IMG/VR virus record: IMGVR_UViG_3300028549_000507
Location: 1-64,000 of that record
Direction: 5' to 3' (one strand)
Origin: a virus
Taxonomy: Duplodnaviria; Caudoviricetes
Length of the DNA: 64,000 nucleotides
Part shown: positions 1 to 64,000 of the stretch, piece by piece
Position numbering within the stretch: the first letter of the stretch is position 1
How the letters are laid out: each line of letters opens with the position of its first letter
Notes under the pieces: generated by a model
What the model was told of the DNA's origin: nothing
Databases searched by the model: none
Seen by the model: the letters and a program-made list of their open reading frames with translations, nothing else
Made by a program: the position numbers and the translations under genes

Positions 1-108
1 CTCCAAGAATTTTATGCTTCTTAGCATTCGATTCGACCTTTGAATCTTCTTCGGTTGAAAATATGGAACCAATAATCTCATGTCTTATAATCGTATTTAA
101 ATTACTCA

Positions 109-843
109 TTATACATAACTCGCATTGTAGTTCATAACTTCTTCTATTCTGTCTGGATCTTTGTAGTAGTCCTCGTCCATCTGAGTAATAAGATCATCTC
201 TTACAGACTCATAATCTTTAAACTCTGATACAAAGTCCTTTAATTCAACACCACCAAAAGACCCACCATCAGTAACTGTGTAGAATTTATAGTACAATGC
301 AATTTTGCAATCACACTCATACAATTTCTTAAACAACTCATGATAGCCAGTCTTAACCTCTTCAAGTTTTCTCATCTGATGCATTGATACAGAAAAGTCC
401 ATATGAGTCTTAGCTGGTGGATTTAGGACAAGTATATTTGGAGCCTCGAATGATGCTGTAAAACGTACATCTGCAATTCCCATAGATGACATGACTCTAG
501 ATGACATTGCATCAATTAGTCCAGGATTTGAGAATGTTCCACCGCCTGTAAAGTTTCTTGGGTAGTTGAACGTTGCGATTCCGGTATATGGATACAATTC
601 GTCATACTGTGGTATGACATATTTTGTACTTCTACTCACACGACCAGTGCTATCTAGAACTTCAACACCCATAGCACCATTTACAGAAATACCTTTTACA
701 ACTTTAGGATAGTATGATGAATAAGTAGTTAATGTCTCATCCATCAATATCTCTATCCAAAAGTCTTTATCAACGGCCTTGAATACCGGATCGGGCATTC
801 TATTTTTTATACGAGATATTAGAGTATTAATATTTAGAGACAT
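109..843 (-). CDS. Putative neck/head-completion protein (T4 gp13-like)
   Basis: 244 aa, directly downstream of the protease. The N-terminal pattern (LISRIK..P....EIL.DETL..YS.YYP) recalls gp13-type adaptors; resemblance by eye only. Confidence 0.4.
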   Translation of the reverse strand: MSLNINTLISRIKNRMPDPVFKAVDKDFWIEILMDETLTTYSSYYPKVVKGISVNGAMGVEVLDSTGRVSRSTKYVIPQYDELYPYTGIATFNYPRNFTGGGTFSNPGLIDAMSSRVMSSMGIADVRFTASFEAPNILVLNPPAKTHMDFSVSMHQMRKLEEVKTGYHELFKKLYECDCKIALYYKFYTVTDGGSFGGVELKDFVSEFKDYESVRDDLITQMDEDYYKDPDRIEEVMNYNASYV

Positions 844-858
844 ATAATCTCCTTTTTA

Positions 859-1713
859 TTATAGGATTTCACTAAGAATTGTTCTAGACATAGGAAGATC
901 CAAACGGACACCCTCATTACTAAACACTGTCAAAGTATTCTTACCAGTGATACTCATTTTAACATTATTTAGATCGATACCAAACATATCACCAACGATA
1001 TCGACACCTTCTTCTGATCTCATAAGATCTTTGATCTCTGACAATGTATCTTTATATACGATCTCTGTCAAAGATTCTGAGGTTCTTATGGATGTACTTG
1101 TGCTTATTTTAGTTTTACTAGCAATAGCTTTGAATTCTGAAGGTTTCATGATCCGAGCATCTTCAAGTCCAGGAAGTGTAACGCAGTCATATGATGCAAT
1201 AAACATTGGGTGTTTTTTGACTACGTATCCTCTTCCGCCTTCATTCTTCTGAACAAAGTTTGGAGTATATGCTCTTACCGACATTGCGAGATTCGAACCA
1301 TGGTCAACAAGAAGCTCTCTATACATCTGACCAAATGGACCAGCCCACTGTACAAGACCTTTGATATCTGATCCATCTGCCCAATAATTATCAATACGGT
1401 GAGAGATTCTTGAAGGTTCAATTCTCATAAGACGTTTGAGCGGAAGAGGTTCTTCTGTATCGCTAGCAGGGTGTTCCGCTTCTCCGAAGAAACATTTCTG
1501 ATCAAGTTTCTCTTGAACACGTCTATCCTGCATAGATGATAGCATATCTTGGAATGGATAGTATGTGTTATTTCTAGAGATTTGATCACAATTTATAAGT
1601 GTGCATTCAAATATAGATCCGTCATTGGATACGAGTTTTGCATCATTAAGATGCTTGAAAGATTCCATTGTAACCATTATAGGTATGCTTAAGTCTAGTA
1701 CTTTTCTTGACAT
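859..1713 (-). CDS. Prohead core (maturation) serine protease, T4 gp21/phiKZ gp175-like
   Basis: Motifs SRNNTYYP, FFGEAEHP, MSVRA and YDCVTLPG match the gp21 family. Start moved to the ATG at 1713 (SD AAAGGA); the track start at 1728 is a TTG. Confidence 0.85.
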   Translation of the reverse strand: MSRKVLDLSIPIMVTMESFKHLNDAKLVSNDGSIFECTLINCDQISRNNTYYPFQDMLSSMQDRRVQEKLDQKCFFGEAEHPASDTEEPLPLKRLMRIEPSRISHRIDNYWADGSDIKGLVQWAGPFGQMYRELLVDHGSNLAMSVRAYTPNFVQKNEGGRGYVVKKHPMFIASYDCVTLPGLEDARIMKPSEFKAIASKTKISTSTSIRTSESLTEIVYKDTLSEIKDLMRSEEGVDIVGDMFGIDLNNVKMSITGKNTLTVFSNEGVRLDLPMSRTILSEIL

Positions 1714-1747
1714 TATAAATCCTTTCAAAACAGATTTCGTTATTTAT

Positions 1748-1759
1748 CAATACGATGTT
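1748..1759 (-). promoter_or_regulatory. Late promoter AACA-N6-TG
   Basis: AACATCGTATTG upstream of the protease gene. Confidence 0.7.
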
Positions 1760-1768
1760 CATCATCTA

Positions 1769-1780
1769 AACATTTAATTG
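1769..1780 (+). promoter_or_regulatory. Late promoter AACA-N6-TG
   Basis: AACATTTAATTG upstream of 1816, divergent from the previous promoter. Confidence 0.7.
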
Positions 1781-1815
1781 GTATAAAAATTATTTTTTAA
1801 TTTAAGGAATGATCT

Positions 1816-3411
1816 ATGAGTCAAAAATCATTTGAATCAGAATTGTTTGAAGTTATGGGATTAGAATCTTCTGTAGATAATATTTCATATGAGTATGATG
1901 AAATATCTTGGGAATCATCTAATATTTATGATGATAATTTTGTTAGATATTCTGAAGAATCTACAAGTGCGAGCATTTTGTTAAAGATTTCTGAAGAGTA
2001 TATTAATAATGCTGTATCGTTTGAATCTAGCGGAGATAATATTGTTGTTAGAATTTTTAAGTTCATTTGGGGAATTATTAAGAAAATTGTAGCAGCTATT
2101 AAAAATTTCTTTTTGTGGATTGTAAATGGGATTAAATCGTTGTTTGGTGGAGGATCTGGTGGAGGGGTGGCTCAAATTACAAGTAGTTCGAATCCGAATA
2201 GAGATATCGTAATTACCGCAGTAATGTCCAAAGTTATTACAGTTCCTGTGATTGATAACTCTAAATTAAATGAATCTATGAAAAAACAAAAAGAATCACA
2301 AATAGAAATGGAAAAAGCTATAAAAGATTTTTCTAACACTTGTGATATTAATGTCATAAAGAAACCAACGATTGATGGTATTGATAAAAGTTCTAAAGAA
2401 CTCGATGAATTGATCGCAAGAAATAATGAAACGGCTCGTCAAATAGAGTTGGATATTGAAAAAAGAAAACTTGATAGAGAGAAACGTGAAACCGAAGAAA
2501 AAGATCGTATAGCCAGAGAAGCAAAAGAATCTTCCGAACGATCTTTAAAAGCCGCTCAAGATGCTGCTAAGAACGCCATAGCACTGATGCATAAGAAAGC
2601 TATGCAAGATAAAGAGGACAAAGATAGAAATGAAAAAGAGAAAAGAGAAAGAGATGAAGCGCTCGCTCAAAGTCAAAAGCGTCTACAAGAACTAAGAGAA
2701 GAACGAGAAGCGAATGATAAGAAGCGTAAACAAGAGGCTAAAGATACTGAGAAGTTCTTATCGGAAATAATTGAAACCTCAAAAGCTCGTAATGAGGAAC
2801 TTTTGAATAAAAGATTTATAGAAGAAAAAAATAAAATAAGAGAACGTGACCGTATCGGAAGAATGAATTCTTATATAAGTGGTAGAATTAGTACTCAAAA
2901 GACTATATCTGACTATTTTAATAACTATTCAACTATGACCGTTGATAGACGTAAACTTCAAAAAAGTATCGATGATATACAGCATCATATTCGTGGATAC
3001 GATGAATCTCTAAAATTCCTTGATAAACTTATTGAGAAAATTATAGACTCCGAGAGAACTACAACAAACCTTATAAATACTGCAGATAGTAAACATCATA
3101 TGTTGAATGATTCATATGTGAATAGAGTTCAATATAATAACTATCTTCAAAAAGTCAGAACACAAATCGCAAATCTTGTTAAAGCTATTAATACTAATGT
3201 TGGCGATGCTACATCTACTGTTAAAGAGTTGATGTGGTGTGCTCAAGACGATACTCTATTATCGAATATAATAATAAGTGCTAGAGATGCTATAGAATAT
3301 GTTGGAAAGCGTAGCGATAATAGATACAATACTGTTGTAGGTGGTTTGGATGATCTAAGACGTCGGGATGAACAGTTTAAGATGATTGAAGATATGAAAA
3401 GAAAGGTATAA
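1816..3411 (+). CDS. Internal head (ejection) protein with protease-cleaved propeptide and long charged coiled coil
   Basis: Acidic N-terminus with many S/G-x-E sites (SFE, GLE, SYE, SWE, SEE, SFE), then an amphipathic helix IFKFIWGIIKKIVAAIKNFF and an E/K/R-rich middle. Confidence 0.6.
   Translation: MSQKSFESELFEVMGLESSVDNISYEYDEISWESSNIYDDNFVRYSEESTSASILLKISEEYINNAVSFESSGDNIVVRIFKFIWGIIKKIVAAIKNFFLWIVNGIKSLFGGGSGGGVAQITSSSNPNRDIVITAVMSKVITVPVIDNSKLNESMKKQKESQIEMEKAIKDFSNTCDINVIKKPTIDGIDKSSKELDELIARNNETARQIELDIEKRKLDREKRETEEKDRIAREAKESSERSLKAAQDAAKNAIALMHKKAMQDKEDKDRNEKEKRERDEALAQSQKRLQELREEREANDKKRKQEAKDTEKFLSEIIETSKARNEELLNKRFIEEKNKIRERDRIGRMNSYISGRISTQKTISDYFNNYSTMTVDRRKLQKSIDDIQHHIRGYDESLKFLDKLIEKIIDSERTTTNLINTADSKHHMLNDSYVNRVQYNNYLQKVRTQIANLVKAINTNVGDATSTVKELMWCAQDDTLLSNIIISARDAIEYVGKRSDNRYNTVVGGLDDLRRRDEQFKMIEDMKRKV
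1826..1865 (+). repeat. 40-nt direct repeat, copy 1
   Basis: AATCATTTGAATCAGAATTGTTTGAAGTTATGGGATTAGA, identical at 3429-3468. Confidence 0.95.
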
Positions 3412-3418
3412 AAATAAA

Positions 3419-4624
3419 ATGAATATACAATCATTTGAATCAGAATTGTTTGAAGTTATGGGATTAGAGTCCCATTTGGAATACGATTGTAGTGTAGAAT
3501 CAGATATGATCTACGATGATAATTTTATACAGTATACCCAAGAAATGGTTGGAGTTACTGTACTTATGGCTGCTTCGGAAAGTGTAATATTTTCTATGGA
3601 GTCTGAAGATAATATTCTTGTAAGATTCTTTAAATTTATTATCGACGTAATTAAGAAGCTTGTCAAAGGAATTATAGATTTTGTAAAATGGATCGGTAAA
3701 AGTATTAAAAGTTTGTTTGTTCCTGATAAATCTAAACAAGAAGAAATTAAAACAATTTCCGAATTGCCTAAAGATAAGATAAAAGAAATTTCTGAAAACG
3801 ATAAAATTAAAGCTATAACCATTAATACCGTTGAAACTGATGAATTTAAAAGGGTTGAATCTGAGAGAAGTAAAGTTTATCAAGATTGCCTAAACAAGGT
3901 TAATGAAAATAGTAAGATGATGGAAGCTTTCCGAAACGTCAATGCTACAAGTACGAATCTCGACTCAACGAGCACCCAACTTGCAGAAATTAATGAAAGT
4001 CTTAAACAATTCGATAGTATTATGGGCGATAGACATAGGCCTAAACCCGAAGATAGAACTTCTAAAGATACAAATCATGCTAAATTTATAAATTATAGAA
4101 CAATGAATGCTGTGGATTATATAAGTAACATATATAAGCTAGACCCTGCATCTTCTGAAAATCTCCCGGATCTACAGAAGTGTATAAAAATGGTTGAGAT
4201 TCGTGAAAATGATATAGAAAGACGATTAAAATCGCTCGAAAGAACTCTTGAAAGTATTTCCAAAATTACTGAGGAACTTGAAAAAGATAAATCATCAACT
4301 TCCACTGATATTCATAGTAGTGGATATTTTACAAGTGGATCCGATGATACTAAGTATAAAAATGTTGATAGAGTGAAAATCTTGAAAATGCTTAATGGTG
4401 TTAAATCTAATGTATCATTATCGATATCCATTGTCAAAAAGATAATGGAAGGAGATGCTGAGTATATGTCTGAATTGGGTAAGTGTTCTAAAAAAGCTGA
4501 TGCATTTAGACGTTCGATAAATATGGTGATAAAAGGTGGAACTCTTAAAGATATAGATCAAAAGATTCATTTTGCCAATGATGATCGTAAGGCCGAAAAT
4601 CGTAAGTTTGATAGTAATAAGTAG
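3419..4624 (+). CDS. Internal head protein, paralog of 1816-3411
   Basis: Same SFESELFEVMGLES start, S-x-E propeptide and NILVRFFKFIIDVIKK helix. Confidence 0.6.
   Translation: MNIQSFESELFEVMGLESHLEYDCSVESDMIYDDNFIQYTQEMVGVTVLMAASESVIFSMESEDNILVRFFKFIIDVIKKLVKGIIDFVKWIGKSIKSLFVPDKSKQEEIKTISELPKDKIKEISENDKIKAITINTVETDEFKRVESERSKVYQDCLNKVNENSKMMEAFRNVNATSTNLDSTSTQLAEINESLKQFDSIMGDRHRPKPEDRTSKDTNHAKFINYRTMNAVDYISNIYKLDPASSENLPDLQKCIKMVEIRENDIERRLKSLERTLESISKITEELEKDKSSTSTDIHSSGYFTSGSDDTKYKNVDRVKILKMLNGVKSNVSLSISIVKKIMEGDAEYMSELGKCSKKADAFRRSINMVIKGGTLKDIDQKIHFANDDRKAENRKFDSNK
3429..3468 (+). repeat. 40-nt direct repeat, copy 2
   Basis: Identical to 1826-1865. Confidence 0.95.
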
Positions 4625-4653
4625 AGTTAACTGGTTAGGGGTTAATTTTCTTA

Positions 4654-4665
4654 AACATCTTAGTA
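4654..4665 (+). promoter_or_regulatory. Late promoter AACA-N6-TA
   Basis: AACATCTTAGTA. Confidence 0.7.
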
Positions 4666-4695
4666 GATGTAACAATATTTTTTAAGAGGTACTAC

Positions 4696-6498
4696 ATGGA
4701 TATTGTAATTGAAAATAAGCCCCTATCCCTCATAGCGGCACTTCTTTACGGAAAATTCTACGACGAGTATGATGCTGATGATAATGATGGTATACGTAGA
4801 AGTAATCTGAATAGTTTTATATTTAGATCTCTTAATAGAGATGCATTTACTTCTATTGGTGAAACATTTATCGGACTTAATGATGGTGCTCTTGTAAATT
4901 ATTCTAAAGATCATGCTAATCTTTTCAACAATACTGGTAAAAGTATACTAATGTCTATGATATATGAAGTATATAACGCTAAACATGGCGACGACGTTAA
5001 TACTTATATACCAGAATTTGCAGAGATAAATCGTGGACTTATATTGGGTTTAACTAAAGAGATGTCAGATTTCTCATATAGGAATATGAATCTTACGCTT
5101 AGTAAATTTAGCGCAGATGGATCTAAGAATAAAGTATTCCCATTCCTATCTGTAGCCCCGTATTTTGAAGATGGTATTGGTGGATTAAATCATTCGCAGA
5201 TATTCCCTATAATTAATAGTGCTATCTATTATATTCTTACGGGAACTATGTTTGGTCTTATCGGTGATGAGATTAAAGTTAGAGAAATCTTTGGATATGA
5301 GTCTGATACTGCTGTAGACGTTGATAGTCTATTTAAAGCCCTTCCTCAGGATAAGATTCTGAATATTTCACATCTTGCCATGATGTTTGAAATCATATGT
5401 GATTATACTGAAAAATCTACTGGTGTTAAATTTAATGATAAATTTACAGCAGCTTTTAGAACATTCGGTTCCGCATATATGAAAAAATTCAACGAAGCTA
5501 ACGATGGGTGTGATTATTCTTCATGTATTACTAGTGATGCATATGATATTAATACTCGTGCAGCTATGGTTGTAATGGATTCATTGTGTCCAACATCCCA
5601 AAGATACGTTGGAGATCATACTTATGACTTACGTCCTATGTATTTCCAACATATACTTAGAGATACTACATATTTACCACCAATGTATGCCAGAGTTCAA
5701 GATGAATTCAATGGTGCATGGGCTGATTTGGAGAAGTATACTTCAATCATGGATCTTCATGCATATGAACGGGCTATGAGAACTTGTTTGACATATCTCG
5801 AGTCTATGAATATGACTGATGATTCTGCATTTGTATCTAACTGGTATAAATACATACACTTAGATACTCTTATTAACAATGCATTTAGATGCTGGTCTTC
5901 TTCGAAGTCTCCATTTAAAATCGTTGGAGTAGATGATTTGTATGTTGAAGTTGATTCTATTAATGATTCGACTGTTAAAAAGTGTATGAGTATTAACTCT
6001 ATTCAATATTCTATCGGATTTGAAAGAGCTATTACAATTGCTAAAGCCCTCAATGCTAGATATATTGAAGCCGTTGAGTGGATTTATTGTAAAAAATCTA
6101 GAGCACAATTTAATTCAGATTTCTATAAGAAAATCGATTATGTTGCTGAAGGATTTTTAGCATATGATAGTGTCGAAGACGCTATTAGAGATTACAAGAC
6201 ATTTAAACAGCCTAGATTGACAACTATCGGAGATTATTCAAATTCCGATTTGGCAACTTATGCTAGTAAAAATAATGTAGATTGTGGGAATAAAACTATA
6301 GTGAAGCTTTGTGATTTAGACACTTCCTATGTTGACTCAGATCGATCTGTCGTCCGATATCCTTTCGATATCGTTAGAAATGGAAACTTTAACAATTTAA
6401 TTTTAACCAATTCGAATGATTCGGGTAAAAAATTTGCTACAACAATTAAGAATCTCGAAAATGCAGAGTTCGCCTTTTTGATGAAACAAAAAGATTAG
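4696..6498 (+). CDS. Hypothetical late protein (head module)
   Basis: 600 aa ORF, SD GAGGT, late promoter; no recognisable motif. Confidence 0.6.
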   Translation: MDIVIENKPLSLIAALLYGKFYDEYDADDNDGIRRSNLNSFIFRSLNRDAFTSIGETFIGLNDGALVNYSKDHANLFNNTGKSILMSMIYEVYNAKHGDDVNTYIPEFAEINRGLILGLTKEMSDFSYRNMNLTLSKFSADGSKNKVFPFLSVAPYFEDGIGGLNHSQIFPIINSAIYYILTGTMFGLIGDEIKVREIFGYESDTAVDVDSLFKALPQDKILNISHLAMMFEIICDYTEKSTGVKFNDKFTAAFRTFGSAYMKKFNEANDGCDYSSCITSDAYDINTRAAMVVMDSLCPTSQRYVGDHTYDLRPMYFQHILRDTTYLPPMYARVQDEFNGAWADLEKYTSIMDLHAYERAMRTCLTYLESMNMTDDSAFVSNWYKYIHLDTLINNAFRCWSSSKSPFKIVGVDDLYVEVDSINDSTVKKCMSINSIQYSIGFERAITIAKALNARYIEAVEWIYCKKSRAQFNSDFYKKIDYVAEGFLAYDSVEDAIRDYKTFKQPRLTTIGDYSNSDLATYASKNNVDCGNKTIVKLCDLDTSYVDSDRSVVRYPFDIVRNGNFNNLILTNSNDSGKKFATTIKNLENAEFAFLMKQKD

Positions 6499-6508
6499 GA
6501 GCTCTCAA

Positions 6509-7198
6509 ATGAGTATATCTGATATGTACTTTAAGCTTTTTGGTACTTCTTTGGAAAATAAAGAAATATCCAATAATAAAGAACAAATTAATGGATTAGA
6601 GGCGCTTGGGGATGTAGTTAAGGAGGGTTCTAGTGACGCTCCGATGGACAATCCTGAGGAAAACCCTAACGCTAATGAAGAGAAAGTAAAACCTTCAAAG
6701 GACGTTAAGGATACTAAAGAAAACCCAATGGAGGACGCAAAACCTTCCGAAGACGACTCTAATGCTGAAGACGATTCTACTGATAATAACGAAGGTAATC
6801 CTTCTGATGGAGATACTGGTGATGGTGAAGATGGCAATTCGATGAATGAGCCGTCCGATCCATCCCAGACTACCTCCGATGATGGTGCTCCTAGTGAAGA
6901 TCTGGTTAGTGAGGATGATAAAAAGGATTTATCCAAAGATCCAAACTTTGCCGAGAATCGTCGTATACTCTTGTCCAACAAACTTTTGAAACTTTTTGAT
7001 AGTATCAAGGATAGTATGAATGATATTGCTAATGGACCTAGTTTTTCTAATAAACCTGTCATTATTGAAGAACTTAGCGAACTTAGCGATAGCGTGCAGA
7101 GCATCATTATAGGAATCAATAAAGAACCTGACCATAAAGTATTGTTGATGAGATATGCTGTTTGTGTTAAAATTTATAATCGAATAATTAGAATGTAA
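6509..7198 (+). CDS. Acidic low-complexity protein upstream of the major capsid gene (possible scaffold/assembly factor)
   Basis: D/E/N/S/P-rich central ~110 aa, helical C-terminus, SLE and GLE sites, position next to the capsid gene. Confidence 0.5.
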   Translation: MSISDMYFKLFGTSLENKEISNNKEQINGLEALGDVVKEGSSDAPMDNPEENPNANEEKVKPSKDVKDTKENPMEDAKPSEDDSNAEDDSTDNNEGNPSDGDTGDGEDGNSMNEPSDPSQTTSDDGAPSEDLVSEDDKKDLSKDPNFAENRRILLSNKLLKLFDSIKDSMNDIANGPSFSNKPVIIEELSELSDSVQSIIIGINKEPDHKVLLMRYAVCVKIYNRIIRM

Positions 7199-7213
7199 TT
7201 TAGGAGGATTTAT

Positions 7214-9043
7214 ATGGACCATATCACTAATCAACCGATTAATGGTCGTATCGATGAACTCTACCAGACCTTCGAAGCGGAATATCGTCTTGACCCGTAT
7301 AACTCGGACAATCTTGGTCGTATCTTTGGAGATCCTGTAGCAACCGAATCGTACCTTAATCTTCTTCTTGCCGATGTGCCAGAAGAATCAAGTCGCGAGT
7401 CGATTTCACACCATATTCTCAACTCTATGAAAGTTCGCTCTGCCGGTGCAGCAGCTCAGTTCATGCGTTCAGAAGAAGGTTTCGACCATACATCTACACC
7501 AGGTACCAATATTGGTGCTCTTGATGCATATGTTCCTGCGACTATCCTTGGGTATCATGCAAAATCAATCATGCTTGATATCTATAAAACTCTGAATCAC
7601 AAAGACAGAGAATTCCCAATTCAGTTCGAACTCGCGTTCGCAATTGATGGAAACTCATCTAATCTTGCTGATCGTAAATTCCTCCCGAATGCAATTCGTG
7701 ATGGATCTATCGCTGGTCTCCTTAACCCTATGCGTATTGACCTTGCTGTCGGTGCTGCTGTGGTTGGTCAGACTCACATTATGACACATGATGGTAAAGC
7801 TTTTGCTAAACTTGGTGTTAAAGGTAATGCGATTGAAGATTCAGGTAAGAACCTTCAAGACTGGGCAATCGCCGAAGATATCCGTATCAATGAAATTGTA
7901 TACGATAAATCTGGTGATATTGCAACTGGTCCTGCTGGAACTGCTGTACTTGCTACCGAAATCGTAGCAGCTCGTGCAGAAGTTAAAGGATATGGCGGAG
8001 ACGTAGTTGCTCAGCGTCATATCGGTGTTGAAGTTCAGCTCACCCTCGCTTCTGGCGAAGTTGAAGAAGATTTCTTCACATTCTATATCAATCGTGATAC
8101 AGGTGAATACCGTGTTACACAGTGTTCAACTGGACGTATTAAGGGTTGTACAATCAATGCTGCATTCCTTAATCCTACAAACGATGCGTCTACAATCCGT
8201 CACGGTCGTGAAGTAATCACTCACCGTATCGTAGCAAATCCACGTAAAACCATGTCTCTTGGTCTTGCAATGGATACTGTTATGGATGAATTCGTTGCAG
8301 CTAATGCTGGTTCTTCTGATATCGTAAAATACGTATCAAATGAATTCTCAACAATTCTTGCCGGTGTAAACGACAATGATATGGAACAGCACATGATCGG
8401 TAATATCGATAAGTGTGTAGCTAATCAGAGTCTTCTCTACAAATATATCGCTTCTCGCCGTCTCGGTGGATTCGCTGCATTTGAAGAGATCGACCTTACA
8501 AAACGTGGACCTGGTGGTGAACGCCCACTTAGCTGGATGGAAGAAGCTATCAAAGATACTACTTCTAACCTTCTTATTATGGCTGAAACTGACACTCAGT
8601 TCTCTCAGGAATCAGATCGTGAATGGGTATTCGCTGGTTATCAGACTGACGTTAAACGTTTTGTTGATACAAAGTATACTACTGAAACTGCTGTTGGTGG
8701 AGAAACTCGTTTTGGTTTCAAGAAAATGAATGCATATGCGTACTCTGATAACTTCGGACAGCGTGTTAAATTCATTGGTTCATCTGACGTACGTTGGCAG
8801 GGTCGTCACGTATATGGATTCCTCCGTAGTAACTCACCTAAGGTTCAACCTACAGGTATCTACCACGGTTATGACTTCCGTATCGTGAAATCTCGTGACG
8901 CTCGTCAAATGGGTATCGACAGTATTTCATACTGGACACATGATACATGGGATATTCTTGCACTGTGTGCTGTTAAGCTCAAACTTATCAACCCACGTAA
9001 CCTGTACAAGAATCTTATGTCTGAAAGTTTCAAAAATCAGTAA
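7214..9043 (+). CDS. Major capsid protein precursor
   Basis: 609 aa with highly-expressed-type codon usage, SD AGGAGG, likely propeptide ending at RSEE|G, strong UUCG terminator, head-module context. Confidence 0.8.
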   Translation: MDHITNQPINGRIDELYQTFEAEYRLDPYNSDNLGRIFGDPVATESYLNLLLADVPEESSRESISHHILNSMKVRSAGAAAQFMRSEEGFDHTSTPGTNIGALDAYVPATILGYHAKSIMLDIYKTLNHKDREFPIQFELAFAIDGNSSNLADRKFLPNAIRDGSIAGLLNPMRIDLAVGAAVVGQTHIMTHDGKAFAKLGVKGNAIEDSGKNLQDWAIAEDIRINEIVYDKSGDIATGPAGTAVLATEIVAARAEVKGYGGDVVAQRHIGVEVQLTLASGEVEEDFFTFYINRDTGEYRVTQCSTGRIKGCTINAAFLNPTNDASTIRHGREVITHRIVANPRKTMSLGLAMDTVMDEFVAANAGSSDIVKYVSNEFSTILAGVNDNDMEQHMIGNIDKCVANQSLLYKYIASRRLGGFAAFEEIDLTKRGPGGERPLSWMEEAIKDTTSNLLIMAETDTQFSQESDREWVFAGYQTDVKRFVDTKYTTETAVGGETRFGFKKMNAYAYSDNFGQRVKFIGSSDVRWQGRHVYGFLRSNSPKVQPTGIYHGYDFRIVKSRDARQMGIDSISYWTHDTWDILALCAVKLKLINPRNLYKNLMSESFKNQ

Positions 9044-9070
9044 TTTCTCTGAATTGGTTCTTTTTGTTGC

Positions 9071-9100
9071 GAAGAGAGGGGCTTCGGCTCCTCTCTTTTC
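9071..9100 (+). terminator. Intrinsic terminator of the capsid operon
   Basis: GAGAGGGG-CTTCGG-CTCCTCTC followed by TTTT. Confidence 0.85.
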
Positions 9101-9111
9101 TTGTACCATAG

Positions 9112-9142
9112 AAAAAAAAGAGAGTGGCATTACACCACTCTC
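9112..9142 (-). terminator. Intrinsic terminator for the minus-strand operon
   Basis: GAGAGTGG/CCACTCTC stem with an 8-nt T-tract on the minus strand. Confidence 0.85.
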
Positions 9143-9149
9143 AATTATA

Positions 9150-9806
9150 TTATTCCGGTATATCTACTGGAGGTTTCTCACTTTCTTTTAATTCCTGCAT
9201 CATCTGAGCATGCTTTTCGGCCACCTTTCTAGCATTACCACTAAACTCAGGAGATGTTGTCATTACTTCAATAAATGCTTTGTGGAATTTACTAAACTCC
9301 GATATACATTCTTTAACTTTATTCTCAACCACCTCAAGAGAATCTAGAGTATGAAATCTTGATGTATCAAATGGATAATTGGCGGAAACGCGACAATATG
9401 GACATTGTATTTCAAAGACCGAAGGAACTTTAACATCTAAAATCTTAGATGCCAAATGTATCTCCCAGTAATAGAAGTTGCGATAATCCTGACTCATATC
9501 AGTTGGTCTTACTCTTGAAATAGCTTCTCTAAATCTATTAGGATCTATGGTATACTTTTCATATACCATCTTAAGAATACCATTATATTGATCCTTGAGT
9601 TGTTTAACATAATATTCTGTAGGATGGTTCGTCATAGGGTAGAATTCCGGAACCGTCCGATATCTTATGTATTCCCCACAATTAATACATGAGAATCGGA
9701 TCTCCTCAACCGTTGATTGCTGAGGAAGTTTTCCAGAAGGATGATCCAAATAATCATAGCGATTCTTATTACCTTTTACTGTTACTGCTAATCCTGTTCT
9801 ACTCAT
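9150..9806 (-). CDS. Hypothetical protein with two CxxC pairs (possible Zn-binding)
   Basis: CINC and CPYC in a 218 aa ORF. Confidence 0.6.
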   Translation of the reverse strand: MSRTGLAVTVKGNKNRYDYLDHPSGKLPQQSTVEEIRFSCINCGEYIRYRTVPEFYPMTNHPTEYYVKQLKDQYNGILKMVYEKYTIDPNRFREAISRVRPTDMSQDYRNFYYWEIHLASKILDVKVPSVFEIQCPYCRVSANYPFDTSRFHTLDSLEVVENKVKECISEFSKFHKAFIEVMTTSPEFSGNARKVAEKHAQMMQELKESEKPPVDIPE

Positions 9807-10147
9807 CCGTCACACCTTTGCTCAGATATGTATTCACTTGCACTTTTATACTTTGGAATGTGTGGTTGATCCTCCTCATCATTGATCGGGAGACTCTTCA
9901 TAACATTGGATAGACCATACCGGATATTGGTCATAATTTTCTCTTGATTTTTTATTAGAAGCTTATAAGTTTCTACCAAGTCATCGAGAATAGAAATTCT
10001 ATCAGTCATTTCCACAATTTGAGCATCCATCTCATTCGCATCAACAATAAATGTACGGATAATATCCGTAAGACGAGATATCTCGATATGAGCATCATCT
10101 CGCTCACGCTTGTACTTATCGGCCTTATTTTCTTTAGACATAATCAT
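9803..10147 (-). CDS. Hypothetical coiled-coil protein
   Basis: 114 aa; 4-nt stop/start overlap with the next gene. Confidence 0.6.
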   Translation of the reverse strand: MIMSKENKADKYKRERDDAHIEISRLTDIIRTFIVDANEMDAQIVEMTDRISILDDLVETYKLLIKNQEKIMTNIRYGLSNVMKSLPINDEEDQPHIPKYKSASEYISEQRCDG

Positions 10148-10171
10148 TCCTTTTTCTAAACATACGCAATT

Positions 10172-10555
10172 TTAAAGATGACATGATTCATCTTCCTCTA
10201 TAAGATTTATATTCCCATTCTCAAAACTAACTTTGAGAGAATTGATAGCCTTCCGCATATCCCCAGAGATATCGATTGTAGGAGGGAGATCCTGTTTCAT
10301 AAGTATATTAGCATACATACAATCAAGAACTCCCTTTAACGAATTGATAGCTGTTGAGTTTTGGAAGTATATAAATACATTTCCTTTTTCATCCGATTTC
10401 AAAGATTTTAAATCTTTAGATAATTCGATAAAAAACTTTCCATAACCCATAGGGTATACTAGAAGAATTTTCCCGAGAACCTTAGATGCCATTACTTTAA
10501 ATTCTGATTTTAAATTCCTAGAGGGTAGCTCAACGCTGATATCGGATACTCCCAT
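10172..10555 (-). CDS. Hypothetical protein
   Basis: 127 aa, SD AAGGA, operon context. Confidence 0.6.
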   Translation of the reverse strand: MGVSDISVELPSRNLKSEFKVMASKVLGKILLVYPMGYGKFFIELSKDLKSLKSDEKGNVFIYFQNSTAINSLKGVLDCMYANILMKQDLPPTIDISGDMRKAINSLKVSFENGNINLIEEDESCHL

Positions 10556-10570
10556 GATTCTATTCCTTTA

Positions 10571-10783
10571 TCACAAGATTTTTGAAACAATAAATGATGC
10601 AAATACTATAAGTATGATTGCTCCGATTATAACTTTGATAGTCATCCATTCGAAGTTAGGTTGAGTTGTACCACACGACTCATCCTCATCAAATCCATAC
10701 TCATCATCGAAATCATAATCCTCAGGTTCAATTCTCCAATTGCGATCTTTTGGATAATTGCTGAAAGAGTCTGTTTCATTCAT
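10571..10783 (-). CDS. Small membrane-anchored protein
   Basis: Acidic N-half and C-terminal hydrophobic helix (VIIGAIILIVFASFIV); SD AGGAGG. Confidence 0.65.
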   Translation of the reverse strand: MNETDSFSNYPKDRNWRIEPEDYDFDDEYGFDEDESCGTTQPNFEWMTIKVIIGAIILIVFASFIVSKIL

Positions 10784-10894
10784 TTAAATCCTCCTATTGT
10801 AGATTATAGAGTGCCTACATTCATAGACATCATGATTATATATATATTTAAAATTAAATATTAAAGGAGCTGGTTTTACCCAGCCCCAATATAA

Positions 10895-11212
10895 TTAAAT
10901 TAATACGGTTCGAATTGCATCGAATCCTGTAATCAATGCGCCAGTTACAACTGGTGTAATTCCGGTATTAGTTAGTCCACTTAGAATACTTGGAGCAGCC
11001 ATACCTGTAGTTACTGCATTTTTAAAATCTGTTGGTGCAATAATTACTATACCAAGTATACCAACTACGCCAGAAATAACACACTGTAACAGGAAATAAA
11101 GATTAATATCTCCGTATGCTTTAGTTGTAAGTATCTCCAACAGTCTAAGTAAAGAGATGGCCGTCCCTCCAATAAATCCGCCAATGATGTATTCTTTTGC
11201 AGGAATAGTCAT
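10895..11212 (-). CDS. Small multi-pass membrane protein (holin candidate)
   Basis: 105 aa with 2-3 hydrophobic segments and its own late promoter. Confidence 0.4.
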   Translation of the reverse strand: MTIPAKEYIIGGFIGGTAISLLRLLEILTTKAYGDINLYFLLQCVISGVVGILGIVIIAPTDFKNAVTTGMAAPSILSGLTNTGITPVVTGALITGFDAIRTVLI

Positions 11213-11243
11213 ATGGTTCCTCCACGATTAAATATTAGTAATA

Positions 11244-11255
11244 CACTAATATGTT
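11244..11255 (-). promoter_or_regulatory. Late promoter AACA-N6-TG
   Basis: AACATATTAGTG. Confidence 0.65.
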
Positions 11256-11258
11256 AAT

Positions 11259-11828
11259 TTAGATGTGGGGAATAGTTTCGTGTAAATGAGTTATAACTTT
11301 TACTCGTTTATCGAGCTTAAATTCAACGGCATGGTCATAATTGTGCGGAGTGTGTTCATTGCTAACCATAAATAATTTAGCTTTAGAACCTATACAATCT
11401 TTTATTGCGAAAGCATTATCATCCACAATTATAGAAGCGTTAAGGGAATCTACCAAAGGTCGTTTACTCTTCCCATCTGTAAACCAAACTTCTTCGATTT
11501 TTGGAATATGTCTTAGAACCATATCCAAAGTAGCCTTACCGATCGTAGATTCAGCTCGAGCAGTTACACATATTGGCTTATAACCTAACTGAATAAGTTC
11601 ATCAACAAACTCTTTAGCACCTGCAATCGGATTAAAACTTCCCATAATTGTAGGATCATTGAATCTCTTATTGATTAATTCCGCTACATAGCTTGGAATA
11701 TCCATCTTACTTAGATCATAATGTCTTTTAATATGACCTAAGTTAAGTTCATTCAAAGTATCAGTTATAACGGTATTTTTGAATAAAGTATCATCAATAT
11801 CTAATACTGCAATAGGGCGATAAAACAT
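11259..11828 (-). CDS. HAD-superfamily phosphatase (5'(3')-nucleotidase-like)
   Basis: Motif I VLDIDDTL, motif II VTAR, motif IV IVDDN; start moved to the ATG at 11828 (SD AGGA). Confidence 0.75.
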   Translation of the reverse strand: MFYRPIAVLDIDDTLFKNTVITDTLNELNLGHIKRHYDLSKMDIPSYVAELINKRFNDPTIMGSFNPIAGAKEFVDELIQLGYKPICVTARAESTIGKATLDMVLRHIPKIEEVWFTDGKSKRPLVDSLNASIIVDDNAFAIKDCIGSKAKLFMVSNEHTPHNYDHAVEFKLDKRVKVITHLHETIPHI

Positions 11829-11860
11829 AAAGTATCCTAAAGTTAAAGTTAAGTATCTTA

Positions 11861-11872
11861 CAATTAATTGTT
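11861..11872 (-). promoter_or_regulatory. Promoter AACA-N6-TG
   Basis: AACAATTAATTG upstream of the HAD gene. Confidence 0.6.
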
Positions 11873-11905
11873 TCGCATTAAATACAAAAACATATATAAA
11901 CCAAG

Positions 11906-11917
11906 AACATTTTATTG
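11906..11917 (+). promoter_or_regulatory. Late promoter AACA-N6-TG
   Basis: AACATTTTATTG. Confidence 0.65.
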
Positions 11918-11951
11918 TAAGTTTAATTTCCATCAATAAGGGAGATCGTAT

Positions 11952-13886
11952 ATGTTCGACAAGAATAGAACTAGTAACAATCTCAAAGACTTCTATGATA
12001 GTGGATTTGAGGCATCATACGATAGTAATATGTCCCAAATGATTCAAACAATCGTTGAAGAATCTAGAGAACTTTTCAAAAGTATGCTAAACGACAGTAA
12101 CACCAACGTCATAAACACTGCGGATTTTGATACTTTGGCAGAATTCCTTGGGAAATCTTTTACAGAACAACAGGAAGTCTACAAACTCAATAAGAGTTCA
12201 GCTATTAGACCTCTCGAATATTCTACAAGAGACATACTACTCCTTAATGAAGCAGTAATCCCGGGTAAAGACGACATCAAACATTTTTACAGATTTGATT
12301 CAGAGATATCCGTTCCAAGAGTTACCGAAAAATACATACTTCAGATTGTTAAAGATAGTCATAAAGGCGAAACTTACAATAGTTTGAACAATAATCATTC
12401 GGAAATACTCCCTACAGATATGATCGTTCCTATTTCATATTGTATTCCTACACTTGGAAATACTGATAAAATTGAATCTCTTTATAAGAGTAATGTATTG
12501 AATGTGTATACTAATATTGATAAAGATGAGTTCTTCTCATATATTATCAAAATTGTAAGTAGAATTCAATTCCAAACAAATCTCATTGTTATTGATAATT
12601 CCAACTATCTTTCTGTATTTAGATCAGTACTTTCGAACTTCGTATCAGTACTTTCTATGCCGAATATTGTAACAATGATTATTAAGGAACTCGCTGTAAC
12701 AGATGCTGTTAAAGCTGCCGTATTTATTAGTACGTTTTCTTCTATTAATAAATATTATGATCATATTTCAACATATGGAACTGTTGATTATGTGATCAAA
12801 ATGTTTAAGAAGGCTCTGTCTACTACTAAGATAACTGAAACTCATGAAAAAATGTGGCAATCACATAAAAATATCATTGATGTTATAACTGGTTGTAGAG
12901 GTATGGATTCTGTTTATTTCCACATGATATCTGATATCATGATGAATAAATCATTCAAAGATGTAAGTAATAAGAAAGAAGAATTCTTGAATTTCGTTAC
13001 TTCGAATTCTATAATTACGATTCTTATAAATGCGTCTATCTCATGTGGTGGACATAATACTGGAATTAGAGGATTGCATAATCTTATCGGAATTCATCCT
13101 GATGATTTGCGAGTTCTCGATGTTCAAATTCCTGTACTAAATGTTAGTGAGAGTATTATTGAAGCCATGTATACTGCTACAGTGAATAATATGGTTGCAA
13201 TATCTTACTCAACATTCTGCATGAAACATGTTCAGATAGCTAAAGGACGCGTTAAAGATACATCATCATACTCTATTACAGAGTATGGGTACGTAAAAAA
13301 TATCTTGGAAAGTTCTCTTGATATTCTTTATCATAATTCTAGAGTTTTGAGAAGAATGTATAAGAACTTGAATAGAAGAAATGAAGATTGTTGTGTTAAA
13401 TCGTATGAAGAAACCGGTAAATCATTCTTAACAGATCCGTATGAGATTAATATTATTTCAAGATTATCTAATCTACCTACGATTAGACGTATTGTTACGA
13501 ATCTTAACACAATTTCTAATGACTTTGAAACCTTACGTGGAGATCTTGATAAGAATCCTGTGTTTGGTGGAGCGAGTGCTATGACTATGAGTATCTCTGG
13601 AGAATCTGAAGATTACTTCTCTACAGAATTCTTTAAAGCAGATGTATCTTCTGAAAATTTCATTAAGCAGTTTACGAAGAATATCACTGTCGGATCCAAT
13701 GTTATTAAATATTGTGATGATCTCAAAGTTGATACAAGACTTGCAGTTGAATCTGGCGATGATGCTGGTATTACTGATTGTATAAAACGCTACGCGGTTC
13801 TCAAGGATTATGCTAATAGAATTACAAATGAAAGTAATTCTAAGATTGCATCTAAGACTATGAGATATGTTGCTAATTTGCTTTAA
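11952..13886 (+). CDS. Hypothetical late/virion protein
   Basis: 644 aa, late promoter, upstream of the terminase; several S/G/A-x-E sites. Confidence 0.55.
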   Translation: MFDKNRTSNNLKDFYDSGFEASYDSNMSQMIQTIVEESRELFKSMLNDSNTNVINTADFDTLAEFLGKSFTEQQEVYKLNKSSAIRPLEYSTRDILLLNEAVIPGKDDIKHFYRFDSEISVPRVTEKYILQIVKDSHKGETYNSLNNNHSEILPTDMIVPISYCIPTLGNTDKIESLYKSNVLNVYTNIDKDEFFSYIIKIVSRIQFQTNLIVIDNSNYLSVFRSVLSNFVSVLSMPNIVTMIIKELAVTDAVKAAVFISTFSSINKYYDHISTYGTVDYVIKMFKKALSTTKITETHEKMWQSHKNIIDVITGCRGMDSVYFHMISDIMMNKSFKDVSNKKEEFLNFVTSNSIITILINASISCGGHNTGIRGLHNLIGIHPDDLRVLDVQIPVLNVSESIIEAMYTATVNNMVAISYSTFCMKHVQIAKGRVKDTSSYSITEYGYVKNILESSLDILYHNSRVLRRMYKNLNRRNEDCCVKSYEETGKSFLTDPYEINIISRLSNLPTIRRIVTNLNTISNDFETLRGDLDKNPVFGGASAMTMSISGESEDYFSTEFFKADVSSENFIKQFTKNITVGSNVIKYCDDLKVDTRLAVESGDDAGITDCIKRYAVLKDYANRITNESNSKIASKTMRYVANLL

Positions 13887-13891
13887 TATTT

Positions 13892-13921
13892 GAGGTATAG
13901 GGGGAATACTCCCTATACCTC
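13892..13921 (+). terminator. 11-bp hairpin between 11952 and terL (terminator/attenuator)
   Basis: GAGGTATAGGG/CCCTATACCTC with a weak T-tract. Confidence 0.55.
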
Positions 13922-13945
13922 TTATAAAAATACTACGGAGGAATA

Positions 13946-16024
13946 ATGATACACTATACTACAACAAATATGTCATCTTTAAAGATGTCATATTTGCTAA
14001 GTGATATGGGTATAGATAATTGTAATTTTATGTTACGATTAGATAATCCAGAACTACTTAGAGTAGACCCATTCGATGAGAACCTAACCGATTTACAGAG
14101 AGCTATGATTACTCATGAGATAATCCATAACCCTTGGTATTTCTTCAGGGAGATTGTAAGAATCCCTGCAGGCGGAGCACTTATTCGATTTGAATTTCAT
14201 AGAGGAAATATAGCATTAATATGGGCAGTATTAAATGATATAAGTTGTTTTGTAGTATGGCCTAGACAAACGTACAAGACAACAACTATGACATGTATAT
14301 ATGATTACCTGTATTACTGGGGAAGTATGCATAATAAGATGGTATTCATAGCCCATGAAGATTCTATTGTAAAAAAGAATCTTCAAGGAGTTAAGGATAT
14401 TCGTGATAATCTGCCTCCATGGTTAAATCTATATGACAAATCGGATAGAGATAATGAAAAAGAAATGTATAATAGCATTGCCAATAACCGCATTACATGT
14501 AGGGCTCCTGCTCGTAATGAGGATGGTGCTAGAAAAGCTGGTCGAGGTCTTACCACTCCTGCACAATGGTTTGACGAAATTGCGTTCGTTAAGTATATCG
14601 CTGCTATGTATGATAGTATCTCATTTGCATACGCTCAAGCTTCTAAAAGTGCAAAAGAAAATGGCGCACCGCACCACCAGATAATGACAACTACCGCAGG
14701 ATTCCTTAATACGGACGAAGGACAGTGGTCACATAACTTTATGATGAGTTGTGCAGACTTTACTGAGCAATTCTATGATATGGATATCTCTGTAGTTAAA
14801 ACTATTATTGATAATACATCTTTATCGAATTTCTTGAATGTATCATTCATGTATTATGATTTGGGTAAAGATGAGTTCTATCTCGAAGAACAACGTCGAC
14901 GACTCGTTAACTCCCCGACTCCTAAGGATACATTGGATCGAGAAGTTTTAAATAAATGGAAAGATATTAGTACGGAGCACCCACTCGGTCAGGAACGTAT
15001 TGAAAGACTTAATGGACTTGTTAAGGATCCTAATGATTATGCTATAATAAATGATACTTATTCCGTTCGAATTTATGTCGATATGAATACATTTGATATA
15101 TCTAAACCATTGATCGGTGGACTTGACTTGGGAGGAAACCTTCGTGGCGACTTCTCAGCACTTACACTTGTAGACCCTACAGACTTTAAGGTTGTAGCTG
15201 TTATGCGAACTAACTCGCAAAGTACAACTTTGTTTGCATTCGCTATTATAACTATTATGACGGATATGTTTCCAAATATGATACTCTTTCCTGAACGAAA
15301 TTATAATGGCGCTATCATTGATATGATTGTATCATATCTTCCTAATTCTAGAAAAAGAGTATATTTCGAAGGGCCGGATAGACCTGGATTATTCAATAGT
15401 AAGGCTGTACGTCCTGTTCTTTTCAATATTATACTTAGAACAATTGTTGATGAATATGGTGATAGAATCTTTGATAAAACTATTATTACAGAAATATCAG
15501 GTTTGATTCGTACTAGAGCTGGAAGAATTGACCATAAGCCTGGCAAACACGATGATACTTTGATTAGTTTACTTTTGGCATTCTATTTTATATTGTATGT
15601 AGATGATAATGGATTGTATTTTGATAAGAGTATTATACTCTCTAACTTTGAAAAAGGTAATCTTATTGGGGATAAAACTCTAAAAAGTAAATCTAAAGCT
15701 AGAAAGAGTAAACTCGAAGCAATGGGATCACAATATTCTGCACTTATGGATAGTGCTTCTAAGGTATCTAGTTTGGATGATATTGCAAATATTATGTTTG
15801 AAAACCATTATTCTAAACGGGCGAATGTTAGTAGTAAAGTGGAAGTCTTTGAAATTGGAGGGGACAACTTTGATAATATTGAGGAAAGTGATAATATTAG
15901 TATTATCAGGAATGACCTTGATAAGATACGAGATGAGACTACCGTTAGAAGTCACCATGCTGATAATGTTAGGCCATCAAGTTCAAAAGAAAAAGATATG
16001 CTTACTGCTGTGTTTGGTTGGTAA
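13946..16024 (+). CDS. terL: Terminase large subunit
   Basis: NPWYFFREIVRIP, Walker A PRQTYKT, Walker B WFDE, TTTAG motif, nuclease acidic residues GLDLGG..DFS and HDD. Confidence 0.93.
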   Translation: MIHYTTTNMSSLKMSYLLSDMGIDNCNFMLRLDNPELLRVDPFDENLTDLQRAMITHEIIHNPWYFFREIVRIPAGGALIRFEFHRGNIALIWAVLNDISCFVVWPRQTYKTTTMTCIYDYLYYWGSMHNKMVFIAHEDSIVKKNLQGVKDIRDNLPPWLNLYDKSDRDNEKEMYNSIANNRITCRAPARNEDGARKAGRGLTTPAQWFDEIAFVKYIAAMYDSISFAYAQASKSAKENGAPHHQIMTTTAGFLNTDEGQWSHNFMMSCADFTEQFYDMDISVVKTIIDNTSLSNFLNVSFMYYDLGKDEFYLEEQRRRLVNSPTPKDTLDREVLNKWKDISTEHPLGQERIERLNGLVKDPNDYAIINDTYSVRIYVDMNTFDISKPLIGGLDLGGNLRGDFSALTLVDPTDFKVVAVMRTNSQSTTLFAFAIITIMTDMFPNMILFPERNYNGAIIDMIVSYLPNSRKRVYFEGPDRPGLFNSKAVRPVLFNIILRTIVDEYGDRIFDKTIITEISGLIRTRAGRIDHKPGKHDDTLISLLLAFYFILYVDDNGLYFDKSIILSNFEKGNLIGDKTLKSKSKARKSKLEAMGSQYSALMDSASKVSSLDDIANIMFENHYSKRANVSSKVEVFEIGGDNFDNIEESDNISIIRNDLDKIRDETTVRSHHADNVRPSSSKEKDMLTAVFGW

Positions 16025-16055
16025 AAAAAGAAGGAGAGCGTAATGCTCTCCTTCT
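16023..16055. terminator. Terminator, family T2
   Basis: A7-GAAGGAGAGC-GTAAT-GCTCTCCTTC; related copies at 27070, 28041 and 62420. Confidence 0.85.
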
Positions 16056-16211
16056 CTATTTATATCGACAGTCCTCAACGATCTGATCGATCGATCGGGA
16101 ATTATGTTTGTCGATATACTCTTTACAGTATCCCATACATTCCCTATACGATAAAAGAACTCCTCCGAAAATCATGATAAATATAAACCATTTTTTAATA
16201 GAAGCTTTCAT
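16056..16211 (-). CDS. Unannotated 51-aa cassette ORF (MKASIKKWFIFIMIFGGVLLSYRECMGYCKEYIDKHNSRSIDQIVEDCRYK)
   Basis: SD AAGGA plus TTATT-ATG, its own promoter/leader, stop abutting a terminator, N-terminal hydrophobic segment. Confidence 0.75.
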   Translation of the reverse strand: MKASIKKWFIFIMIFGGVLLSYRECMGYCKEYIDKHNSRSIDQIVEDCRYK

Positions 16212-16326
16212 AATAAATCCTTTTCTTGGTACCATAGATAAATATAATTAATTAGAGTGTATGGTATAGTCTTTCTATCCATTCTCCACTATTAAATATA
16301 TACTTTATAATTAATTTAAAAAACTT
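16212..16326 (-). promoter_or_regulatory. Early promoter plus family-A hairpin leader plus CTATGGTAC box
   Basis: TATATTTAATAGT at 16288-16300; 48/49 nt identical to 62742-62790. Confidence 0.85.
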
Positions 16327-16355
16327 AAAAAAGAAGAGGGATTACTCCCTCTTCT
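16327..16355 (-). terminator. Terminator, family T1
   Basis: AGAAGAGGGA-GTAA-TCCCTCTTCT plus T-tract; related copies at 29980, 54214 and 62813. Confidence 0.85.
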
Positions 16356-16362
16356 AATAATT

Positions 16363-16998
16363 TCATTTAAAAGCAATCGACCGAACTACCATTGAACAGA
16401 GTGCCGCCGTAGGATTTAATACTGTCATATGGGGTTCTCCGAACTCTTTAATACCACTCTCTTCGAATACGATAAAGAATGAATTATGATTATAATGCTT
16501 AGCAAGAAGCATTGTATGATATATCATCTGATCTACTTTTGCCAAGTCTTCTTCTTTAAGATAATCTAGAAGATATAAGATTGGCGGGTATTTACCATCT
16601 CTAGTAATAACCTCTCCAAATTTACCTTCATACCATTCACCGATATCCTCAAGTTCAACCGATACGCAGTATGAATCATTGAGAGCTTTAAACTCCCCTT
16701 TAGGTTTATTCTTCTTCATATCAAATCTTGATCTGAAATGAATATTATAACCATTATCGATATATGCATCATCGAACATATATACAATGGTTTCAACGGT
16801 TTCAACGCTAGATTCATTTCCTATCAATCTTAAATTGTTGACATTAGGTTGATTGTTGGGTATCATCATATTAGTAGGATTCATATGCATACCATTGACC
16901 CCAGCATCAATGGGCAATCCTCCCTGACCCATATTAAAATTAACAGACATTGAATGAACGTTCATTCCTCCAAATAAAGACCCTCCAGAACCAAACAT
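16363..16998 (-). CDS. Hypothetical early protein
   Basis: 211 aa, SD AAGGAG, G/N/M-rich N-terminus; upstream TATATATTACTTAATG promoter variant. Confidence 0.65.
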   Translation of the reverse strand: MFGSGGSLFGGMNVHSMSVNFNMGQGGLPIDAGVNGMHMNPTNMMIPNNQPNVNNLRLIGNESSVETVETIVYMFDDAYIDNGYNIHFRSRFDMKKNKPKGEFKALNDSYCVSVELEDIGEWYEGKFGEVITRDGKYPPILYLLDYLKEEDLAKVDQMIYHTMLLAKHYNHNSFFIVFEESGIKEFGEPHMTVLNPTAALCSMVVRSIAFK

Positions 16999-17091
16999 AA
17001 CTTCTCCTTATTAAAGTTGCATCTCATTAAGTAATATATAGACAATTTTATACTTTGAGTATTTATTTGTTACTTTGATCATAAAAAAGTA

Positions 17092-17103
17092 AACATCTTA
17101 TTG
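17092..17103 (+). promoter_or_regulatory. Late promoter AACA-N6-TG
   Basis: AACATCTTATTG. Confidence 0.7.
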
Positions 17104-17131
17104 TATTAAACTTTTACATAGGATTAATTGT

Positions 17132-17770
17132 ATGAGTGTCAACGATTTAGTATCAGTTTCTGTTGAACAAGATAGCGACATGCTCGGTCTTGAAAAAATA
17201 TTACTACAAAACATCACAAACCAAGTAACTGACTTTTATGGCGATTATACTGGGGATGTATCTACTGAAGTCGATTATATACGGGAGTATATTGAGAATC
17301 GGTTTGAGGGAGATTTTGAGTATATTATTGAAAACTTTGAAACAGTCTGTAATGTGAGTAATCTCGAGGAAAGCTTCGATACAATATCTAGAGGTATTGT
17401 AGATATATTGAAATCTCACGTTGGAATTTGTTTTGATCTTGATAGAGAGAATGTATACTTCTCTGATATCTATAGTGTCTATTGTCTATTTGTACTTGCA
17501 TTTAGAAATACTTTAACAGTATCAACTCTAAATCATTACAGAAAATATAGACAGAAAATTAATATTGCACAGGTTACTATTGATAAGATCTGTGATTATT
17601 GTTTGAGTGATGAGTTCTCTCCAACTGATGAGTTTATTTCAAATTTAGCTCAATCAGGAGAGTTGACAGCTTCAGAAATCCAATCCAAAATTGACGATAA
17701 TGTAATATTTATAGATGAATTTGTTTTCTCATCTTACATATACAGATTCGTTACCAATTCTTTATCGTAA
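17132..17770 (+). CDS. Hypothetical late protein
   Basis: 212 aa, acidic, late promoter. Confidence 0.6.
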   Translation: MSVNDLVSVSVEQDSDMLGLEKILLQNITNQVTDFYGDYTGDVSTEVDYIREYIENRFEGDFEYIIENFETVCNVSNLEESFDTISRGIVDILKSHVGICFDLDRENVYFSDIYSVYCLFVLAFRNTLTVSTLNHYRKYRQKINIAQVTIDKICDYCLSDEFSPTDEFISNLAQSGELTASEIQSKIDDNVIFIDEFVFSSYIYRFVTNSLS

Positions 17771-17781
17771 GGGCGATATAA

Positions 17782-18525
17782 ATGGAAGAAGTATTTAAGA
17801 AGTTCTTTACACATAAACCTGATGATAAGTCACTGGTTCTAAAAGAACCTTATTATGCAGAGATCAGAATTCCTATAGAAATGTTTGACAAAGGTATAGC
17901 TAATATATTCGGTGATACTGTCAGTACTTTCTTCTTTGTGGATATTTATATTTGGGATGAGTATACAGACGTTCCTCTTATTAAAGATGCTACAAAAATA
18001 AATATAAGAATTCCAAACATACTATCATCTAGACCCACTAGAATAAAATATGATAGTAAGAATTCTGAGAATATATTAGAGTTTATGCCCAACGACCAAG
18101 TCATAATGACAACTATGGTTCCTAAGAAATCTGAAGTTGTTGTTGAATTCTTTGAGATAATGTTGGATGGTAAGATTCCTGATGATATACCATATAATGA
18201 AATATCTGGTTATTTCGAGGAATGTGCTAGAATTAATGGAGTTAACCTTCGGGCAAACTCTTTATATGTAGACGCAATGGTTGCTTCTATATGTAGAGAT
18301 CCCAATAATAACTCTAGACAATTCAAAGAACTTATAGCGGAGAATCCTAAAGTTTCAATGTATTCTAGAAAAGTTGTTAATGCGGACTTAATACCGTCAA
18401 TGACTTCTCAATTTAACGCTATAACAAATAGTAATCCTAAATACGGTATCACATCGTCTATAGGAGCTGTTCGTAGTGGGGATATGGAAATCATTGAAAC
18501 TGACATTGACGTTGCAATTAAATAA
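17782..18525 (+). CDS. Putative virion RNA polymerase subunit, beta-prime C-terminal fragment
   Basis: NGVNLRANSLYVDAMVASICR resembles QGVKINDKHIEVIVRQMLR, and TSQFNAITNSNPKYGITSSI resembles [20 protein letters not shown] of bacterial RpoC (aligned by eye). Confidence 0.55.
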   Translation: MEEVFKKFFTHKPDDKSLVLKEPYYAEIRIPIEMFDKGIANIFGDTVSTFFFVDIYIWDEYTDVPLIKDATKINIRIPNILSSRPTRIKYDSKNSENILEFMPNDQVIMTTMVPKKSEVVVEFFEIMLDGKIPDDIPYNEISGYFEECARINGVNLRANSLYVDAMVASICRDPNNNSRQFKELIAENPKVSMYSRKVVNADLIPSMTSQFNAITNSNPKYGITSSIGAVRSGDMEIIETDIDVAIK

Positions 18526-18561
18526 ATAAATTGAAATTAACATTATTAATACCCATATAAT

Positions 18562-18573
18562 AACATTGTAATG
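18562..18573 (+). promoter_or_regulatory. Late promoter AACA-N6-TG
   Basis: AACATTGTAATG upstream of the sheath gene. Confidence 0.7.
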
Positions 18574-18622
18574 GTACATTTGTTATATTATGTGTAGTAA
18601 AATTTAAACTCGGAGGTTAATC

Positions 18623-20485
18623 ATGGGACTGATGCATGATAGCTTAGTTAGAACTACACTCGTAGACAATTCAATCGCCATCCCGACCCCAGATCCAATC
18701 CAGACCGGTTTTACATTCCTTCAGCCTTTCTTTGCAAAAAGAGGACGTCAGAATGAAATTATCCGTAAAGGTGGTATCGGGGCTTTTGAACGTGAGTACG
18801 GCAATGATGTCGACAACGTTACAAAGTATGGTCACGGTGGACTTATCGCTAAAGCAGTATTGCAGGGCGGTGGAATTGTTGACGCGTGTCGACTTATGCC
18901 AGATGATGCGACAAAATCTGGATTGGTCATTTCGCTTATTCTTGATGAAAATGGAACTGATCCAAAAATCACAATCCATGCAGGAGCCGTAGATTCAACA
19001 AAGACTACTGCGGTAAATCTTGTTAAAGATGATGCATTCAAACTCGTTGCGGCTGACACAACTACAGTTAAACGTTACCCGATTATCTTGCTTGAATCTA
19101 CAAGTACTGGTTCTTTTGGTAATTCATTTACTGCAAAACTTTCATTGGATACTACTAGAGATGGTAAAAATCCTGATGGAAGACGTTATGTTCTTGATCT
19201 TGCTGATGCTGGTAATAGAATCGGTGATAAATTTGAAGTAATTAGCTTCTCATTTAATCCTGATGCTAAAACAACTCCATCAAGTGAAGCACTTGATAGT
19301 TTTGACGTTGTGTTTGATTCGTACAAACGTGCATTCGGAATTCCTGTAGACGCTACTTATTCTCCTGAGAATTTTGAAGCACTTCTTACAGATCTCGAAA
19401 CAGATCATGAAACAGCAGTATATGAAGCAGTTGGAGCTACAGATGAAGAATCTTATGCTACTAAAAAATGGCTGCTTGACCCTATTACTGGTACAATTTT
19501 CGATGAAGAAAATGATTACACTGGATTTGATACTTTTGCACTTCCTACTGAACTTACGTTCTCTGGTGGAGATGATGCCGGGGTATTCGATAATGATGCG
19601 GAGGGACAGAAGCTCAGATCTGATCTTCTTGTAGACTTCTATGAAGGTAACATTGATAAAAATATCTATGATGCAAGAATAATCGATTGTGGTATTACTC
19701 TCGATGCATGGTGGCCTGCTGAAGTTAAAGCTGCTATGGTTGGAACATTCGGAAAAGAAGTTCGTGATGACATTTATGTTATCGCTGACCTTGGTCCTGA
19801 TGCGACTACTGCTGCAAGTGCAACAAGTGCTGCCGCGACTCTTATTGCCGGTGTATCTTCTACTTATGGAATGGTTTCTATCAATTATCATAATGGTAAA
19901 ACAAGAGATAGAGCTCGTAATATCAGAACTTCTGGTAACTATGAGATCGCGAAATCACTCCCTAAACTGTATAGAACTAGAGGAGCATTTACTGTTCATG
20001 CTGGATATCTTTCCGGTCGTGTTGAGTATATGGATTTCGAATACTTCCCTAAAATCTACAAAAACGATTCTGAGATCAAGCCTCTTAAGAAGCAGAAACT
20101 TAGATTCGCAATGCAGCTCGATAGAAGTGGAGACCTTTTCTATATGTCCGATTCTAGCCAGTATAATACAGATTTCTCAGTACTTGGTTCTGAAAGAAAT
20201 CTTATATTTGCCGGTGACGTTATGCGTACATTTAAGAAAGTTATGGCTAAGTATGCGTTCCATCCTGAGAATTTCGAAGGTGCAAAACGCGACGCAACTA
20301 CAGAACTTAATACAATACTTTCTACAAGTTGGTTCCCTGCGTCTATTCCTGTTTCGTTCGAAATCTTCCAAACTCGTAATGATAAAATTAATAAAACTGC
20401 GACTGTTGATGTCGGTATTACCTTCCCTGATGTCGTTGAGACTTGGAAAGTTACCATTACAGCCAACAGACAGCCTTTGGTTTAG
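18623..20485 (+). CDS. Tail sheath protein
   Basis: 620 aa; FFAKRG, SGGDDAG, ITLDAWWPAEVK and a C-terminal ATVDVGITF..VETWKVTI sheath pattern; followed by the tube gene. Confidence 0.8.
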   Translation: MGLMHDSLVRTTLVDNSIAIPTPDPIQTGFTFLQPFFAKRGRQNEIIRKGGIGAFEREYGNDVDNVTKYGHGGLIAKAVLQGGGIVDACRLMPDDATKSGLVISLILDENGTDPKITIHAGAVDSTKTTAVNLVKDDAFKLVAADTTTVKRYPIILLESTSTGSFGNSFTAKLSLDTTRDGKNPDGRRYVLDLADAGNRIGDKFEVISFSFNPDAKTTPSSEALDSFDVVFDSYKRAFGIPVDATYSPENFEALLTDLETDHETAVYEAVGATDEESYATKKWLLDPITGTIFDEENDYTGFDTFALPTELTFSGGDDAGVFDNDAEGQKLRSDLLVDFYEGNIDKNIYDARIIDCGITLDAWWPAEVKAAMVGTFGKEVRDDIYVIADLGPDATTAASATSAAATLIAGVSSTYGMVSINYHNGKTRDRARNIRTSGNYEIAKSLPKLYRTRGAFTVHAGYLSGRVEYMDFEYFPKIYKNDSEIKPLKKQKLRFAMQLDRSGDLFYMSDSSQYNTDFSVLGSERNLIFAGDVMRTFKKVMAKYAFHPENFEGAKRDATTELNTILSTSWFPASIPVSFEIFQTRNDKINKTATVDVGITFPDVVETWKVTITANRQPLV

Positions 20486-20495
20486 GAGATAACTA

Positions 20496-21551
20496 ATGAG
20501 TTCAGTAAAATTTGACAAAGCAAAAGATGGTAATACTACCGTCACTGGTATCTACGGAAACCAGAATAACGCTAAACTTAGAGGCTGGGAAAGTGGTACT
20601 ACTGGTGTTGGTGGAGATGTTCGAGTTCGCCTCGGTCATCAACAGGGCGTTCCGTCGCTCGACCATAACACAGTATCTATCGACGAACCATTGCGTCTTG
20701 GTCGATTTATTTGCGTATGGTTGAGACTTCCTACCTTTATTCACGCTGACGTACGTTCTTATTGGAACTACTTCTTCCAGGATAAAGTTCTTGAGTTTAA
20801 CGGCCTTGCAGATAATGAAATTGGAGTAATGTCTCGTACCTCTGGAGCGGTTGGTCGTCAGGATGAATATGCTGGTTTCTACAAAGAAAACAACAATAAA
20901 TTCCAGATCAAAGTTCCAGAAGTAAAAGGTTCTCCTGTTCGTAAATTGTGTAAATACTATGTCACAGGTCTTTCTGACTCTGTAACCGGTGTTGCACATT
21001 TCCACGGAAATGCAGACCTTCGTTTCAGTAAGATTAACTATGGCGGAGACTTCCTCTACGTTCTTCTTGGACCTACTATGCGTCCTGATGATATTGAATT
21101 TGCATGTGCATATTTCAATTGTTTCATGACAAAAGACTATATCGGTCATTTGAATAGTGGTGCTATTGGTGAACCTGGTGATGCGGGTCTTACTTTCGAT
21201 ATCGAATTCGCAGGTTACTATGTGCAGAATAATACAATCAACAAACTCGCAATGAAAATTGTTGAAGCTGTTGGACTGTATAAAGACTGTGTTGAAGACA
21301 TTGTTCTTCCTGCATATGTATATGAGTCATTCCTTAAAGATGGTAATGCTCCAAACCTTGCAGAAGCGTATGGTGTATATATCGATGCTAAACTCGCAAG
21401 AGCTAAAACTAGCGCAGATACAGCGGCACTTACTACTGGTCTTGGGGATTTCGTTACCGACTATGCTGTCGGAAACACTCCTCAGACTACAACTGTTCTT
21501 AGCGAAACAAATACCCCAAGTGGTCCAGACATCGTTGTTCCAACAGTTTAA
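20496..21551 (+). CDS. Tail tube protein
   Basis: Directly after the sheath, highly-expressed codon usage, beta-rich pattern ending FDIEFAG. Confidence 0.7.
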   Translation: MSSVKFDKAKDGNTTVTGIYGNQNNAKLRGWESGTTGVGGDVRVRLGHQQGVPSLDHNTVSIDEPLRLGRFICVWLRLPTFIHADVRSYWNYFFQDKVLEFNGLADNEIGVMSRTSGAVGRQDEYAGFYKENNNKFQIKVPEVKGSPVRKLCKYYVTGLSDSVTGVAHFHGNADLRFSKINYGGDFLYVLLGPTMRPDDIEFACAYFNCFMTKDYIGHLNSGAIGEPGDAGLTFDIEFAGYYVQNNTINKLAMKIVEAVGLYKDCVEDIVLPAYVYESFLKDGNAPNLAEAYGVYIDAKLARAKTSADTAALTTGLGDFVTDYAVGNTPQTTTVLSETNTPSGPDIVVPTV

Positions 21552-21569
21552 TACTCTATGTATTATAGA

Positions 21570-21598
21570 AGAAAGGTGGGGAAACCCACCTTTCTTTT
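21570..21598 (+). terminator. Intrinsic terminator after the tube gene
   Basis: GAAAGGTGGG-GAAA-CCCACCTTTC-TTTT. Confidence 0.9.
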
Positions 21599-21610
21599 AA
21601 TTTATCAATT

Positions 21611-21622
21611 AACATTTAAATG
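21611..21622 (+). promoter_or_regulatory. Late promoter AACA-N6-TG
   Basis: AACATTTAAATG. Confidence 0.7.
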
Positions 21623-21653
21623 AAAGTAAATAATTTATTATGTAGGGATAGTT

Positions 21654-22325
21654 ATGGAAGAAATCTCTGGAGTAACTTCTGATGTCAAATCGAATGATAA
21701 TATAGTTATCTCCTCAAAAGTTAGTGGAGATATAGTGCCGTTCTTTAAAGAACAAGATTTCATGCTAGACGATAAGACTTACATAAGTATGATTAAGAAT
21801 ATCGAGTGGCAAATACGTTCTAGTAAAGAATACAGTGCCTATATTAGATATTTAAAAGAGGATATAACTCCCCCTTTAAATCATTGTATGGTTTATAGTA
21901 ATATTACGGATGATCTTGCTCCTATAGAAATGCATCATGGTCCTATATTTACATTATTTGATTATGTAGAGATAGTTATGATATATCAATTCAAAAAGAA
22001 TATACCATTTTCATCATCTTACATATATCATCTCGTCATGGAAGAGCATCGATTGGGACATGTTCAAACTGTAATGTTATCTGAAGCAGTGCATAAAGCT
22101 ATACATAATACTAAAAAAGGATATGATGCTAAATTCTTAGATATAAAGATGGCTCATGGAGATATTTTAGGATTCCTTAATAGATATTACGAAGGATTAA
22201 CTCTAGGTCATATTGGTAAAATAGATAAATATCTTAAATCTTACGAGCAGAATGTTAGTGAAAAGAGTGATGGATTCTTTGAAGAATTTATAACGAAATG
22301 GTCAAAAGAAATTCTAGCTGTGTAA
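21654..22325 (+). CDS. HNH-like protein
   Basis: HCMV..IEMHHGP..VMLSEAVHKAIH pattern resembling a His-Me finger. Confidence 0.5.
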   Translation: MEEISGVTSDVKSNDNIVISSKVSGDIVPFFKEQDFMLDDKTYISMIKNIEWQIRSSKEYSAYIRYLKEDITPPLNHCMVYSNITDDLAPIEMHHGPIFTLFDYVEIVMIYQFKKNIPFSSSYIYHLVMEEHRLGHVQTVMLSEAVHKAIHNTKKGYDAKFLDIKMAHGDILGFLNRYYEGLTLGHIGKIDKYLKSYEQNVSEKSDGFFEEFITKWSKEILAV

Positions 22326-22340
22326 GTATAGGGGTTATAA

Positions 22341-24929
22341 ATGAGTATAGAAAATGAAATATTACTAAAAGGAGGAAAGGTTGTATTGGATAATCTACTA
22401 TCCTTTACAGATTCCTTAGTAATAAAGAATTCTCAGGAAGCCGAAATCGGTGAAACAAATAGATCCTTTGAACATTTTATGTTTTATAATAGATGTTTGG
22501 AAGGATTTACTAATTTTAGTGATCACGGTATCCCTGAAAGCGAGATTCCTACGGAATATATTGGTGTATCAATTGGGACATTAGATGAACTTACTGCTCG
22601 TGGTGATTGGAGATTAAATCTCATTGTAAAAAATCGTAGACAACAGTTTGTGAGAAATTATATAGATTTAAATAACTATTACGCAACCTTAACAGGTAAA
22701 CCGAGTTCCACATCTCAATATATTCCAGTTCCAAACTTAGATGGAACATATGTATTATATCTACATATGGTTAATATTCAAGATCACCCTAATACTTTTA
22801 AGAAGATTTTTGTAGATAATGAATTAGAAGTATATAAGAATAGGTATAATTTTGAATATCTTAAATTTATGAGATATAACCTAACTGTCAAGCAGGTTAG
22901 AGATTCAGAAAATTTTGATATACTTTGGTATAATGATTCTATATTAGATGATTATGATTTGAATTTATTCCTATCATCATATTATGAAATTAGATCATTT
23001 ATACTAGAAAATAAATACATTAAAAATCTGGAAGAGATATATGAGCACTACTCCAATTTTCAGGCTAGTGTTATCATATTTGGAACTCTTCAAAAGTTTT
23101 TCAATGGTATGATTGATAAGTTTGCTAAGAGAGTTTATACGGATAAAGAGATCTACGATATACTAGATTCTCACAATCTATCATCTCTTAAGAGGGTTAA
23201 TCTGCCTATTCTAAGAAGACTTGTTGAGAATATCGATGAGACTCTATCATATAGAGGAACTGAATATATCCTGAAACTTCTTCCGAATATTGTTGGAAAA
23301 GATTCGATGTTGAGTATAAAAAGGTACGATGTAGTCAAAACATTCAAAACCAACGTAACCAGCGTCGTATCTTTGGATAATATTGATGCTGATGGTAACC
23401 CTATCTCTTATTCAGATAACGTCGATTTATCATTTATCGATAGAAATATCGTTGAAAGTGATGGGTATAAATTTACTTCTATAAACAATAAACGATTTGT
23501 TCCATATGATGAATTCGTTTCATCTGATCCTACTTGGGGAGCAAATGGTTTATATGATTCAAATGTTGGTAAAAGTAATGCTATAAAGAAAATTAAGTAC
23601 GATCTGTTGAGGATGAATTTTGATAGATTGAGTACTAAGTATCTAAGTGTGGTTAATATTTTAAATGTTGACGATACTATGAAATCTATAGAATATAAAT
23701 TAGGTTTACTTATACAATATTATGGTGGATTTAGAAGTCTTACTTCATTTGAAATTGTAGATGGTGTTAAGTTTAAAACTTTAGATCTATTTATGATGGC
23801 TTCATATATAGTCAATCATATGAAGAAAATTGCATCAAAAGATATAATCGATTTAAACCTCTTCAGATATGAAGGGGTTATGAAATTGAATTATATAGAT
23901 AATTATATCGATTATGCTAAAACTTTAAAGTTTACACCTACGAATGTAGACAATTTTCATACAGAATATGTAACTTCAATAAACCCTGATACCGGAGATA
24001 TTGAGGAAATACCTATAGCAGTTAGAAATGTCGGATCAGTAGATCGTTCTCCGGTAAGTATTATGGAATACTTAACTGAAGAAGAGGTTTCTAAGTATGT
24101 ATATAGCTTCAATTCTTCGGAGTCTTTTGATTCTATAATGAACTCCTTTGTTAAAAATTATAAAATATTCAATAAGTTGCATGAGAAATCTATGGAATCT
24201 AATGAATATAATAAGGCGATGGCTTGGAAAACATTATATGAAAGTTTTAAAGTTGATATAGATAACGCATTTGATATAGAATGTTTTACATATTCGGAAT
24301 ATTTTAGTAAAGATCCCGAAATGAAGAATATATTTGATAGCATATCAACATTATCTGATGATGGTTTGAATAGTGCATTCCTCAAATACTTTAGAAACTT
24401 TAGAAGATCTGTATCTGAATTGGTTCATGAAGATGAAAATCTAATAGATTACGAATATAATTCAGTGATAGGATTAGATTTAAGACTCATGGTTGAAGCA
24501 TTTGTTTCGATATACCTAGAACTCAGAGATGTTAGTATCGTTCTCAATATGGGAGATTACCCCAATAATATCTACCAACTCATGGATAGATATCGTATAA
24601 ATTTCTCATTTAAGATGAATGATTATTATAACATTCGCGAAGATTGTATAATAAAAGTATTCTTAAAGCTATCAGATACTTTTGAAATAACTCAAAAATA
24701 CGATTTAAACATAACTATGGATGAGTTTGAAGATTACATTATCAAGGATGATAAAGTTACTATTAAAGCAATAATTAATCCGGATGAAATGTATAGTATC
24801 GAGGATTACTTTGAGATTCAAGAAGAATCCGATATAGATGATTCATATTCTATTGGTGAAGCATTAACAATTCATCCGTATGTATATGAAATCGATCAAA
24901 ATGGTATTAAAATTAAAAAATTTCTATAA
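22341..24929 (+). CDS. Virion structural protein, baseplate wedge-like
   Basis: NNYYATLTGKP and LSYRGTEYILK (the xKGT motif of gp7/gpI-like wedges); tail-module context. Confidence 0.5.
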   Translation: MSIENEILLKGGKVVLDNLLSFTDSLVIKNSQEAEIGETNRSFEHFMFYNRCLEGFTNFSDHGIPESEIPTEYIGVSIGTLDELTARGDWRLNLIVKNRRQQFVRNYIDLNNYYATLTGKPSSTSQYIPVPNLDGTYVLYLHMVNIQDHPNTFKKIFVDNELEVYKNRYNFEYLKFMRYNLTVKQVRDSENFDILWYNDSILDDYDLNLFLSSYYEIRSFILENKYIKNLEEIYEHYSNFQASVIIFGTLQKFFNGMIDKFAKRVYTDKEIYDILDSHNLSSLKRVNLPILRRLVENIDETLSYRGTEYILKLLPNIVGKDSMLSIKRYDVVKTFKTNVTSVVSLDNIDADGNPISYSDNVDLSFIDRNIVESDGYKFTSINNKRFVPYDEFVSSDPTWGANGLYDSNVGKSNAIKKIKYDLLRMNFDRLSTKYLSVVNILNVDDTMKSIEYKLGLLIQYYGGFRSLTSFEIVDGVKFKTLDLFMMASYIVNHMKKIASKDIIDLNLFRYEGVMKLNYIDNYIDYAKTLKFTPTNVDNFHTEYVTSINPDTGDIEEIPIAVRNVGSVDRSPVSIMEYLTEEEVSKYVYSFNSSESFDSIMNSFVKNYKIFNKLHEKSMESNEYNKAMAWKTLYESFKVDIDNAFDIECFTYSEYFSKDPEMKNIFDSISTLSDDGLNSAFLKYFRNFRRSVSELVHEDENLIDYEYNSVIGLDLRLMVEAFVSIYLELRDVSIVLNMGDYPNNIYQLMDRYRINFSFKMNDYYNIREDCIIKVFLKLSDTFEITQKYDLNITMDEFEDYIIKDDKVTIKAIINPDEMYSIEDYFEIQEESDIDDSYSIGEALTIHPYVYEIDQNGIKIKKFL

Positions 24930-24946
24930 ACGATTTGGAGAATTAA

Positions 24947-25792
24947 ATGAATAAAATCGAAGATAAGTACGGTATTCATTCCGACGTTAAAATTTACGAC
25001 TTGAATGGCACTCTTTTGCAACATAAAAAAAATATTGTTGCACTTGGCGGACGTATTGCTCTTGAAAACATCTTCAAAAGATCTACAAGCGTTGGAGCAT
25101 ATCATAAGACTATTCGCGAGCTTCTCATAATGCAGAAAGCATCAGAATATACAACTGCTACAGATTTTGAAGTTCTTGAAACCCCAGATACACAGGTTAT
25201 TGGAGACTATTTTGATAGATCTATCAAATACTTCTGTATTGGTAATGGTGGTATTGAAAATACAACTACTGTACAGATGGCTAAACCGAAACCTCATGAG
25301 ACAAGACTTTATAACTTTGTTCCATTCCGATGCGTTACGGTTGCTTCTGGCGGACTTCCTGCGGGAGAAGTAGATCGTTATGCATTGAAATGTAAAGAGA
25401 AGATTGATGGCGTTGACTATTATACTTACTACTTCAAGAAATTTGAAGATTCTACAAATAACAATATTAAAGTTGTCAAATCGGATGGGGTTGATTATGA
25501 GCCTGAATATTCTGATAGTGATTTCAATAATGTTGGTATGCGTAATGAGTATATCCATTCATTCTATGAGATTTCTCTGAATATCGATGCCGTTGATTTT
25601 AAAGAGTGGTATAAAGCCAAACATGATAGCCAACTTACAGATGCATTCACTACGGAATTCGGTCTTGTTATTGGTAATAATGTTGGTAACACTGTTAAAA
25701 ATGCCGAGCTGTTCTCTAAGCTTGTACATTCGCCAATCAATCTCAATCTTGAGAATAATGGTGCAATGATCGTTTATACAGTGTATTCTTAA
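24947..25792 (+). CDS. Virion structural protein (baseplate/fibre attachment-like)
   Basis: NIVALGG..YFCIGNGG..TEFGLVIG..ELFSKL pattern; tail-module context. Confidence 0.45.
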   Translation: MNKIEDKYGIHSDVKIYDLNGTLLQHKKNIVALGGRIALENIFKRSTSVGAYHKTIRELLIMQKASEYTTATDFEVLETPDTQVIGDYFDRSIKYFCIGNGGIENTTTVQMAKPKPHETRLYNFVPFRCVTVASGGLPAGEVDRYALKCKEKIDGVDYYTYYFKKFEDSTNNNIKVVKSDGVDYEPEYSDSDFNNVGMRNEYIHSFYEISLNIDAVDFKEWYKAKHDSQLTDAFTTEFGLVIGNNVGNTVKNAELFSKLVHSPINLNLENNGAMIVYTVYS

Positions 25793-25798
25793 TCTATA

Positions 25799-25837
25799 AA
25801 TTTATATAGGGCGGTCTTTCGGCCCCCTATATAAATT
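25799..25837. other. Long intergenic hairpin immediately before the SD of the RNAP gene
   Basis: AATTTATATAGGG/CCCTATATAAATT (13 bp) plus an inner GGTC-TTTC-GGCC stem; no T-tract. Confidence 0.8.
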
Positions 25838-25847
25838 AGGAGGAACT

Positions 25848-27071
25848 ATGATTATTGATTCTAATGATCTATCTTTTAAAGATATTGTTGAGATATTAAA
25901 CAAAGAGACTATTACAGCAGACGATTTTCTTACCTTCTGTAAAAATAAGTCTGTAGACGATCCTAAGGGCGGATTTAAAGTTATCAAATCCAAATGGCAT
26001 ATACATAGCGTTATTCCACTTATGCCTAAGGATGTTTCGAATCTTGATACACAAGTTGAGACTACTATAGGTAGAGCACTTGCTAATAGAGTATTAAAGA
26101 TTGATATATTTGGTGATAAGTTTCCATACCTAAATGCACCTTTGAATATCAATGAATTCATCGACGAAGTTACAAAAGAAGCACTGATTGGTACAGTTAC
26201 TACCGCTCAAGTTATTCAATTATTGAATTCTGCAATATGGTTGATGAGATTTTTGGATATGACTATTCCATCATTATCTAAAGTCGCACTACAGATGCCT
26301 GCTTCTGCTAGAAAGCTCAGAGACGACCTAACTGAGAAATATAAGGCTTACATTGAAACTGGCGATATTCGCTATGTAAAAGATGTAGAGGGTCCTGTAC
26401 TTCAAGAAGTTATAAATGTGCTTTCTAAAGATCCAAGTTGGATGTTATACCATGTAGGTAAACCAGACCAAGGAAACCATTTGAAACAGACTGTCGGCAC
26501 ATTCTCACCAATTTTCAATCCTGGAACTGGTAAGTATGATATTCCAAGTGGTAACCTTCAGAGCGGACATAATCCTAACCTATATGATGCCATGGCTAAT
26601 ATGAATATCGTTGGTTCATATAAGCGAGCGGTTCAGACTCAAGATGGTGGTACAATCGTTAAGAAATTGTATGGCTGTATGAATCCTATTAAAGCTGGAC
26701 CTGATGGTTCTGATTGTAAGACTACATTGTATAAAGATGTATTTCTTTCAAAGGATAACTTGAAGTATTATCTTTGGAATTATTTCATTGATAATGGTAA
26801 GATTATGCTTCTAACTCCTAAAATTGCTAAAGATTTTATGAATAGAAAAATGCAATTTAGGTCGGCATTGTATTGTAAATATCCTTCCCCATTTGAGATC
26901 TGTAACAAGTGTGCAGGAGAGATTCCTTATAAGACTAACCTTAGAAGTATTGGTAGTACGACTGCTCGTATTGGGTTTAACTTTGTACAATTGAGTATGA
27001 AGGCATTCCATAACTCGACAATCCAATTGACTGATACTGACCCGTTCAAGTATATGAAGTTGTCTAAATAA
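25848..27071 (+). CDS. rpoC: Multisubunit RNA polymerase beta-prime middle fragment (probably virion RNAP)
   Basis: Bridge helix AVQTQDGGTIVKKL (cf. TADSGYLTRRL), Zn site CK..FRSALYC..ICNKCAG, trigger loop VQLSMKAFH; ends just after the trigger loop. Confidence 0.85.
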   Translation: MIIDSNDLSFKDIVEILNKETITADDFLTFCKNKSVDDPKGGFKVIKSKWHIHSVIPLMPKDVSNLDTQVETTIGRALANRVLKIDIFGDKFPYLNAPLNINEFIDEVTKEALIGTVTTAQVIQLLNSAIWLMRFLDMTIPSLSKVALQMPASARKLRDDLTEKYKAYIETGDIRYVKDVEGPVLQEVINVLSKDPSWMLYHVGKPDQGNHLKQTVGTFSPIFNPGTGKYDIPSGNLQSGHNPNLYDAMANMNIVGSYKRAVQTQDGGTIVKKLYGCMNPIKAGPDGSDCKTTLYKDVFLSKDNLKYYLWNYFIDNGKIMLLTPKIAKDFMNRKMQFRSALYCKYPSPFEICNKCAGEIPYKTNLRSIGSTTARIGFNFVQLSMKAFHNSTIQLTDTDPFKYMKLSK

Positions 27072-27107
27072 AAAAAAAGAAGGAAGCGTAATGCTTCCTT
27101 CTTTTTT
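27070..27107. terminator. Bidirectional terminator, family T2
   Basis: A-tract-GAAGGAAGC-GTAAT-GCTTCCTTC-T-tract. Confidence 0.85.
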
Positions 27108-27108
27108 C

Positions 27109-27369
27109 CTAACATTCAATTCCGTACGTTAGGAAGTACTGCATTTCGTGAAAGCTTCTCATAGCTTTCACTACTGATGGAATAGTTGAGACATACGTTT
27201 CAACGATATCCCATGATCCTGTTACTGGGTCGTGAAACATATCGGCCAGGCAGATGATATCATCTGAATTCTGGGGGTAGTTCCCAGAATACATCGTGGT
27301 GTGATTTTCAGATGACGTGGCTGTAACGAAATTTGAAAAGTCAGAATTGGTTTCGATAGTTCTTTTCAT
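27109..27369 (-). CDS. 86-aa cassette ORF with hairpin-dense coding sequence
   Basis: GGATCTATT-ATG start, family-C leader, stop next to a terminator. Confidence 0.7.
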   Translation of the reverse strand: MKRTIETNSDFSNFVTATSSENHTTMYSGNYPQNSDDIICLADMFHDPVTGSWDIVETYVSTIPSVVKAMRSFHEMQYFLTYGIEC

Positions 27370-27488
27370 AATAGATCCAATCCGGGCGTATTGTTCGCCC
27401 TATAATATAATTAATAGAAGGTAAGTTAACACTCGTTACTTCCTTCTTTGTTCACTATTAAATATACACATCAATAATCGTTTATTAC
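27370..27488 (-). promoter_or_regulatory. Early promoter plus family-C two-hairpin leader
   Basis: TATATTTAATAGT at 27454-27466; 57/58 nt identical to 54150-54207. Confidence 0.85.
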
Positions 27489-27519
27489 AAAAAAAAAGAG
27501 GTGACTAATGTCACCTCCC
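27489..27519 (-). terminator. Intrinsic terminator
   Basis: GAGGTGAC-ATTA-GTCACCTC plus T-tract. Confidence 0.85.
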
Positions 27520-27523
27520 ATTT

Positions 27524-27931
27524 TTATCGTATAGCTTTAAGACACTCTTCAAACCGCCCAAATCGACGATAGCGATATTCGGTTTGTCTTGCGGTCATTT
27601 CTACAATATGACCATTGATATTAACTTCGATTGATTCGTCTTCTTTGAGATCTTCAATCAAACATAATGGTATACGATTAAGTGCCAACTCACTCTTTTC
27701 AGGATCGGCTCTAAGTCTTTTAGGGATACCATGATCTCCCCAGTTCTCACTGGTATCTCCTGAACCATCTTTACTGTTTGTTATCCAAATCTGGACAACC
27801 GTTTCATCGCCATAGATACCCAATTTTTCACCATTACTTCCATACCATTTTGGTAGAACTGCGAATGATGATGCCTTAGCTGCTTTGTTTGGGATGATAA
27901 AGAATTCTGCTTTTACGACTACTTTACTCAT
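27524..27931 (-). CDS. 135-aa cassette ORF, hypothetical
   Basis: Start moved to MSKVV (GGACTTATT-ATG); the track start falls inside the CTATGGTAC box. Confidence 0.7.
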   Translation of the reverse strand: MSKVVVKAEFFIIPNKAAKASSFAVLPKWYGSNGEKLGIYGDETVVQIWITNSKDGSGDTSENWGDHGIPKRLRADPEKSELALNRIPLCLIEDLKEDESIEVNINGHIVEMTARQTEYRYRRFGRFEECLKAIR

Positions 27932-28040
27932 AATAAGTCCGTTCCTAGTACTCTTGAGTACCATAGAAAAATGTTATAAGATATAGATCAGTCAATCTAT
28001 TCTAGTATTAAATATATAATCTATAATTCATTTAAAAAAT
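27932..28040 (-). promoter_or_regulatory. Early promoter plus family-B hairpin leader plus CTATGGTAC box
   Basis: TATATTTAATACT at 28004-28016; ATAGAT/ATCTAT stem; near-identical to 29331-29420 and 43213-43265. Confidence 0.85.
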
Positions 28041-28071
28041 AAAAAAAAAGAGGAAGCACAATGCTTCCTCC
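28041..28071 (-). terminator. Terminator, family T2
   Basis: GAGGAAGCA-TTG-TGCTTCCTC plus T-tract. Confidence 0.85.
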
Positions 28072-28081
28072 TAAAAATTGA

Positions 28082-28426
28082 TCAATCTCCAGTAACATAC
28101 CGATCATATCCGAGTTCTTCAAGATGTGAAATAGTTTCTTTCACAATCCTATTAATTATATGAATACTAGACTCTTCAGGATAGTCTATAAATCCACGAG
28201 GATGGATTCTGGATTTATTAATCCAAACTTCATCATTCACATCAACCAATATGTGTAACTGTCTGTCGATCATACCTCTATCGATAATATGTAGATTAGT
28301 ATATTCAAGATGTGCAATGGTCGTTGTTGGTATTCGTTCAATAACAATTACGCCGGTAGTGAACAAATTCATTACATCATTTACAGAATACTTTACAGGT
28401 GGTCTTGTAGGAATTTCAAAGTCCAT
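28082..28426 (-). CDS. Hypothetical early protein
   Basis: 114 aa, SD GGAG. Confidence 0.65.
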   Translation of the reverse strand: MDFEIPTRPPVKYSVNDVMNLFTTGVIVIERIPTTTIAHLEYTNLHIIDRGMIDRQLHILVDVNDEVWINKSRIHPRGFIDYPEESSIHIINRIVKETISHLEELGYDRYVTGD

Positions 28427-28448
28427 ATTTTTTCTCCATTTTTAAAAA

Positions 28449-29315
28449 TTAACATGTATGAAAGATTTTTGGATTAGCTTCCATATCATCCATATCAACA
28501 CTAATGCTACCAGACTCATCGAGTGTGAAAGTGCAATAGCCGACTATTCTAGCACATGTTCCAAGTCGGAGGTTCGCTCTATGAGTAGATAAGCATGATA
28601 GCGCATATAACCCTTCTAATACATTGTCAATGTATCTTTGATCTATATTTGCTGTACGAACGAATGTCATAGTCCGTTCGATCAAACTCATCTCCTCTTC
28701 ATATTCTGAGAAGAATGTTTTGTAACATTCGGCATAATTTTTAAGCGACATTCCGTTAGACACCGATACAAGATCATTCTTAACAGTCAACGCATATGCT
28801 TCCGGAGTCTCACATACATACCTAACATTACCATAAATCATACTCTGTAGATTATCTCCTAATATGAGGTCATGTGTTATGTTTTTGAAGTATCTGGAGT
28901 AATCCAAATCATACTTACTGACGTTTAGAGGGTCAGACGATATTGATATAACATCGGAACAAATTTTGGAGATGATATTTGATATAACGTTATTATGAGA
29001 TGGGTCTAAAAATATAGATCCAAATCTTTCATTTGTCATAGTCATCTTTCCAAGCATATTTAAGATTAACTTCTTCTTCTTGGACCCTCCAAACTTAACA
29101 CTCTTAAAACGGCGTAAGTATGTGTTATAATATCGAATTTTATCACGCATAGGTCCAATCAATATGGTTCTCGACATTGACCCTTTGGTGACAACCTCAA
29201 CATCATACTCTCCAAGATAATCGATTCTCCCATCGATTAGACTTAAAAGATCTACCAAATGGTCTTTTGGTTTTGAAGTTTCTTTGTTACTTGGACACAT
29301 TGATACATTTGTCAT
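28449..29315 (-). CDS. Hypothetical early protein
   Basis: 288 aa, AGGAG-TCTATT-ATG, family-B leader. Confidence 0.7.
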   Translation of the reverse strand: MTNVSMCPSNKETSKPKDHLVDLLSLIDGRIDYLGEYDVEVVTKGSMSRTILIGPMRDKIRYYNTYLRRFKSVKFGGSKKKKLILNMLGKMTMTNERFGSIFLDPSHNNVISNIISKICSDVISISSDPLNVSKYDLDYSRYFKNITHDLILGDNLQSMIYGNVRYVCETPEAYALTVKNDLVSVSNGMSLKNYAECYKTFFSEYEEEMSLIERTMTFVRTANIDQRYIDNVLEGLYALSCLSTHRANLRLGTCARIVGYCTFTLDESGSISVDMDDMEANPKIFHTC

Positions 29316-29406
29316 AATAGACTCCTACTAAAAATATTATAAGATATAGATCATTCAATCTATTCTACTATTAAATATATAATCTATAATTTATTTAAAA
29401 AATAAT
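29316..29406 (-). promoter_or_regulatory. Early promoter plus family-B leader (no CTATGGTAC)
   Basis: TATATTTAATAGT at 29367-29379. Confidence 0.85.
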
Positions 29407-29438
29407 AAAAAAAAAGAGGAACCACCCTCTTTTTTTTT
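29407..29438. terminator. Bidirectional terminator
   Basis: A-tract-GAGG-AACCAC-CCTC-T-tract. Confidence 0.7.
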
Positions 29439-29907
29439 AGAATTCAAGATCCGGAAATTTCGAAGCATAATCCGCTTGAACGGAAAATGCTTCTATTTCA
29501 GAAGCTCTCTCATTGTATGGGAGAGCCGCTTCGCCCTTGATGGAATTTATACCATCAAGGGTTTGCATTTGGCGCGCATGAACTAATTCATGCACTATAA
29601 AATGCGAATAATTCCCAAGACGTCCGAATATATCGGCATTTTTTACGGCGTCGAATCCGCCGAAATCCAGTATTATGCACGCTTTACGTGTCACAAAACT
29701 AGATATACACATAAGTGCAAGAACATCCAAACCCAAACGGGTTGTAAATGTTTTTGCCGATGATGCCGCTACAGGCATAACAAACGTTTTAAACCCTTTT
29801 GGAAGACCGAGATCTTCCAAAATGGATTCAGGAACATTCACCCGTTTAGCTACGAGTGAATATATCGCTACTAATATAGTAGCGATAAGTCTTTCAAATT
29901 TCATCAT
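29437..29907 (-). CDS. Zinc metallopeptidase-like cassette protein
   Basis: HELVH (HExxH) plus a downstream EIEA third-ligand motif; hairpin-dense CDS. Confidence 0.7.
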   Translation of the reverse strand: MMKFERLIATILVAIYSLVAKRVNVPESILEDLGLPKGFKTFVMPVAASSAKTFTTRLGLDVLALMCISSFVTRKACIILDFGGFDAVKNADIFGRLGNYSHFIVHELVHARQMQTLDGINSIKGEAALPYNERASEIEAFSVQADYASKFPDLEF

Positions 29908-29942
29908 AATATATAATCCTTTAATAAATTTACATTCTAATC

Positions 29943-29955
29943 ACTATTATATATA
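29943..29955 (-). promoter_or_regulatory. Early promoter variant
   Basis: TATATATAATAGT(G). Confidence 0.7.
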
Positions 29956-29979
29956 CACATGAAATATCATTACAAACAT

Positions 29980-30008
29980 AAAAAGAAGAGGGATTACTCC
30001 CTCTTCTT
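29980..30008 (-). terminator. Terminator, family T1
   Basis: AAGAAGAGGGA-GTAA-TCCCTCTTCTT plus T-tract. Confidence 0.85.
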
Positions 30009-30013
30009 AATTA

Positions 30014-31810
30014 TTATTTCTTCAAGAGAGTCTTAACATAAGCTTTAAGATCTGTTTTAGAGATCACATTAAGAGATTCCAAAGTATTAACCATGGTGGT
30101 CATAATTTTAGAATAAGTCTTAATACCTTCTTTAGAACCCTCAATAGAGTTATCAGATTCAGAAGACATAATCTCTACAGCACCTGCATAAGCAAATGTT
30201 TCATACAGATTCTCAGAAGATACGTGAACTTCACTTCCACCACGGTTAGTGAAGAAGTCATCTACTATAGAATCGTATTTGTCAGTTCCATAGTTCTGAG
30301 CGATCATTTCTTTAACTCTTGCACCTTCTTTATTGAAATCTACAAGAACTTCAGGATCAACAATCTGAGCCGTCTTATAATAGATACTCTTAAGAGTCTT
30401 TGGACGAGAATACTTAAGTCCGTCAGTATTTGCAAGACCTTTGATTCCGCTCAACATCTCTTTAAGTCTCTGAGCACGAGCCGTAGGAACGTGTTGAAGT
30501 CCATCCACAAGGAATTCACCAATGAGTTCTTCACGAACTTCGATAGCTTTAGTATGAGCCGCATAGTCAGGAATTTCGTCCGATTTAGCAACTTTAAGTT
30601 CAAGATTCTCAAAAGCCATTTTAATAAGATCAGCACTTGTATTTACAGTGGAAGGAGTCGCTGTAATGATAATTTCCATATCATTAATACGTTGTGTCTG
30701 GTCTTTAGAATTGATATCAACCATAGCTTTTACAGCCTGAAGAGTATCTTCATCTTTAATCGCAGCAGGAACATCGCCTCTTCCAAGACCGATCTTTCTA
30801 TGAGCAGAGAATACACCATTGACATCTTTAACACACTCTTTGAAGAGAGATTCAAGATCTGTAGCCTTTGAAACATCAAAGTCTTTAATATCCGCGGTAT
30901 CTGCAATGATATTCTGAATACGTTTCTGAACGAATTCGACATCTTTATCATACGTATCACTATTTTCTTCAAGAGTAAACAGCATACGCATGATACGTTC
31001 TTTCTTGAACTTACCATTATCAGATTCAATCGCAAATCTCATAGCACTACAAGGAATCATACTTTTAATATACTCAGTAGAGTTAATAAACTTGAGACCT
31101 TCAGCACCCTCTTCAGGAGATTCTTCTGGAGTAACTTCCCCTTTAGCAACAGCTTCCTGCTCAGCAGGAGATGTTTCTGGAGTAGTATCTCCTTCAGTCG
31201 GAGCCATAGTTTCACGCTGTTCTTTGATCTCATCGGAAACTTCTTTGAACTCATTTATCACAGTGCGTGTTACTTCGCTTTTTTCTTCAGCATCTTTAAC
31301 AGCCTCAATAACGTTTCCACTTACTTCTTCGATAAGATCATTCTCTTTACTTGAGAAGAGAGCAGTAATCTCATTATTCATTTCTTCAGACAATTCTACC
31401 TGAAGATACTTTGCATGAAATTCTGTACTTACAGCGTCAATTACAGTTTTTCTTTCAAAAGTTCTAGGGTTACCAGCAAAGATAGCCTTTTTAACTTTAT
31501 CTTCTCTATAGTATGCTTCTTGTGAAGTATACTTTGCAATAGTATGAGCGATTTCGCCAATATGATCTGTACCTTTGGAAACACCCATAAGAGCAGATTC
31601 CACAGAAGTAGTATATTTGAAAGTTGAAAGATTCTTTCCAACAACCTTTTTAACAGATTCTGTTGATACCGCTGATCCAGAGGTCTTTTCGAAAGTTCTA
31701 GCTACAATGCTTGAAATATGATTATTAAGCAAAGTTTTACCAAGAGTCTTTCTAAATTTCTCACTCTCAGATGAGATTAAAGCTGTAATCTCTTGTTCTC
31801 TAATATCCAT
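30014..31810 (-). CDS. Head protein rich in protease sites (core/scaffold candidate)
   Basis: 598 aa with about 15 S/A/G-x-E sites along its whole length; highly-expressed codon usage. Confidence 0.5.
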   Translation of the reverse strand: MDIREQEITALISSESEKFRKTLGKTLLNNHISSIVARTFEKTSGSAVSTESVKKVVGKNLSTFKYTTSVESALMGVSKGTDHIGEIAHTIAKYTSQEAYYREDKVKKAIFAGNPRTFERKTVIDAVSTEFHAKYLQVELSEEMNNEITALFSSKENDLIEEVSGNVIEAVKDAEEKSEVTRTVINEFKEVSDEIKEQRETMAPTEGDTTPETSPAEQEAVAKGEVTPEESPEEGAEGLKFINSTEYIKSMIPCSAMRFAIESDNGKFKKERIMRMLFTLEENSDTYDKDVEFVQKRIQNIIADTADIKDFDVSKATDLESLFKECVKDVNGVFSAHRKIGLGRGDVPAAIKDEDTLQAVKAMVDINSKDQTQRINDMEIIITATPSTVNTSADLIKMAFENLELKVAKSDEIPDYAAHTKAIEVREELIGEFLVDGLQHVPTARAQRLKEMLSGIKGLANTDGLKYSRPKTLKSIYYKTAQIVDPEVLVDFNKEGARVKEMIAQNYGTDKYDSIVDDFFTNRGGSEVHVSSENLYETFAYAGAVEIMSSESDNSIEGSKEGIKTYSKIMTTMVNTLESLNVISKTDLKAYVKTLLKK

Positions 31811-31820
31811 TGGAATCTCC

Positions 31821-34793
31821 TTAAATTGATTTGATATTTATATCAGGATTAAATGTAATAGCTCCACCAGTATCGGTTGCAATATGTTTAACCGTTAATA
31901 TGTCGTTATTCTCAACATCACTCTCTTCAAATATTGAGTGACAAGTTCCTTCTGTTAGGTTGTTTACCTTGTAAAGTTCAACATATCTAACACCCTGAAC
32001 ATTCTCACTAATATTCATTATCATTTCGATAAACGATATAGATTTTTCATTAGATCTATCTCTAATGTATTTCACTATATTATACTTTATAACACTTTCG
32101 ATAGAACTCTCATCGACACCAGATTCGTATTTTACACCAATCTTAAAACTCAATGCAAGTCTATCTAGAGGTTTCTTAGTATTTTCAATTCTATCAATAT
32201 AATAGAAGTTATTATTACTAACAGTATTCATAAGACCGAACTTAAACGATACTCCGGATGGAGCAAAGTTTTGTAAAGATTCAATCTCATTCATAGTACT
32301 CTTTATAGAATCTATCGTATCAATGTAACTTGATCCAATAGAATGAATTCTGTCAACGAGAGGTGTATCTGTTATAACTAATGTATTTGTAGTCAGGTCA
32401 GTTATTTCATAAATAGGAAGTCCATTTTTATCAAACATCAGGTTGCCTATTGTTATAAGATTTCCGAAGATATCTCTCTCTTCTATAACCTTACGACTTA
32501 CAGTAACACCATTTATAGTCACATCTTCCATAACAAATTCACCAGTAACAGGATCCTTCTTATAAGTATTATATTTATATGTTTTTTGAATTCTCGAAGA
32601 AGACTTCGCGAATATATCAACATTTGGTTTAATACTGTCTGTTATATCTTTGAAAAGTTCGATATTACTAATGCTGTGTGAAGAAGATAAGAAATTAAAT
32701 CTAGATTCAATGCCATCATCGCCGTAACTTTTGTTTACGATATTCGCATATGTATTTTGATACTTAATTCCATCTTGGTCAATACTACCAGTTCCGACTA
32801 TAGAAGTGTAAATTGTTGCAGTAACACTTCGTCTAATTCGTTTACTGTTATCAAAATCGTCAATAGAATACACATCATCCTCTAGAATAGTTATACTATC
32901 ATCCAAGATATTGTGGTCAGTTCTAATTGACGCATGTATTGTGAGCATATTCATAGCACGAAAGTTCGGATCTGAGTATACTTTAATACTATTCTTTTTA
33001 ACTATAAACGTTTTACCACCAACTTCAGTAAGTGCAATGGTACTTCTGAAGAACGATTCTGACCCAAGGACTTCATCAGTTGCAAGATCAACATTGTCAT
33101 AATTACTTCCAACAATATTATCAAATAGAAGTTCGCTAACTTGCATATTGAATTCGATATTGAATTTTCCAATATATAATTCATCATCCATAGGATTCTT
33201 GAAGAGTGTACAGTTATCAATAGCAACTACTGATGGAGAATTTAAGTTAAAGTGATTAAACTCTACTTTTCTATTCTCATTAATAGATACATCATATACT
33301 CTACAATCGATAACCTTTACAAGATTGATTATCATATAATATGGAAATCTAAAATCTCTATCAGAATACAGAGAACTCAATGAATTATATATTGGAATAT
33401 AACTATCATCTTCAACGATAATTTCGTTTGGTACAAATCGTTTAGTATCAGTATTCATTTTAAATATATCTCTAGGAGAAACCACGATCATATCGTCAGA
33501 ATTCTGCACGTACGGGATCTCTATAGTCCCAGAAATAGTATTCAGAATAATATTATTTGTAACAATCTTACTACTCATCTTGAAATATATACTAAGGATA
33601 TCAGATCGTTCTTTCAACAATCTCATACCTTTTTCATTTGCAATATTTGCCAATTCCGTAATTGTAAGATTCTTAGAATCACTCTTTTTGGTTACAATAT
33701 TTCGCAATTCTTCGATAGTCATATCGCTAACACCACCGATAGACTCAGGACCATTAATAGATAACAGTGGAGTCATTCTTTTGATATTAGTTTGATAAGG
33801 GTTATCGTCAGAACTTATAATAATATCTCGTATAGGCGGAATATCATTATTCCAGTCCCGAATATAGAAATTGCCTTTAGAACCAAAAGTTTCATACGTA
33901 ACTATTAGTACAGACGAACCTTGTTCTGGGGAGAAGCTATTATTTGCTCGACTAAATCTAACATCTACAAACTTCTCACCATTATTTCTTTCAACAATTT
34001 CGTAACCGTAACCATCTTTATTCAATACTCCGATAGGTCTACCAGTAAGTAATCTATAGGTATCCTTATCGGTTGATTTATAGAATACCTCAAATGCATA
34101 CAGATTAGTTGTATATGGTACTCTAAACTCATATTTATTTATAGATGTATTGATACTAGTTATTTCACGAAATTTTCTAGAATACTGTTTCATTTCTAGA
34201 ATCATAATGAAATAATTATCACCATCTATATTTTGAGTAAACGATTTTATAAATGGATTGTTTATAATACGAGTTATTTCGCTACCATCATTTGTGTATT
34301 TTGCAAAATACGTTTTCCCATCGACACCATTGTCTCTAACATAAATATCAATATCATTATCAAATGTAAATGGCGGATAATCCGCAACAACCATCAGTGT
34401 ATTTTTGTTAACAGTTATTTTTCTAAGAATAGAAGAACCATCTACACTATATGCAAAGTTATCGATATCTGAAAGTTTGAACCCTATACTGAATCCCATG
34501 CTAGCTGGTTTCCCGAAGATACCAACAATCTCATCAGAGTTAAGGTATCTTACAAGAGAACTCTTCAGCTTTGCTGTATTTTTAAGAGCTTCTTGTTTAA
34601 TCATCATCATTTCGAAGAAGTTCATTGATACCATAGAACCAATTTCATCAAATAAAATATTCAATGACGAAGTCGGAGAGTCCGACAATTGTTCATCTAC
34701 ACCAAGGGCATTTCTTTCGATATGTTTTAATAAGTAATTTATAGTACCTTGTGTACTTTTAATTTCACTTATTGGTTTTTCTGGAAATCCCAT
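31821..34793 (-). CDS. Baseplate wedge protein (T4 gp6/baseplate J-like)
   Basis: 990 aa; A....SSL..Y and YETFGSKGNF..GGVSDMTIEELR motifs typical of gp6-like wedges. Confidence 0.65.
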   Translation of the reverse strand: MGFPEKPISEIKSTQGTINYLLKHIERNALGVDEQLSDSPTSSLNILFDEIGSMVSMNFFEMMMIKQEALKNTAKLKSSLVRYLNSDEIVGIFGKPASMGFSIGFKLSDIDNFAYSVDGSSILRKITVNKNTLMVVADYPPFTFDNDIDIYVRDNGVDGKTYFAKYTNDGSEITRIINNPFIKSFTQNIDGDNYFIMILEMKQYSRKFREITSINTSINKYEFRVPYTTNLYAFEVFYKSTDKDTYRLLTGRPIGVLNKDGYGYEIVERNNGEKFVDVRFSRANNSFSPEQGSSVLIVTYETFGSKGNFYIRDWNNDIPPIRDIIISSDDNPYQTNIKRMTPLLSINGPESIGGVSDMTIEELRNIVTKKSDSKNLTITELANIANEKGMRLLKERSDILSIYFKMSSKIVTNNIILNTISGTIEIPYVQNSDDMIVVSPRDIFKMNTDTKRFVPNEIIVEDDSYIPIYNSLSSLYSDRDFRFPYYMIINLVKVIDCRVYDVSINENRKVEFNHFNLNSPSVVAIDNCTLFKNPMDDELYIGKFNIEFNMQVSELLFDNIVGSNYDNVDLATDEVLGSESFFRSTIALTEVGGKTFIVKKNSIKVYSDPNFRAMNMLTIHASIRTDHNILDDSITILEDDVYSIDDFDNSKRIRRSVTATIYTSIVGTGSIDQDGIKYQNTYANIVNKSYGDDGIESRFNFLSSSHSISNIELFKDITDSIKPNVDIFAKSSSRIQKTYKYNTYKKDPVTGEFVMEDVTINGVTVSRKVIEERDIFGNLITIGNLMFDKNGLPIYEITDLTTNTLVITDTPLVDRIHSIGSSYIDTIDSIKSTMNEIESLQNFAPSGVSFKFGLMNTVSNNNFYYIDRIENTKKPLDRLALSFKIGVKYESGVDESSIESVIKYNIVKYIRDRSNEKSISFIEMIMNISENVQGVRYVELYKVNNLTEGTCHSIFEESDVENNDILTVKHIATDTGGAITFNPDINIKSI

Positions 34794-34803
34794 TTAAAGA
34801 CCC

Positions 34804-36135
34804 CTATACAAAAATAAGTTTATTTCCTACTATTATCGGACATTTAGCCCATACTTCACCACTATCATCACCATCATTATTTCTAACAGTAGTACTCTTG
34901 AATAATTTTTCAGGAGTAGTTCCTGGAGTTAGTGATATAGTCGTTAGTTCCTTAGCCAATTTTGCTATAGAATGAGGACTACATTCATCAACTGCAACAG
35001 TTTTATCTATTGTATTATTTGTTAATGCCATAGGTAAATTTAACTCGTTGAAATCTATAAATACTCTTGGTTCCATAGGTTCATAAAAATTGAACTTATA
35101 AGATATGCTTATATCGTCTAATTCATCCAATTTTATTTCTTTAGAATGATTCAATGTATTTAAAGGTATTCCAACCGGATAACATCCTGTCCACTTAGCC
35201 CATCTTATGATTGTCATATTATCATCGGCAAGTTTAAATGAATATATAGATATCGTATAATCGATTACTCTATGAGCTAGATATAAATACTTTGGCCAAT
35301 AATATCCTTTTGATACGTCATGGATATATTTTACCCAAGTTAAATGTTTAAGGAATATTGGAGATAATGTTGTGTCATAGAATGTAGCAGTCAATTCCCC
35401 AGCACTATCATAACCATCTGCACCAGCGGCATATGATAATGTGTGTCCTGAAAAGTCGCTATATTCCTCATATGAGTCCAACATAATATCCTTGGCACCA
35501 GTCAAATCTTTACATGCATTGGACATCAATGGATCGAATGCTGATTTGGTTTTAAATTTTTCATCAAGTTTTACTTTGAAATTATCTGATCCAACCGCAC
35601 TATTACTTACTCCCGGATATTGTAAGTACTCGCCAACAAATTGTCCGATTTCACTACTTAAAAGCCAAGTCAAATATCCATTTTGCGTAACGTCATCTTT
35701 AAGTAAATTTAAATCAGGTCTTGTGAAAAACACATAAGAATTTCCGGGACGAGCCGGATCCAAATTTAATATATCCATAGATTTTCTAAAGTGCGTACCG
35801 TATGCTTGTAATGGATTTGAAAAGTTAATACCAATACTATCCAGAGCTTGAGCATACAATTCTTCAATGTCAAGGATCAGAGCTTTATCATCACTAAAAT
35901 TCCCACCAACACCTTTCCCACCATTCGCAGTGGAAAACATATTAGATTCCCCAGCGGGTTTAGATGTGGTTAAACTCTCCAAAACTGTATGAGCGATACT
36001 TGGGTCAGTAGGTAAGCTCGTACTGGCGCCTTTATTTTCCTCATATTTTAAAGGATCTATTTCCATAATGTAAGTCGCCCTCTCGAAATTAACATTAATT
36101 AGTGTTGTTATATCAATATAATGTTGTCGCTCCAA
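34804..36135 (-). CDS. Virion structural protein, tube-fold/baseplate hub-like
   Basis: YVFFTRPDLN, and a C-terminal GCYPVGIP..DISISYKFN tail-tube-like pattern. Confidence 0.5.
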   Translation of the reverse strand: MERQHYIDITTLINVNFERATYIMEIDPLKYEENKGASTSLPTDPSIAHTVLESLTTSKPAGESNMFSTANGGKGVGGNFSDDKALILDIEELYAQALDSIGINFSNPLQAYGTHFRKSMDILNLDPARPGNSYVFFTRPDLNLLKDDVTQNGYLTWLLSSEIGQFVGEYLQYPGVSNSAVGSDNFKVKLDEKFKTKSAFDPLMSNACKDLTGAKDIMLDSYEEYSDFSGHTLSYAAGADGYDSAGELTATFYDTTLSPIFLKHLTWVKYIHDVSKGYYWPKYLYLAHRVIDYTISIYSFKLADDNMTIIRWAKWTGCYPVGIPLNTLNHSKEIKLDELDDISISYKFNFYEPMEPRVFIDFNELNLPMALTNNTIDKTVAVDECSPHSIAKLAKELTTISLTPGTTPEKLFKSTTVRNNDGDDSGEVWAKCPIIVGNKLIFV

Positions 36136-36148
36136 TTAAAAGCTAAAG

Positions 36149-36160
36149 AACACTATAATG
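36149..36160 (+). promoter_or_regulatory. Late promoter AACA-N6-TG
   Basis: AACACTATAATG. Confidence 0.7.
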
Positions 36161-36201
36161 TAAGCACTAGTTGGTATATATTTTTTAAAGAGAGTTGTTA
36201 A

Positions 36202-37389
36202 ATGGGAATATTTTTCGATATTGCTACTCAACTTATCGGGAAATCCATAAAGGATGAGGGAAGTAGCCTAGGTCAAGGCGTTCTCAATAACTTCGGTAAG
36301 ATGAATGCCATAACTAAAATGGCAAAAGATGCTGTACACACATACCCTGTAATCTTCTCAGAAGCAGTAGTTGCAAACGATGAAGATCTTATGTTTGCTA
36401 TATGTAAAAAACTCGAAGTACAGTATGCTGTATGTACAATGATTTCATTGGGACTAGATCCCATTTTTGAAGGAAATAGTGCAAAAGATCATCTCTTAAA
36501 AGTATATTCTGAAGAGGATGCTGAGCTTATTACTGATCCTGAATCGGTTCCAAATTCTGAAATCAGCTTATCTGATGGAAATTGTCCTTCTAGTTTGAAA
36601 AACTCAGATGATTTGAAACCTTATGCTGAAGAATCATTTGGTTCAAATAAGCCTGCAAATCCGAAACCTGCCGAAGATTCTAAGAATCTTCAATATTCTT
36701 CAAGCAAAATGGATTCACTAGCTAAAAAGGCTAGAGATAGTGATCCTACAATTGTTAATGTTAAGCTCAAAATGGCTGCAAATAAGCATGAAGTAGAGTT
36801 CCCATTGGCAATTAAAGCTGTAGCTCGATTCATTAGTGGTGAAGAATCGCAGAGAATATTTTCTTATTTGCGTGACGACAAACCAATGGTTCAGATAATT
36901 AAATTCCTTAGCGGAGAAGTACGTCTGTTCCGGGATATTATATTTCAGCTTGATAGAGCTAAAAAAGATAAAGAACTTTATTCTAAACTCGGAAGACATC
37001 CTTGGTTTAGAGCTATGATTGAACGTAGAACTAAACGTAAAGTTAACGGATTGCTTCAACTCACTGGAGTTATGAGTGATTTTCTTCTTGGAAAGAACCC
37101 AGATATTCTTCCATTGTGTAGTCTAATCGTTACTAAAGATGAAATTGAATCAGGATTTTCTAATCTCTGGGCAAACATCAAGAAAAGTGACGATAATATT
37201 ATGGATAAACTCATGCTTCTCGGACTTGTAGTTGTCGATACTACGACTAGAATCGTAGAATTTGATTACTATGGATTCAAGAATAATGAACTGATACGTG
37301 CGGATGACCTTATCAAAGATATGGGTAAATCCGGTAAAGATGGTAAGGATCTTGAAAAATTATTAAATTCACTTATTTATAAGGTTTGA
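36202..37389 (+). CDS. Putative virion (head) protein
   Basis: 395 aa, late promoter, internal SEE/AEE sites. Confidence 0.55.
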   Translation: MGIFFDIATQLIGKSIKDEGSSLGQGVLNNFGKMNAITKMAKDAVHTYPVIFSEAVVANDEDLMFAICKKLEVQYAVCTMISLGLDPIFEGNSAKDHLLKVYSEEDAELITDPESVPNSEISLSDGNCPSSLKNSDDLKPYAEESFGSNKPANPKPAEDSKNLQYSSSKMDSLAKKARDSDPTIVNVKLKMAANKHEVEFPLAIKAVARFISGEESQRIFSYLRDDKPMVQIIKFLSGEVRLFRDIIFQLDRAKKDKELYSKLGRHPWFRAMIERRTKRKVNGLLQLTGVMSDFLLGKNPDILPLCSLIVTKDEIESGFSNLWANIKKSDDNIMDKLMLLGLVVVDTTTRIVEFDYYGFKNNELIRADDLIKDMGKSGKDGKDLEKLLNSLIYKV

Positions 37390-37401
37390 TGAGAGGATAT
37401 C

Positions 37402-38610
37402 ATGAAATTTCTAAATAATTCTAAGAGTGCTATTGGTCGGCACATTGCTCCCGTTATGCATAAAATTAACGGTGGAATAGCAATGTTCAAAGGCGATGTG
37501 CAGAAATCAATTGACTCAGAATTTAAATCATTCGAAGTTAATAATACTGATAAGGCGTTTAAACCATCTATACAAACGTCGATATTTACTGGGATAACAA
37601 GTAATGTTATCCTCAGAAAATATACAGAATTACGCGGACCTTCAAAAAAGTACCTTACTGAAATTGAAGATACTGAAGGCGTGTATTCTAAAAGAGATTC
37701 GCGTGTTAGAAAATCTGTAGATGATATGTATACTCTTATTAGTAAGAATTATAAATTATCTAAAGGTACCAGTGAACAACATACCGTTTATGATTTGTAT
37801 ATTAGAGCATGTAAAATCCTTAATGATAAAAAATGGGCTGATACATTCTCTACATCATTCAAACTTCATAAAAAAGGTTATAAATCTCCTGCAATGTACT
37901 ATTTCATGTATACAGGTTTGGTGTATACCGTTGAAATTCTCACATTGATTCTTAGAGAATATTCTGAGATGATATCTTCGGGAAATCTGAACATATCTAC
38001 GGGAGTAATTAGTAATATCATTTCTAAGTATCCAACTTTCTCTAATGCGGCTTTAACTAATTGTGTTAAAATTGTTTGTTTCTGTGAATCTATTAAGGAT
38101 CCAAAGCAAAGTTTGAACAATATTACTAAAGCTGAAAAAGGTTCTAATGCCGAGGAAGATTACTCAATCTCTACAGAGAATAGTAATCTTTACTCTACGG
38201 AATTTGCGGCTGGGGCATTTATTGCTGTAGGTGCTGGAGTTATTGGTATTGTAGCTGTGATACATGCTATTAGATACGTGATCTATGCATTCTCATGCAC
38301 TATGGTTGATGTATCTAAATCTCTCGTTGAACAATCTTATACTCTTCTTGTAAACATCGAATCTCTTGAAAGAAAACTTAAAACTCTTCCTTCAAATTCA
38401 AGTGAATACAAGTCTTTGGAAAAGGTTATCGAAAGACAGAAATACTATACTGAAAAGTTAGTAGAAGTTTCTCAAAAACTCTCTGGAGATGATTTTAAGA
38501 GTGTTGATGAAGTTCGTAAACAAGAATATCAAGATGCCGAAATTATTAATGATGAAGTAGAAGAGAGTGAAAACTCTGGTTCTGCTGATGATGGCGGATT
38601 CGATATCTAA
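37402..38610 (+). CDS. Putative virion protein with one internal hydrophobic helix
   Basis: STE sites directly before FAAGAFIAVGAGVIGIVAVIHAI; C-terminal coiled coil. Confidence 0.55.
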   Translation: MKFLNNSKSAIGRHIAPVMHKINGGIAMFKGDVQKSIDSEFKSFEVNNTDKAFKPSIQTSIFTGITSNVILRKYTELRGPSKKYLTEIEDTEGVYSKRDSRVRKSVDDMYTLISKNYKLSKGTSEQHTVYDLYIRACKILNDKKWADTFSTSFKLHKKGYKSPAMYYFMYTGLVYTVEILTLILREYSEMISSGNLNISTGVISNIISKYPTFSNAALTNCVKIVCFCESIKDPKQSLNNITKAEKGSNAEEDYSISTENSNLYSTEFAAGAFIAVGAGVIGIVAVIHAIRYVIYAFSCTMVDVSKSLVEQSYTLLVNIESLERKLKTLPSNSSEYKSLEKVIERQKYYTEKLVEVSQKLSGDDFKSVDEVRKQEYQDAEIINDEVEESENSGSADDGGFDI

Positions 38611-38624
38611 TAAGAAAAAAAAAC

Positions 38625-38636
38625 AACATATTAATG
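38625..38636 (+). promoter_or_regulatory. Late promoter AACA-N6-TG
   Basis: AACATATTAATG, followed by a leader of about 110 nt. Confidence 0.7.
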
Positions 38637-38745
38637 TGAATTAAATGTATTTTAACTGTTTTATGAGATGAATTATATCTAGCAACTTTGACAGGTTTAT
38701 AGCTGTATGATTCGTCCAATACAAAACCTATTTTGGAGGAATATT

Positions 38746-39831
38746 ATGTTTGATACTTCAATTGAAAGTATGCTTGGAGACCTTTTCGGTACAAGTTCTA
38801 AACATTCGATGGGAATTGAATCTTCATTGTTCATGGGTATCGAATCCGATGATGGTGATGAAGATGATAAAAAAGGTGAACCTACCGTAATCGAGGGTAC
38901 AGATAAAACTGTCGATCTCGAGGAAGATAAATCAGTCATTAAAGATGCTGAAGATGACGAAGAAAACCTTCCTACTGATGCAGAAGGAAAACCTACTGAT
39001 GCAGTAGATCCTACTCTTACAGATAAAACTGAAGAAGTAACTGGCGAATGTTATAGACTCTCTGCTGAGTGTGCTGTAATGAATGTTGCTATGTTTGCTG
39101 CTGAACACTTTCAGTCTACCGAAGGTGAAGGCTGGGACAAGTTCAAAGCTACTATGAAGAAAATCTGGATCAAAGTAAGAGATTTCGCTCTTACAATCCT
39201 TCGTAGAATCAATCTTCTCATCGCTGGCGACCTTAAGGGTTATCAGAAATGGGCTGCGGCTAATAATTATCAGGGTTTCTATGGTAGTTCTAAAGCTACT
39301 GTTAACGCTAAAGTTCCTGTTACAACTTTCTCAAAAGTTGAAGAAGCTATTAATGCTATTTCTGGCACATATAATGGGTGTGTAGATCTTGCTAAAGAAG
39401 CTCTTTCTACTGGTAAATCTACTTGGAAAGATGAAATCGATAAAGAATTTGCTGGAGTAGCTATTGATACTCTTACAAAACTGTATTATGGTGAAAAACC
39501 TACTACTAAAGCGGTTACTCCTGCAGAATTCAAATCTGCATCTGGTTTTGGTTGGGATGATTTGAAAAATCCTAATCTTAAAGGTATGATTGTTTCTGCA
39601 ACCAATGCTGTTAAAGGTACCAAAATCCTTCTTGCCGGTGTAGATCGTGCAAAAGAGATGGATGCTGATGCAAAAGCAGTTGTCAGAAAAACTTCTACTT
39701 ATGGAACAGCTTATGTTAATGCAACATTCTGGGCTATGAATCAGAAACTTTCTGGTATCCGCACTGTTCGTGCTCTCGCTGGTAAAGTTGTTGGAGAAAG
39801 TACTAAGAAAAAAGCTAAAGATAAGAAATAA
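38746..39831 (+). CDS. Abundant internal head protein with acidic propeptide
   Basis: Start moved to MFDTSIES (SD GGAGG); SIE/GIE/STE sites, then a WDKFKATMKKIWIKV helix. Confidence 0.65.
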   Translation: MFDTSIESMLGDLFGTSSKHSMGIESSLFMGIESDDGDEDDKKGEPTVIEGTDKTVDLEEDKSVIKDAEDDEENLPTDAEGKPTDAVDPTLTDKTEEVTGECYRLSAECAVMNVAMFAAEHFQSTEGEGWDKFKATMKKIWIKVRDFALTILRRINLLIAGDLKGYQKWAAANNYQGFYGSSKATVNAKVPVTTFSKVEEAINAISGTYNGCVDLAKEALSTGKSTWKDEIDKEFAGVAIDTLTKLYYGEKPTTKAVTPAEFKSASGFGWDDLKNPNLKGMIVSATNAVKGTKILLAGVDRAKEMDADAKAVVRKTSTYGTAYVNATFWAMNQKLSGIRTVRALAGKVVGESTKKKAKDKK

Positions 39832-39864
39832 TCTTATCTCCTTTTCTATTAGATATAATAAATT

Positions 39865-39897
39865 AAAGGAATGATGCTTACGGCATCATTCCTTTTT
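39865..39897 (+). terminator. Intrinsic terminator
   Basis: AAAGGAATGATGC-TTACG-GCATCATTCCTTT-TT. Confidence 0.85.
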
Positions 39898-39932
39898 ACT
39901 TTATTTTTGTTAAAACGAATAGGAATATATAT

Positions 39933-41189
39933 ATGAGTAGAACTGCCCTTGAAAGTATGATTGGTGACATCTTTGGAGATAGAAAATATAGTATCTCTTT
40001 CGAAGATATAAACACCTCTACAGGAGATGAAATTGATACAGATAGTACTGATGAAGAAGTGATGCAAATTGCTCAGGATGCTGAAGTTACTATCGACGAA
40101 ATCAAACAAGAACAAGAAAACGCTCCAGAACCTACTGATGATGGTGAAGGTGGTGTTGTAGGAATTGATACTGACCCAAGTGCAATTGAGAAGATCGCAA
40201 CGGACGATGCACTTGAATCAATGCATATATATCTCAGAGAGACTCTAGAGGCTCAAATCCTTCTTAGAGCTGTTGAGAAATTTGTATGGTCTGTTGAATC
40301 TGATGAAGAGGATGAAGAAATAGATACAACTCTATCTAATGGTGAATCTTATAATATTTCAACGGAATCCAAAGAAGCTTCTAAAAATACCGTTAAAGAA
40401 GGTTTCTGGACTAAATTTTGGGATGCTATTAAACGTATCTATGAAAAAATTAGACTTGTTGTAACAAACTTCTTTAAACGTATTGGAATTTTTCTAGCCG
40501 GTAGTATGAAGAAATATTCGGAATGGTATAATGTTGAAGGTTCTAAGTATGAATCTGCAATTGTTAAAAGTGATGTTACAAGAAAAATTATTCTTCCATC
40601 TGTAAATTTCTCAACATATGAGAAATCTGTGAAGGCCGATGTAGTTTCAGCATTGACAAAAGTTGATAAAGCTACAGTAGAACTTGAAAAGGCATCTACT
40701 AAATCTACAAAATTATTTGGACTTATTAAAGTCGCTGACTATGCAAAATATGCAGATGAATGTCGTGCAGCTTCTGATAAGATTACAGTTGAAACTCTTC
40801 GTACTAACCTTTACGGTAAAAATACAAAAGCTACAACTGTAACTGCTAAAGAGTTCTTTGCAAAATTTGAGTTTAAACAACTCAAGTCATCTGAAGCTGT
40901 TAAAGAATATTATAATAAGAGTAAAGAGCTTGTAGCAACAGCTTCTAAAAACATTAAAAATGCAATGAAAGCTAAAGCTGTCAAAGAATCTGATGTTAGA
41001 AGAGCTCTAAAGATAACTGCTTCAGGTCTTCAGGTAGCTCTTAATAATACTACTACAGGGTTAATTTGGCTCACCACTGACCATATTAAACTTCTTAACA
41101 TTTCTCTACAGTATGGTAGAAAAGTTGTAAAGAATCTCTCTGGTGAGAATAAACTCCAGGTCAACGTTAAGCATAAAATTGGTGGTTGA
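39933..41189 (+). CDS. Internal head protein, paralog of 38746
   Basis: ALESMIGDIFG start, acidic propeptide with ALE/SVE/STE sites, FWTKFWDAIKRIYEKI helix. Confidence 0.65.
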   Translation: MSRTALESMIGDIFGDRKYSISFEDINTSTGDEIDTDSTDEEVMQIAQDAEVTIDEIKQEQENAPEPTDDGEGGVVGIDTDPSAIEKIATDDALESMHIYLRETLEAQILLRAVEKFVWSVESDEEDEEIDTTLSNGESYNISTESKEASKNTVKEGFWTKFWDAIKRIYEKIRLVVTNFFKRIGIFLAGSMKKYSEWYNVEGSKYESAIVKSDVTRKIILPSVNFSTYEKSVKADVVSALTKVDKATVELEKASTKSTKLFGLIKVADYAKYADECRAASDKITVETLRTNLYGKNTKATTVTAKEFFAKFEFKQLKSSEAVKEYYNKSKELVATASKNIKNAMKAKAVKESDVRRALKITASGLQVALNNTTTGLIWLTTDHIKLLNISLQYGRKVVKNLSGENKLQVNVKHKIGG

Positions 41190-41197
41190 TTTACATT

Positions 41198-41233
41198 AAA
41201 TTAATGTAGGGATTTACTTCCCTACATTAATTT
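41198..41233 (+). terminator. 15-bp hairpin/terminator
   Basis: AAATTAATGTAGGGA/TCCCTACATTAATTT. Confidence 0.7.
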
Positions 41234-41234
41234 A

Positions 41235-41246
41235 AACATCTTATTG
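41235..41246 (+). promoter_or_regulatory. Late promoter AACA-N6-TG
   Basis: AACATCTTATTG. Confidence 0.7.
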
Positions 41247-41277
41247 GTAATAAAATTAGACTAATGGAGTTAAATAT

Positions 41278-43053
41278 ATGGACACCAAAGAACTGATTGT
41301 TGAATTTTCAGAATTCATAGAGACTAGTTATGATGATATTGAGAGAGAATTATCTCTTATATCAAATTCCAATAAGAGCTTTGATAATTCAGATGCGCCT
41401 CTCAATTATAAACAAACAAACATGGAACCCGCAACTGTCAAAGATGCCATAGATACTATGATTAAAACTGGAGATGATTCCAAGTTTATAGATATGGTGA
41501 GTGATAAGTTTGTAGTTATGGTAAATAAACCTATTAAAGAAATCTTTGTTGATATGTCGAAGATTATTCACAGTTTCAATGATATAATATTGTCACATAA
41601 TGATATGGGAGACAAATCTACATTTGTTAATTTCAACAATTATGTCGGAGCTGTTAGACATAACTTAGAATTACTTCTATTAAGCAATGGTTCTAATGTC
41701 TCTATTGAAGGTTTTAATGTCGATAATTATGTAACTCATAACTCGAATACCCCATCATATGAGTCGGATATGTATTTATCTGTTGAAGCTGATGAGGTTA
41801 AACGTGAGGAAAATGAAAAAAATAACATTGAAGCTGCTAGAAACGCTATAAAGGCTGTGGGTAAGAAGTCTCTTAAAATTCGCAATGCTATCAATCAGGG
41901 TAAGATTAATCTTAATAACTTTATTGATAAGATGAATTTAATTAGAACAGCGTTTTATAATAAACATATGGGTAAGATTGATCATATATTTGAAAATTAT
42001 GGAAGTTCCGCTGTCATAAATGAAAATGAAGTATCGATGGATCCTGTTCAAGCTTTATTTCATAAGTGTGGACCATACCTAGCTAAACTTATAGATGATG
42101 TTATTCAGATATATAAGGACTATAACCTATTTATGGATAAGTGTTTCAACTTTAAATCATATGAAGAGATAATAGTTGAAGCTAATAAATATATTAAATT
42201 CGAAGATGTCAAGTTAGAAAATGAAGCAAAACCGTCAGATGTTAAAAAAGCACTGCTTAAGGATCTTAGATTCAAAGTTGCGACAGCGTTACTGACAGAT
42301 AATAAGGTATATGGTCATACTATAAAAAGTATAGTTGAGCAGAAATATCCTCCTATACACCATGTTATGGTATCATTATTTGTACCAAGACCGCATGAGA
42401 AACCTGTAGATATGGCTGTGAGTGATGTATTCTCTAAAGCAGAATCATTTCATCTTATGGGTAATAAAATGAAAGATGTTGTAAAACAGGCATCTTCTAT
42501 AGTTTCATCTAGAATATCCAGTATTAATATTGAGACCGACTTCAAGAAGGTTGTTGAGAGATTTGATAGATTCTCGAAAGTATCTAAAGCAAATCTTAAA
42601 GATCCGATACTTGGTGTTAGTAAAACTATGAATGATGGTGGTAAAGGGGAGATTGATAATAGAAGAAATGATCTTAAGAAAAGATTAGAAGTTCTTAGAG
42701 ATTTTGGTAATATTATCGAAACATTCATACCTATATTCACATATGTATCTGATGCCGGTGTTGTAATGTATGATATTGCTGTTAGAATAGATCATACGTG
42801 TCAAGATGCTGTAAAAGCATTATTGAACGCCGAATCCGCTAAGACAGACAATAGTTCCTCGTATAAAACTGGAGCTTCTAAAGTTAGAGATTCTGAGTAT
42901 AAAACTAGTGCGAATCCTAATCCTAAGAAATTGGATAAACGTTCTGATTTTGAAAAGAGAAGAGATGATCTTATGGCTGAAGGTAGACGTGATAATGGCG
43001 ATAGCGTTACACAGTTTAAACTCAGTGGGATAAACTCTGTTCTGCGTAGATAA
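41278..43053 (+). CDS. Putative virion (head) protein
   Basis: 591 aa, late promoter, cluster of SIE/SYE/SVE sites near residues 140-170. Confidence 0.55.
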   Translation: MDTKELIVEFSEFIETSYDDIERELSLISNSNKSFDNSDAPLNYKQTNMEPATVKDAIDTMIKTGDDSKFIDMVSDKFVVMVNKPIKEIFVDMSKIIHSFNDIILSHNDMGDKSTFVNFNNYVGAVRHNLELLLLSNGSNVSIEGFNVDNYVTHNSNTPSYESDMYLSVEADEVKREENEKNNIEAARNAIKAVGKKSLKIRNAINQGKINLNNFIDKMNLIRTAFYNKHMGKIDHIFENYGSSAVINENEVSMDPVQALFHKCGPYLAKLIDDVIQIYKDYNLFMDKCFNFKSYEEIIVEANKYIKFEDVKLENEAKPSDVKKALLKDLRFKVATALLTDNKVYGHTIKSIVEQKYPPIHHVMVSLFVPRPHEKPVDMAVSDVFSKAESFHLMGNKMKDVVKQASSIVSSRISSINIETDFKKVVERFDRFSKVSKANLKDPILGVSKTMNDGGKGEIDNRRNDLKKRLEVLRDFGNIIETFIPIFTYVSDAGVVMYDIAVRIDHTCQDAVKALLNAESAKTDNSSSYKTGASKVRDSEYKTSANPNPKKLDKRSDFEKRRDDLMAEGRRDNGDSVTQFKLSGINSVLRR

Positions 43054-43088
43054 AAAAAAAAGAAGGATAGCTATAGCTATCCTTCTTT
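43052..43088. terminator. Bidirectional terminator
   Basis: A-tract-GAAGGATAGCTATAGCTATCCTTC-TTT. Confidence 0.85.
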
Positions 43089-43090
43089 AG

Positions 43091-43180
43091 TTACCACCAA
43101 TCTCTTCTAAAGAGTTTGTAAGTGATAAGTGATGCTACGCATGTAACCGCGATAATGATAAGTTTAGTTGCAACTTTCAT
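43091..43180 (-). CDS. Unannotated 29-aa membrane peptide (MKVATKLIIIAVTCVASLITYKLFRRDWW)
   Basis: AGGA..GGATTCATT-ATG, its own promoter, family-B leader and terminator; single TM helix. Confidence 0.75.
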   Translation of the reverse strand: MKVATKLIIIAVTCVASLITYKLFRRDWW

Positions 43181-43285
43181 AATGAATCCTATTCCTGGTA
43201 TTCGTACCATAGAAAAATTGTTATAGGATATAGATCAGTCAATCTATTCCACTATTAAATATATACTTTATAATTCATTTATTAC
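43181..43285 (-). promoter_or_regulatory. Early promoter plus family-B leader plus CTATGGTAC box
   Basis: TATATTTAATAGT at 43251-43263; box at 43204-43212. Confidence 0.85.
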
Positions 43286-43317
43286 AAAAAGGAGGGAATT
43301 ACCCTCCTTCTTTTTTT
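43286..43317. terminator. Terminator (T1-related)
   Basis: AAGGAGGG-AATTA-CCCTCCTT with flanking A/T tracts. Confidence 0.8.
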
Positions 43318-44693
43318 GTAGTATTCAATAGAGTTATGGTTTCAAATGATTTAAATATATTATAATTACCTGAAGTATTCTCTGGATAGAATTCTTGGTT
43401 ATAATCTGATATAATGAATTTCTTTTCAACAAAACGTTCATTATCTTTAACATCTCCACCTACGACATTTATAGTAAATAGTACATTAGGTTTAAGACAA
43501 TCATCATCCATAGAATCCGATTCTATTACGTAGAATGAATCAATGCCAAGCGATTCGAGCATACTGAATAGGTTAAAGTTATTATTCAACTCATCATATT
43601 CAAAAGATACACCCATACCAGTCTTACTATGACTTAATGCATTTCTAATATATTGTCTAGCTGGAGATTCTGCTCCTTCGAATTTACCATCTTTATAACT
43701 AAACGTTTCCATACCGAAACCATAGTTAGTAAATGCTATACTATCTCCATATGCTTCACCGCTAACAATTCCTAAAGAATTATCTTTAACACCCTTAAAC
43801 ACTGTATGAGCGACAGTTGAATCGGTCTCATACATAGTCATTCCGCCAACATCACCATCAGTATTGTCGGTTTTAGAATATACATACAGATTACAATCTT
43901 TAACTTTACCTTCTTCATAATCATGCTCTAAAGAAAGTCTATTTAGTATATATAACTTACCATCATGATCGAAGAAAGATAATATACCTTTAAGATATAA
44001 TCCATATGTAACTTGCAACGCATCTAATGTATATTTAACATTCCCCGGAGGGATTATTATATTCTCAAAAGGAATTATATTATCAGGTTTATCTATTATA
44101 AACCCTTTACAACCACAAGTCTCAGCAATAAATCGTAGAGCAGTGTCTACCTGAATATAATCTACTCCTTTAGATCTAAGTACTGTATTGTATGTTTTCT
44201 TAAACATCATGTGGTAATCTAGGGTAGTTAGATACATTCGAACAGTATAGATATTTAATGCTCTATCTCGTTCATTTATAGTAGCGATATCCAAAGGTCC
44301 AGCATTCTCATCTTTAGAAGGATTCTCAGGAAAATCCCTAAGATTAGTAGTATCATCTGATTCTACAAGAGGAATGAATAGTTGTTCAAATACTATATCA
44401 TTCTCAACTAGAGTCTTGTCTGCACTATCTTTTGATGTTAAATATTTTAACTTCTCTTTAGTTAAATGTAATAGTAATCTATTATCATTTTTCTTTATAA
44501 ATCCGACATGATCAGCAGTCAGTTCTAATGTAATTGTCATCATTGGTGTGAATAAGTTGTTATACTTAACCACATTTGTTATACTTTGTATCTTTATAGG
44601 TTCAAATTCACCAGTACCATCATCTAAGAATAACTTACATGAAAATCTGTATCTGATACTATATTTTTGATCTTTATCTTTAGCAGCCATCAC
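43299..44693 (-). CDS. Putative virion structural (tail/baseplate) protein
   Basis: 464 aa; LQVTYGLYLKGILSFFD..LYIL pattern seen in jumbo-phage tail proteins (from memory). Confidence 0.45.
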   Translation of the reverse strand: MMAAKDKDQKYSIRYRFSCKLFLDDGTGEFEPIKIQSITNVVKYNNLFTPMMTITLELTADHVGFIKKNDNRLLLHLTKEKLKYLTSKDSADKTLVENDIVFEQLFIPLVESDDTTNLRDFPENPSKDENAGPLDIATINERDRALNIYTVRMYLTTLDYHMMFKKTYNTVLRSKGVDYIQVDTALRFIAETCGCKGFIIDKPDNIIPFENIIIPPGNVKYTLDALQVTYGLYLKGILSFFDHDGKLYILNRLSLEHDYEEGKVKDCNLYVYSKTDNTDGDVGGMTMYETDSTVAHTVFKGVKDNSLGIVSGEAYGDSIAFTNYGFGMETFSYKDGKFEGAESPARQYIRNALSHSKTGMGVSFEYDELNNNFNLFSMLESLGIDSFYVIESDSMDDDCLKPNVLFTINVVGGDVKDNERFVEKKFIISDYNQEFYPENTSGNYNIFKSFETITLLNTTKKEGG

Positions 44694-45718
44694 TACCCCA
44701 TTAACCAGTTAACATTTAATAGTAAATCTTCAAATACAAAGAAGTCATTGAACGAATGAACTGCTTTTGTATCAATTTTACTTTCCCATATCTTCATCAA
44801 ATCTTTAGATAACACATATAGTCTATTCATATAGTCTACATCTATTACCTTTAATCTAATTCCGAGAAGATCTATATCTTTTTGATTTATTTTTATACCA
44901 TCAATGAGTGATGGTATATCATTCTTATCTGTAAATTCCATTGTATTTTGTATAAGTATATTATATATCTTAGTACTTCGAACATGTTTAAGACTCTCTA
45001 ATTTAGGGAATCCATGTTTAAATCCGAGTATACATAGTAATACAGATATTAGATCCAAGTCTTTATAGTTATCTATTACAGTATCAAGCTTTAACCCAGA
45101 ACTTCCAAAGAATATGTCTGGTCCATGGTTTATATGATCGTGTTTTACATGGATCATATCTCTATCAATTCTAAGCATCTGCATTGCTAACATATTGTTA
45201 CCGATGTACATTATTCTACATCGTTTACCAATTTTTGCATTCATAGATGATATATTTGTAGCAGTGAAATATGCTACGTGTTGGTATAGATATTTCATTT
45301 CATTATCAAGTTTCTCTATAAATATAGTCTTTTTGAATAGATTAACTATAGAACAAACTTTAGAACACGTTATACTATATCTATCATAAATAGTGCTATC
45401 AGATGAATAAATGATAAGTACACTTTTACAACCAACTTTATCATTTATAAAATGTCTATAGTGTGCGGCTGTATTCAATATTCCGTATGCTATTCTTGTA
45501 ATTGTTAAATTATCAAGTTCTCTATCTTTGAAATTGGAATGTTCATCTATATTATGAATACTTTCCATAAATCTAAGTATATAAGCGATGTCCAACATTA
45601 CTATAAACTTATCTTTCTTATAACTCTCGTCTAATTCGGTTTCAAAGAACTCTGTCAATTTGGCAAATTGTAATTTAGAATAATTACACGATAAGTCGAT
45701 CTTTTCATTTTCAAGCAT
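44693..45718 (-). CDS. Hypothetical protein, possible diverged 5'-3' exonuclease/PIN-like fold
   Basis: VMLDIAYIL..NTAAHYRHF..VLIIYS secondary-structure pattern; catalytic acids unclear. Confidence 0.35.
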   Translation of the reverse strand: MLENEKIDLSCNYSKLQFAKLTEFFETELDESYKKDKFIVMLDIAYILRFMESIHNIDEHSNFKDRELDNLTITRIAYGILNTAAHYRHFINDKVGCKSVLIIYSSDSTIYDRYSITCSKVCSIVNLFKKTIFIEKLDNEMKYLYQHVAYFTATNISSMNAKIGKRCRIMYIGNNMLAMQMLRIDRDMIHVKHDHINHGPDIFFGSSGLKLDTVIDNYKDLDLISVLLCILGFKHGFPKLESLKHVRSTKIYNILIQNTMEFTDKNDIPSLIDGIKINQKDIDLLGIRLKVIDVDYMNRLYVLSKDLMKIWESKIDTKAVHSFNDFFVFEDLLLNVNWLMG

Positions 45719-45728
45719 AGTATACCTC

Positions 45729-45740
45729 CATTAAGATGTT
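45729..45740 (-). promoter_or_regulatory. Promoter AACA-N6-TG
   Basis: AACATCTTAATG. Confidence 0.65.
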
Positions 45741-45767
45741 TCGTCGAGATTAATATATTACCCAGTC

Positions 45768-45779
45768 AACATATTAATA
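45768..45779 (+). promoter_or_regulatory. Promoter AACA-N6-TA
   Basis: AACATATTAATA. Confidence 0.65.
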
Positions 45780-45804
45780 TATAACTTAAAGTAGGAGTTT
45801 AGAA

Positions 45805-46716
45805 ATGGCAGAGACACCAAAGTTTCTTGATATAAAAACATTTATGAATCCGGCAGGACAAGCATCACATGCACGATTGATTATAAATGCATTCGTTGAT
45901 AGATATAAACAGTTTATAGTGAAAACTATAAATATGAAAGCATATAAAGATGGTAAAAGTTATGTATTCTTATTTAAAATACCTTCTGAAAAGAATCACT
46001 TATACCTTACAGATATGTTTTACGATATCATAGTAGAGTTCTATCCTAGACCAAATACTACCAATGAAGATGATAAAACTGTAATAGACTATGGTCTGAG
46101 AGTTTTTAGTAATTGTCCCACATTCGTATTTCAGTATACTCACTTATATTACAAGATGGGCGCACTATATAGAAAGATAGATACAAACCACTACAGTCAT
46201 ACGGCATTGGAAGAGCCTGCTAAGATTGCAAATCCTTATAAATTAGTAGGTATTGAAAAATCAATATTTTATGCTCTTAATTATATATTTGAGAAAACGA
46301 ATTATAATAAAGGTAAGATAGATGGATTACTTATTAAACTTCCTAAAATTGAGACCGGATTCCAATTTCCAGGCAATCTATTTAGTGATGTAAAGACTCA
46401 AGATTCTAAGATGAATGAGATTGCTAAGCATAACAAAAGTAGATTAAATGAAAAAAAGAGGAAGAAACGTAAAGCGGGACATTCTCAAGTTGAATTGAGA
46501 TTAGGTAATACTGTACTAGCTAGTGACGAAGTTGGTGGTAGAAAGAGTAAAAGGAATCTTCTAGAGAGTGATTTGGTTCGTAGAGAAGATAACTTTAAAA
46601 GTAATCTGACTCATAGTTTTAAGAAAGAATCTGTTAAAAATTCTCTTACAACTTCTAAACTAAAAACATCGGGTCTTACGACATCTAGGATTAAGTCTAA
46701 ATTAAAGAAAAAATAA
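45805..46716 (+). CDS. Hypothetical protein with very basic C-terminal tail
   Basis: 303 aa; FSNCPTFVFQY core and K/R-rich last ~90 aa. Confidence 0.65.
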   Translation: MAETPKFLDIKTFMNPAGQASHARLIINAFVDRYKQFIVKTINMKAYKDGKSYVFLFKIPSEKNHLYLTDMFYDIIVEFYPRPNTTNEDDKTVIDYGLRVFSNCPTFVFQYTHLYYKMGALYRKIDTNHYSHTALEEPAKIANPYKLVGIEKSIFYALNYIFEKTNYNKGKIDGLLIKLPKIETGFQFPGNLFSDVKTQDSKMNEIAKHNKSRLNEKKRKKRKAGHSQVELRLGNTVLASDEVGGRKSKRNLLESDLVRREDNFKSNLTHSFKKESVKNSLTTSKLKTSGLTTSRIKSKLKKK

Positions 46717-46743
46717 ATAAGGAGGGATAATACCCTCCTTATT
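46717..46743. terminator. Terminator between convergent genes
   Basis: ATAAGGAGGG-ATAATA-CCCTCCTTAT. Confidence 0.75.
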
Positions 46744-47327
46744 TACAATTTAACTTTATCAAGTTCTCTTCTAACATCATCAGACTCTAAACGAGTTATT
46801 TTGATAAAGTTATTAATGTATAGTTCAGATGGATTGATTTTGTAATATATCAAACCTCCAAAATATTTACTAAAGAATATCAATGCCAATCTTGACGTTT
46901 TCTTGACAATCTTTCTAATAAATGATTTTTCGGGATATTGAATATTATAGTCAATAAGCTTTTTAAATAGTATATCACATACTTCTCTATCAAAAAAATT
47001 ATTAGCATACAATCCATCGTGATATAGAGTTGGAATCAGAGTATCCGCAGATACTCTAACTACATCTCCAATATTTATAGGGGATGTTACTCCATCCCAT
47101 ATAATACCCTCAGAAACATCGATACTATAGAACTCATTCTTAACACTAATAATCATGTGACTAGGTTCACAAGTTGTCATTATGTTAGATGGGAACTTTT
47201 TGTATCGACCTATTATTTTAGATTTATACACTGGATTAGTCTGTAACTCCTCCATATGCATAAATCTAAATGGTATACTTTTTTTAGGGTATATTATAAT
47301 CATTACATCATTTTCTTTAATACTCAT
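46743..47327 (-). CDS. Hypothetical protein
   Basis: 194 aa ORF with an SD-like AAGGG. Confidence 0.6.
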   Translation of the reverse strand: MSIKENDVMIIIYPKKSIPFRFMHMEELQTNPVYKSKIIGRYKKFPSNIMTTCEPSHMIISVKNEFYSIDVSEGIIWDGVTSPINIGDVVRVSADTLIPTLYHDGLYANNFFDREVCDILFKKLIDYNIQYPEKSFIRKIVKKTSRLALIFFSKYFGGLIYYKINPSELYINNFIKITRLESDDVRRELDKVKL

Positions 47328-47348
47328 AGTTTAATTCCCTTAACCTTA

Positions 47349-48467
47349 TTAACAATAAGATAATAATCGGTTTCGTTGTTCGAATCCGTAATCTATCCCT
47401 TCTACAATACTATTATGAACGAATAGTTTATCTTCATCTATCATCTGACTAATTACATCCGTAACTTCGTAAGATGAATCTGCTGAGGAACTAACATCAC
47501 TATCTGCTTGTTGATTGTCATAATCTTTGTATATTATTCTACACTTGGAACCGATTATTGAAGGTGAGTACATAAGTCTCACACTGCCGTAGCGATCCTC
47601 TATAACTTTCCCAATTTGGCGTAGAGCAAACATAACATTTTCAATTTCAATCTCAGCATGACCAGGTGTCATATATTTTTTACCGATAACAGAACTATTT
47701 CTGAAATTCATTCCCATTTGGGTATCATATGCGAATACACCACCATTCACGGTGTAATCGCACCCTGTAATGAAGTTTAGATCTGATATAACTTCATTTG
47801 ATGAACGGAGTTCACTATCATTAGTAAACATTATCTTTTTATCATCATTAATCAGAAGACTATCATTTATCGTATCAAACATCTTAGGGTGTTGTAAATA
47901 TAACGTTGTAACATCATCGATAATGTCCAACCCATACAATCTAGTAAACTCCCGAATTCCGGGATTGACATCATTTTCAACAGCATATTCATGCTCTTGG
48001 GTATAAAATCTCGGATCTACAAGTAATTTTGTTTCAACATATTCACTTATCTCATAACTATTAAATGTACAAGAGTAAAGATTGGCTACATCATTTCTAG
48101 TAAATCCTAAATCATAGTCCGAATCTCTATCGAGTCTTTTAGCTGATAGTATGGTTAGTTCGCTAACCTTAAATCTATCAATTAATGATCCTCCGATATG
48201 GGGGAGTTGGCATGAATAAACATACACAGCCATGAACGAAAGTGTTCCATTATCTCTATTTGATACGGATTCGAATATCACTTTATCAGATCGGGTTGTG
48301 GATATGTTTACTTGTATAACTTTACACACATCACCAATTCTTTCATCATGAAATATATGGATAAATCTTCTACGATCAATAAGTCCCGCTTCTTTAGCAT
48401 TTTCACCGTGCTTACTTAACAATGAATCGCCTAACAAATCGTAATTATTTCCCGTTGGAATATACAT
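47349..48467 (-). CDS. Hypothetical protein (possible paralog of 48496)
   Basis: 372 aa, starts MYIPTG, AACA-type promoter. Confidence 0.6.
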   Translation of the reverse strand: MYIPTGNNYDLLGDSLLSKHGENAKEAGLIDRRRFIHIFHDERIGDVCKVIQVNISTTRSDKVIFESVSNRDNGTLSFMAVYVYSCQLPHIGGSLIDRFKVSELTILSAKRLDRDSDYDLGFTRNDVANLYSCTFNSYEISEYVETKLLVDPRFYTQEHEYAVENDVNPGIREFTRLYGLDIIDDVTTLYLQHPKMFDTINDSLLINDDKKIMFTNDSELRSSNEVISDLNFITGCDYTVNGGVFAYDTQMGMNFRNSSVIGKKYMTPGHAEIEIENVMFALRQIGKVIEDRYGSVRLMYSPSIIGSKCRIIYKDYDNQQADSDVSSSADSSYEVTDVISQMIDEDKLFVHNSIVEGIDYGFEQRNRLLSYC

Positions 48468-48478
48468 TAAAATTCTCC

Positions 48479-48490
48479 CACTTAAATGTT
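48479..48490 (-). promoter_or_regulatory. Promoter AACA-N6-TG
   Basis: AACATTTAAGTG. Confidence 0.65.
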
Positions 48491-48495
48491 CAAGT

Positions 48496-49563
48496 TTAAA
48501 AGATATGATCTATCCAATGAATGGAATCGAAATGTTGTTCATTCCTAAACTTACCTATATCATAAGTAAAGTCTTTGGTTATAAATCCACCATTATGTTT
48601 ATCATACTTTATAATTCTAATAGCAATGTTGCCTATAGTAGCTTTTACCATAAGTCTAAAATTGAATTCGAATTCATCTTTTATAAAATCCATAGATGTT
48701 ACGAATGTTTCTATGGCATTATTTTCTATTTGAGTTCTATAAATATCGTTTGGAAGCTTGTGATCTGTAATATACTTTATCCTGGATAACCCATCTATAG
48801 TATCGTAGCAAAATTCCAAACCATTGTAAAGCAGAGTCAACTTCAGGTCAGTGACAGGTCCTACTATCATATACTTGAGGTAATCGATTGTGTCACTATG
48901 ACTTAATCCCTCATTATATTGACATTCCATAGACTCCATATCAAAGGCATGACTAGTCTGCAAGTTAGAGTAGTTTGATTTATTTGTAACGATCATTCTA
49001 GTATTCTCATCAATTAATTCTTTGAGAATAACTTTGTAATGATCTATCTTCATGTAATCGCCATTGTTAAGAAACACATCACCACCAAATGCTCTATCGA
49101 TATTTTCCAGCCCTATAGCTTGGTGCTCTTCATTATAGTACCTGATATCAGGTATTTTTGCAAAATTATCAGTATAACTAAAGTTATCAACATAAGATGT
49201 GTGAGCTCTCAACTCATCGAATCTATTTCTACGTAAATCATAATCGTGCATTCCGTATGATAGATCTTTAACAAATAGCTCAGAGTGCATATTTAATGCA
49301 TCCCTATAGTTTCCATCTGTAGGAATTCTAGAGAAAACCATACCTAAACAATGGTATATGTTTACATTTTGAACCTGTTGTTTGTTTGAAAGTATTCCGA
49401 CAGCACTACCTCCTTTAGTAGCACAAATATTAACCACAGTTATCTGCGACGGCTCCATCACAGAATTAGGTAATTCGAAAATTATATATCGTTTGTTATA
49501 CACGATATTGGATAAATTTGTAAAAGATTTACCCTTTAAAGATCCGCCTGTATTTATATACAA
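48496..49563 (-). CDS. Hypothetical protein (possible paralog of 47349)
   Basis: 355 aa, TTG start with SD AAGGAG, starts MYINTG. Confidence 0.6.
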   Translation of the reverse strand: MYINTGGSLKGKSFTNLSNIVYNKRYIIFELPNSVMEPSQITVVNICATKGGSAVGILSNKQQVQNVNIYHCLGMVFSRIPTDGNYRDALNMHSELFVKDLSYGMHDYDLRRNRFDELRAHTSYVDNFSYTDNFAKIPDIRYYNEEHQAIGLENIDRAFGGDVFLNNGDYMKIDHYKVILKELIDENTRMIVTNKSNYSNLQTSHAFDMESMECQYNEGLSHSDTIDYLKYMIVGPVTDLKLTLLYNGLEFCYDTIDGLSRIKYITDHKLPNDIYRTQIENNAIETFVTSMDFIKDEFEFNFRLMVKATIGNIAIRIIKYDKHNGGFITKDFTYDIGKFRNEQHFDSIHWIDHIF

Positions 49564-49577
49564 TTTAAACTCCTTTT

Positions 49578-49614
49578 AAAAAATATAATGGTTGGGACAT
49601 TCCCAACCATTATA
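49578..49614 (-). terminator. Intrinsic terminator
   Basis: TATAATGGTTGGGA/TCCCAACCATTATA 14-bp stem plus T6. Confidence 0.8.
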
Positions 49615-49618
49615 CATT

Positions 49619-51241
49619 CTAGTTTATAATCTTTAAATAAAACTCTAAGATCTCATTAATAAGCTCTTCATCAGAGTGTTTTATGATATTACCGTTACGT
49701 GGATCTCCGAAATTATTATATACAAACTTATCGTTTGCAAGATGAATTACATCGTCTCGAATAAAGTCTTTCTTTTCAAAGAAACCTCTAATAAAACGAT
49801 ATTTTCCATCAACAATCTCAGTATATCTAGGATCTTCATAAAACTTTCTATCAGAGTTCTTTCCGCCCCATCGCTGTGTAAACGAATGTCCGACACAATT
49901 GGATGCGACATAATCTGCAAGAATATTAAACCCTTGTTTTCTCAAATACTTAATAGTAAGTATGAGTAATCTGACATAGTTATGTCTATTATTATCATAC
50001 ATATTATCAATCCCACCATAACTGTGTGAGAAGATGTTGAATATAGTTTTAGATTGCATATTATGAAGATATAGATTATTCATATAGAATAGATATTCTT
50101 CATACGAATCAATGAATACCCCATATCGAGCAGATATCTTACCAATCGTATCATCAGCAGTATATCGTCTAACGATTTTTAGCAATTCATCTGGACGAGC
50201 TATCTTATTCTCATGAATCTCTATCTCAGTCACAATGTTATCATCGCTACCGGTATTCTTATAATCGTCCCCAAACCCGTTCAAATGGTTATACCCATTA
50301 TCAGTTTGAGGCGTCCAAGTTGCCGATGTATTTTTGATAACTCCTAGAAGATATGATGCAGCTTTATCGACTGGTTCAATTACCGCAATAATCTTTGCAA
50401 GAACCTTAGAAAAGTTATTCTCAATCTCAGTATCAGTTGTAATACCTTTGATTGCCATATTGTCATACATCTTCTTGTGAACTTTTACAGAGTTCTTAAC
50501 GATCTTAGTCGTATATCTGTGTAGTTTATCAAGGATATCATTATCATATTTAAGAGTCAAAGACATTCTTTTAAACAACGCAATAGCCAGATCGTGGAAG
50601 AATTCTTTAGAATCAACTTCTCGGATCATGATATTACAATAATGAGTACAGATAGGAACGATAAGATTTGCGGCATATTTAACATGACACATACCTTTAA
50701 TATCCATATCGGTAAATGTCATATCCATGGAATGTTTATGTTTGGTTGAATCGATTAATTCATCCATACTTCCCATATATACTGAATCTACGTAATTGAA
50801 AATTATCTTAATAATGTTATCTGTTACAACATTCATAAGCTCATTTATAAATACAGGATAGGGGATCTTCGTAAGTTCTCCACCATCATCAATATCCATT
50901 TTCATAGATATTATATTAAGGATAAACTCTTCAGTGTCTCTTAATCCTTCATTATATTTGCGTTTAATCTTGTCGCCAGTATCAATATGAACAAATTGTT
51001 CTGTAAATGAATGGTTTAGAATTCGATTATTATTATCGACTATCAGAGCATTATATCTTTTGAATATACGTTTTGCCGATAGCGATACTCTGAAAGTATC
51101 ATATGGCTTAGCGAAATCGAAGAGTTTACTTACATCAATTGTAATATCTCCCGGACTATCTGTAGATAGTTTGAAGAAGTGCTTACCTTTGAAAGGCTTT
51201 TGCACAAACTCATACTTCTCTTTCTCAATATCTTCGCTCAT
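49619..51241 (-). CDS. Putative non-virion RNAP promoter-specificity subunit (AR9 gp226/phiKZ gp68-like)
   Basis: About 540 aa helical protein; ANLIVPICTHY recalls the IP-x-x-x-x-Y motif of this family; early-type upstream TATATTTACTA; start moved to MSEDIEK. Confidence 0.45.
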   Translation of the reverse strand: MSEDIEKEKYEFVQKPFKGKHFFKLSTDSPGDITIDVSKLFDFAKPYDTFRVSLSAKRIFKRYNALIVDNNNRILNHSFTEQFVHIDTGDKIKRKYNEGLRDTEEFILNIISMKMDIDDGGELTKIPYPVFINELMNVVTDNIIKIIFNYVDSVYMGSMDELIDSTKHKHSMDMTFTDMDIKGMCHVKYAANLIVPICTHYCNIMIREVDSKEFFHDLAIALFKRMSLTLKYDNDILDKLHRYTTKIVKNSVKVHKKMYDNMAIKGITTDTEIENNFSKVLAKIIAVIEPVDKAASYLLGVIKNTSATWTPQTDNGYNHLNGFGDDYKNTGSDDNIVTEIEIHENKIARPDELLKIVRRYTADDTIGKISARYGVFIDSYEEYLFYMNNLYLHNMQSKTIFNIFSHSYGGIDNMYDNNRHNYVRLLILTIKYLRKQGFNILADYVASNCVGHSFTQRWGGKNSDRKFYEDPRYTEIVDGKYRFIRGFFEKKDFIRDDVIHLANDKFVYNNFGDPRNGNIIKHSDEELINEILEFYLKIIN

Positions 51242-51304
51242 ACGTTCCCCAAAGTTAAAGTTATTCAAGTAGTAAATATATACTCATATACTCACTTTAA
51301 GATA

Positions 51305-51330
51305 TTGCGGGAATTGTTTAATTCCCGCAA
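51305..51330 (-). terminator. Hairpin after gyrB
   Basis: TTGCGGGAATT/AATTCCCGCAA, 11 bp. Confidence 0.65.
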
Positions 51331-51334
51331 ATAA

Positions 51335-53722
51335 TTACATTTCACCTTTTACGAGAAACATTTCTTTCTTAGCAGTGCTATTTGTGAAAAGGTTCTCAAT
51401 CCACGTATCAGTATAGAATTTATCAGTACTTTTCAATTGGATGATATAACGAGTTTTCGTATCCATAGACGTTACACGAAGTTCCTCTTCCGAGTTCGCT
51501 CCGAGACCTTTAGATCGCGTAACCTCCATACCAGAATTATTTCCAAATAGAGTATTATGAATAAGTTTACCTTGTTCATAATAGATACCACTATAGATAG
51601 TTCCAGTATTACGTCCTACCAATCGGATTCTACATAGTTGAATTTTATTTTTAATGAAATCTACAATAGGATCTATTATATTTTCTTTAAAAGTTCTATC
51701 AATCTGTATATAGAAGTGCTCATATTCCTTATCAATATTAAGCTTTCTAACTCCACCTTCTTCAATATCGAATTTGGTACAATCAAATCCATAAACTTTA
51801 AGTGATTTAGTATTACCTTTCATGATATTCTTGAAATCCATAGCAATTGCTTCCAATATGATAGGATTCAATGTTAATCTATGAGCAAACTCATCAAGCA
51901 ATTTAGAATAGTCTACAAGATTCTGAATGTAGTATTTAAATACATAATCCGGAATATCTGTATTCTCTGGGGTAATACCTTTGAATACTTTCATACACTT
52001 ATCATTTAGCAAACGATTCAGTTGATCATGATTATTGATATATATCGAATTACCTTTAGCATTCATAGTGTATAAAGGCGGTTTAGCAATGAATACATTT
52101 CCATTCTCAATCAGCTCTGGGTAATGTATATGAAAGAATGCTATAAGAAGTGAACTAATATGATACCCATCAACATCGGCGTCTGTAATGATAATGATAC
52201 GCTTATATCTCAATTTAGAGATATCTTTAGTATCATCTTTACCAATTCCGAGAATCTTGACAAGAGTCATAAGTTCCTCTGATAGATCAGATTTCTTTAC
52301 AACATTTTTCACTTTACCACGAAGAGCGAATACAGCTTGATAATCTCTATTACGACCATCTTTAACAGATGATGCAGCGGAATCTCCTTCACATAAGAAT
52401 ATCTCCGTACGCTCTGGATCATTCTTATTACAGTCGGAGAATTTCTTTACATCAATAGTCTTGAATAGATCAGTTTTACTTGATCCAGATTTGATGATCG
52501 CATCTTTAAGCTTACTTGTTTCATATCTCAATTTTGCAAGTTTAGCACAATGTTCACCGATCTTATCGATAGTTGTTGGATCAGAAGATATCCATTTACT
52601 AATCTCATTCTTAAGAACTGGTACAGTTGTAGGTCTATATTCTTTAGAGTTGAAATAACTCTTCTGCTGACCTGTATATTCCGCATGTTGTTGGTCTGCA
52701 ACAATGATCGCAAACATACTATCTGCAATCTCGGAACCACTAATCTTAATCTTATTTGCCATAGATTTAGGTATGTAATTACCTTTATTAAGATGAGCAG
52801 TCAATGTTCCGAGTGCTTCTGTTAACGATTTAACGTGTTCACCACCATCTTTAGTATAGATACCATTTACATATGAAATGCTACCCGCACCACGTCCGGT
52901 GAATCCTAGTACGATATTATAACCTACAGTATGTTTATCATTAAACCATTTGAAATGTACTGGTTTACCGATTGTCTTAATACTACGTTTACGACTTTCT
53001 TTTTCATAATAGTCTACAACGCCATTAGGATGATAATAGTGTTCAACACGACCATTATCCCATTTGAAGTTAATCTTTACACCGGGAGTTACCATAGATT
53101 GTACTTCTACAAAATTTCTATACTCAGATGCTCTAGATGTAATATCTACAAGACGCATAACCTCTACGTCAGGAGTCCATTCGATAATTGTACCGGTGAG
53201 TTTCTTGTCAACTTTAACAATTTCAACATCACCAATCTGCACACCCATATCGAATTTGACCTTATGAGATTCACCATCTCGTGTAGAAATTGCTACAAGA
53301 TCACGACTTACGGCAGTAACCATAGTGATACCAATCCCATTTACGCCGCCAGATACAGGATATCCAGACTTCTCTGCCCCAGCGATATCTCCCATTTTAC
53401 CGGAAGTATTCATCTTAGTGAGAATTCGTACAAGTTTACCTTGTGGGATACCTCGACCTCTATCTTCAATACGGAATCGGGGACCTCGACTATCGATAGT
53501 ATTATTGATATATACATCAATTTCATTACCGAAACCGGCTATAAATTCGTCAATTGAATTCGCAAATACTTCTTGAAGTAGGTGAAATACTCCATCCAAC
53601 TCAATTTTACCATTGAGCATAGGGCGTTTTCTCAATGCTTCAAGTTCCGTAAGTTCAACGATGTGGTCATCATTATAACCAGTAGACATAGTAGATCCTT
53701 CATGTTTATTATTAGACTTCAT
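51335..53722 (-). CDS. gyrB: Type IIA topoisomerase/gyrase subunit B
   Basis: GHKL motifs EVFANSIDE, EDRGRGIP and GGVNGIG; Toprim motifs CEGDSA, LRGK and TDADVDG. Confidence 0.95.
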   Translation of the reverse strand: MKSNNKHEGSTMSTGYNDDHIVELTELEALRKRPMLNGKIELDGVFHLLQEVFANSIDEFIAGFGNEIDVYINNTIDSRGPRFRIEDRGRGIPQGKLVRILTKMNTSGKMGDIAGAEKSGYPVSGGVNGIGITMVTAVSRDLVAISTRDGESHKVKFDMGVQIGDVEIVKVDKKLTGTIIEWTPDVEVMRLVDITSRASEYRNFVEVQSMVTPGVKINFKWDNGRVEHYYHPNGVVDYYEKESRKRSIKTIGKPVHFKWFNDKHTVGYNIVLGFTGRGAGSISYVNGIYTKDGGEHVKSLTEALGTLTAHLNKGNYIPKSMANKIKISGSEIADSMFAIIVADQQHAEYTGQQKSYFNSKEYRPTTVPVLKNEISKWISSDPTTIDKIGEHCAKLAKLRYETSKLKDAIIKSGSSKTDLFKTIDVKKFSDCNKNDPERTEIFLCEGDSAASSVKDGRNRDYQAVFALRGKVKNVVKKSDLSEELMTLVKILGIGKDDTKDISKLRYKRIIIITDADVDGYHISSLLIAFFHIHYPELIENGNVFIAKPPLYTMNAKGNSIYINNHDQLNRLLNDKCMKVFKGITPENTDIPDYVFKYYIQNLVDYSKLLDEFAHRLTLNPIILEAIAMDFKNIMKGNTKSLKVYGFDCTKFDIEEGGVRKLNIDKEYEHFYIQIDRTFKENIIDPIVDFIKNKIQLCRIRLVGRNTGTIYSGIYYEQGKLIHNTLFGNNSGMEVTRSKGLGANSEEELRVTSMDTKTRYIIQLKSTDKFYTDTWIENLFTNSTAKKEMFLVKGEM

Positions 53723-53813
53723 TTTACTCTCCGAATGTTACATTTATTTGTTGAGTGAATTATAATTTTTAATCCTATGGCGTTATCTAATATATATTTA
53801 AACGATATCATTG

Positions 53814-53847
53814 AAAAAAAAAAGAAAGGCTTGCACCCTTTCTTTTT
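53814..53847. terminator. Bidirectional terminator
   Basis: A-tract-GAAAGG-CTTGCAC-CCTTTC-T-tract. Confidence 0.8.
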
Positions 53848-54106
53848 AACTCATACTCGCCATTACGCCGAGTATTGTCCCTGCAAGCACAGTGCTCGCC
53901 AGAACCGTGTTGAGTACGATCTTTTGAACACCTTTGACTTCCGACAACCCGTCGGAAGTTGAGAGCATCATGAGCGGGATGCTCATGATCGCCAGTGCAA
54001 GCGCGATTCCTATGGCAATATATGCCATAGGTTTAATCATCATAATCACCGCAACCGTAACAACAGTAACGATAATTTGAAGTGCTTCTTTTGTAGAATC
54101 TTTCAT
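53846..54106 (-). CDS. 86-aa membrane cassette protein with hairpin-dense CDS
   Basis: Two to three hydrophobic stretches; GGATTTATT-ATG; family-C leader. Confidence 0.7.
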   Translation of the reverse strand: MKDSTKEALQIIVTVVTVAVIMMIKPMAYIAIGIALALAIMSIPLMMLSTSDGLSEVKGVQKIVLNTVLASTVLAGTILGVMASMS

Positions 54107-54213
54107 AATAAATCCAATCCGGGCATATATTGTTTTGCCCTATAATTAATTAATAGAAGGTAAGTTAACATTCGTTACTTCCTTCTTTGTTCACTATTAA
54201 ATATACATATTAC
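54107..54213 (-). promoter_or_regulatory. Early promoter plus family-C two-hairpin leader
   Basis: TATATTTAATAGT at 54193-54205. Confidence 0.85.
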
Positions 54214-54245
54214 AAAAAAAAAGAGAGAGGGATTACTCCCTCCCT
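54214..54245 (-). terminator. Terminator, family T1
   Basis: AGGGAGGGA-GTAA-TCCCTCTCT plus T-tract. Confidence 0.85.
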
Positions 54246-54246
54246 A

Positions 54247-54588
54247 CTAAGAATCCATAGAATCAGGATCGGTATCAACAATTTCCAAAAGATTACTTTC
54301 ATAATCAAGATGTAGATAAACTCTTTTTCCAACTTCACAATTGGAAGATCCCATTTCTTCAATGAGTTCTTTTACATGAGTATTGTTAAACCTAGCAAAT
54401 ATTACATTGCCAAGCGGTACAGATTTCTTAATATCCACAACACTTCCTTCTATGAAGTCTCTGTGGATATATTTATCAATCTGAGGATCATGTATCTTAA
54501 CCCATACAACTGCTCCATTCATGAACGTTTTTAACTTATATCTAAAACGTTCTGGGAATGATGTTACTTCGATAATTAGTCTACTCAT
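54247..54588 (-). CDS. 113-aa cassette ORF, hypothetical
   Basis: GGAGAATATT-ATG; own promoter and terminator. Confidence 0.7.
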   Translation of the reverse strand: MSRLIIEVTSFPERFRYKLKTFMNGAVVWVKIHDPQIDKYIHRDFIEGSVVDIKKSVPLGNVIFARFNNTHVKELIEEMGSSNCEVGKRVYLHLDYESNLLEIVDTDPDSMDS

Positions 54589-54660
54589 AATATTCTCCGT
54601 TATTAAAGTATTATGGATGCATCTCGATTGAGATGCATCCTATTCATTATTAAATATATA
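54589..54660 (-). promoter_or_regulatory. Early promoter variant plus palindromic leader
   Basis: TATATTTAATAAT at 54646-54658, then GGATGCATCTC-AATC-GAGATGCATCC (11-bp stem). Confidence 0.8.
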
Positions 54661-54673
54661 CTTTAATAATAGT

Positions 54674-55111
54674 TTAAAGTATGGCCCTTCTAATCTCACC
54701 AATGACAAATTGCTTCATTTCCTGAGCATAATCGCCTAGGTATACAGTCTCACCATAACGACGATTATTAATAGTCATTTCTTCGCCAATTATATCACAC
54801 ACCATAAACATAACATTCTCAATTAGATCGAGTTTGTATTTTGAGATCTTCTTAGTATTGTATGCATAAGTAGATATGTATACTCCTGTAACATTGGTTA
54901 TAAGTTCAAAAATGTTAACAAGTGTAGTTTTTTTATTAGAATTTTCACGCTTTAAACTTTTGCGGATATTTTTCATGTCATTATATATTACGCCGAAGAT
55001 CTTTTTATCCTCAAGGAGTTTATAGACCGCACGTTTAATAACTAACCGAAACATCACCTCTGCTGCAATTGTGCTTAATACGTCTTTCAAAACACTAACC
55101 TTAAACATCAT
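54674..55111 (-). CDS. Hypothetical protein
   Basis: 145 aa, SD AGGAG, directly after the endolysin. Confidence 0.6.
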   Translation of the reverse strand: MMFKVSVLKDVLSTIAAEVMFRLVIKRAVYKLLEDKKIFGVIYNDMKNIRKSLKRENSNKKTTLVNIFELITNVTGVYISTYAYNTKKISKYKLDLIENVMFMVCDIIGEEMTINNRRYGETVYLGDYAQEMKQFVIGEIRRAIL

Positions 55112-55116
55112 ATCTC

Positions 55117-56028
55117 CTATTTAAAATTTGAAGCAATTACTTTTCTAATAGACTCGAAATAAGCTCTACGCCCATCAAGTCCATGACTACCACCATTGAT
55201 ACGTTTTGTAAGAAGAGTTACATTATTAGTATCAGCAATAGTATTACAATTATTCTTTGTCCAGAACCATACCGCAGAGTCAACGATGCCACCACCTCTA
55301 GTACAGAAATCAACTGCTTCAGGAACTGTAATCTTTCTATCAGCAGCATATGCTGTATAGTTAGCTCTACCCGTCAACTGTATAAGTCCTCTGCCGCGAA
55401 ATCTAAACCCATCACCACTCGATGGATTTCCATTAGCCATTCTATTGGCATAAACCTTATTAGCAATAGCCTCAGGTTTTCTGGCGTATTTAGCAGCCTC
55501 GGCATCAGTAAGGAAGTATTTCTTAAAAATCTTAAGAAGACCTTCCTTAGAATAATTTAGATTCTCAGTAACAACACGGAAACCACCAGATTCTTGAGCA
55601 CATTGTGCTAAGAAATGAGATGCTCTAAGTTCCGTGTTAATATTGCCGATATCCATAAAGTTATTCAAGAACGGTACGAGATCCTTACGACCAGTAGGGA
55701 ATAATTTTACAAACTGGGCTTCTGTTATAATTGGTTTTTTAGCTACAGGAGATGCTGCGACTATCTCATTAATTTCAACATCCTCAACCTTTGATGCTTC
55801 TTTAATTGGAGAAGATACAGCCTCGACTATAGGAGTTTCTACAACTAATGCAACAAGCTGACCATCAATCTCATTTTCAGAGAAATGAGCAGTATCTAGA
55901 ACTGCCGGAGTTGTTGTAGGAGGTTCTACAAGAGTAGGTTCTGTATGCATTGGGGTTGCCGATATTGCAACCGGTTCAGATCTACGAGATCTTAGGTATT
56001 CGATAATAGTTCTGAGTAAAGATTTCAT
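55117..56028 (-). CDS. Glycoside hydrolase family 19 endolysin with N-terminal low-complexity extension
   Basis: FLAQCAQESGGF, ENLNYS, FRGRGLIQLTGRANY, SAVWFW and INGG..GL..R. Confidence 0.9.
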   Translation of the reverse strand: MKSLLRTIIEYLRSRRSEPVAISATPMHTEPTLVEPPTTTPAVLDTAHFSENEIDGQLVALVVETPIVEAVSSPIKEASKVEDVEINEIVAASPVAKKPIITEAQFVKLFPTGRKDLVPFLNNFMDIGNINTELRASHFLAQCAQESGGFRVVTENLNYSKEGLLKIFKKYFLTDAEAAKYARKPEAIANKVYANRMANGNPSSGDGFRFRGRGLIQLTGRANYTAYAADRKITVPEAVDFCTRGGGIVDSAVWFWTKNNCNTIADTNNVTLLTKRINGGSHGLDGRRAYFESIRKVIASNFK

Positions 56029-56064
56029 AGAATCTCTCCAAATGAATAAAATTAATTAGATACA

Positions 56065-56076
56065 CATTATAATGTT
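56065..56076 (-). promoter_or_regulatory. Late promoter AACA-N6-TG
   Basis: AACATTATAATG upstream of the endolysin. Confidence 0.7.
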
Positions 56077-56080
56077 TACT

Positions 56081-56692
56081 TTAAGGATTGTATATAGGAT
56101 TTTCATCTATTTTGAATTTCCATGTACCATCCAAAAACCCAGTAGGACACTCTCCCGAATTAGTTCTATACTCTCTAACATTAGGACTATTTATAGTTGC
56201 ACTACGTTCATCCAAGGTATACTCGCTAATTTTAAATGATCGAGCATTGGTATTTATTAGAAATGGTTCATTTCCTACAATTTGTTTATAATCGTTACAA
56301 TTACACCATCTTCTAAACTCGGCAAAAGGTTCCTGAGTTTTTGAATGTGACAATATTTTGAAGAATCGTTCATTTCCAGATTCGAATGTTATAATGTCCG
56401 CATCAAGATGAGGAATTATATATAACTCGACATAAGAATTTGTTGTGTAATCATTAATAATACCTGTTAGATTTTCCATTATATCACTTATAGCACGTTC
56501 GATTCTTTCGGTATCAAATCGATTACAACATATAGAAGAAAATCTGACAAGTATTTCATTATGATTATTGTGCGTATAACTAGCTAATGGACAACTTCCC
56601 ACACCACCACTGATATAGGATATAACTTTATTCGCCGGAGTCTTTCCGGGATATTTAATTTCCAATACAATACTTTTAACTTGTAAAAACAT
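56081..56692 (-). CDS. Hypothetical protein
   Basis: 203 aa, operon context. Confidence 0.6.
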   Translation of the reverse strand: MFLQVKSIVLEIKYPGKTPANKVISYISGGVGSCPLASYTHNNHNEILVRFSSICCNRFDTERIERAISDIMENLTGIINDYTTNSYVELYIIPHLDADIITFESGNERFFKILSHSKTQEPFAEFRRWCNCNDYKQIVGNEPFLINTNARSFKISEYTLDERSATINSPNVREYRTNSGECPTGFLDGTWKFKIDENPIYNP

Positions 56693-56695
56693 AAA

Positions 56696-57277
56696 CTAAT
56701 CTCCTCTGTAAGTATCTTCCCATGTTTCTTCTAGAAATGAATCCGCGTCAATAAGCTCAAACTCTGCTTCTTCAATATCATCGTCTTCGTAGCCACTACC
56801 ATCTTCATCTTCACAATCGTCATAACCATCTGTTCCACTACGAAGTTCATCGAGATAGAATCTAATATTAGAATTATTAAACACCTCTCCAGGACCAACG
56901 TAATGTAATTGATTTTTCAACGTATTTATTGAGAAGAATGGTTTGACTTTAATACCATCAATACTATTGAATGATGATACAGCTACCAAATACACCGAAT
57001 CGATTGCGATTTCATCCTCAATCCAATTCAACATTATTGGGCAATTTGTAAACATGATATAGTCTTCTAATTTAGAATCTTCAATGATACTATCCATGTA
57101 TTTTTCAACATCCCAATACTCCAAATCTCTCGTAGGATCCCATAACACCATAGCATTTGGATTATAATCCATACCAATAGAATTCATTAGAGGGATTACT
57201 TCTAACGGGTTTCTATTTAAAAGAATGTCATGTAAATATTTTTTTTCTTCATAAGTTCCTAGTATAATTCTAATCAT
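56696..57277 (-). CDS. Hypothetical protein with acidic tail
   Basis: 193 aa, D/E-rich C-terminus. Confidence 0.6.
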   Translation of the reverse strand: MIRIILGTYEEKKYLHDILLNRNPLEVIPLMNSIGMDYNPNAMVLWDPTRDLEYWDVEKYMDSIIEDSKLEDYIMFTNCPIMLNWIEDEIAIDSVYLVAVSSFNSIDGIKVKPFFSINTLKNQLHYVGPGEVFNNSNIRFYLDELRSGTDGYDDCEDEDGSGYEDDDIEEAEFELIDADSFLEETWEDTYRGD

Positions 57278-57710
57278 GAGATGTCTTCAATTCTTTTGAT
57301 GTAATTAACGGATTTTCATTAAAATGAAATTTAAGCCATTCTAGACATGCGCTATTATATTCCTCTGACTTCTCGGGTTCCCAAGATACTCTGAAAGTTC
57401 TTGAGATATCCTCGATAAAGTATCGAATATGTACATTATCAGGATGACCGAATATTTCAGTAATCATATCATCGAAAGATCTCAGATTTCTGACATGGAA
57501 AAGTATATATGCATCATGACTTCCTTCTTGATTAGATGGTATACCATCTTCATTGGTCGAAGGAATTGAACCTTGACATGATGCTATTGGGGTAACGTCC
57601 AATGAATAATTCATACTTATTACCATGATGATTGCGGATATACCAGAATCTACACTATAAGATATATCATCTGTTTTATGTGCATTGAAATCTGTTCTAT
57701 TCGTATACAT
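57270..57710 (-). CDS. Hypothetical protein
   Basis: Start probably MYTNR at 57710, which minimises the overlap with the upstream gene. Confidence 0.55.
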   Translation of the reverse strand: MYTNRTDFNAHKTDDISYSVDSGISAIIMVISMNYSLDVTPIASCQGSIPSTNEDGIPSNQEGSHDAYILFHVRNLRSFDDMITEIFGHPDNVHIRYFIEDISRTFRVSWEPEKSEEYNSACLEWLKFHFNENPLITSKELKTSHD

Positions 57711-57942
57711 CAATACCATCCAATTCTTTTTGAATACGTTTACATCCCTCAATATCTCCAGCAACAAGGCATATTTTATGACCCTGAATTAACGCGATTC
57801 TTCTAGACTGGTTGACCATTTTTTCAGGAGCATCGTATAAGTGTAAGCCTCGGTTATTCATTTTCGCAAAGATTGTAGCGAAATGTCTTCTCTGTCTCTC
57901 CATAAAGATTTCTAATCTCTCTTTTCTACTTCTCGGTCTCAT
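57697..57942 (-). CDS. Small basic hypothetical protein
   Basis: 81 aa, SD GGAG. Confidence 0.6.
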   Translation of the reverse strand: MRPRSRKERLEIFMERQRRHFATIFAKMNNRGLHLYDAPEKMVNQSRRIALIQGHKICLVAGDIEGCKRIQKELDGIDVYE

Positions 57943-58258
57943 TTGGAACTCCTTCGGAAATATGAAAACTCTTATTAACTTTTATATACAAATTCGTATC
58001 AGCACACGCAACAGCTTCTTTCCAGTATATAATACTGTCAGTAACGCCTTCATCGATCCATCTAGTACATTCTTCTTCTGTAATTGGTTCTTTCCAATTA
58101 GCAACGCAAGATTGATTGACCGTACATTCTTTTAAATGAAACCACGGTTTATTTTCATTGAAGTATATCCCGTTATAACTCCCGCTGATAGTGGGAATGT
58201 CATCAAGACATACAAACATTTCTTCTTCGATTTTCAACATCCGAACAACACGTTTCAT
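57926..58258 (-). CDS. Hypothetical early protein
   Basis: 110 aa; upstream TATATTTATAAT promoter variant near 58285-58296. Confidence 0.6.
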   Translation of the reverse strand: MKRVVRMLKIEEEMFVCLDDIPTISGSYNGIYFNENKPWFHLKECTVNQSCVANWKEPITEEECTRWIDEGVTDSIIYWKEAVACADTNLYIKVNKSFHISEGVPNETEK

Positions 58259-58363
58259 AACATCCGACCTTGTTTAAATTGTTATTAACCAAATTATAAA
58301 TATATAATTTAATAAGATACTTGAAAAAAAAATGAGGTAGTAAATACCACCCCATTAATACGA

Positions 58364-58900
58364 TCAATCTGAGGAAGTTGAGGTAATGGATATAGACTCA
58401 TTATCGATAGCCATTATGGTTAACGTTTCGCCAATAGAACCATTCCACATCTGACCACTGATAGTAACCTTGCCAACTTCACCAAAACACAACTTAGCAA
58501 TGTGCATGTCTGATACAAAGTGTCTTAACTCTAATTTTCTTCGCTCCTTACTAATGATCAACCCATCAGGTTCCTCACAGATAAGTCTTGCCCCATTTTC
58601 AAATCCAATGATCACAGCAAACCGAAAGAATCTAGTAGCATCTGAATTATGTTTGATGAGATCAGTCGTTCTGGCTCTTGTAGTTGGATCATATGCTATA
58701 TATACATTTCTTATAAATCCGGTATCTTGGATAAGTACATATGTATTATCCTCAAGGTGGTCGATAAATTCAATATTATCATCAGTTCCAGTGATGATAT
58801 GTCTTAGTATTTGTACAGATTTCAATCCTCGAAAATCCGTCTCATTAAAATTAACAAACCCAACATTAAGTTCTTCCGAACTACACTTCTGCATATCCAT
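58364..58900 (-). CDS. Cassette ORF, hypothetical
   Basis: Start moved to MDMQK (AGGAG-TTATT-ATG). Confidence 0.65.
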   Translation of the reverse strand: MDMQKCSSEELNVGFVNFNETDFRGLKSVQILRHIITGTDDNIEFIDHLEDNTYVLIQDTGFIRNVYIAYDPTTRARTTDLIKHNSDATRFFRFAVIIGFENGARLICEEPDGLIISKERRKLELRHFVSDMHIAKLCFGEVGKVTISGQMWNGSIGETLTIMAIDNESISITSTSSD

Positions 58901-58982
58901 AATAACTCCTCTTATAATATTATTACACATTTGACATTCGTCCTATGTGTTCACTATTAAATATATAATTTAATATGAATTT
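58901..58982 (-). promoter_or_regulatory. Early promoter plus hairpin leader
   Basis: TATATTTAATAGTGAACA at 58948-58965 (shared with family C), then ACACAT..GAC-GAAT-GTC..ATGTGT. Confidence 0.8.
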
Positions 58983-59018
58983 AAAAAATGGGGTAAATAA
59001 ATACCCCATTAATATAAT

Positions 59019-60068
59019 CTAAAAATCATCCCAACCCGGAAGAGCAGAGCTCATATTATATGAAGTAACTGTAGTCTCGAAGAAGTTGGCTTTAGATGAA
59101 CCTTCTCCTTCCAAGTCTGCAATTCTTTCAAGATGCATATATGGATTCTTAGAGAACTTAGGATCAGTAAATAATTTACTTATACCAATAAATTCCAAAC
59201 GTTCATTAGTAATAAATTTTGTATACTGCTCAATAGAATCATCTGATATTCCGAGTACATTCTTTATAATATGTGTAGACCATTTAATCTCTTGTTCTAC
59301 CGCCATTTTAAACATTTCATTAATCTCTATATCATGAATAGATTCCCATACTTCCGGAGATTCTTTCTTGATTTCATTGATAATATGTTTAAATAATACA
59401 ACATGGAGGAGTTCATCTCTCTGGATAAGTTTGATGATATTAGCTGTACCATTCATCAAATTTCTAGAAGTTAATGTATAGAAGAAATTAAATCCATTGT
59501 AAAAATATATAGATTCAAGAAGATAGTTAGCAATAATAGTCTTCATAAAGTTCTTATTACTAGGATCATCCTCAAAATCTTGATATATAGAAGCTATGTA
59601 TTTATTTCTTTCTAGAAGAACCTCATCCTCACGCCACTTCTCATAAAGAGTATCTCTTGCAGGTTTATCTATAATACTCTCGATAATATATGCATAAGAC
59701 TTCGAATGAATAGATTCAAAGAAAGTTTGCACCGTTAGAGTTAGAGATACTTCTGGAGCTGTAATATACTTGGCTATATTAGGTAAGTTTGTAACCTGAA
59801 TACTATCTAAGAATACTAAGAAAGACAGTATCCCATCATAAGCAACCTTTTCATCAGGAGTTAATTTACGGTAATCTCGTACATCATCTGTAAGAGATAC
59901 CTTCTCCGGAATCCAGAAGTTATTCATCATATTAGTATAAAGGTTGTTTGCCCACTGATATTTAACATTGTTAAGGTTAAATAGATTAGTAGTATTACCA
60001 TCCAAAATACTTCTTTCAGAAAGTTCTTCAGTTCCGGTTTCATTAAATATAAGTTTAGTCTTCATCAT
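59019..60068 (-). CDS. nrdB: Ribonucleotide reductase class I beta subunit
   Basis: NFWIPE, FLDSIQ, ESIHSKSY (radical Tyr), LESIYFYNGF, RDELLH and the FFE C-terminal tail. Confidence 0.95.
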   Translation of the reverse strand: MMKTKLIFNETGTEELSERSILDGNTTNLFNLNNVKYQWANNLYTNMMNNFWIPEKVSLTDDVRDYRKLTPDEKVAYDGILSFLVFLDSIQVTNLPNIAKYITAPEVSLTLTVQTFFESIHSKSYAYIIESIIDKPARDTLYEKWREDEVLLERNKYIASIYQDFEDDPSNKNFMKTIIANYLLESIYFYNGFNFFYTLTSRNLMNGTANIIKLIQRDELLHVVLFKHIINEIKKESPEVWESIHDIEINEMFKMAVEQEIKWSTHIIKNVLGISDDSIEQYTKFITNERLEFIGISKLFTDPKFSKNPYMHLERIADLEGEGSSKANFFETTVTSYNMSSALPGWDDF

Positions 60069-60073
60069 ATCTC

Positions 60074-62332
60074 CTAATTAGCACAGCTTACACATTCTTC
60101 TTTAGACTTTTCAGAACCATCTTTTTGAATAGTTCTTGTATAATAAATAGCTTTACACTCGGATTTCCAAGCGAATATAATATTTTCAAAGATATCCTTA
60201 GCGGTGATATCTGAATTGAGATTGTACACAAGCTCCATACTAATTCCAGTATCGATCCATTTCTGAATAATAGATGTAATACGGATCACATCTCTTTGAT
60301 CTGTAAACTTATTCTCATTATAGAACCATCGTTTAGATCTAATATAAGGTGGGAATACAGGTACATTTCCATTAGAATTCTTTTCGATATGGAACTTAGA
60401 GTATGTAGGAAGAACACTTGCTGTACATCCGATGAGATTAGATGTAGATGTATTTGGAGCAATTGCTGTACATTGTGAGTTTCTTATTCCAAACACTTTA
60501 AGTTTATTGAATAATACTTTCCATTTTTCATACATACTTGAGTTAGAGTATTCATCAATAGTTTTATTGAGGATCTTACCTTTATAGAATTCTGAATTCT
60601 CATATGCTTCAAATGTTCCACGTTCTTTAGCCAAATCTATAGATGAATCATATGTATAATATGCAAATTTTTCAAATAGATTATCTACAAATTCTCCAGA
60701 TTCAGCATATCGTTTATCATTTATAGCTAACAAATCATGCAAACCCATATAACCGATACCGATTACTCTATATAGTCTATTGTGATTATCTGCATCCATT
60801 ACTGGTGGAGTTGTAATTTCTATAGCATTATCAAGTATTCTAACTGCCGTTCTATGGATTTGTTTAATTTCATCTTCATCCGTAATATCTATTTCTGCAA
60901 GATTTATAGAAACTAGGTTACATATATGGGTTTCCCCTATACGTCTAATCTCGGTCGATACTGCAGAATCATGCTCAGATTCCATTATTGAAGATGGTCT
61001 AAAGTTAGAGAATGATTCTACACAGAGATTAGCAGAACCAATATAACCACATTCTTTATTTGGATTATATTTGTTAGCGGTATCTTTGAAGAATATATAT
61101 GGCATACCGGTCTCAATTTGAGTTTTCATGATATGCTTCATAATATCTCTTGCTTGATGAACTCTTTTGAATTTGATCAATTCACTATGTTCGATAGTAA
61201 GATACCAATCTTCAAATGCTTTACCATGAAGTTCGAAGATATTTATACCAAATACCTTTTTAATTTCATATGGATCGAATGTTGTCCAAGGACCACTTTC
61301 TTCAACACGTCGCATGAATATGTCCGATATAACTACTTGTGGGAATACATCAAATGACTTTCTTCTAAGATCACCATTTTCAGTCTGCATTTCCAAGAAT
61401 TCAATAATATCATTGTGCCAAATATCCAATGCGACAGTAGCTGCACCAGCTCTATGACCATTCTGATCTACTGCAATCATTGTATCATTTACAATCTTAA
61501 TCCAAGGAAGAACTCCATTGGATCCTCCGAGTTGTCCTCTAAGATAAGATCCATTTGATCTAATTCTAGATACATTAACACCTACACCACCACCTGTAGC
61601 AGATATATTAGAAATATCTTTTACTGTTTGGAATATGCTGTCTAGGTTATCATCCATTGCTACGATGAAGCAAGATGATAGATTTCCATTAGGACGTCTA
61701 AGGTTTGTTAGGATAGGCGTTGCAAGAGATATCAATTTCCTAGTGATCATACTATAGAATTGGATTGTTACACTGTTGCGAACTTCCGGTTTCTCATTCA
61801 TTGCGAGGTACATTGATACTACCATAAACATTGTTTGAGGGAGTTCATATCCTATAAGATAACGGTTTTTAAGAATGTTTAAACCGGCGTATTCAAACAA
61901 TGCATCATTATCAAAATCCATAGAATTGAAGATTTCTCTAATAGATTCTTCATTATATCTTTCCAATATAACTTTATCATATTGATTCTCTTCAACCATT
62001 TTATTAACAAATGAAACAAACCCATCTACAGTATATTGGTCGAATTTAAGGTTTCGTTTGGCTTCTTTTGTAACTTCATGAAGGAGCATTCTAGCTGCAA
62101 AACTTGAGTAATCTAGGTTATTCAAATCACATTTAGTTACAGCATAGTGAATGATTGATTTCTGAATCTCACTGGTAGTGACAACTTCTGATTTAGAGAA
62201 TGCATCAATGTGGGCTTCTACTTCAAGGTGATCTATAGTGAGTCCTACGGAACAATCTCGTACAACTTTTCTAATTTTTTCAATATCAATTTTACTTTCA
62301 TGACCATGACGGTCAACTACGGTTACGCTCAT
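60074..62332 (-). CDS. nrdA: Ribonucleotide reductase class Ia alpha subunit with ATP cone
   Basis: N-terminal ATP cone, ATPIL, LSSCF, NLCVE, APNTS, KAIYY and C-terminal CVSC. Confidence 0.95.
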   Translation of the reverse strand: MSVTVVDRHGHESKIDIEKIRKVVRDCSVGLTIDHLEVEAHIDAFSKSEVVTTSEIQKSIIHYAVTKCDLNNLDYSSFAARMLLHEVTKEAKRNLKFDQYTVDGFVSFVNKMVEENQYDKVILERYNEESIREIFNSMDFDNDALFEYAGLNILKNRYLIGYELPQTMFMVVSMYLAMNEKPEVRNSVTIQFYSMITRKLISLATPILTNLRRPNGNLSSCFIVAMDDNLDSIFQTVKDISNISATGGGVGVNVSRIRSNGSYLRGQLGGSNGVLPWIKIVNDTMIAVDQNGHRAGAATVALDIWHNDIIEFLEMQTENGDLRRKSFDVFPQVVISDIFMRRVEESGPWTTFDPYEIKKVFGINIFELHGKAFEDWYLTIEHSELIKFKRVHQARDIMKHIMKTQIETGMPYIFFKDTANKYNPNKECGYIGSANLCVESFSNFRPSSIMESEHDSAVSTEIRRIGETHICNLVSINLAEIDITDEDEIKQIHRTAVRILDNAIEITTPPVMDADNHNRLYRVIGIGYMGLHDLLAINDKRYAESGEFVDNLFEKFAYYTYDSSIDLAKERGTFEAYENSEFYKGKILNKTIDEYSNSSMYEKWKVLFNKLKVFGIRNSQCTAIAPNTSTSNLIGCTASVLPTYSKFHIEKNSNGNVPVFPPYIRSKRWFYNENKFTDQRDVIRITSIIQKWIDTGISMELVYNLNSDITAKDIFENIIFAWKSECKAIYYTRTIQKDGSEKSKEECVSCAN

Positions 62333-62362
62333 TGGTTTCTCCTAAAGATAAATACTCGCTAC

Positions 62363-62374
62363 TAATAGACTGTT
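62363..62374 (-). promoter_or_regulatory. Promoter AACA-N6-TA
   Basis: AACAGTCTATTA upstream of nrdA. Confidence 0.65.
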
Positions 62375-62419
62375 TAATCGATTATATTTTTTAAATTTAT
62401 AACGATAGATGATATGTTC

Positions 62420-62460
62420 AAAAAAAAAAGAAGGAGAGCGCAATGCTCCCCTTTCTTTTT
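62420..62460. terminator. Bidirectional terminator, family T2
   Basis: A-tract-GAAGGAGAGC-GCAAT-GCTCCCCTTTC-TTTT. Confidence 0.8.
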
Positions 62461-62692
62461 ATTCTGAAGCCTTTCTAAGGGCACGGCGAAGTGCCGCTCC
62501 CTTATACGCTACGGAGTCATAGATATTCACCCACACGTCGAAATCTCCTTCCGGATCAATAGCGTGTCCGAAGATCCACGCATCTCCATTCATAATGAAC
62601 GAAGTCTGAATAGCCTCAACCCCCTGCACAGATACTTCTGTGATAAGGGTTCTAATTTCTTTGTCGCCGCTGTTTGTTGTAACTTTAATCAT
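62459..62692 (-). CDS. 77-aa cassette ORF, hypothetical
   Basis: Start moved to MIKVTT (AAGAAAAGGATCTATT-ATG); about 46% GC by hand count. Confidence 0.7.
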   Translation of the reverse strand: MIKVTTNSGDKEIRTLITEVSVQGVEAIQTSFIMNGDAWIFGHAIDPEGDFDVWVNIYDSVAYKGAALRRALRKASE

Positions 62693-62812
62693 AATAGATC
62701 CTTTTCTTGGCACACCTGTACCATAGTAAAAATATAGTTTGTTAGAGTATATGGTATAGTCTTTCTATCCATTCTCCACTATTAAATATACACATCAATA
62801 ATCGTTTATTAC
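62693..62812 (-). promoter_or_regulatory. Early promoter plus family-A leader plus CTATGGTAC box
   Basis: TATATTTAATAGT at 62778-62790; box at 62718-62726. Confidence 0.85.
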
Positions 62813-62840
62813 AAAAAGAGAGGGATTGCTCCCTCTCCTT
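62813..62840 (-). terminator. Terminator, family T1
   Basis: GAGAGGGA-GCAA-TCCCTCTC plus T5. Confidence 0.8.
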
Positions 62841-62843
62841 ATA

Positions 62844-64000
62844 TTATCCGCAAGAAAGAGGTTTTCTAATAATAGGTCTATCACTAGAATTTGAAGAATA
62901 TGTAACTCTTCTAGGAGCTTCCCATTCACGTCGTTCTTTGTTCCAATTTTCAACTTTAGTTGGGAATCCAACAACACGAGTGATACGGGATACAATCTCT
63001 GCACCACACATATTACAACTAGTTGTATCGAAATCTCCAATAGTATTATGACCATTTTCACATTCACACGTTACAGGATTAGCCGAGAAGTGTTCACATC
63101 CCACTTCAACCGCATCATTTACAAGATTTTCATTTTGTAATGGAGTTAAAAGTGATCCAATTTGGAAGTGAACAATACCACCACCGGTAAGCATCTGTTG
63201 ATACTTTCCGTCAGTAGCCATACGTTCATAGATAGTAGCATCTTCCCACAATGGAACGAATTGATTACTATATAGAACATTAGTTACAACATCACTACCA
63301 AATATAGCCCTATCAGCTTTAGGGAATTTAGCAGCCATAGACTCACCGGGAATCTCTTCAATATTACCAAAGATCTCATATTTAGAAGAGAACTCGTCTA
63401 CAGAACTCTCAATGATTTCTAAAGCAATCCCGATGAAATCAAGATCTTCATCATTACCAAATTTATGAACAAGAGTTGTAGCCATCTCAGAAGAAGCAAT
63501 TATACCAATAGTAGAGAATAATGCATTATGATTGATCCAACCATTAGAAATAAACTTCTGAAGCTTCTTATCTGCTGTAAATTTGATAAGTTCTTTATGA
63601 GCCTTAAGAACTTTACATGCGTCTTCTACTCTGTTTCTAAGTACTTCTTTGAAGTCTTTTACAGATTTAGATTGCAATGCAACTCTATTAAGATTAATAG
63701 GAACTACACGATGCGAACCAATACCAATACCTTCTCCACCAAATGAGTTTACAGATTTAGCCTGTTCTCTCATTAGAGATTTGAGTAGGTCATAATCGTT
63801 GGAAAACCGACAGTTGTGAGTTATAATTCCATTAGGAAGAGTAAAGTATGGTTCATCTTTATTTTTCATTTCAAAACAGTATACATATTCTTTTTCATAA
63901 TCTTTGATTTTCTCAACTGATTTGATTTTAAAGTAAGTATTGCCATTGAATTTTCTATAAATATGACCATATCCTCGCTTCTGTTTTATAGAATAGAATC
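62844..64000 (-). CDS. nrdD: Anaerobic (class III) ribonucleotide reductase, 3' part, intein-containing; 5'-truncated by the window
   Basis: CRF active-site loop, GGGIVH, Zn site CENGH..CNMC and glycyl-radical loop RVVGF; the frame is open to the window edge. Confidence 0.9.
   Translation of the reverse strand, partial: FYSIKQKRGYGHIYRKFNGNTYFKIKSVEKIKDYEKEYVYCFEMKNKDEPYFTLPNGIITHNCRFSNDYDLLKSLMREQAKSVNSFGGEGIGIGSHRVVPINLNRVALQSKSVKDFKEVLRNRVEDACKVLKAHKELIKFTADKKLQKFISNGWINHNALFSTIGIIASSEMATTLVHKFGNDEDLDFIGIALEIIESSVDEFSSKYEIFGNIEEIPGESMAAKFPKADRAIFGSDVVTNVLYSNQFVPLWEDATIYERMATDGKYQQMLTGGGIVHFQIGSLLTPLQNENLVNDAVEVGCEHFSANPVTCECENGHNTIGDFDTTSCNMCGAEIVSRITRVVGFPTKVENWNKERREWEAPRRVTYSSNSSDRPIIRKPLSCG
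63813..64000 (-). mobile_element. Intein, C-terminal splicing region
   Basis: In-frame ..FKIKSVEKI..YVYCFEM..EPYFTLPNGIITHN followed by Cys(+1) at 63810-63812; these are intein blocks F and G. Confidence 0.92.

Follow-up and report, generated by a model that had tools for sequence, protein, structure and literature searches.

The stretch of 64,000 nucleotides analysed here (the window) lies in a 200-kb contig of an uncultivated giant phage that holds about 50 copies of a promoter motif. In the window this motif, hereafter L-type, is found upstream of genes for virion proteins, the terminase, an endolysin, a GyrB-like topoisomerase and ribonucleotide reductase (RNR), and the window also encodes a subunit of the virion RNA polymerase (vRNAP) and a sigma-like subunit of the non-virion RNA polymerase (nvRNAP) (Table 1). 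The 1816-3411 product matches the AR9 major head protein gene in length and neighbourhood, with no sequence match. The lysin encoded at 55117-56028, originally assigned to GH19, is similar to SPN1S-type/GH19-like endolysins by PDB sequence matches but had no match to Pfam GH19.

Table 1. Candidate promoters and two RNA polymerase subunit genes in the window
Feature	Sequence	Position	Strand	Context
L-type promoter	AACATCGTATTG	1748..1759	-	before 859-1728, prohead protease-like, AR9 g114 homolog
L-type promoter	AACATTTAATTG	1769..1780	+	before 1816-3411, 531 aa
L-type promoter	AACATCTTAGTA	4654..4665	+	before 4696-6498; motif also at relative's ortholog
L-type promoter	AACATATTAGTG	11244..11255	-	before 10895-11212
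L-type promoter	AACAATTAATTG	11861..11872	-	SD and ATG ~32 nt downstream
L-type promoter	AACATTTTATTG	11906..11917	+	before 11952-13886 and terminase gene 13946-16024
probable L-type promoter	AACAAATAAATA	17060..17071	-	before 16363-16998; motif at similar distance from relative's ortholog
L-type promoter	AACATCTTATTG	17092..17103	+	before 17132-17770 and 17782-18525 (AR9 g125 virion protein homolog)
L-type promoter	AACATTGTAATG	18562..18573	+	before tail sheath gene 18623-20485; conserved in relative
L-type promoter	AACATTTAAATG	21611..21622	+	after terminator hairpin; before 21654-22325 and virion-protein operon
L-type promoter	AACATTATATTG	36114..36125	-	before 34804-36066, AR9 g213 virion protein homolog
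L-type promoter	AACACTATAATG	36149..36160	+	before 36202-37389, AR9 g214 homolog; conserved in relative
L-type promoter	AACATATTAATG	38625..38636	+	before 38707-39831; conserved in relative
L-type promoter	AACATCTTATTG	41235..41246	+	after terminator, before 41278-43053; identical 12-mer at relative's ortholog
L-type promoter	AACATCTTAATG	45729..45740	-	before 44693-45718 and 43299-44693 (AR9 g218 homolog); conserved in relative
L-type promoter	AACATATTAATA	45768..45779	+	before 45805-46716, AR9 g227 homolog
L-type promoter	AACATTTAAGTG	48479..48490	-	before 47349-48467; conserved in relative
L-type promoter	AACAAATAAATG	53741..53752	-	before GyrB-like topoisomerase gene 51335-53722; early-like motif just upstream (53781)
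L-type promoter	AACATTATAATG	56065..56076	-	before endolysin gene 55117-56028
L-type promoter	AACAGTCTATTA	62363..62374	-	before RNR alpha (60074-62332) and beta (59019-60068)
E-type promoter (early, vRNAP-like)	TATATATTTAATAGTG	16287..16302	-	exact match; cf. AR9 early promoters
E-type promoter		27453..27468	-	1 mismatch
E-type promoter		28003..28018	-	2 mismatches
E-type promoter		29366..29381	-	1 mismatch
E-type promoter		29942..29957	-	2 mismatches
E-type promoter		43250..43265	-	exact match
E-type promoter		54192..54207	-	1 mismatch
E-type promoter		54645..54660	-	1 mismatch
E-type promoter		58952..58967	-	exact match
E-type promoter		62777..62792	-	1 mismatch
early-like motif	TATATATTTACTACTT	51267..51282	-	3 mismatches; directly upstream of gp226-like gene
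vRNAP subunit gene		25848..27071	+	homolog of AR9 g264
sigma-like nvRNAP promoter-specificity subunit gene (gp226/gp68 family)		49619..51268	-	540-549 aa

All 17 of the 12-mers listed in the original prediction as copies of the AR9 late-promoter consensus, AACA-N6-T(A/G), were found at their positions, on both strands, and each points to an SD-bearing gene start 11-75 nt downstream. The consensus as written was nevertheless no more frequent than expected by chance, with 88 occurrences of AACA-N6-TR in the window against 108±10 in shuffled sequences. The cited sites match a tighter motif with the consensus AACATnTTAATG (pattern AACA-N3-[TA]A-N-T[GA]), in which the signal resides and of which the whole genome contains 69 matches, 43 of them intergenic. 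Intergenic DNA amounts to 11.8 kb genome-wide, or ~6% of the sequence, and composition-preserving shuffles of this intergenic DNA only gave 4.9±2.2 matches (maximum 13, n=300) against the 43 observed, the density being 3.65 per kb in intergenic versus 0.14 per kb in coding DNA (26-fold). Three further sites were recognized in the window, at 36114 and 53741 and probably at 17060, all on the minus strand. An SD and an ORF follow within 160 nt on the motif strand after 40/43 intergenic sites, the predicted 5'UTR has a median length of 32.5 nt, and many sites are located directly 3' of terminator hairpins. Conservation is strongest in AACA and in the terminal TG, and the nucleotide at which transcription is predicted to start is G in 73%. 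The original prediction had placed the sites before 'late' operons, and virion, lysis and packaging genes are indeed among those preceded by them, but the term is too narrow, as the motif also lies upstream of topoisomerase, RNR, DNA polymerase, ThyX and nvRNAP subunit genes.

The same motif was found in a related genome of 181 kb (69% complete, 41% median amino acid identity to the present genome), where 35 of 60 sites are intergenic. Its position before orthologous genes is retained: the motif precedes both members of 14 orthologous pairs, only the member of the present genome in nine, only that of the relative in three and neither in 43 (odds ratio 22, p=2e-6).

Early cassettes carry a second motif, TATATATTTAATAGTG, which resembles the early motif of AR9 and is common to AR9, BpSp, SA1, phiR1-37 and the present genome, in agreement with an early promoter consensus held in common with the dU jumbo phages. 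In AR9, g226 likewise has an early promoter, as the gp226-like gene here is preceded by an early-like motif. The enzyme reading the early motif would be the injected vRNAP, to which the 25848..27071 product probably belongs.

Complete virion and non-virion RNAP sets are encoded by this phage, as judged by homology to AR9. The 200-kb contig carries all four nvRNAP core subunits, homologs of AR9 gp089, gp105, gp154 and gp270 with AR9 as best match, and together with the sigma-like protein all five nvRNAP subunits of AR9 have homologs here. For nvRNAP beta-C the best phage match was AR9/PBS1, followed by Staphylococcus jumbo phages, phiR1-37 and phiKZ-like phages. The gp226-like candidate that had been predicted in the window was corroborated at 49619-51268 by profile, alignment and fold. 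A gp226-family HMM matched this single ORF of the genome (E 3.3e-15; next 0.3), hhalign against the dU-clade family gave 98.4% (E 1e-14, 435 columns), and a Foldseek search with the AF2 model (mean pLDDT 73) retrieved 7s01_A (E 6.6e-13), 7um0_A (1.4e-10) and, as third-best fold match, the homologous phiKZ sigma-like subunit 8que_B (5.5e-7), the next unrelated match having an E of only 0.43; chain A of the AR9 holoenzyme entries 7s01 and 7um0 was taken as gp226 by its length (463/459 aa). By nvRNAP beta-C and gp226, the nearest described relatives are thus the dU jumbo phages (PBS1/AR9, vB_BpuM-BpSp, phiR1-37, Staphylococcus S6 and MarsHill-like), with which Listeria LPJP1 is grouped by gp226 homology only.

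The residues of AR9 that discriminate uracil (gp226 Val206 and Tyr210, betaN Arg363) are not conserved. Val206, invariant in seven dU-clade orthologs, has given way to K/P/Q/L/R and Tyr210 to R/K/N, whereas Arg363 falls in a deleted loop of 8-9 residues, in alignments of ~18% identity that could be off by a turn. In AR9, Arg363 stacks on the -10 uracil. The 2.1bis helix motif, which is invariant in dU-clade gp226 proteins, is likewise not conserved; equivalents of Ile207, Trp208 (as Y) and Lys375 are kept, the other uracil-specificity determinants not. AR9 with the gp226 change V206G accepts T (PMC9209446). In an identical geometry, a C-beta at position 206, whichever the residue, would run into the methyl group, and therefore the pocket must differ in a way that is invisible here.

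The original prediction had raised the possibility of a uracil-DNA phage. Such a phage would package dU DNA like AR9, phiR1-37 and S6, and its nvRNAP would read the template 3'-UUGU-5' through uracil-specific pockets. The AR9-like layout of the motif, the relationship to dU phages by nvRNAP beta-C and gp226 fold, the early promoter motif in common with AR9, BpSp, SA1 and phiR1-37, and the 181-kb relative, in whose sequenced part (69% complete) no ThyX, ThyA, dUTPase or RNR was found, are in line with this possibility. The gene content argues against it. A canonical dUTPase is encoded at positions 66543-67013 of the genome (G000; equivalog NF001862, 183 bits versus a cut-off of 103) with both promoter types upstream, and a ThyX at 69423-70805 (Pfam 50.6 bits versus a cut-off of 24.8) with its own L-type promoter. 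The latter is divergent, with 31.6 bits in the NCBIfam equivalog model (cut-off 87.9), and belongs to the PHROG family 'thymidylate synthase' (E 7e-18). No dCMP/dCTP deaminase (PF00383) was found, the only DCD-like signal in the genome being the dUTPase itself, and BLAST and phmmer with AR9 Ugi gave no match; in a contig that is ~72% complete both absences are weak, and such inhibitors are small and diverse. Like phiKZ, whose DNA contains thymine, this phage has a tubulin-like gene. AR9, phiR1-37 and S6, three proven dU phages, are without ThyA, ThyX, dUTPase and tubulin and all possess the dCMP deaminase; the present genome is thus their opposite on each of ThyX, dUTPase, tubulin-like gene and deaminase, and the search proposed with the original prediction turned out opposite to the dU pattern as regards thymidylate synthase and deaminase. 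The published requirement for dU genomes is the lack of both TS/Thy1 and dUTPase (PMC7824862). In addition, the uracil-discriminating residues described above are not retained, and, as an inference from the literature, dU DNA would be expected to come through standard amplified libraries only poorly (bioRxiv 10.1101/2020.12.14.422802). Taken together, we regard dU DNA as very unlikely and ordinary thymine DNA as most likely, a conclusion that applies to this genome and not yet to the clade in view of the gene content of the relative.

Another C5-substituted pyrimidine, such as 5-hydroxymethyl-dU (hmdU) or a hypermodified T, might instead replace thymine, with the ThyX-like protein as a dUMP-modifying enzyme fed by the dUTPase. 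This protein is indeed atypical, with 460 aa, a score below the NCBIfam equivalog cut-off, and RHR and ESxRY-type motifs distributed over its two halves, and hmdU phages of the SPO1 type pair a dUTPase with a dUMP-modifying enzyme (Weigele and Raleigh 2016, as cited in PMC7824862). We know of no ThyX-family hydroxymethylase, though; the PHROG profile spans 491 positions, so that long ThyX forms recur in phages, a thymidylate-kinase-like gene is encoded, and a Pfam sweep of 124 ORFs retrieved neither an hmdU kinase or glycosyltransferase nor any other gene for hypermodification. We regard such a base as very unlikely, too. That the motif serves the host RNAP, either as a flanked -10-like TAWAAT box or together with a phage sigma factor or activator, is suggested by TATAAT or TTAAT inside several sites (e.g. 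AACATTATAATG) and appears highly improbable: conservation peaks in AACA and the terminal TG and not at the positions of a sigma70 -10 box, the position of a -35 box upstream carried zero information in the aligned sites, the same 124-ORF sweep revealed no sigma factor, the phage encodes both RNAP sets, and phages of this group transcribe without host RNAP (PMC7598289). Least probable of all, in our view, are a role in RNA, as a site of processing or part of the 5'UTR, and recognition by a DNA-binding regulator; for a role in RNA the position in the 5' leader would also be suitable. Transcription has to begin anew behind an intrinsic terminator, which is just where many sites lie, start codons follow at anything from 11 to 113 nt, and the layout is that of the experimentally mapped promoter class of the nearest relatives (PMC5312081).

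It is AR9 with which the sites are best compared. Its late promoter is AACA-6N-TA/G(+1) (PMC5312081), and the nvRNAP holoenzyme that recognizes it includes gp226 (PMC5312081, PMC5449584, PMC9209446) and depends on template-strand dU at -11 and -10. In both phages AACA stands 6 nt before a T-purine, in the sense orientation and close upstream of virion and lysis operons, and both use an AT-rich early promoter (ATATATTAT-type) in tandem before replication and nvRNAP genes, where AR9 has tandem early and late promoters (PMC5312081). The two differ in the base of the genome, uracil in AR9 and, by prediction, thymine here; in the predicted start, which is A in 76% of the intergenic pattern matches of AR9 as opposed to the predominant G of the present motif; and in an additional conserved T(-4) and A(-3), giving TAWTG. 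With the same pattern, intergenic enrichment was 11.9-fold here versus 4.0-fold in AR9, the present motif being far more information-rich and detectable from sequence alone. The thymine DNA predicted here would be as in phiKZ, and in both the start-overlapping element ends in TG with a start at G, predicted in the present genome, although the TA stands one base further upstream here (T(-4)A(-3)W(-2)T(-1)G(+1) versus T(-3)A(-2)T(-1)G(+1) in the phiKZ late promoter). The present motif is at its strongest in AACA, whereas in phiKZ no -10-like element is conserved, which sets these sites apart from phiKZ-type late promoters as defined.

We consider it likely that the sites are promoters for a phage nvRNAP of the AR9/phiKZ type in an ordinary thymine genome. 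This enzyme, assigned by homology to AR9, would consist of split beta and beta' subunits plus the sigma-like fifth subunit encoded at 49619-51268, and would recognize a bipartite promoter with AACA at about -11 to -8 and TAWTG at about -4 to +1, transcription presumably starting at the final G of TAWTG. Transcription of the virion, lysis and packaging operons would depend on L-type promoters, and that of the replication, nucleotide-metabolism and nvRNAP genes on L-type promoters in tandem with the early-like motif, an arrangement corresponding to the 'continuously expressed' genes of AR9. If the genome is most likely thymine DNA, AACA (TTGT in the template strand) must be read without the uracil-specific pocket of AR9. 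A thymine-tolerant variant of the recognition, which the original prediction had offered beside uracil DNA, fits the evidence and is the better reading of the two, and the phage appears to carry a naturally occurring form of the AR9 recognition system that is compatible with thymine.

All 17 of the AACA-N6-T(A/G) twelve-mers listed in the original prediction were found at the coordinates assigned to them, the loose pattern as such giving 88 matches in the window versus 108±10 expected. Alignment of the 17 sites, which are followed 11–75 nt downstream by a Shine-Dalgarno (SD) sequence and a start codon, yielded the tighter motif AACA-N3-(T/A)A-N-T(G/A), with the consensus AACATnTTAATG. In the whole genome this pattern has 69 matches, 43 of them located in the intergenic DNA that makes up ~6% of the sequence, corresponding to 3.65 matches per kb in intergenic versus 0.14 per kb in coding DNA; composition-preserving shuffles of the intergenic DNA gave 4.9±2.2 matches (maximum 13 in 300). 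Among the 43 intergenic sites, 40 have an SD sequence and an ORF on their own strand within the next 160 nt, the start codon lying a median of 32.5 nt (IQR 28–39) from the terminal purine, and many sites are directly preceded by a terminator hairpin and a T-run. With the 3' half left unconstrained, intergenic AACA occurrences were still enriched relative to coding ones for A, T and G at +9, +11 and +12, respectively. Further sites had been overlooked by the original prediction (Table). In 6-mer enrichment analysis upstream of genes, SD words dominated and the AACA motif was not recovered. A reading as sigma70 promoters was rejected because no −35 signal is present and the conserved positions are not those expected. 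Compared with AR9, conservation here extends to T(−4) and A(−3), 73% of sites have G as the inferred start whereas 76% of the intergenic pattern matches of AR9 have A, and intergenic enrichment of the same pattern is 11.9-fold as against 4.0-fold in AR9.

A second motif, (A/G)TATATATTTAATAGTG, was detected in intergenic DNA ahead of groups of small genes on the minus strand, with ten copies of up to two mismatches in the window and about nine more outside. It is nearly the same as AAATATATATTAT-N5-G, the early (virion RNA polymerase) consensus given in the annotation of AR9, and nearly identical early motifs are located ahead of genes in phiR1-37, BpSp and SA1. The AACA motif lies upstream of the virion, packaging and lysis operons, and it also precedes replication, nucleotide-metabolism and polymerase genes, namely those for the GyrB-like and GyrA-like proteins, ribonucleotide reductase (RNR), DNA polymerase, ThyX and the beta-N and beta'-C subunits of the non-virion multisubunit RNA polymerase (nvRNAP), several of which (e.g. 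beta-N and GyrB, as well as dUTPase) additionally carry the early-like motif. 'Late' is thus too restrictive a term, and the sites are better described as 'nvRNAP-type'. The same arrangement is found in AR9, where tandem early and late promoters keep replication genes and four of the five nvRNAP genes 'continuously expressed' (PMC5312081). Reviews state that the late promoters of such phages are not predictable from sequence, and a late motif was found neither for phiR1-37 nor for the jumbo phages of Staphylococcus (PMC7598289; PMC5312081; bioRxiv 10.1101/2020.12.14.422802); in this lineage both promoter classes are legible from the genome, providing an operon map for an uncultivated phage. 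A terminator hairpin, AAGAGGGATTnCTCCCTCTT, recurs with A/T runs on both flanks, and its stem words AAGAGGGA and AGAGGGAT have 13 occurrences genome-wide, 12 of these being intergenic and usually just upstream of the next promoter. Two paralogs matching the AR9 pair g242/g261 each have an AACA-type promoter upstream.

Features of the contig and their coordinates (numbering of the window or of the whole contig, as indicated)
Feature	Numbering	Coordinates	Strand	Basis or remark
nvRNAP beta-C	contig	124287-126335		32% identity to gp089
nvRNAP beta-N	contig	152727-154244		AR9 homolog
nvRNAP beta'-C	contig	83971-86082		AR9 homolog
nvRNAP beta'-N	contig	136565-138352		AR9 homolog
Virion RNA polymerase piece	window	25848-27071		BLASTP against AR9
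gp226-like gene	window	49619-51268	-	gp226-family HMM
AACA sites overlooked	window	36114, 53741	-	
AACA site probably overlooked	window	17060	-	
Early-like TATATATTTAATAGTG sites	window	16287, 27453, 28003, 29366, 29942	-	motif match
Early-like TATATATTTAATAGTG sites	window	43250, 54192, 54645, 58952, 62777	-	motif match
Early-like TATATATTTAATAGTG sites	contig	67224, 69320, 70900, 75002, 124252, 186313, 190077, 194427		motif match
Early-like TATATATTTAATAGTG site	contig	99336	+	motif match
Terminator hairpin AAGAGGGATTnCTCCCTCTT, examples	window	16320-16345, 29985-30010, 54220-54246		
Terminator hairpin AAGAGGGATTnCTCCCTCTT, examples	contig	79830-79860, 152700-152726, 166190-166215		
g242/g261-like paralog	window	21654-22325		
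g242/g261-like paralog	contig	98573-99268		
ThyX	contig	69423-70805		
dUTPase	contig	66543-67013		
NrdG-like protein	contig	66037-66546		radical-SAM/Fer4_12
NrdD candidate	window	from 62844 across window end		
Thymidylate-kinase-like protein	contig	178642-179379	+	25-26 bits, cut-off 27
AACA-type site of its operon	contig	178130		
Tubulin/FtsZ-family protein	contig	118222-119451	-	28-30 bits
Stretches without ORF call	contig	80930-81637, 81767-82145		708 and 379 nt
tRNA-gene-like stretches	contig	187293-187446, 188134-188363	-	by eye

The AACA motif is also present in a 181-kb related IMG/VR contig, which has 74 ORFs in common with this genome (median amino-acid identity 41%); there, 35 of 60 matches fall within the intergenic 6.8% of the DNA, and the companion early motif occurs as TATATATTTAATnnTG. 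Among 69 ortholog pairs, the motif was located upstream of both members in 14, of ours only in nine, of the relative's only in three and of neither in 43 (odds ratio 22, Fisher p 2e-6). The position of the motif was thus preserved over a divergence of the proteins to ~41% identity.

The single 200,251-bp IMG/VR virus contig of which the window forms the first 64 kb is classed as 'linear', has 33% G+C and is ~72% complete as estimated by CheckV. Among 50,697 phage records, neither megablast of 8 kb nor tblastn of a 990-aa ORF gave any match. When the ten largest ORFs of the window were scanned against Pfam and PHROG, almost nothing was returned besides terminase and sheath, and most large ORFs of the contig have no Pfam or PHROG family; no paper on this lineage was found in the literature. 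Judged by BLASTP of all AR9 ORFs against all contig ORFs, the contig is a distant AR9/phiKZ-type jumbo phage, encoding the four split subunits of an nvRNAP, homologs of terminase, sheath, portal, DNA polymerase, a gyrase-like protein, UvsX and GroEL as well as pieces of the virion RNA polymerase. With tblastn of beta-C, the best described relative was AR9/PBS1 (31.7% identity, 261 bits), followed by the Staphylococcus jumbo phages SA1 and S6 (26%; 219 and 213 bits) and then by phiR1-37 (27.9%, 177 bits). Each of these is a reported uracil-DNA (dU) phage; phiKZ-like phages ranked after them (~25%, 120–132 bits). The predicted GH19 lysin gave no match to Pfam GH19, but PDB sequence matches supported an SPN1S-like/GH19-type fold. 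A genome-wide Pfam sweep revealed a strong WDGH domain (PF25311, E 1e-32) in one ORF and DUF7208 and DUF1653 in others. The genome is otherwise 94% coding, and two unusually long stretches without an ORF call could represent RNA genes, disrupted genes or what is left of an intron or homing element; two minus-strand intergenic stretches resemble tRNA genes.

BLAST and phmmer searches of the genome with AR9 gp226, the sigma-like promoter-specificity subunit, gave noise only (best E 0.46), the true homolog appearing at E 0.81. An HMM of the gp226 family built from seven orthologs (AR9, BpSp, Machias, S6, SA1, phiR1-37 g245 and LPJP1) matched one ORF with E 3.3e-15, the next match being at E 0.3. 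Profile–profile comparison of the family of this window protein with the dU-clade family gave 98.4% probability (E 1e-14, 435 columns). Its AlphaFold2 model (mean pLDDT 73) had as best PDB fold matches chain A of the AR9 nvRNAP holoenzyme (7s01_A, E 6.6e-13; 7um0_A, 1.4e-10), taken to be gp226 by its length (463/459 aa), and as third the phiKZ chain 8que_B (5.5e-7), with nothing else below E 0.4. An early-like motif is located just upstream of the gene, as is the case for AR9 g226. The gp226-like candidate of the original prediction is thus real. The protein has 21 metagenomic homologs (40–56% identity), and three related IMG/VR contigs were identified. Two candidate ORFs searched with phmmer against the sequences of the PDB gave nothing. 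The ORF at window 43299–44693, of gp226 length (464 aa), was rejected as a gp226 homolog because its match is to AR9 g218.

In AR9, the obligatory −10 uracil lies between gp226 Ile207 and betaN Arg363 and hydrogen-bonds to betaN Lys375, its C5 facing Val206, a residue 'absolutely conserved' among the orthologs of dU phages whose change to glycine (V206G) makes the enzyme accept T, while Tyr210 stacks on the −9 G (PMC9209446). Our alignments show the helix YSDxVIWxY/F, which includes Val206, without variation across the seven dU-clade proteins. The corresponding sequence of the window protein is KVHKKMYDN, and the Val206 column of its 13-member family is K/K/P/Q/Q/Q/-/K/L/Q/R/K/P. At the Ile207 equivalent, I is kept in the family and M is present in the window protein; the Trp208 equivalent is an invariant Y in the family and the Tyr210 equivalent is R/K/N. 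In betaN, Lys375 is kept and Arg363 falls within a deleted stretch of 8–9 residues. Provisionally, since these residues were assigned from an alignment at about 18% identity, the uracil-discriminating parts appear not to be retained, while the fold and some anchors are. In Listeria phage LPJP1, the gp226 ortholog is annotated as two CDSs of 382 and 131 aa (MZ422438.1 216484–218106) and thus is split or frameshifted in the record; its Val206 helix is conserved, which suggests that LPJP1 belongs among the dU phages.

The original prediction had raised a possible uracil-DNA phage, to be checked by the absence of thymidylate synthase. ThyA was not found in this genome, but ThyX is present (Pfam Thy1, 50.6 bits versus a cut-off of 24.8; PHROG 'thymidylate synthase' family, E 7e-18). 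It is a long form of 460 aa with an ESSTRY-type motif in its first half and RHRSGHRFS in its second, which suggests that the predicted synthase is a pseudo-dimeric, duplicated ThyX like PHROG 36506. A canonical dUTPase is also encoded (NF001862 equivalog, 183 bits versus a cut-off of 103; only 42 bits with the dCTP-deaminase model, cut-off 93). With an AACA site 38 nt before ThyX and both an early and an AACA site before dUTPase, the two genes are, by motif position, wired into the phage's own promoter signals. Class I RNR alpha and beta are encoded as well. An NrdG-like gene is located directly downstream of dUTPase, and the large ORF after it could encode an anaerobic RNR (NrdD); a thymidylate-kinase-like P-loop protein is encoded in an operon headed by an AACA-type site.

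The same family searches detected no ThyA, ThyX or dUTPase in the complete genomes of AR9, phiR1-37 and S6, and in phiKZ they detected ThyA and a weak dUTPase-like match. A tubulin-family gene, absent from all three dU phages, scored 30 bits here, 37 bits in the 181-kb relative and 32 bits in phiKZ; the protein encoded here (409 aa, just under the Pfam cut-off) is a PhuZ-like candidate. All three dU phages encode a dCMP deaminase, which was not found in this incomplete contig, and neither were counterparts of AR9 Ugi and deoxyribonucleotidase; of the deaminase and uracil-DNA glycosylase (UDG) inhibitor that the original prediction had named for checking, neither was detected in the ~72% available. 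According to Iyer et al., uracil use requires the absence of both thymidylate synthase/Thy1 and dUTPase (PMC7824862); with ThyX and dUTPase both encoded, this genome departs from that rule on both counts. Uracil DNA is not supported, and the second option of the original prediction, a thymine-tolerant variant of AR9-type recognition, is favoured and considered probable. This call applies to the present genome rather than to the clade, because the related contigs are incomplete (19–69%) and ThyX, ThyA, dUTPase and betaN were not found on them, the 181-kb relative having no ThyX, dUTPase or RNR in the 69% available. On its own, the AACA-N6-TR motif should not be treated as an indicator of uracil DNA.

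All conclusions on this phage are drawn from sequence, and the following scheme is proposed as the most likely one for thymine-tolerant recognition. The injected virion RNA polymerase would read the TATATATTTAATAGTG promoters, giving expression of the gp226-like gene, the early cassettes and at least some of the nvRNAP. Once its five subunits are assembled, nvRNAP would initiate at AACA-N3-TAWTG sites with the terminal G as start, the sigma-like subunit handling the AACA/TTGT element at −11 to −8 and the beta-like subunit possibly holding the start-site element, by analogy with phiKZ GP123 (PMC12809450). We lean towards a reading of the AACA element on the template strand, because equivalents of Ile207, Trp208 and Lys375 persist.

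To our knowledge, AR9 nvRNAP is the sole multisubunit RNA polymerase that reads a template-strand −10-like element, and it does so with uracil only; the engineered V206G change reportedly relaxed one of its two uracil requirements. No AACA-type promoter was found described in the literature for any thymine-DNA phage. It is conceivable, if rather doubtful, that this lineage naturally connects two groups, that of AR9 with uracil DNA and the nucleus-forming one of phiKZ with thymine DNA, and that its nvRNAP reads template TTGT (−11 to −8) on thymine DNA by means of a gp226-type sigma-like subunit. If so, the AACA −10-like promoter would be older than uracil DNA, the uracil specificity of AR9 (Val206, Arg363) would be a later addition and the TAWTG start-site element would be the counterpart of phiKZ TATG. 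Use of AACA on thymine DNA by a natural member of this enzyme family would show how uracil specificity can be built or lost, and would provide a comparator for structural work and a link between the AR9 and phiKZ promoter types.

Follow-up and report, generated by a model that had tools for sequence, protein, structure and literature searches.

ORFan cassettes in reusable, reassorting regulatory frames of an uncultured AR9/phiKZ-like giant phage

Genomic context and promoter motif

The window analysed is a stretch of 64,000 nucleotides, positions 1 to 64,000 of IMG/VR record IMGVR_UViG_3300028549_000507, the 200,251-bp genome record (estimated to be 72% complete) of an uncultured giant phage from microbial mats. 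Ten minus-strand units lie here between core genes. The neighbouring terL, nrdD, nrdA and gyrB genes named in a preliminary description of this DNA were borne out, together with nrdB, whereas the neighbour named rpoC is a weak assignment, a 407-aa protein (25848-27071) with one marginal match to phiKZ gp74 (E 0.0025). The best matches of TerL are to PBS1-like Bacillus, Staphylococcus S6-like and phiKZ-like jumbo phages at ∼30% identity. The genome encodes two RNA polymerase sets, with two Rpb2_6 matches (124.6 kb and 194.5 kb) and one Rpb1_2 match (137 kb). The TerL neighbours, the two polymerase sets and the shape of the promoter all fit the AR9-like assignment proposed earlier. Megablast and tblastn searches with pieces of the window against phage records returned nothing near, the 990-aa product of a neighbouring gene had no relative in IMG/VR, and a PDB sequence search with three neighbour proteins gave no match.

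All ten reported copies of TATATTTAATAGT were recovered by a motif search of the whole window, each on the minus strand. With at most one mismatch allowed, the window contains 12 matches against 1.05 expected (maximum of 5 in 100 shuffles); the two extra matches, at 5208 on the plus strand and 48057 on the minus strand, are both within ORFs and look like chance. The whole genome record contains 19 matches, ∼15 of which are intergenic and promoter-like, and a PWM scan added ∼5 weaker ones. The motif is over-represented, intergenic and correctly oriented. A sequence logo built from 15 sites is long, AT-rich and nearly invariant, with a TATAT core, a T-rich region upstream and a purine a few nucleotides downstream that is the putative start. 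The promoter so delimited comprises 13-14 nt, TATATTTAATAGT followed by the purine, with the T-rich block upstream. Lineage variants of the same motif were found in relatives, namely CTATATTAAGTTATG in genome G001, TATATTAAATAGTG in G004 and TATATTTAATATTG in L068. A search of IMG/VR with the promoter plus TATTATG pattern gave 61 single, unrelated matches, which were rejected as chance.

Anatomy of the ten units

The features of the units are listed in Table 1. The description of each promoter as following a terminator T-tract holds for nine of the ten; unit 54646 directly follows an ORF. Repeated families of hairpin leaders were also confirmed, since seven units have a leader belonging to one of three families (A, B and C). 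Unique 5' hairpins are present in units 54646 (z = -5.9) and 58953, while unit 29943 has a short leader with no convincing hairpin; leader lengths range from 35 to 86 nt across units. Every leader ends in a Shine-Dalgarno (SD) sequence and the (N)ATT-ATG start described previously (nine TATTATG, one CATTATG). Only 13 such starts occur genome-wide among ORFs of 25 or more codons that are preceded by an SD-like motif, and TATTATG is nearly confined to the cassette units.

The cargo proteins are unrelated, as had been claimed, with no pairwise similarity among them, and Pfam and PHROG scans of ten cargo proteins (the 29-aa peptide left out) revealed no family. The ORF stop adjoins a terminator in nine of the ten units; in unit 29367 one promoter serves two ORFs. 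There is an excess of terminator-like sites (18, with 5.9 expected); the terminators are strong and often have a GNRA loop, the T2 design consisting of a G-rich stem capped by such a loop. An Rfam gathering scan of the window gave no family match. Ten unrelated ORFans in a common frame are in all a confirmed observation. An origin of the frames as diverged paralogous genes was rejected because the cargo shares nothing and the flanks are up to 100% identical.

Table 1. Coordinates of the ten units and of two further indel sites in the window.
Feature	Span	Strand	Upstream terminator	Upstream block	Promoter	Leader	ORF	Downstream terminator
Unit 16288	16029-16355	-	T2, 16332-16355	16301-16325	16288-16300	A, 16212-16287	51 aa, 16056-16211	T1, 16029-16055
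Unit 27454	27073-27519	-	27496-27519	U1	27454-27466	C, 27370-27453	86 aa, 27109-27369	T1-type, bidirectional, 27073-27107
Unit 28004	27496-28072	-	28048-28072	U2	28004-28016 (ACT variant)	B with M hairpin, 27932-28003	135 aa, 27524-27931	
Unit 29367	28048-29439	-	29406-29439		29367-29379	B without M module, 29316-29366	288 aa, 28449-29315; 114 aa, 28082-28426	
Unit 29943	29406-30008	-	T2, 29983-30008		29943-29955 (TATATATAATAGT)	35 nt	156 aa, 29437-29907 (HELVH motif present)	
Unit 43251	43059-43312	-	T2-like, ∼43285-43312	hybrid U1/U2	43251-43263	B with M hairpin, 43181-43250	29-aa membrane peptide, 43091-43180	palindromic, 43059-43088
Unit 54193	53818-54243	-	T2 (core 54229-54240)	truncated U1	54193-54205	C, 54107-54192	86 aa, membrane, 53846-54106	∼53818-53842
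Unit 54646	54217-54658	-	none		54646-54658 (AAT variant)	54589-54645 (perfect 11-bp 5' hairpin)	113 aa, 54247-54588	T2
Unit 58953	58325-59005	-	present	U2	58953-58965	with 5' hairpin, 58901-58952	178 aa, 58364-58900	∼58325-58353
Unit 62778 (nrdD/nrdA interval)	62423-62838	-	T2 (core 62822-62833)	U1	62778-62790	A with M hairpin, 62693-62777	77 aa, 62459-62692	T1, 62423-62453
Empty junction (scar), terminator T-run + CTATGGTAC, no cassette	9103-9116	-						
In-operon gene, missing from close relative	10156-10566	-					127 aa, 10172-10555	

Mosaic frames

The frames are mosaics of parts with different partners. The upstream block of unit 27454 is that of unit 62778 (41 nt, 100% identical), whereas the leader of 27454 matches that of 54193 and the leader of 62778 that of 16288. 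Since the upstream-block and leader partners are discordant, recombination at the promoter is required. Units 16288 and 62778 have the whole frame in common, both terminators included, around unrelated ORFs. Within one leader family, identity between copies is 92-100% over stretches of 40-108 nt.

Cassette gain, loss and replacement among relatives

A close relative, 93-96% identical to the phage, is represented by contigs L117, L119, L122 and L124, in which core genes are 92-97% identical to those of the window. All its contigs come from the metagenome of a single sample; one Logan-assembled run, possibly not independent of that sample, has contigs with the same gene order. Cassettes have been gained, lost and replaced at frame elements between the two phages. 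The same locus was expected to carry a different payload or none in relatives, and four of the nine assessable units do differ in the close relative. Next to terL, window positions 16039-16326 (unit 16288) are missing from L119, with the junction at the terminator arms and AAAAAAGAAG as the junction homology. Unit 62778 is absent from L124 along with nrdAB, and a 317-aa gene is found there instead. At the 27454 locus, L117 retains the U1 block, the promoter and T1 around a different interior, an unrelated stretch of ∼100 nt with no credible ORF. At the 54193 locus, adjacent to gyrB, the upstream homology with L124 begins exactly at the promoter (window 54192), and leader A, a 96-aa ORF and T1 replace the leader, cargo and terminator hairpin of the window. 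Both interior replacements begin at the promoter; the other bound is T1 at 27454 and the terminator T-tract at the gyrB locus. The cargo unique to the close relative has no homolog anywhere in the genome of the window.

Two further indels were found outside the ten units. At the scar, L119 carries 736 bp extra where the window has only TTTTTCTATGGTAC. The block contains a promoter-like motif, ORFs of 128 and 77 aa and a terminator. On either side of it lies a 19-20-nt direct repeat, T(9)CTATGGT, and the window has one copy of this repeat. For the 127-aa gene, the interval from 10155 to 10567 in the window is matched by 6598-6606 in L119, and the junction is a repeated ribosome-site/start block, AGGAAT...ATG.

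In other units the cargo has an ortholog in the close relative. The ortholog of the 28004 cargo in L117 is a 78% identical protein, and the 114-aa gene of unit 29367 is fragmented in L117 and placed after the 135-aa gene. Unit 43251 is present in L122 with a diverged peptide, unit 54646 is conserved (frame 96%, ORF 93%), and the ortholog of the 58953 cargo in L124 has only 49% protein identity. The idea of the frame as the conserved unit holds relative to cargo, the frame being the better conserved in all five orthologous cassettes, but not relative to core genes, above which frame conservation does not rise.

In the more distant relatives (n = 3, TerL 60-71%), three loci hold different cargo or lack it. 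Unit 43251 is absent from G001 and G002, where 30-33 nt with a single terminator separate the same convergent genes. The unit after terL is absent from L068, L069 and G002, as from L119 of the close relative, and the unit after a 591-aa gene is absent from G001 and G002. A 31% homolog of the 135-aa cargo of unit 28004 is located in G001 at another locus, next to gyrB. The same phage was recovered as contigs in at least three other samples or runs, at 99.99-100% identity and free of structural variants, and the G001 strains G003, G005 and G006 have only three differences of 59-72 bp, all coding and none at frames; thus, turnover is not fast at that scale. Several same-phage assemblies break at frames, as repeats would cause. 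A GyrB scan of metagenomes returned only a 58% relative, and an M-module scan of IMG/VR matched only the G001 lineage. Gene lengths alone hint at a third strain with different cargo ahead of gyrB, which is left out of the counts given here.

Interpretation and alternatives

The units are likely autonomous early cassettes whose shared frame repeats mediate cargo exchange in an AR9/phiKZ-like phage. An injected phage polymerase is believed to transcribe the early genes of AR9/phiKZ-like jumbo phages. By analogy, each unit would be an autonomous, mostly single-gene and probably immediate-early transcription unit in which an injected virion RNA polymerase reads TATATTTAATAGT and the purine. The transcript would fold into a hairpin only a few nucleotides downstream of its start, followed in the B and A leaders by a second small hairpin (CTATGGTAC...) before a weak SD sequence and UAUUAUG, and would be closed by the strong terminator. 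The cargo, small ORFans that include several membrane peptides, presumably consists of host-takeover, exclusion or anti-defence accessories. Since the same short regulatory sequences recur around unrelated genes, they may serve as portable homology made up of the terminator arm with its T-run, the T-run-CTATGGTAC sequence, the invariant promoter and SD-TATTATG. General or short-homology recombination between these repeats, within a genome or between co-infecting relatives, would delete, insert, relocate or replace cargo while the frame survives.

Neither tyrosine nor serine recombinases (PF00589, PF00239) were found by searches of the 200-kb record, whose completeness is put at 72%, and a RecA family search gave a sub-threshold match only. 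Since no integrase was found, ordinary short-homology recombination would be the likeliest mechanism. Of the "capture and shuffling system" proposed previously, shuffling at shared regulatory punctuation is the better supported half, since searches of the record returned no integrase or resolvase and there is no sign of a dedicated capture machine. Part of the coincidence between endpoints and frames is expected, since intergenic endpoints are inevitable for gene-content differences in any phage.

A hairpin near the 5' end of a transcript is a common protection against 5'-end-dependent mRNA decay. It is conceivable, though rather unlikely, that the leaders are mainly a post-transcriptional regulon signal in which a phage or host factor, bound to the 5' hairpins and to the CTATGGTAC hairpin with GGAUYUAUUAUG, governs mRNA stability, translation or a timed shut-off; leader similarity would then reflect co-regulation, and recombination would be a by-product. 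In agreement both with such a signal and with the cassette reading above, pairing of the 58953 5' hairpin is kept in L124 through two double substitutions (ACACAT/ATGTGT to ACATAC/GTATGT), and the M hairpin has a compensatory AU to UA change between G000 and G001, although this covariation comes from very few independent events. Also in agreement are the M module, ∼88% identical (by eye, from an alignment) between phages with TerL 71% identical, the UAAGRUU-like loop borne on varying stems by the first hairpins of G001, the apex GAUUGACUGAU that recurs on different stems (leader B and 186314), and the near confinement of TATTATG to the units. However, Rfam offered no match, three of the ten units are without family leaders and the cargo swaps would be unexplained. 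A regulon is compatible with exchange between frame repeats rather than a replacement for it.

An improbable alternative is that the units are ordinary morons that illegitimate recombination brought in singly, with frames alike by functional constraint and of no role in recombination. The T2 terminator design and the promoter core are common to the whole clade and hence constrained, the M module is conserved between G000 and G001, and arrangements are identical in several samples, all as this alternative would predict. On the other hand, several unrelated leader families coexist, which indicates that leader sequence is not tightly constrained, and yet the copies within a family are nearly identical. 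Constraint also leaves unexplained the discordant partners of upstream blocks and leaders, the two replacements that start exactly at the promoter and the indel between 19-20-nt direct repeats.

The motif might also be a strong host sigma-A-type promoter (-10 TATATT, with TTGTAA as -35 in some) that makes the cargo host-polymerase early genes in the manner of T4 PeSLs, although the probability of this is low. Some U1-type frames (27454, 29943) do show TTGTAA-18-TATATT and so may be recognised by host sigma-A, G001 has TGTAAT-17-TATATT, and the predicted start would be the same purine. The -35 element is nevertheless not consistent, as U2-type frames have only a T-run there and in 54193 only 4 nt separate the TTGTAA from the -10. 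The -10 is followed by an invariant TAATAGT, which is foreign to sigma-A promoters. Sigma-70-like sites occur at the expected frequency (72, with 71.7 expected), and the phage has its own polymerases. Early transcription in AR9 and phiKZ is host-independent (PMC5312081). The AR9 early consensus is AAATATATATTAT-6N-G (PMC5312081), and the early promoters of phiKZ have a T-rich upstream element (PMC8244752). The motif is most likely read by an injected virion RNA polymerase, and early timing, with transcription starting at the motif, would be expected by analogy.

An integron-like system, with T-run-CTATGGTWC as an attachment site cut and joined by a dedicated phage enzyme, is highly improbable. 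In its favour, the window has 7 matches to the 14-nt T-run-CTATGGT motif where 1.2 are expected, the cassette borders of G000 and G001 have conserved T-run-CTATGGTWC, both behind terminators and within leaders, and the motif is the direct repeat flanking the 736-bp indel. However, neither class of recombinase was found in the record, estimated to be 72% complete, and the other events join at the promoter, terminator arms or SD-ATG, differing junctions that fit homology-driven rather than site-specific exchange. If true, such an enzyme site would mean integron-like gene capture in nucleus-forming jumbo phages.

Relation to known systems and implications

The cassettes are a variant, in an AR9/phiKZ-like phage, of the promoter-early stem-loop (PeSL) cassettes of T4-type phages (Arbiol et al. 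2010, PMC2839356; Comeau, Arbiol and Krisch 2014, PMC4122927). This parallel, drawn in the preliminary description, is apt, since the frames, the ORFan cargo and the indels and replacements in relatives all agree with it. As in PeSLs, a stem-loop or terminator directly upstream of the promoter forms one composite element (nine of the ten units), the upstream region is AT-rich, and the SD sequence and start codon stand at the 3' end of the element (ten of ten). Small ORFans likewise occupy variable regions, and indels and replacements in the close relative end in or beside the elements. The "half" copies of PeSLs have counterparts in degraded elements, the scar at 9103-9116 and one decayed promoter copy in L124. 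In contrast to PeSLs, for which mini-circles were demonstrated experimentally, the host of the cassettes is not a T4-like myovirus, and the promoter is not sigma-70-like (-35, 17 nt, -10) but resembles the virion-polymerase promoters of jumbo phages. The leaders are long, structured and fall into discrete families that reassort, and leader A comes with a matching family of downstream terminators (T1).

The promoter shares with the early promoters of AR9, phiKZ and phiR1-37 an extended, AT-rich, nearly invariant motif with a TATAT core (PMC5312081; PMC8244752), a purine at a short, constant spacing on the downstream side, T-rich sequence upstream and a genome encoding two multisubunit RNA polymerases. 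It differs in exact sequence and in spacing (TATATT-7N-G against TATATT-8N-G in AR9), and neither repeated leader families nor cassette exchange are reported in PMC5312081 or PMC8244752. Like morons, the cassettes are self-contained promoter-ORF-terminator units between genes that are adjacent in relatives (after terL; after the 591-aa gene). The morons of lambdoid and other phages (Juhala et al. 2000; Hendrix et al.) belong by definition to temperate phages, where the prophage often expresses them. No common reusable frame such as that found here is known for them. As regards integron-like capture, which has a tyrosine or serine recombinase encoded with the cassettes, neither was found in the record, 72% complete by estimate.

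PeSL-type modular shuffling is thereby extended from T4-like phages to the AR9/phiKZ-like jumbo lineage. The replacements of cargo between a kept promoter and terminator are natural examples, at single-nucleotide resolution, of how the accessory genome of phages diversifies. The approximately one dozen ORFans, putatively early and turning over fast, are candidates for host-takeover or anti-defence functions. The grammar of promoter, leader and terminator helps annotation of the uncultured clade and may provide expression parts. Near-identical frame pairs of its own occur in G001 (75 nt at 98.7% and 99 nt at 90%), which indicates that the phenomenon is clade-wide.

Promoter motif and its polymerase

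Cassette shuffling at reusable frames, the central claim of the preliminary description, was supported both by mosaic frames within the genome and by gains, losses and swaps of units in a close relative. The 13-mer TATATTTAATAGT was found, with at most one mismatch, at 12 sites in the window against 1.05 expected, a number reached in none of 100 shuffles. The matches include all ten copies reported previously, each on the minus strand, and the units are named here by these promoter coordinates; the remaining two (5208, plus strand; 48057, minus strand) are inside ORFs. The 200,251-bp record contains 19 matches, approximately 15 of which are intergenic and face an ORF, and a weight matrix revealed about five additional weaker sites of the form TATATATAATAGTG. 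The motif has a TATATT core, a purine seven bases downstream of the core and a T-rich region upstream, the same character as early promoters of AR9 and phiKZ. Those of AR9, AAATATATATTAT-6N-G, are read by the injected virion polymerase and tolerate no single changes (PMC5312081), and those of phiKZ have an extended -10-like box with a T-rich upstream element (PMC8244752). Lineage variants are present in the distant relatives G001 (CTATATTAAGTTATG), G004 (TATATTAAATAGTG), L068 (TATATTTAATATTG) and G002 (TATATACATTAATG).

A host sigma-A promoter would account for frames with a U1-type upstream block, which carry TTGTAA-18-TATATT, but not for U2-type frames or for unit 54193, where TTGTAA is only 4 nt from the -10 element. 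Since the sigma-A reading fits U1-type frames alone, the motif was assigned to the virion polymerase as its probable reader. Sigma-70-like sites were not enriched at 15.9-30.1 kb (72 versus 71.7 expected). We infer early timing for the units. The stretch TTTCAATGA.ATCGTTTAAATATATATTAG before gyrB (window ~53800-53835), 3' of the 54193 cassette terminator and conserved in the window and contig L124 of the close relative, may belong to a second promoter class.

The virus record, of which the window covers the first 64 kb, is 200,251 bp long with 33% GC, and its terL is ~30-33% identical to that of Bacillus phages BpSp and Goe21 (PBS1/AR9-like), Staphylococcus S6-like phages and phiKZ-like phages. 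Pfam matches to RNA polymerase in the genome comprise two beta-like and one beta'-like. The cassettes neighbour terL, GyrB, NrdA, NrdD and NrdB; the one previously called rpoC (25848-27071) matched the polymerase subunit phiKZ gp74 only marginally (E 0.0025).

Anatomy of the units

All ten leaders end in an SD-like GGA or GGAG followed by ATTATG fused to the ORF, as first described, and nine of only 13 SD-linked TATTATG starts genome-wide are in the ten units. The cargoes have no mutual similarity, and the proteins other than the 29-aa peptide matched no Pfam or PHROG family. Two generalizations held for nine units each: a terminator (hairpin and T-run) precedes every promoter except that of 54646, which directly follows an ORF, and the first ORF stops near a terminator with one exception. 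Unit 29367 drives two ORFs. Given its HELVH (HExxH) motif and hydrophobic N-terminus, the cargo of unit 29943 (window 29437-29907) may be a small metalloprotease.

Terminator-like sites are enriched at 15.9-30.1 kb (18 versus 5.9 expected). Terminators of the T2 type number 11 genome-wide and have the core GGGAG-N-AATCCC, with a G-rich stem and a GNRA tetraloop (GUAA, GAAA or GCAA). The same design is present in the relatives G001, L068 and L069. Judged from this distribution, part of the frame similarity reflects constraint, not mobility, and the T2 design may be a clade-specific termination signal.

Units and T2 core terminators, with identities for units common to the window and the close relative
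Feature	Position	Cargo (aa)	Frame identity	Cargo identity
Unit	16288	51		
Unit	27454	86		
Unit	28004	135	84%	77%
Unit	29367	288+114	88%	80.5%
Unit	29943	156		
Unit	43251	29	93%	89%, local (47% of ORF)
Unit	54193	86		
Unit	54646	113	96%	93%
Unit	58953	178	80%	75%, local (18% of ORF; 49% in protein)
Unit	62778	77		
T2, window	16338, 29990, 54229, 62822			
T2, full record (G000)	67272, 142009, 149441, 152710, 166195, 178604, 194484			

Mosaic frames within the genome

Self-comparison of the genome combined with segment-wise comparison of the frames revealed short blocks that are 88-100% identical with discordant partners. The upstream block and promoter of 27454 are identical to those of 62778 (41 nt, 100%), and its leader matches that of 54193 from the promoter to just beyond the ATG (108 nt, 92.6%). 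The 62778 leader matches that of 16288 (49 nt, 98%), the upstream block of which groups with the leader-B units 43251, 28004 and 29367. Every pairing of upstream type (U1 or U2) with leader type was found, which requires crossing over in or close to the invariant promoter. Despite their unrelated ORFs, 16288 and 62778 can be aligned over two stretches, one running from the upstream T2 terminator to the ATG by way of promoter, leader and SD, the other from the stop codon across the downstream terminator T1.

The same phage was represented in at least three other samples or runs by contigs that are collinear and 99.99-100% identical. Assemblies of it from other samples break exactly at frames (the end of L063 at window 16289, of L104 at ~27.5 kb, and the ends of L105), as is to be expected where dispersed repeats exceed the assembler k-mer.

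Comparison with relatives

A homolog (78%) of one cargo, together with 90% protein clusters, led to the close relative (contigs L117, L119, L122 and L124). It is represented by metagenome contigs of a single sample only; its gene order is also present in Logan-assembled contigs of a run that is possibly not independent of that sample. Core genes are 92-97% identical in nucleotide sequence to those of the window. The differences described below come from a comparison of ~46 kb. The terms absent and replaced compare the window with this relative and imply no direction of event.

The entire 16288 cassette (window 16039-16326) is absent from the relative, with the junction in the A-run/terminator arm AAAAAAGAAG. 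The relative carries an extra 736 bp at window 9105-9124, in which 128-aa and 77-aa membrane ORFs are accompanied by a promoter-like motif and a terminator. A direct repeat of 19-20 nt, T(9)CTATGGT, lies on either side of this block, and one copy of it is present in the window; the T-run-CTATGGT 14-mer is enriched in the window (7 versus 1.2 expected). Unit 27454 retains the U1 block, promoter and T1 in the relative, where leader C with the 86-aa ORF is replaced by ~100 unrelated nt following a consensus promoter, with no credible ORF (L117 reverse complement, ~5945-6032); this stretch may represent an empty cassette or encode a small non-coding RNA. At 54193, the promoter marks the exact start of upstream-side homology; leader C and the 86-aa ORF with its terminator in the window correspond to leader A, a 96-aa ORF and T1 in the relative, and the sequences rejoin at the T-run ahead of the gyrB upstream region. 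In place of the 62778 cassette and nrdAB, the relative has a 317-aa gene and a decayed frame. A ~100-nt nrdB 3'-end remnant beside the decayed promoter frame (L124 reverse complement ~10530-10631, versus window 59019-59123; TATGGTGATTGTA) suggests that the class I RNR genes nrdA and nrdB were deleted in the relative's lineage. The 114-aa gene is fragmented in the relative and follows the 135-aa instead of the 288-aa gene, and an in-operon 127-aa gene between repeated AGGAAT..ATG blocks is confined to the window. For the cargo found only in the relative, the window's entire genome offered no homolog. Strain-variable cassettes carry exactly the two leader families (A and C) whose copies within the genome are most alike. 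In all five common units the frame is conserved above the cargo, but not above core genes.

Distant relatives, with terL 55-71% identical (G001, 181 kb; G002; G004; L068; L069), retain synteny over 14-54 kb but not the cassette loci. The position following terL holds a different 93-aa cassette in G001 and no cassette in L068, L069 or G002. Downstream of the 591-aa gene, the counterpart of the window's 29-aa cassette in G001 and G002 is 30-33 nt that include one terminator. Between the 407-aa and 598-aa genes are other units in G001 and none in G002. G001 encodes a 31% homolog of the 135-aa cargo, located at its gyrB-side locus. Near-identical dispersed frame pairs of its own were also found in G001 (75 nt at 98.7%; 99 nt at 90%).

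Leader hairpins

Most leaders open with a hairpin 3-6 nt past the predicted start, the strongest in 54646 (z = -5.9). In families A and B a second module consists of TTTTTCTATGGTAC, then a short hairpin and AGGAA..GGAT.TATTATG. The module is also present in G001, before unrelated genes, and its stem stays paired although an AU pair in one phage is UA in the other (88% of cells paired versus 3-52% with one arm slid); because this amounts to one evolutionary event, covariation support is modest. In 58953 the hairpin reads ACACAT/ATGTGT in the window and ACATAC/GTATGT in the close relative, a difference of two compensatory pairs, and such changes indicate that the hairpins are selected as structures. 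We infer a role in 5'-end protection and translation control. An Rfam scan of the window revealed no family matching the leaders. The hairpin apex GATTGACTGAT is on differing lower stems in the leader at record position 186314 and in leader B (28004, 29367, 43251); it could be a protein-binding loop, or chance.

Mechanism and known systems

The simplest account is that cassettes would be exchanged when short regulatory sequences that they have in common recombine, the mechanism suggested for the promoter-early stem-loop (PeSL) cassettes of T4-type phages (PMC4122927). The junctions differ among events (promoter, terminator arm, T-run-CTATGGT and SD-ATG), which favours homology-driven over site-specific exchange. 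No tyrosine or serine recombinase was found in the 200-kb record, estimated to be 72% complete, and a dedicated capture machine is unsupported; for the RecA family there was a below-threshold match only. The coincidence of junctions with frames is to be read with the caveat that gene-content differences must in any case end in intergenic DNA.

The units resemble PeSLs in being composites of terminator, promoter, SD and ATG that adjoin ORFans, with indels and swaps at the elements. They differ in a promoter that is not of the sigma-70 type and in a phage without a T4-like genome, and go beyond PeSLs in that their leader families are structured and reassort and that a downstream terminator travels with them. 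The definition of morons applies to the units as well.

Additional sequence features

The nrdD ORF (window 62844-63998 and beyond) encodes 1055 aa versus 693 aa in the close relative, from which ~1,039 bp (record 63813-64851), in frame in the window, is missing; the segment looks like an intein or other in-frame insertion. Beyond the window, a 162-bp tandem repeat (97% identity) is located at record 89745-90068. An exact 40-nt direct repeat (window 1826-1865 and 3429-3468) lies ~10 nt inside the starts of the adjacent plus-strand ORFs 1816-3411 and 3419-4624, which consequently have common first codons, and may be another recombination module.

Follow-up and report, generated by a model that had tools for sequence, protein, structure and literature searches.

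A T-run and nine-base box behind a putative capsid gene of an uncultured jumbo phage, probably an unfilled slot for cassettes of small early genes

The segment at positions 9095-9120 of the phage DNA described here is probably the empty form, either unoccupied or vacated, of a polymorphic slot for small early-gene cassettes. The nine-base box in this segment (GTACCATAG on the plus strand, CTATGGTAC on the minus strand) is, within the same reading and with the same moderate confidence, a repeated regulatory boundary of a phage clade, which would be used by ordinary recombination as in the promoter-early stem-loop (PeSL) cassettes and would not be a dedicated core. This reading is preferred because other cassettes of this phage are exchanged at plain terminators and promoters and because no recombinase was found in the contig (72% complete). 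Swap points of this kind are already known from T4-type phages; here the setting is a jumbo phage, and the boundary motif is conserved.

The window, that is, the whole stretch of 64,000 nucleotides analysed, is the first 64 kb of a linear IMG/VR virus contig of 200,251 bp (G000; 33% GC, CheckV 72% complete), 5.6% of which is intergenic DNA. The source is an uncultured AR9/phiKZ-like jumbo phage of the nucleus-forming type with its own early and late promoter types. The large terminase is nearly the only gene of the window that could be named from public phage records, PHROGs and Pfam. The capsid region matched public phage records neither as DNA nor as protein, the capsid protein gave no related loci in the viral contig collection, Rfam matched no family on the window, and no RNA runs with this phage are listed among public runs. 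Metagenome homologues of the 609-aa gene that ends at 9043 (46-97% identical) adjoin a phiKZ-type prohead protease (Peptidase_S80), so the label "capsid operon" is a fair one. Reading of all upstream regions of the contig gave two promoter classes. The early class is an AT-rich motif, TATATATTTAATAGTG, standing directly after terminators; about 11 exact and further variant copies lie right behind terminator T-runs, each followed by a small ORF and then by a terminator. The late class comprises 47 intergenic copies of AACA-N6-T(G/A), which is the AR9-type late promoter. These late copies can be written more closely as AACA-N4-WW-T(G/A) (consensus AAACAT-N-TTAAT-G), are directed at larger and structural genes (window 1770-1790, 11900-11930, 17090-17110 and 18560-18585, and 43 elsewhere in the contig) and stand back to back between several divergent gene pairs.

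The box occurs five times on the plus strand of the window (9103, 16229, 27958, 43204 and 62718) against 0.23 copies expected, a number reached in none of 100 shuffles, and all five copies are intergenic, as an earlier note on this DNA had stated. The positional bias extends to the whole contig, where six of seven copies are intergenic (P = 2e-7 given the intergenic share); the seventh, at 196917, lies within a long ORF of the opposite strand and is probably due to chance. In all six intergenic copies the minus strand bears CTATGGTAC in the sense direction of the surrounding genes, immediately preceded by a T-rich run. Five of them are in early-gene leaders and the sixth, at 9103, is between two convergent terminators. 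At the four leader sites of the window the order is early promoter, 39-53 nt, T-run, box, 17-26 nt and ATG, with the box starting 26-35 nt ahead of the ATG. The leader copies are spread over three mutually unrelated leader families. Family A, all on the minus strand, includes the copy at 16229-16237, whose downstream hairpin arm is deleted, and the one at 62702-62732 (box 62718-62726, hairpin arm GTGCCAAGAAAA), and family B, on the same strand, includes those at 27942-27971 (box 27958-27966, with the T-run and the downstream arm GTACTAGGAA making up a pre-SD hairpin) and 43192-43217 (box 43204-43212, hairpin arm TACCAGGAA). The copy at 200232 is truncated by the contig end, and two other contigs of the same strain show this fifth leader site behind an early promoter.

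The site behind the capsid gene reads on the minus strand H1 (9142-9120), T8 (9119-9112), box (9111-9103), AAGAAAAG and the H2 hairpin (9096-9073), that is, terminator, box, AAGAAAAG and terminator, just as first described. H1 (9120-9142, minus strand) is the intrinsic terminator of a minus-strand 218-aa gene (9150-9806) and has a 10-pair stem followed by T8; it is conserved in two other strains (L011 and L024) with compensating changes. The T8 run (9112-9119, minus strand) is the U-tract of H1 and also part of a 19-nt repeat, CTC-T(8-9)-CTATGGT, at which the cassette of a sister strain is joined. H2 (9073-9102, plus strand) consists of a hairpin (9073-9096) and a TTTTCTT tract, and ends the plus-strand 609-aa putative major capsid gene (7214-9043). 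The orphan box (9103-9111, minus strand) is the single remaining repeat of the cassette slot, of which the sister has two, 755 nt apart. The segment AAGAAAAG, first taken to begin the family-A SD segment, is the TTTTCTT U-tract of H2 in reverse complement, and reads GATAAAAG in the sister and ATTAAAA in a third strain; since it varies between strains as a U-tract does, it is not a piece of the SD segment, and that assignment was rejected. A metagenome scan with a 20-mer adjoining H2 returned unrelated matches only, the phage's own and near records being outside the scanned set.

The filled form of the slot was found in relatives. When contigs of four metagenome runs were aligned to window 8900-28899, a strain from run X5 matched 8900-9119 and then 9113-9806, with about 750 nt between the two matches. 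A sister contig (L024, also L023) was retrieved via the 90% cluster of the capsid protein, and is the closest strain in hand, its capsid DNA being 97.5% identical to that of the window. Its minus strand reads H1, T9, CTATGGTGA, an early-type promoter, SD, a 128-aa ORF, a 77-aa ORF, a terminator, T9, CTATGGTAC and H2. The two-ORF cassette of 755 nt lies precisely at the junction of T-run and box, and is flanked by direct repeats that are exact over 19 nt (CTC-T9-CTATGGT), or 84% identical over 31 nt, at a spacing of 755. Between the genes the sister has 861 nt and the window 106 nt, and the difference, 755, is exactly one repeat unit. Both cassette proteins are small and hydrophobic and are without an enzyme or nuclease domain; the 128-aa protein gave no related loci in the viral contig collection.

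Because the sister holds a cassette between two T9-CTATGGT copies and the window holds one repeat, the suggestion that 9103 is an unoccupied target or an excision scar was borne out; its counter-prediction, that relatives would lack any insertion here, is refuted by the sister, the one relative found to carry a cassette there. Loss of the cassette in the window and gain in the sister both fit these data. The third strain (L011, run SRR21524771; 93.4%) reads H1'-T9-TAC-H2' and lacks CTATGG, and it is itself rearranged at the locus: a 284-aa gene with its own early promoter (L011:2198-3308) has an H1-like terminator on one side and the 218-aa gene's homologue on the other. This cassette sits beside the homologue of window 9120-9149, and the capsid-distal junction is thus a hot spot with three states. 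At the slot position of more distant relatives there is a single two-way terminator, and near-identical contigs (L009, L010 and L173-L175) added nothing beyond these strains.

The motif extends to a second species. A scan of viral contigs with T6 plus the box gave mostly chance matches, and a 181-kb contig whose capsid is 69% identical (G001) and another of the same phage (G002) were among the matches listed; a scan with the early promoter plus the box gave seven matches, all unrelated and due to chance. G001 has seven exact copies of TTCTATGGTTC together with near-variants. Its form of the motif, CTATGGTTC, is found in both leader and terminator contexts, and the box is kept at 8/9 positions across the two species. 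The leader copies of G001 read box, short loop, AACCAGGAA, SD and ATG. On the terminator side, three copies read terminator, T8, box, TGTAATAA and early promoter, two degenerate boxes stand ahead of late promoters, and one orphan (L147, G001:C1:46591-46601, also L014:5654) is between convergent genes. The terminator of a NUMOD4 homing-endonuclease gene precedes this orphan, which directly adjoins the convergent gene's stop codon; the geometry mirrors that of window 9103.

In leaders, the T-run and the box pair with a downstream G(A/T)ACCAGGAA, an arm that ends just ahead of the ribosome-binding site, giving a short interrupted hairpin. When eight copies, taken from three strains and two species, were aligned, 91% of the cells paired, and sliding the partner lowered this share to 30-55%. 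One compensatory swap, A-U to U-A, separates the two species, so the covariation amounts to essentially one event. Three leader copies (16229, 200232 and L150) and all of the terminator-side copies are without the hairpin partner. The earlier idea that the box may pair with TACCATA in family-A leaders as an alternative fold holds in the sequence, as this complement is present in those leaders; no other intergenic complement of the box was found. The sister's ortholog of the 43204 leader (L026) retains the hairpin with a different loop and one extra pair.

Leader and terminator-side copies are not equally well kept. The species-specific 9-mer is retained in 11 of 11 leader copies, and four of ten terminator-side copies are variant or decayed (TGA, TGC, CTATAGTTC and CTATGATTC; Fisher P = 0.035). 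On this ground the comparison suggests that the leader copies are the constrained ones and that the terminator-side copies, including 9103, would be by-products. Sequence similarity also breaks off at the box. Family-A leaders have a variable spacer of 0, 7 or 12 nt directly after it, paralogous family-B leaders diverge immediately after it, and at the 43204 locus identity to the sister is 96% on the upstream side up to and including the box, drops to 68% in the 120 columns that follow and then returns to 90%. Breaks gathered in this way around the box could be a sign of targeted breakage. The patch at 43204 (window 43080-43203 versus L026:2219-2340) lies in the gene for a tiny membrane peptide behind the box, running from the 3' edge of the box to the middle of the ORF.

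Other cassettes of this phage come and go at different boundaries. The cassette at 16.0-16.3 kb, which has a box inside, is absent from the sister between terminator repeats of the form CTTCT-T(6-9), with no box at the joint, and a joint from 27474 to 28006 between strains links two promoter copies. Behind the terminators of the cassettes at 16229, 27958, 43204 and 62718 there is no second box. A search of the 200-kb contig (72% complete) for integrase, resolvase, GIY-YIG, NUMOD4 and HNH domains found none over the cut-off, with no match to PF00589 or PF00239; the sole nuclease-like match is to HNH_3, at 20-22 bits under a cut-off of 24.8 and 178 kb away. This weak match is a 228-aa ORF (G000:C1:187447-188133, minus strand) behind an early-type promoter, outside the window. 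A recombinase could be missing from the contig because it is only 72% complete. As these other indels lie at plain terminators and promoters and the contig yielded no recombinase gene, the proposal that the box is a dedicated recombination core was not upheld.

The preferred mechanism can be put as follows. The T-run plus CTATGGT(A/T)C would have its home in the early-gene leader, as the 5' strand of the pre-SD hairpin, and there the copies may act in the mRNA, on its stability or on translation. The same 14-19 bases would also come to lie directly behind some terminators. Two copies in direct orientation could therefore recombine via the ordinary homologous or short-homology recombination of the phage, and the intervening DNA would be looped out or taken in. 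The process would be general recombination between short regulatory repeats, with no dedicated enzyme, and the orphan copy at 9103 would have no function of its own.

This pattern matches the PeSL cassettes, and the event at 9103 is read as ordinary direct-repeat recombination for that reason. In the plastic regions of T4-type phages, small genes, most of them unknown, are set between repeated blocks made up of an early promoter with a terminator stem-loop, recombination between such short regulatory repeats shuffles these genes, and recombination of two nearby repeats deletes the segment between them (Arbiol et al. 2010, PMC2839356). Likewise, a composite of early promoter and terminator frames small genes here, and indels between close strains are bounded by repeats (the 755 nt at 9103, the 16.0-16.3 kb cassette and the joint of 27474 to 28006). 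There are three differences: the promoters here are AT-rich, the type expected for a jumbo-phage virion polymerase and not for sigma-70; the repeat at 9103 is a T-run with a nine-base box, elsewhere a strand of the leader hairpin, and is neither promoter nor stem; and the host of the cassettes is an uncultured AR9/phiKZ-like jumbo phage.

A point against this best explanation is that the box stays perfectly identical, as an island, among leaders of three unrelated families and among terminators that are likewise unrelated. Leftovers of plain recombination would not be preserved to this degree, and a sequence-specific reader of the box, be it a protein, a nuclease or a polymerase, may therefore exist. 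More specifically, though with low probability, the T-run and CTATGGT might be read by a factor dedicated to the clade, either a nuclease or recombinase that breaks the DNA at this site and drives exchange of box-to-terminator units or a non-virion polymerase acting at a phiKZ-like TATG start. If so, the edge-clustered breaks and the conservation in two contexts across species would be the footprint of that factor; the nuclease or recombinase version would amount to a phage "integron without integrase", and the polymerase version would place a TATG start beside AR9-type promoters within one genome.

One alternative, which we regard as rather unlikely, is that the box creates an RNA 5' end, being a TATG-type promoter for the non-virion RNA polymerase or a cleavage site of an endoribonuclease, with 9103 as a stranded signal. 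In the promoter version the T-run would be an upstream element and the G of TATG the start, providing continued expression of the box-bearing early genes; in the cleavage version an endoribonuclease would trim the leader and leave a protective 5' hairpin. In phiKZ the non-virion RNA polymerase reads late promoters of the form 5'-TATG-3', with G as +1 (Yakunina et al. 2015, PMC4666361), and all four bases are required (PMC4666361, PMC7598289). The box has this TATG core in every copy, conserved bases just downstream and a short distance to genes. It is intergenic and sense to transcription at the leader distances given above, and the hairpin would begin at or beside the new 5' end. In addition, one canonical late promoter of this phage, AACA-N6-TG-GTAC, has ATGGTAC in common with the box, and the parts of PMC7598289 dealing with promoters describe AR9 genes that carry early as well as late promoters. 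However, among about 16 intergenic sites in the two phages the box is never the sole promoter of a gene; each site either adjoins a promoter, early or late, or has no gene in front of it, and both orphan copies (window 9103 and L147) point into a convergent gene at its 3' end. Every intergenic copy of G000 and G001 comes after small genes of the early type, and the box was not found to be a late-gene promoter.

The abundant late promoters here, unlike those of phiKZ, are of the AR9 type (AACA-N6-TG, 47 copies). In the Bacillus phage AR9 the late promoter has AACA at -11 to -8, six bases, T(-1) and A/G(+1), according to the promoter section of PMC7598289. As in AR9, both promoter classes are present, and the box is within early transcription units (Lavysh et al. 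2017, PMC5312081; PMC7598289, in their promoter sections); the box itself fits neither AR9 class, and the AR9 promoter descriptions in those sections hold no counterpart of it. An AACA at AR9 spacing precedes the box at 27958 and in the sister's 43204 ortholog, which speaks for the promoter version. The same element, the defining feature of the 47 late promoters, is by one count missing or misplaced at four of the six sites, and site by site it is one base out of place at 43204 and 200232 and lacking at 9103, 16229 and 62718, which speaks against it.

It is more doubtful still that T-run/CTATGGT is the core site of a dedicated site-specific recombinase or homing-type nuclease, with 9103 as a true empty attachment site and with units from a box to the next terminator T-run being inserted, excised or converted in an integron-like or homing-like manner. 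Such a system would account for a sister cassette bounded exactly by two copies, for similarity that breaks at the box edges, for the fixed orientation of the motif and for its conservation in both contexts in two species, and the orphan copy of G001 does lie behind the terminator of a NUMOD4 homing-endonuclease gene. Against it stand the domain search of the 72%-complete contig, which gave nothing over the cut-off, the cassettes themselves, which have no enzyme genes and mostly no second box after the terminator, and those other cassettes that come and go without any box. Compared with integrons (attI/attC, IntI), the phage likewise has self-contained or promoter-less ORF units placed behind a resident promoter, a short conserved core and empty and filled sites in relatives, but no integrase gene was found in the contig (72% complete), cassette ends have no attC-like imperfect palindrome, and most cassettes have their own promoter and only one box; neither a tyrosine recombinase nor a site bounding every cassette was found. 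In G000, moreover, no homing-endonuclease gene was found in or beside a mobile segment.

It is very improbable that the box is functionless, its copies stemming from recent duplication of leaders or cassettes and 9103 being a chance or hitch-hiking fragment, for although each of the leader families A and B is present as two or more copies that are nearly identical and part of the repetition is therefore duplication, the 9-mer is common to three leader families and to terminators with otherwise unrelated flanks, is kept at 8/9 positions despite a capsid identity of only 69% in the other phage, where the partner arm carries a compensating change, and is present in five copies against 0.23 expected.

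With ordinary recombination at a repeated regulatory boundary as the preferred reading, the locus is a base-resolved case of gain or loss of small early genes in an uncultured jumbo phage of the nucleus-forming type, in which natural strains show one slot filled, empty and holding a different cassette. The PeSL idea would then reach beyond T4-type phages to phages that rely on RNA polymerases of their own. In addition, a short cross-species motif has been singled out, in leaders and after terminators, with the candidate roles of RNA hairpin strand, start or cleavage signal and break site.

Two other functions considered for the box were rejected. No hammerhead core with arms matching the box was found, which disposes of a trans-acting hammerhead. 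As the start codon of an upstream or leaderless ORF the box would be in frame with the main ATG at 16229, 27958, 43204 and L026 but would give stubs of 3-7 codons at L028, L148 and L150, and this role was rejected as inconsistent. At those three sites of the window and in the sister's copy, the ATG in the box shares the reading frame of the annotated start, which lies 9-12 codons downstream, and at other copies it gives stubs of 3-13 codons; this is probably a coincidence. In the same early block a further small-gene indel is seen, namely a 127-aa gene at window 10172-10555 that is absent from the sister (joint 10051 to 10567). Finally, a strain from run X2 diverges at window 28040, just upstream of the early promoter at 28006, and has there another terminator, T8 and CTATGGTGC, which is a third case of terminator, T-run and box ahead of an early promoter.

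Follow-up and report, generated by a model that had tools for sequence, protein, structure and literature searches.

How did two loci of one phage genome come to share nearly the same regulatory frame around unrelated genes? The loci lie on the minus strand at 16.0–16.4 kb and 62.4–62.8 kb of the window, by which we mean the whole stretch of DNA analyzed, the first 64 kb (64,000 nucleotides) of a 200-kb record. Judged by its gene content, the phage belongs among the AR9/phiKZ-like jumbo phages and encodes multisubunit RNA polymerases (RNAPs) of its own. Its TerL is 30–33% identical to those of PBS1/AR9-like, Staphylococcus S6-like, and phiKZ-like jumbo phages, and the ~72%-complete record contains two β-like and one β′-like RNAP matches; because of these TerL and RNAP genes, we group the phage with AR9/phiKZ-like jumbo phages and not with T4-type myoviruses.

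The original prediction described a common frame at both loci, consisting of an upstream terminator (T1), a leader (leader A), a ribosome-binding block, and a downstream terminator (T2). Alignment recovered every one of these features on the minus strand, and the parts of the two units are as follows.

16332–16355, minus strand: T1, stem-loop AGAAGAGGGA-GUAA-UCCCUCUUCU with a GNRA loop, scored as a terminator, with a T-run to 16327
16301–16326, minus strand: UP1-type AT-rich upstream element, TTTTTTAAATTAATTATAAAGTA
16287–16300, minus strand: putative early promoter box, TATATTTAATAGTG, whose last G (16287) is the presumed +1
16254–16287, minus strand: leader A hairpin HP1, GGAGAAUGGAUAGAAAGACUAUACCAUACACUCU, a 5′-terminal stem-loop in the MFE fold, 33/34 identical to the 62k copy
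16212–16253, minus strand: AU-rich linker, CTATGGTAC (16229–16237), and RBS block CAAGAAAAGGATTTATT, from alignments
16023–16055, minus strand: T2, first copy, GAAGGAGAGC-AUUAC-GCUCUCCUUC plus U7, scored as a terminator
62818–62837, minus strand: T1-family terminator after nrdD, with a GCAA loop, scored as a terminator
62777–62817, minus strand: UP2-type upstream element plus box, 41/41 identical to 27453–27493
62744–62777, minus strand: leader A hairpin HP1, second copy
62709–62722, minus strand: hairpin HP2, GGUAC-AGGU-GUGCC, from folding, directly upstream of the SD
62421–62453, minus strand: T2, second copy, AAGGGGAGC-AUUGC-GCUCUCCUU plus a U-run, scored as a terminator

The order within a unit is UP element, box, HP1, AU-rich linker, HP2 (lost at 16k), GGAU-N-UAUU-AUG, ORF, and terminator, the intrinsic terminator beginning 1–4 nt past the stop codon. 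The reported identity of 48/49 between 16252–16300 and 62742–62790 was reproduced. Fourteen of these 49 "leader" bases belong to the promoter box, which is common to ~20 units genome-wide, leaving a leader-specific identity of 34/35; the 34-mer leader core occurs only at the 16k and 62k loci, with 0 copies expected in shuffles. Both copies continue with CTATGGTAC (16229–16237 and 62718–62726) and CAAGAAAAGGAT(T/C)TATT-ATG, the RBS block being identical at 20 of 21 positions. The extra sequence noted in the 62k copy is an 8-nt insert, AGGTGTGC, at 62710–62717, and corresponds to the loop and 3′ arm of HP2; in the 16k copy the 3′ arm is deleted. T2 is 29/31 identical between the loci (16023–16053 vs 62423–62453), and T1 is 82% identical (16328–16355 vs 62812–62839). 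We use frame A for the combination of leader A and T2, which is known in three copies: 16k, 62k, and one in a sister strain. In all three, similarity ends at the ATG and returns 0–3 nt from the stop codon.

These parts differ in how far they are confined to frame A. T1 is indeed present at both loci, but it proved to lie outside the mobile frame: its core recurs 12 times across the 200-kb genome as a generic terminator family, the 16k copy is the terminator of a 211-aa gene, and in the cassette-free sister-strain contig L020 an identical stem is the only one separating TerL from that gene. T2 proper, defined by the stem GAAGGAGAGC, is frame-specific and occurs within this genome only at the 16k and 62k loci; the 16k copy is bidirectional and also follows TerL, on the plus strand. 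The box has 9 exact and ~10 near-exact intergenic copies (≤2 mismatches), is overrepresented upstream of genes, and nearly always precedes an RBS and an ORF; visual inspection shows a G+C-rich hairpin and T-run within ~45 nt upstream of 13 of 19 copies. The units are also mosaic. The UP1 element at 16k is 97% identical to the 43k unit over −18 to +15 and is common to the 28k, 29.4k, and 59k units; the 62k and 27k units match over the whole of UP2 and box and then diverge into leader A and leader C, respectively; and the 16k T1 is identical to the 29.9k T1 (28/28).

The conserved part of the promoter is the 14-nt AT-rich box, unlike −35/−10 hexamers, and the ORF51 unit at 16k has no sigma-70-like site upstream. 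UP2-type promoters, including that of the 62k unit, have a weak sigma-70-like match (TTGTAA-18-TATATT, 9/12), so use of host RNAP may apply to them. The box resembles the AR9 virion-RNAP (vRNAP) early promoter, as judged against the consensus quoted in PMC5312081, and is probably a vRNAP early promoter with its start at the last G. Promoter identity, start site, early expression, and terminators are predictions made from sequence.

Within this frame the two loci carry different cargo ORFs.

16056–16211, minus strand: ORF51, cargo 1, an orphan peptide with an N-terminal hydrophobic segment, from translation
62459–62692, minus strand: ORF77, cargo 2, an orphan soluble protein

Homology between the two ORFs had been set beforehand as the refuting observation for cargo exchange; BLASTP found none, with no alignment even at E ≤ 100, in agreement with the claim that the cargos are unrelated. 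When each cargo was searched separately, no homologues emerged: ORF51 matches only itself among 5.8 billion clusters, ORF77 has no homologue in the protein collections searched, and neither has a family in Pfam or PHROG. Weak phmmer matches of ORF77 (E = 5e-6 to 5e-4) lie in repetitive parts of giant proteins, of which two or more are rich in Ig-like domains, and its AlphaFold2 model, computed without an alignment, has a pLDDT of 47. With a GC content of 45.7%, compared with 33.9 ± 3.6% for the genome's ORFs, ORF77 ranks in the top 0.84% of genome windows and looks foreign in composition, whereas ORF51 (33.3%) is typical of the genome. The third cargo, ORF96 of the sister strain, encodes a 96-aa orphan unrelated to both. 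The re-use of one frame with different cargo is therefore real. Separately, we observed a Logan contig with an NrdA variant in which an 84-aa gene lies 124 nt upstream, the geometry of a GTG-extended ORF77; the gene may be ORF77 or other cargo.

The sister strain, at 92.9–95% nucleotide identity to the window, allows cassette changes to be located directly, starting with one segment at 16k.

16039–16338 (equivalently 16027–16326), minus strand: 300-nt segment found only in the window phage, from BLAST and MAFFT comparison of L020 with the window

The whole 16k cassette is absent from the sister strain, as a 300-nt indel between 10–12-nt direct repeats in terminator tails; the flanking direct repeat CTTCTTTTTT leaves 12 nt of uncertainty in where the segment is placed. 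The cassette-free junction of L020 is the same in contigs L021 and L022, and in the more distant relatives L005 and L017 just one terminator separates TerL from the 211-aa gene. The 29.9k cassette is also absent from the sister strain, with a similar T-run junction and a single terminator left, and the ORF77-nrdA-nrdB block is missing as well. In the slot upstream of gyrB (54.2k), whose flanks are orthologous, the window has leader C-ORF86-T3 and the sister strain has leader A-ORF96-T2 (contig L027). Altogether, ~5 of the 10 early-cassette slots examined differ between these two ~93%-identical strains. In the between-strain events, entire promoter/leader, ORF, and terminator cassettes were moved or replaced, with breakpoints mapping to terminator T-tracts or the promoter box and not to the interval from ATG to terminator; no orthologous slot among the strains compared had the same leader with a different ORF. 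The proposed exchange of cargo between ATG and terminator is thus borne out insofar as one frame carries three unrelated ORFs, but the strain events that can be seen exchange whole cassettes.

Beyond the sister strain, a contig from a freshwater run (X6) links T2, leader A/T1, and a leader-B promoter in one chain, another stretch taking the place of ORF51; it may be a further frame-A cassette and is best treated as a lead only. Two apparent contig joints, 16286→27453 and 16220→27408, were rejected as rearrangements, being 62k and 54.2k contigs that map onto paralogous parts of the 11000–30500 region. Against 50,697 phage records, neither megablast with a 5-kb stretch around the 16k cassette nor blastn with the 16k frame gave a match. 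Exact-pattern scans of IMG/VR for the frame gave no real match, the one hit (L031) sitting inside a GC-rich coding region and being attributed to chance, and an NrdA-based locus search of IMG/VR found no locus. Box copies in a 47-kb relative (G001) were not above control.

Our results favor a model, which we consider likely, of autonomous early units built from a few re-used families of parts, with turnover of whole cassettes and at least three ORFs gained by frame A. In this model, the 16k and 62k loci would be autonomous early transcription units whose regulatory parts fall into few sequence families recombined variously around the genome, and these parts, because they are repeated, would act as recombination sites. 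Crossovers in terminator tails or T-tracts and in the promoter box would lead to the insertion, deletion, or replacement of whole cassettes, a turnover that can be likened to that of the PeSL (promoter-early stem-loop) cassettes of T4-type phages and the morons of lambdoid phages. Frame A would have gained its three or more unrelated ORFs most likely through crossovers at short punctuation common to early units, namely SD-AUUAUG on one side and the stop codon plus terminator arm on the other, with selection retaining only translatable, properly terminated products. Hairpins at the 5′ end are generic to box units, the first 40 nt past the box folding at a mean of −7.3 kcal/mol compared with −3.9 for genome 40-mers (Mann–Whitney p = 2e-4), and in leader C a G-C pair of HP2 is replaced by A-U, a compensatory change; the hairpins may serve in mRNA stabilization or translation control. 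A swap from ATG to terminator is suggested by the three-cargo pattern. Boundaries of homology at ATG and stop are expected anyway in a compact genome whose regulatory parts abut ORFs.

Functional conservation alone could also explain much of the resemblance, if leader A and T2 formed a cis-regulatory device kept on a small early regulon, such as an operator bound by one of the phage's translational regulators, an element for stability, or a coupling uORF; similarity would then tell little about recent recombination or mobility. Consistent with such a device, identity is concentrated in the hairpins and SD, and the linker between leader hairpin and RBS is just ~60–65% identical among frame copies. 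An A-U to G-U change in HP1 of the sister-strain copy keeps the pair, the same copy has the HP2 stem with another loop (UAAG), and the T2 stem persists across the three copies, each with a loop of its own. Both the structural covariation and the association of leader A with T2 come from three copies and would reflect very few events. A uORF running from an AUG at +6 to a UGA overlapping the main AUG is open in both window copies, but it has no usable SD and is truncated in the third copy, and HP2 is itself deleted at 16k. The leader reaches no family's gathering score in Rfam, and the sub-threshold matches overlap or adjoin terminators. The same device on three unrelated ORFs in three slots still needs recombination, and the cassettes themselves come and go between strains. 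We regard conservation of function as an unlikely explanation on its own.

A bolder version of exchange would make frame A a portable expression context, with a two-hairpin 5′ UTR, a possible coupling uORF, and a matched, co-selected terminator, into which ORFs are exchanged with codon precision by microhomology at SD-AUUAUG and at the stop codon plus terminator. We hold this version to be doubtful. If true, frame A would be a recombinase-free gene-cassette system, integron-like in function, that supplies a nucleus-forming jumbo phage with orphan early genes.

That a whole cassette was duplicated long ago, with ORFs diverging past recognition between conserved flanks, is highly improbable. The frames are paralogous, and ORF51 and ORF96 share an N-terminal hydrophobic segment and a terminal Lys. 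However, beyond the failure of ORF51 and ORF77 to align, an all-versus-all blastp among 12 cargos gave no match, the three products are 51, 77, and 96 aa long, and GC differs (33% vs 46%). The linker, presumably the least constrained part, retains enough identity that coding homology would show at such divergence, and the 16k cassette, which a 93%-identical strain lacks, was inserted recently. We give equally little credence to integron-like or other site-specific recombination with terminator hairpins as sites. Imperfect inverted repeats do bound the cassettes, and whole units are gained and lost at fixed kinds of sites, but no Phage_integrase (PF00589) or Resolvase (PF00239) domain was found in the 200-kb record (~72% complete), the junctions are simple T-run microhomology and not a defined core site, and the cassettes have their own promoters, which integron cassettes do not. 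Finally, chimeric assembly joins that mimic shared frames or missing cassettes are extremely improbable even though metagenome contigs often break at these repeats (T1 is where L021 and L022 stop, and another contig starts at the box), since contigs assembled from other samples, and Logan contigs from additional runs, contain window-type cassettes at 100% or 99.9% identity, a JGI contig spans the cassette-free junction with two Logan contigs agreeing from both sides, and a repeat of just 10 nt cannot cause an assembly to lose 300 nt.

In jumbo phages, most early genes are small orphans with presumed roles in host takeover and counter-defense, and to our knowledge their fast turnover is poorly documented. 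The turnover of whole early cassettes between strains extends PeSL- and moron-type modular evolution to phages that probably rely on promoters for their own RNAPs. The finding also supplies compact natural parts (promoter box, 5′ hairpin leaders, and terminators) for engineering such phages and accounts for the breaks of metagenome assemblies at these sites.

Several known systems invite comparison. Early vRNAP promoters have been described in AR9 (Lavysh et al. 2017, PMC5312081) and in phiKZ-related jumbo phages (201phi2-1, PMC11512511). As in these sources, the element here is extended, highly conserved, and AT-rich, has a conserved G a few bases downstream, and recurs in dozens of copies upstream of small hypothetical genes in phages that encode multisubunit RNAP homologues. 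The motif itself differs, TATATTTAATAGTG here compared with the AR9 consensus AAATATATATTAT-N6-G+1 quoted in PMC5312081, and the start here is predicted from sequence. Text searches of PMC5312081 and PMC11512511 turned up neither families of 5′ hairpin leaders nor between-strain turnover of cassettes.

Integron cassettes offer a functional parallel, in that one expression context serves many unrelated small ORFs and units are gained and lost; here, however, no integrase was found in the 200-kb record, the cassettes lack an attC-like core, and each has its own promoter.

Morons, reportedly described in lambdoid and other phages by Juhala and Hendrix, have host-type promoters active in lysogens. 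Like a moron, the 16k cassette brings its own promoter and terminator with its gene and separates two genes that are neighbors in related phages, and ORF77 is atypical in base composition, although ORF51 is not. Unlike morons, the units here appear to be driven by early promoters of the phage's own type, the phage itself is presumably lytic, and the regulatory parts are repeated families re-used with different ORFs.

The PeSL cassettes of T4-type phages (Arbiol et al. 2010, PMC2839356; Comeau et al. 2014, PMC4122927) differ from the present units in several respects. The promoter here is an AT-rich box resembling the vRNAP promoters of AR9/phiKZ-like phages and not a host sigma-70 consensus, the stem-loop is a separate terminator upstream of the promoter with GNRA-type loops, junction microhomology is only 10–12 nt, and the lineage is a jumbo phage with its own RNAPs and not a T4-type myovirus. 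The present phage also has further conserved 5′-UTR families that carry two hairpins, and frame A joins a particular leader to a particular terminator. Nonetheless, both systems have repeated intergenic composites of terminator and early promoter, mostly upstream of ORFans, and an nrdD neighbor. In both, an ORFan between two motifs corresponds to a single motif in a close relative, here at the 16k and 29.9k slots, and units are replaced between orthologous flanks, here at the 54.2k slot.

The re-use of one regulatory frame with different cargos is real and now extends to three cargos. Frame A, defined as leader A plus terminator T2, occurs in the window in two early units, 16k and 62k (units are named by their kb position), both on the minus strand.

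16252-16300, minus strand: promoter box and leader A of the 16k unit
62742-62790, minus strand: promoter box and leader A of the 62k unit
62710-62717, minus strand: 8-nt insertion AGGTGTGC in the 62k copy, relative to the 16k copy

By pairwise alignment and short-word BLAST among all units, box and leader are identical at 48/49 positions, CTATGGTAC is common to both copies, the RBS block, with ATTATG at its end, is 20/21 identical, and T2 is 29/31 identical. The alignment thus verified the four-part likeness and the 62k insertion described in the original prediction. We found the 34-mer core of the leader at these two loci only (shuffles expect 0). The 51-aa and 77-aa cargos (ORF51 and ORF77) are unrelated, as had been claimed: BLASTP fails to align them, even with a cut-off of E<=100. 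Contigs from other samples hold identical copies of both cassettes, which are therefore not assembly artefacts.

The window forms the first 64 kb of a 200,251-bp IMG/VR record, 72% complete and 33% GC, whose TerL (13946-16024) is 30–33% identical to those of PBS1/AR9-like, Staphylococcus S6-like and phiKZ-like jumbo phages, and which encodes two beta-like and one beta'-like RNAP genes. The 14-nt box TATATTTAATAGTG has nine exact occurrences and ~20 intergenic sites at <=2 mismatches, nearly all on the same strand as a downstream RBS and ORF. Because it resembles the early promoter of the AR9 virion RNAP, AAATATATATTAT-N6-G(+1) (PMC5312081), we read it as a predicted early promoter, with its final G as the probable transcription start.

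Early units share a common anatomy. An intrinsic terminator lies <=~45 nt upstream of about two thirds of boxes; the commonest core, GAGGGAGNAATCCCTC (T1, with GNRA loops), has 12 genome copies and is therefore generic. Folding places a hairpin right after the box in almost every unit, the first 40 nt averaging −7.3 kcal/mol versus −3.9 for random genome 40-mers (p = 2e-4), and the conserved 34 nt of leader A are exactly one such 5'-terminal hairpin (HP1). A second hairpin (HP2) adjoins the SD. In the 62k copy its sequence is GGUAC-AGGU-GUGCC, so that AGGTGTGC makes up the loop and 3' arm, both lost from the 16k copy. In leader C the equivalent hairpin carries a compensatory change from G-C to A-U, and GGA-N(3-5)-ATTATG closes the 5' part of all units. 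Rfam gave no family match.

Leader A also contains an open frame.

16208-16282, minus strand: leader A open frame, 16k copy, 24 codons
62689-62772, minus strand: leader A open frame, 62k copy, 27 codons

The AUG that opens it lies 6 nt from the presumed start. In the window copies the closing UGA shares bases with the main AUG (AUGA), and the 1+8-nt length difference between them leaves it in frame; the copy in a sister strain (L027:9680-9736) ends after 18 codons, within the HP2 loop. It has no usable SD. The frame could be a coupling uORF or a product of chance, the rough odds of its staying open being ~0.1.

Regulatory parts are mosaic. In short-word BLAST among units, upstream element and box are identical at 41/41 positions in 62k and 27k (62777-62817, 27453-27493), and directly past the box 62k continues into leader A and 27k into leader C. 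The 16k unit has an upstream element matching the 43k unit at 97%, the T1 of 29.9k (28/28) and the leader of 62k. Leaders B (28k, 29.4k, 43k) and C (27k, 54.2k) also precede unrelated ORFs; T2 proper is confined within this genome to 16k and 62k. At ~4 positions the sister strain's 27k orthologue differs from the window's 41-nt stretch; set against the 41/41 identity within the window, this suggests recent gene conversion between these dispersed promoters.

Sister-strain contigs, reached via 90% protein clusters, have orthologous DNA 92.9–95% identical to the window. In one (L020), a 211-aa gene is followed by T1, whose T-run leads directly into the end of TerL. The 16k unit is missing whole, from upstream element through T2 stem, as a 300-nt indel with ends within a 10–12-nt direct repeat, CTTCTTTTTT, made by the T1 and T2 tails; contig ends L021 and L022 agree with this cassette-free junction. 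In more distant relatives (TerL 60–66% identical), TerL and the homologue of the 211-aa gene are likewise separated by one bidirectional terminator. Given this absence and the single terminator, the most parsimonious reading is that the 16k cassette was inserted in the lineage of the window, with T1 as the resident terminator of the site. T1 does lie upstream as predicted, but as a generic and apparently resident element rather than a part of the frame.

The 29.9k cassette (ORF156) is also absent from the sister strain, with a junction in a T-run. Upstream of gyrB, between orthologous flanks, the window holds leader C-ORF86-T3 and the sister strain T1-UP2-box-leader A-RBS-ORF96-T2. In this third copy of frame A, HP1 is retained with a single A-U to G-U change, as are the stems of HP2 and T2, each with a different loop; ORF96 is an orphan with no relation to the other cargos. 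The sister 62k slot contains an NrdD that has no intein, T1, an orphan ORF of 317 aa, the decayed remains of an upstream element and box, and a 3' nrdB remnant, and the strain lacks ORF77, nrdA and nrdB (class I RNR; window ~59100-62720, L027:3683-5140). The window nrdD (1046-aa product) carries an intein (Pfam Intein_splicing; ~63813-64000, on to ~64851 of the genome); the 693-aa sister NrdD lacks these 1039 nt, hence an intein presence/absence polymorphism. In the slot of window 27071-27500, which there holds leader C and ORF86, sister L025:5915-6060 (minus strand) has a box, ~110 nt and a T2-like terminator. No ORF there is convincing, and the stretch may encode a small non-coding early RNA.

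The ORF51 product carries a hydrophobic segment at its N-terminus and that of ORF77 is soluble; no homologue of either turned up among 5.8 billion clusters. A full phmmer scan with ORF77 gave only weak matches, all in repeat stretches of giant proteins, among them at least two rich in Ig-like domains. The GC of ORF77 (45.7%; GC3 44.9%; genome ORFs 33.9 ± 3.6% and 26.5 ± 7%), in the top 0.84% of windows, fits an origin separate from its AT-rich frame. Other cargos were as follows.

53846-54106 and 27109-27369, minus strand: leader-C ORFs of exactly 86 aa, unrelated in sequence, one product multi-pass membrane (GC 45.7%), the other soluble (GC 40.7%)
43094-43180, minus strand: 29-aa hydrophobic peptide (MKVATKLIIIAVTCV...) of leader-B cassette 43k, then a T2-like terminator, GAAGGATAGC-UAUA-GCUAUCCUUC
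27071-30010: hyperplastic stretch of four consecutive early cassettes (27k, 28k, 29.4k, 29.9k); clustering of proteins at 90% leaves each cargo a singleton, whereas variants exist of the flanking 407-aa and 598-aa genes, and two cargos have ~78%-identical sister-strain homologues, against 93–95% nucleotide identity in the flanks

The original prediction took precise exchange of cargo between ATG and terminator as the simplest reading. Re-use of the frame with three cargos stands, but what strain variants show directly is that whole cassettes, from promoter to terminator, were gained, lost or replaced; the junctions lie in the tails of terminators or at the box, not between ATG and terminator. 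In the three known frame-A copies, similarity stops at the ATG and restarts 0–3 nt from the stop codon, which would fit precise exchange; such boundaries would also arise if selection alone acted on compact regulatory parts. The 72%-complete record yielded no tyrosine or serine recombinase. The same gain, loss and replacement of whole units is described for morons, a pattern that the cassettes of this phage share. It is likewise the pattern of whole-cassette turnover described for the PeSL cassettes of T4-type phages (PMC2839356).
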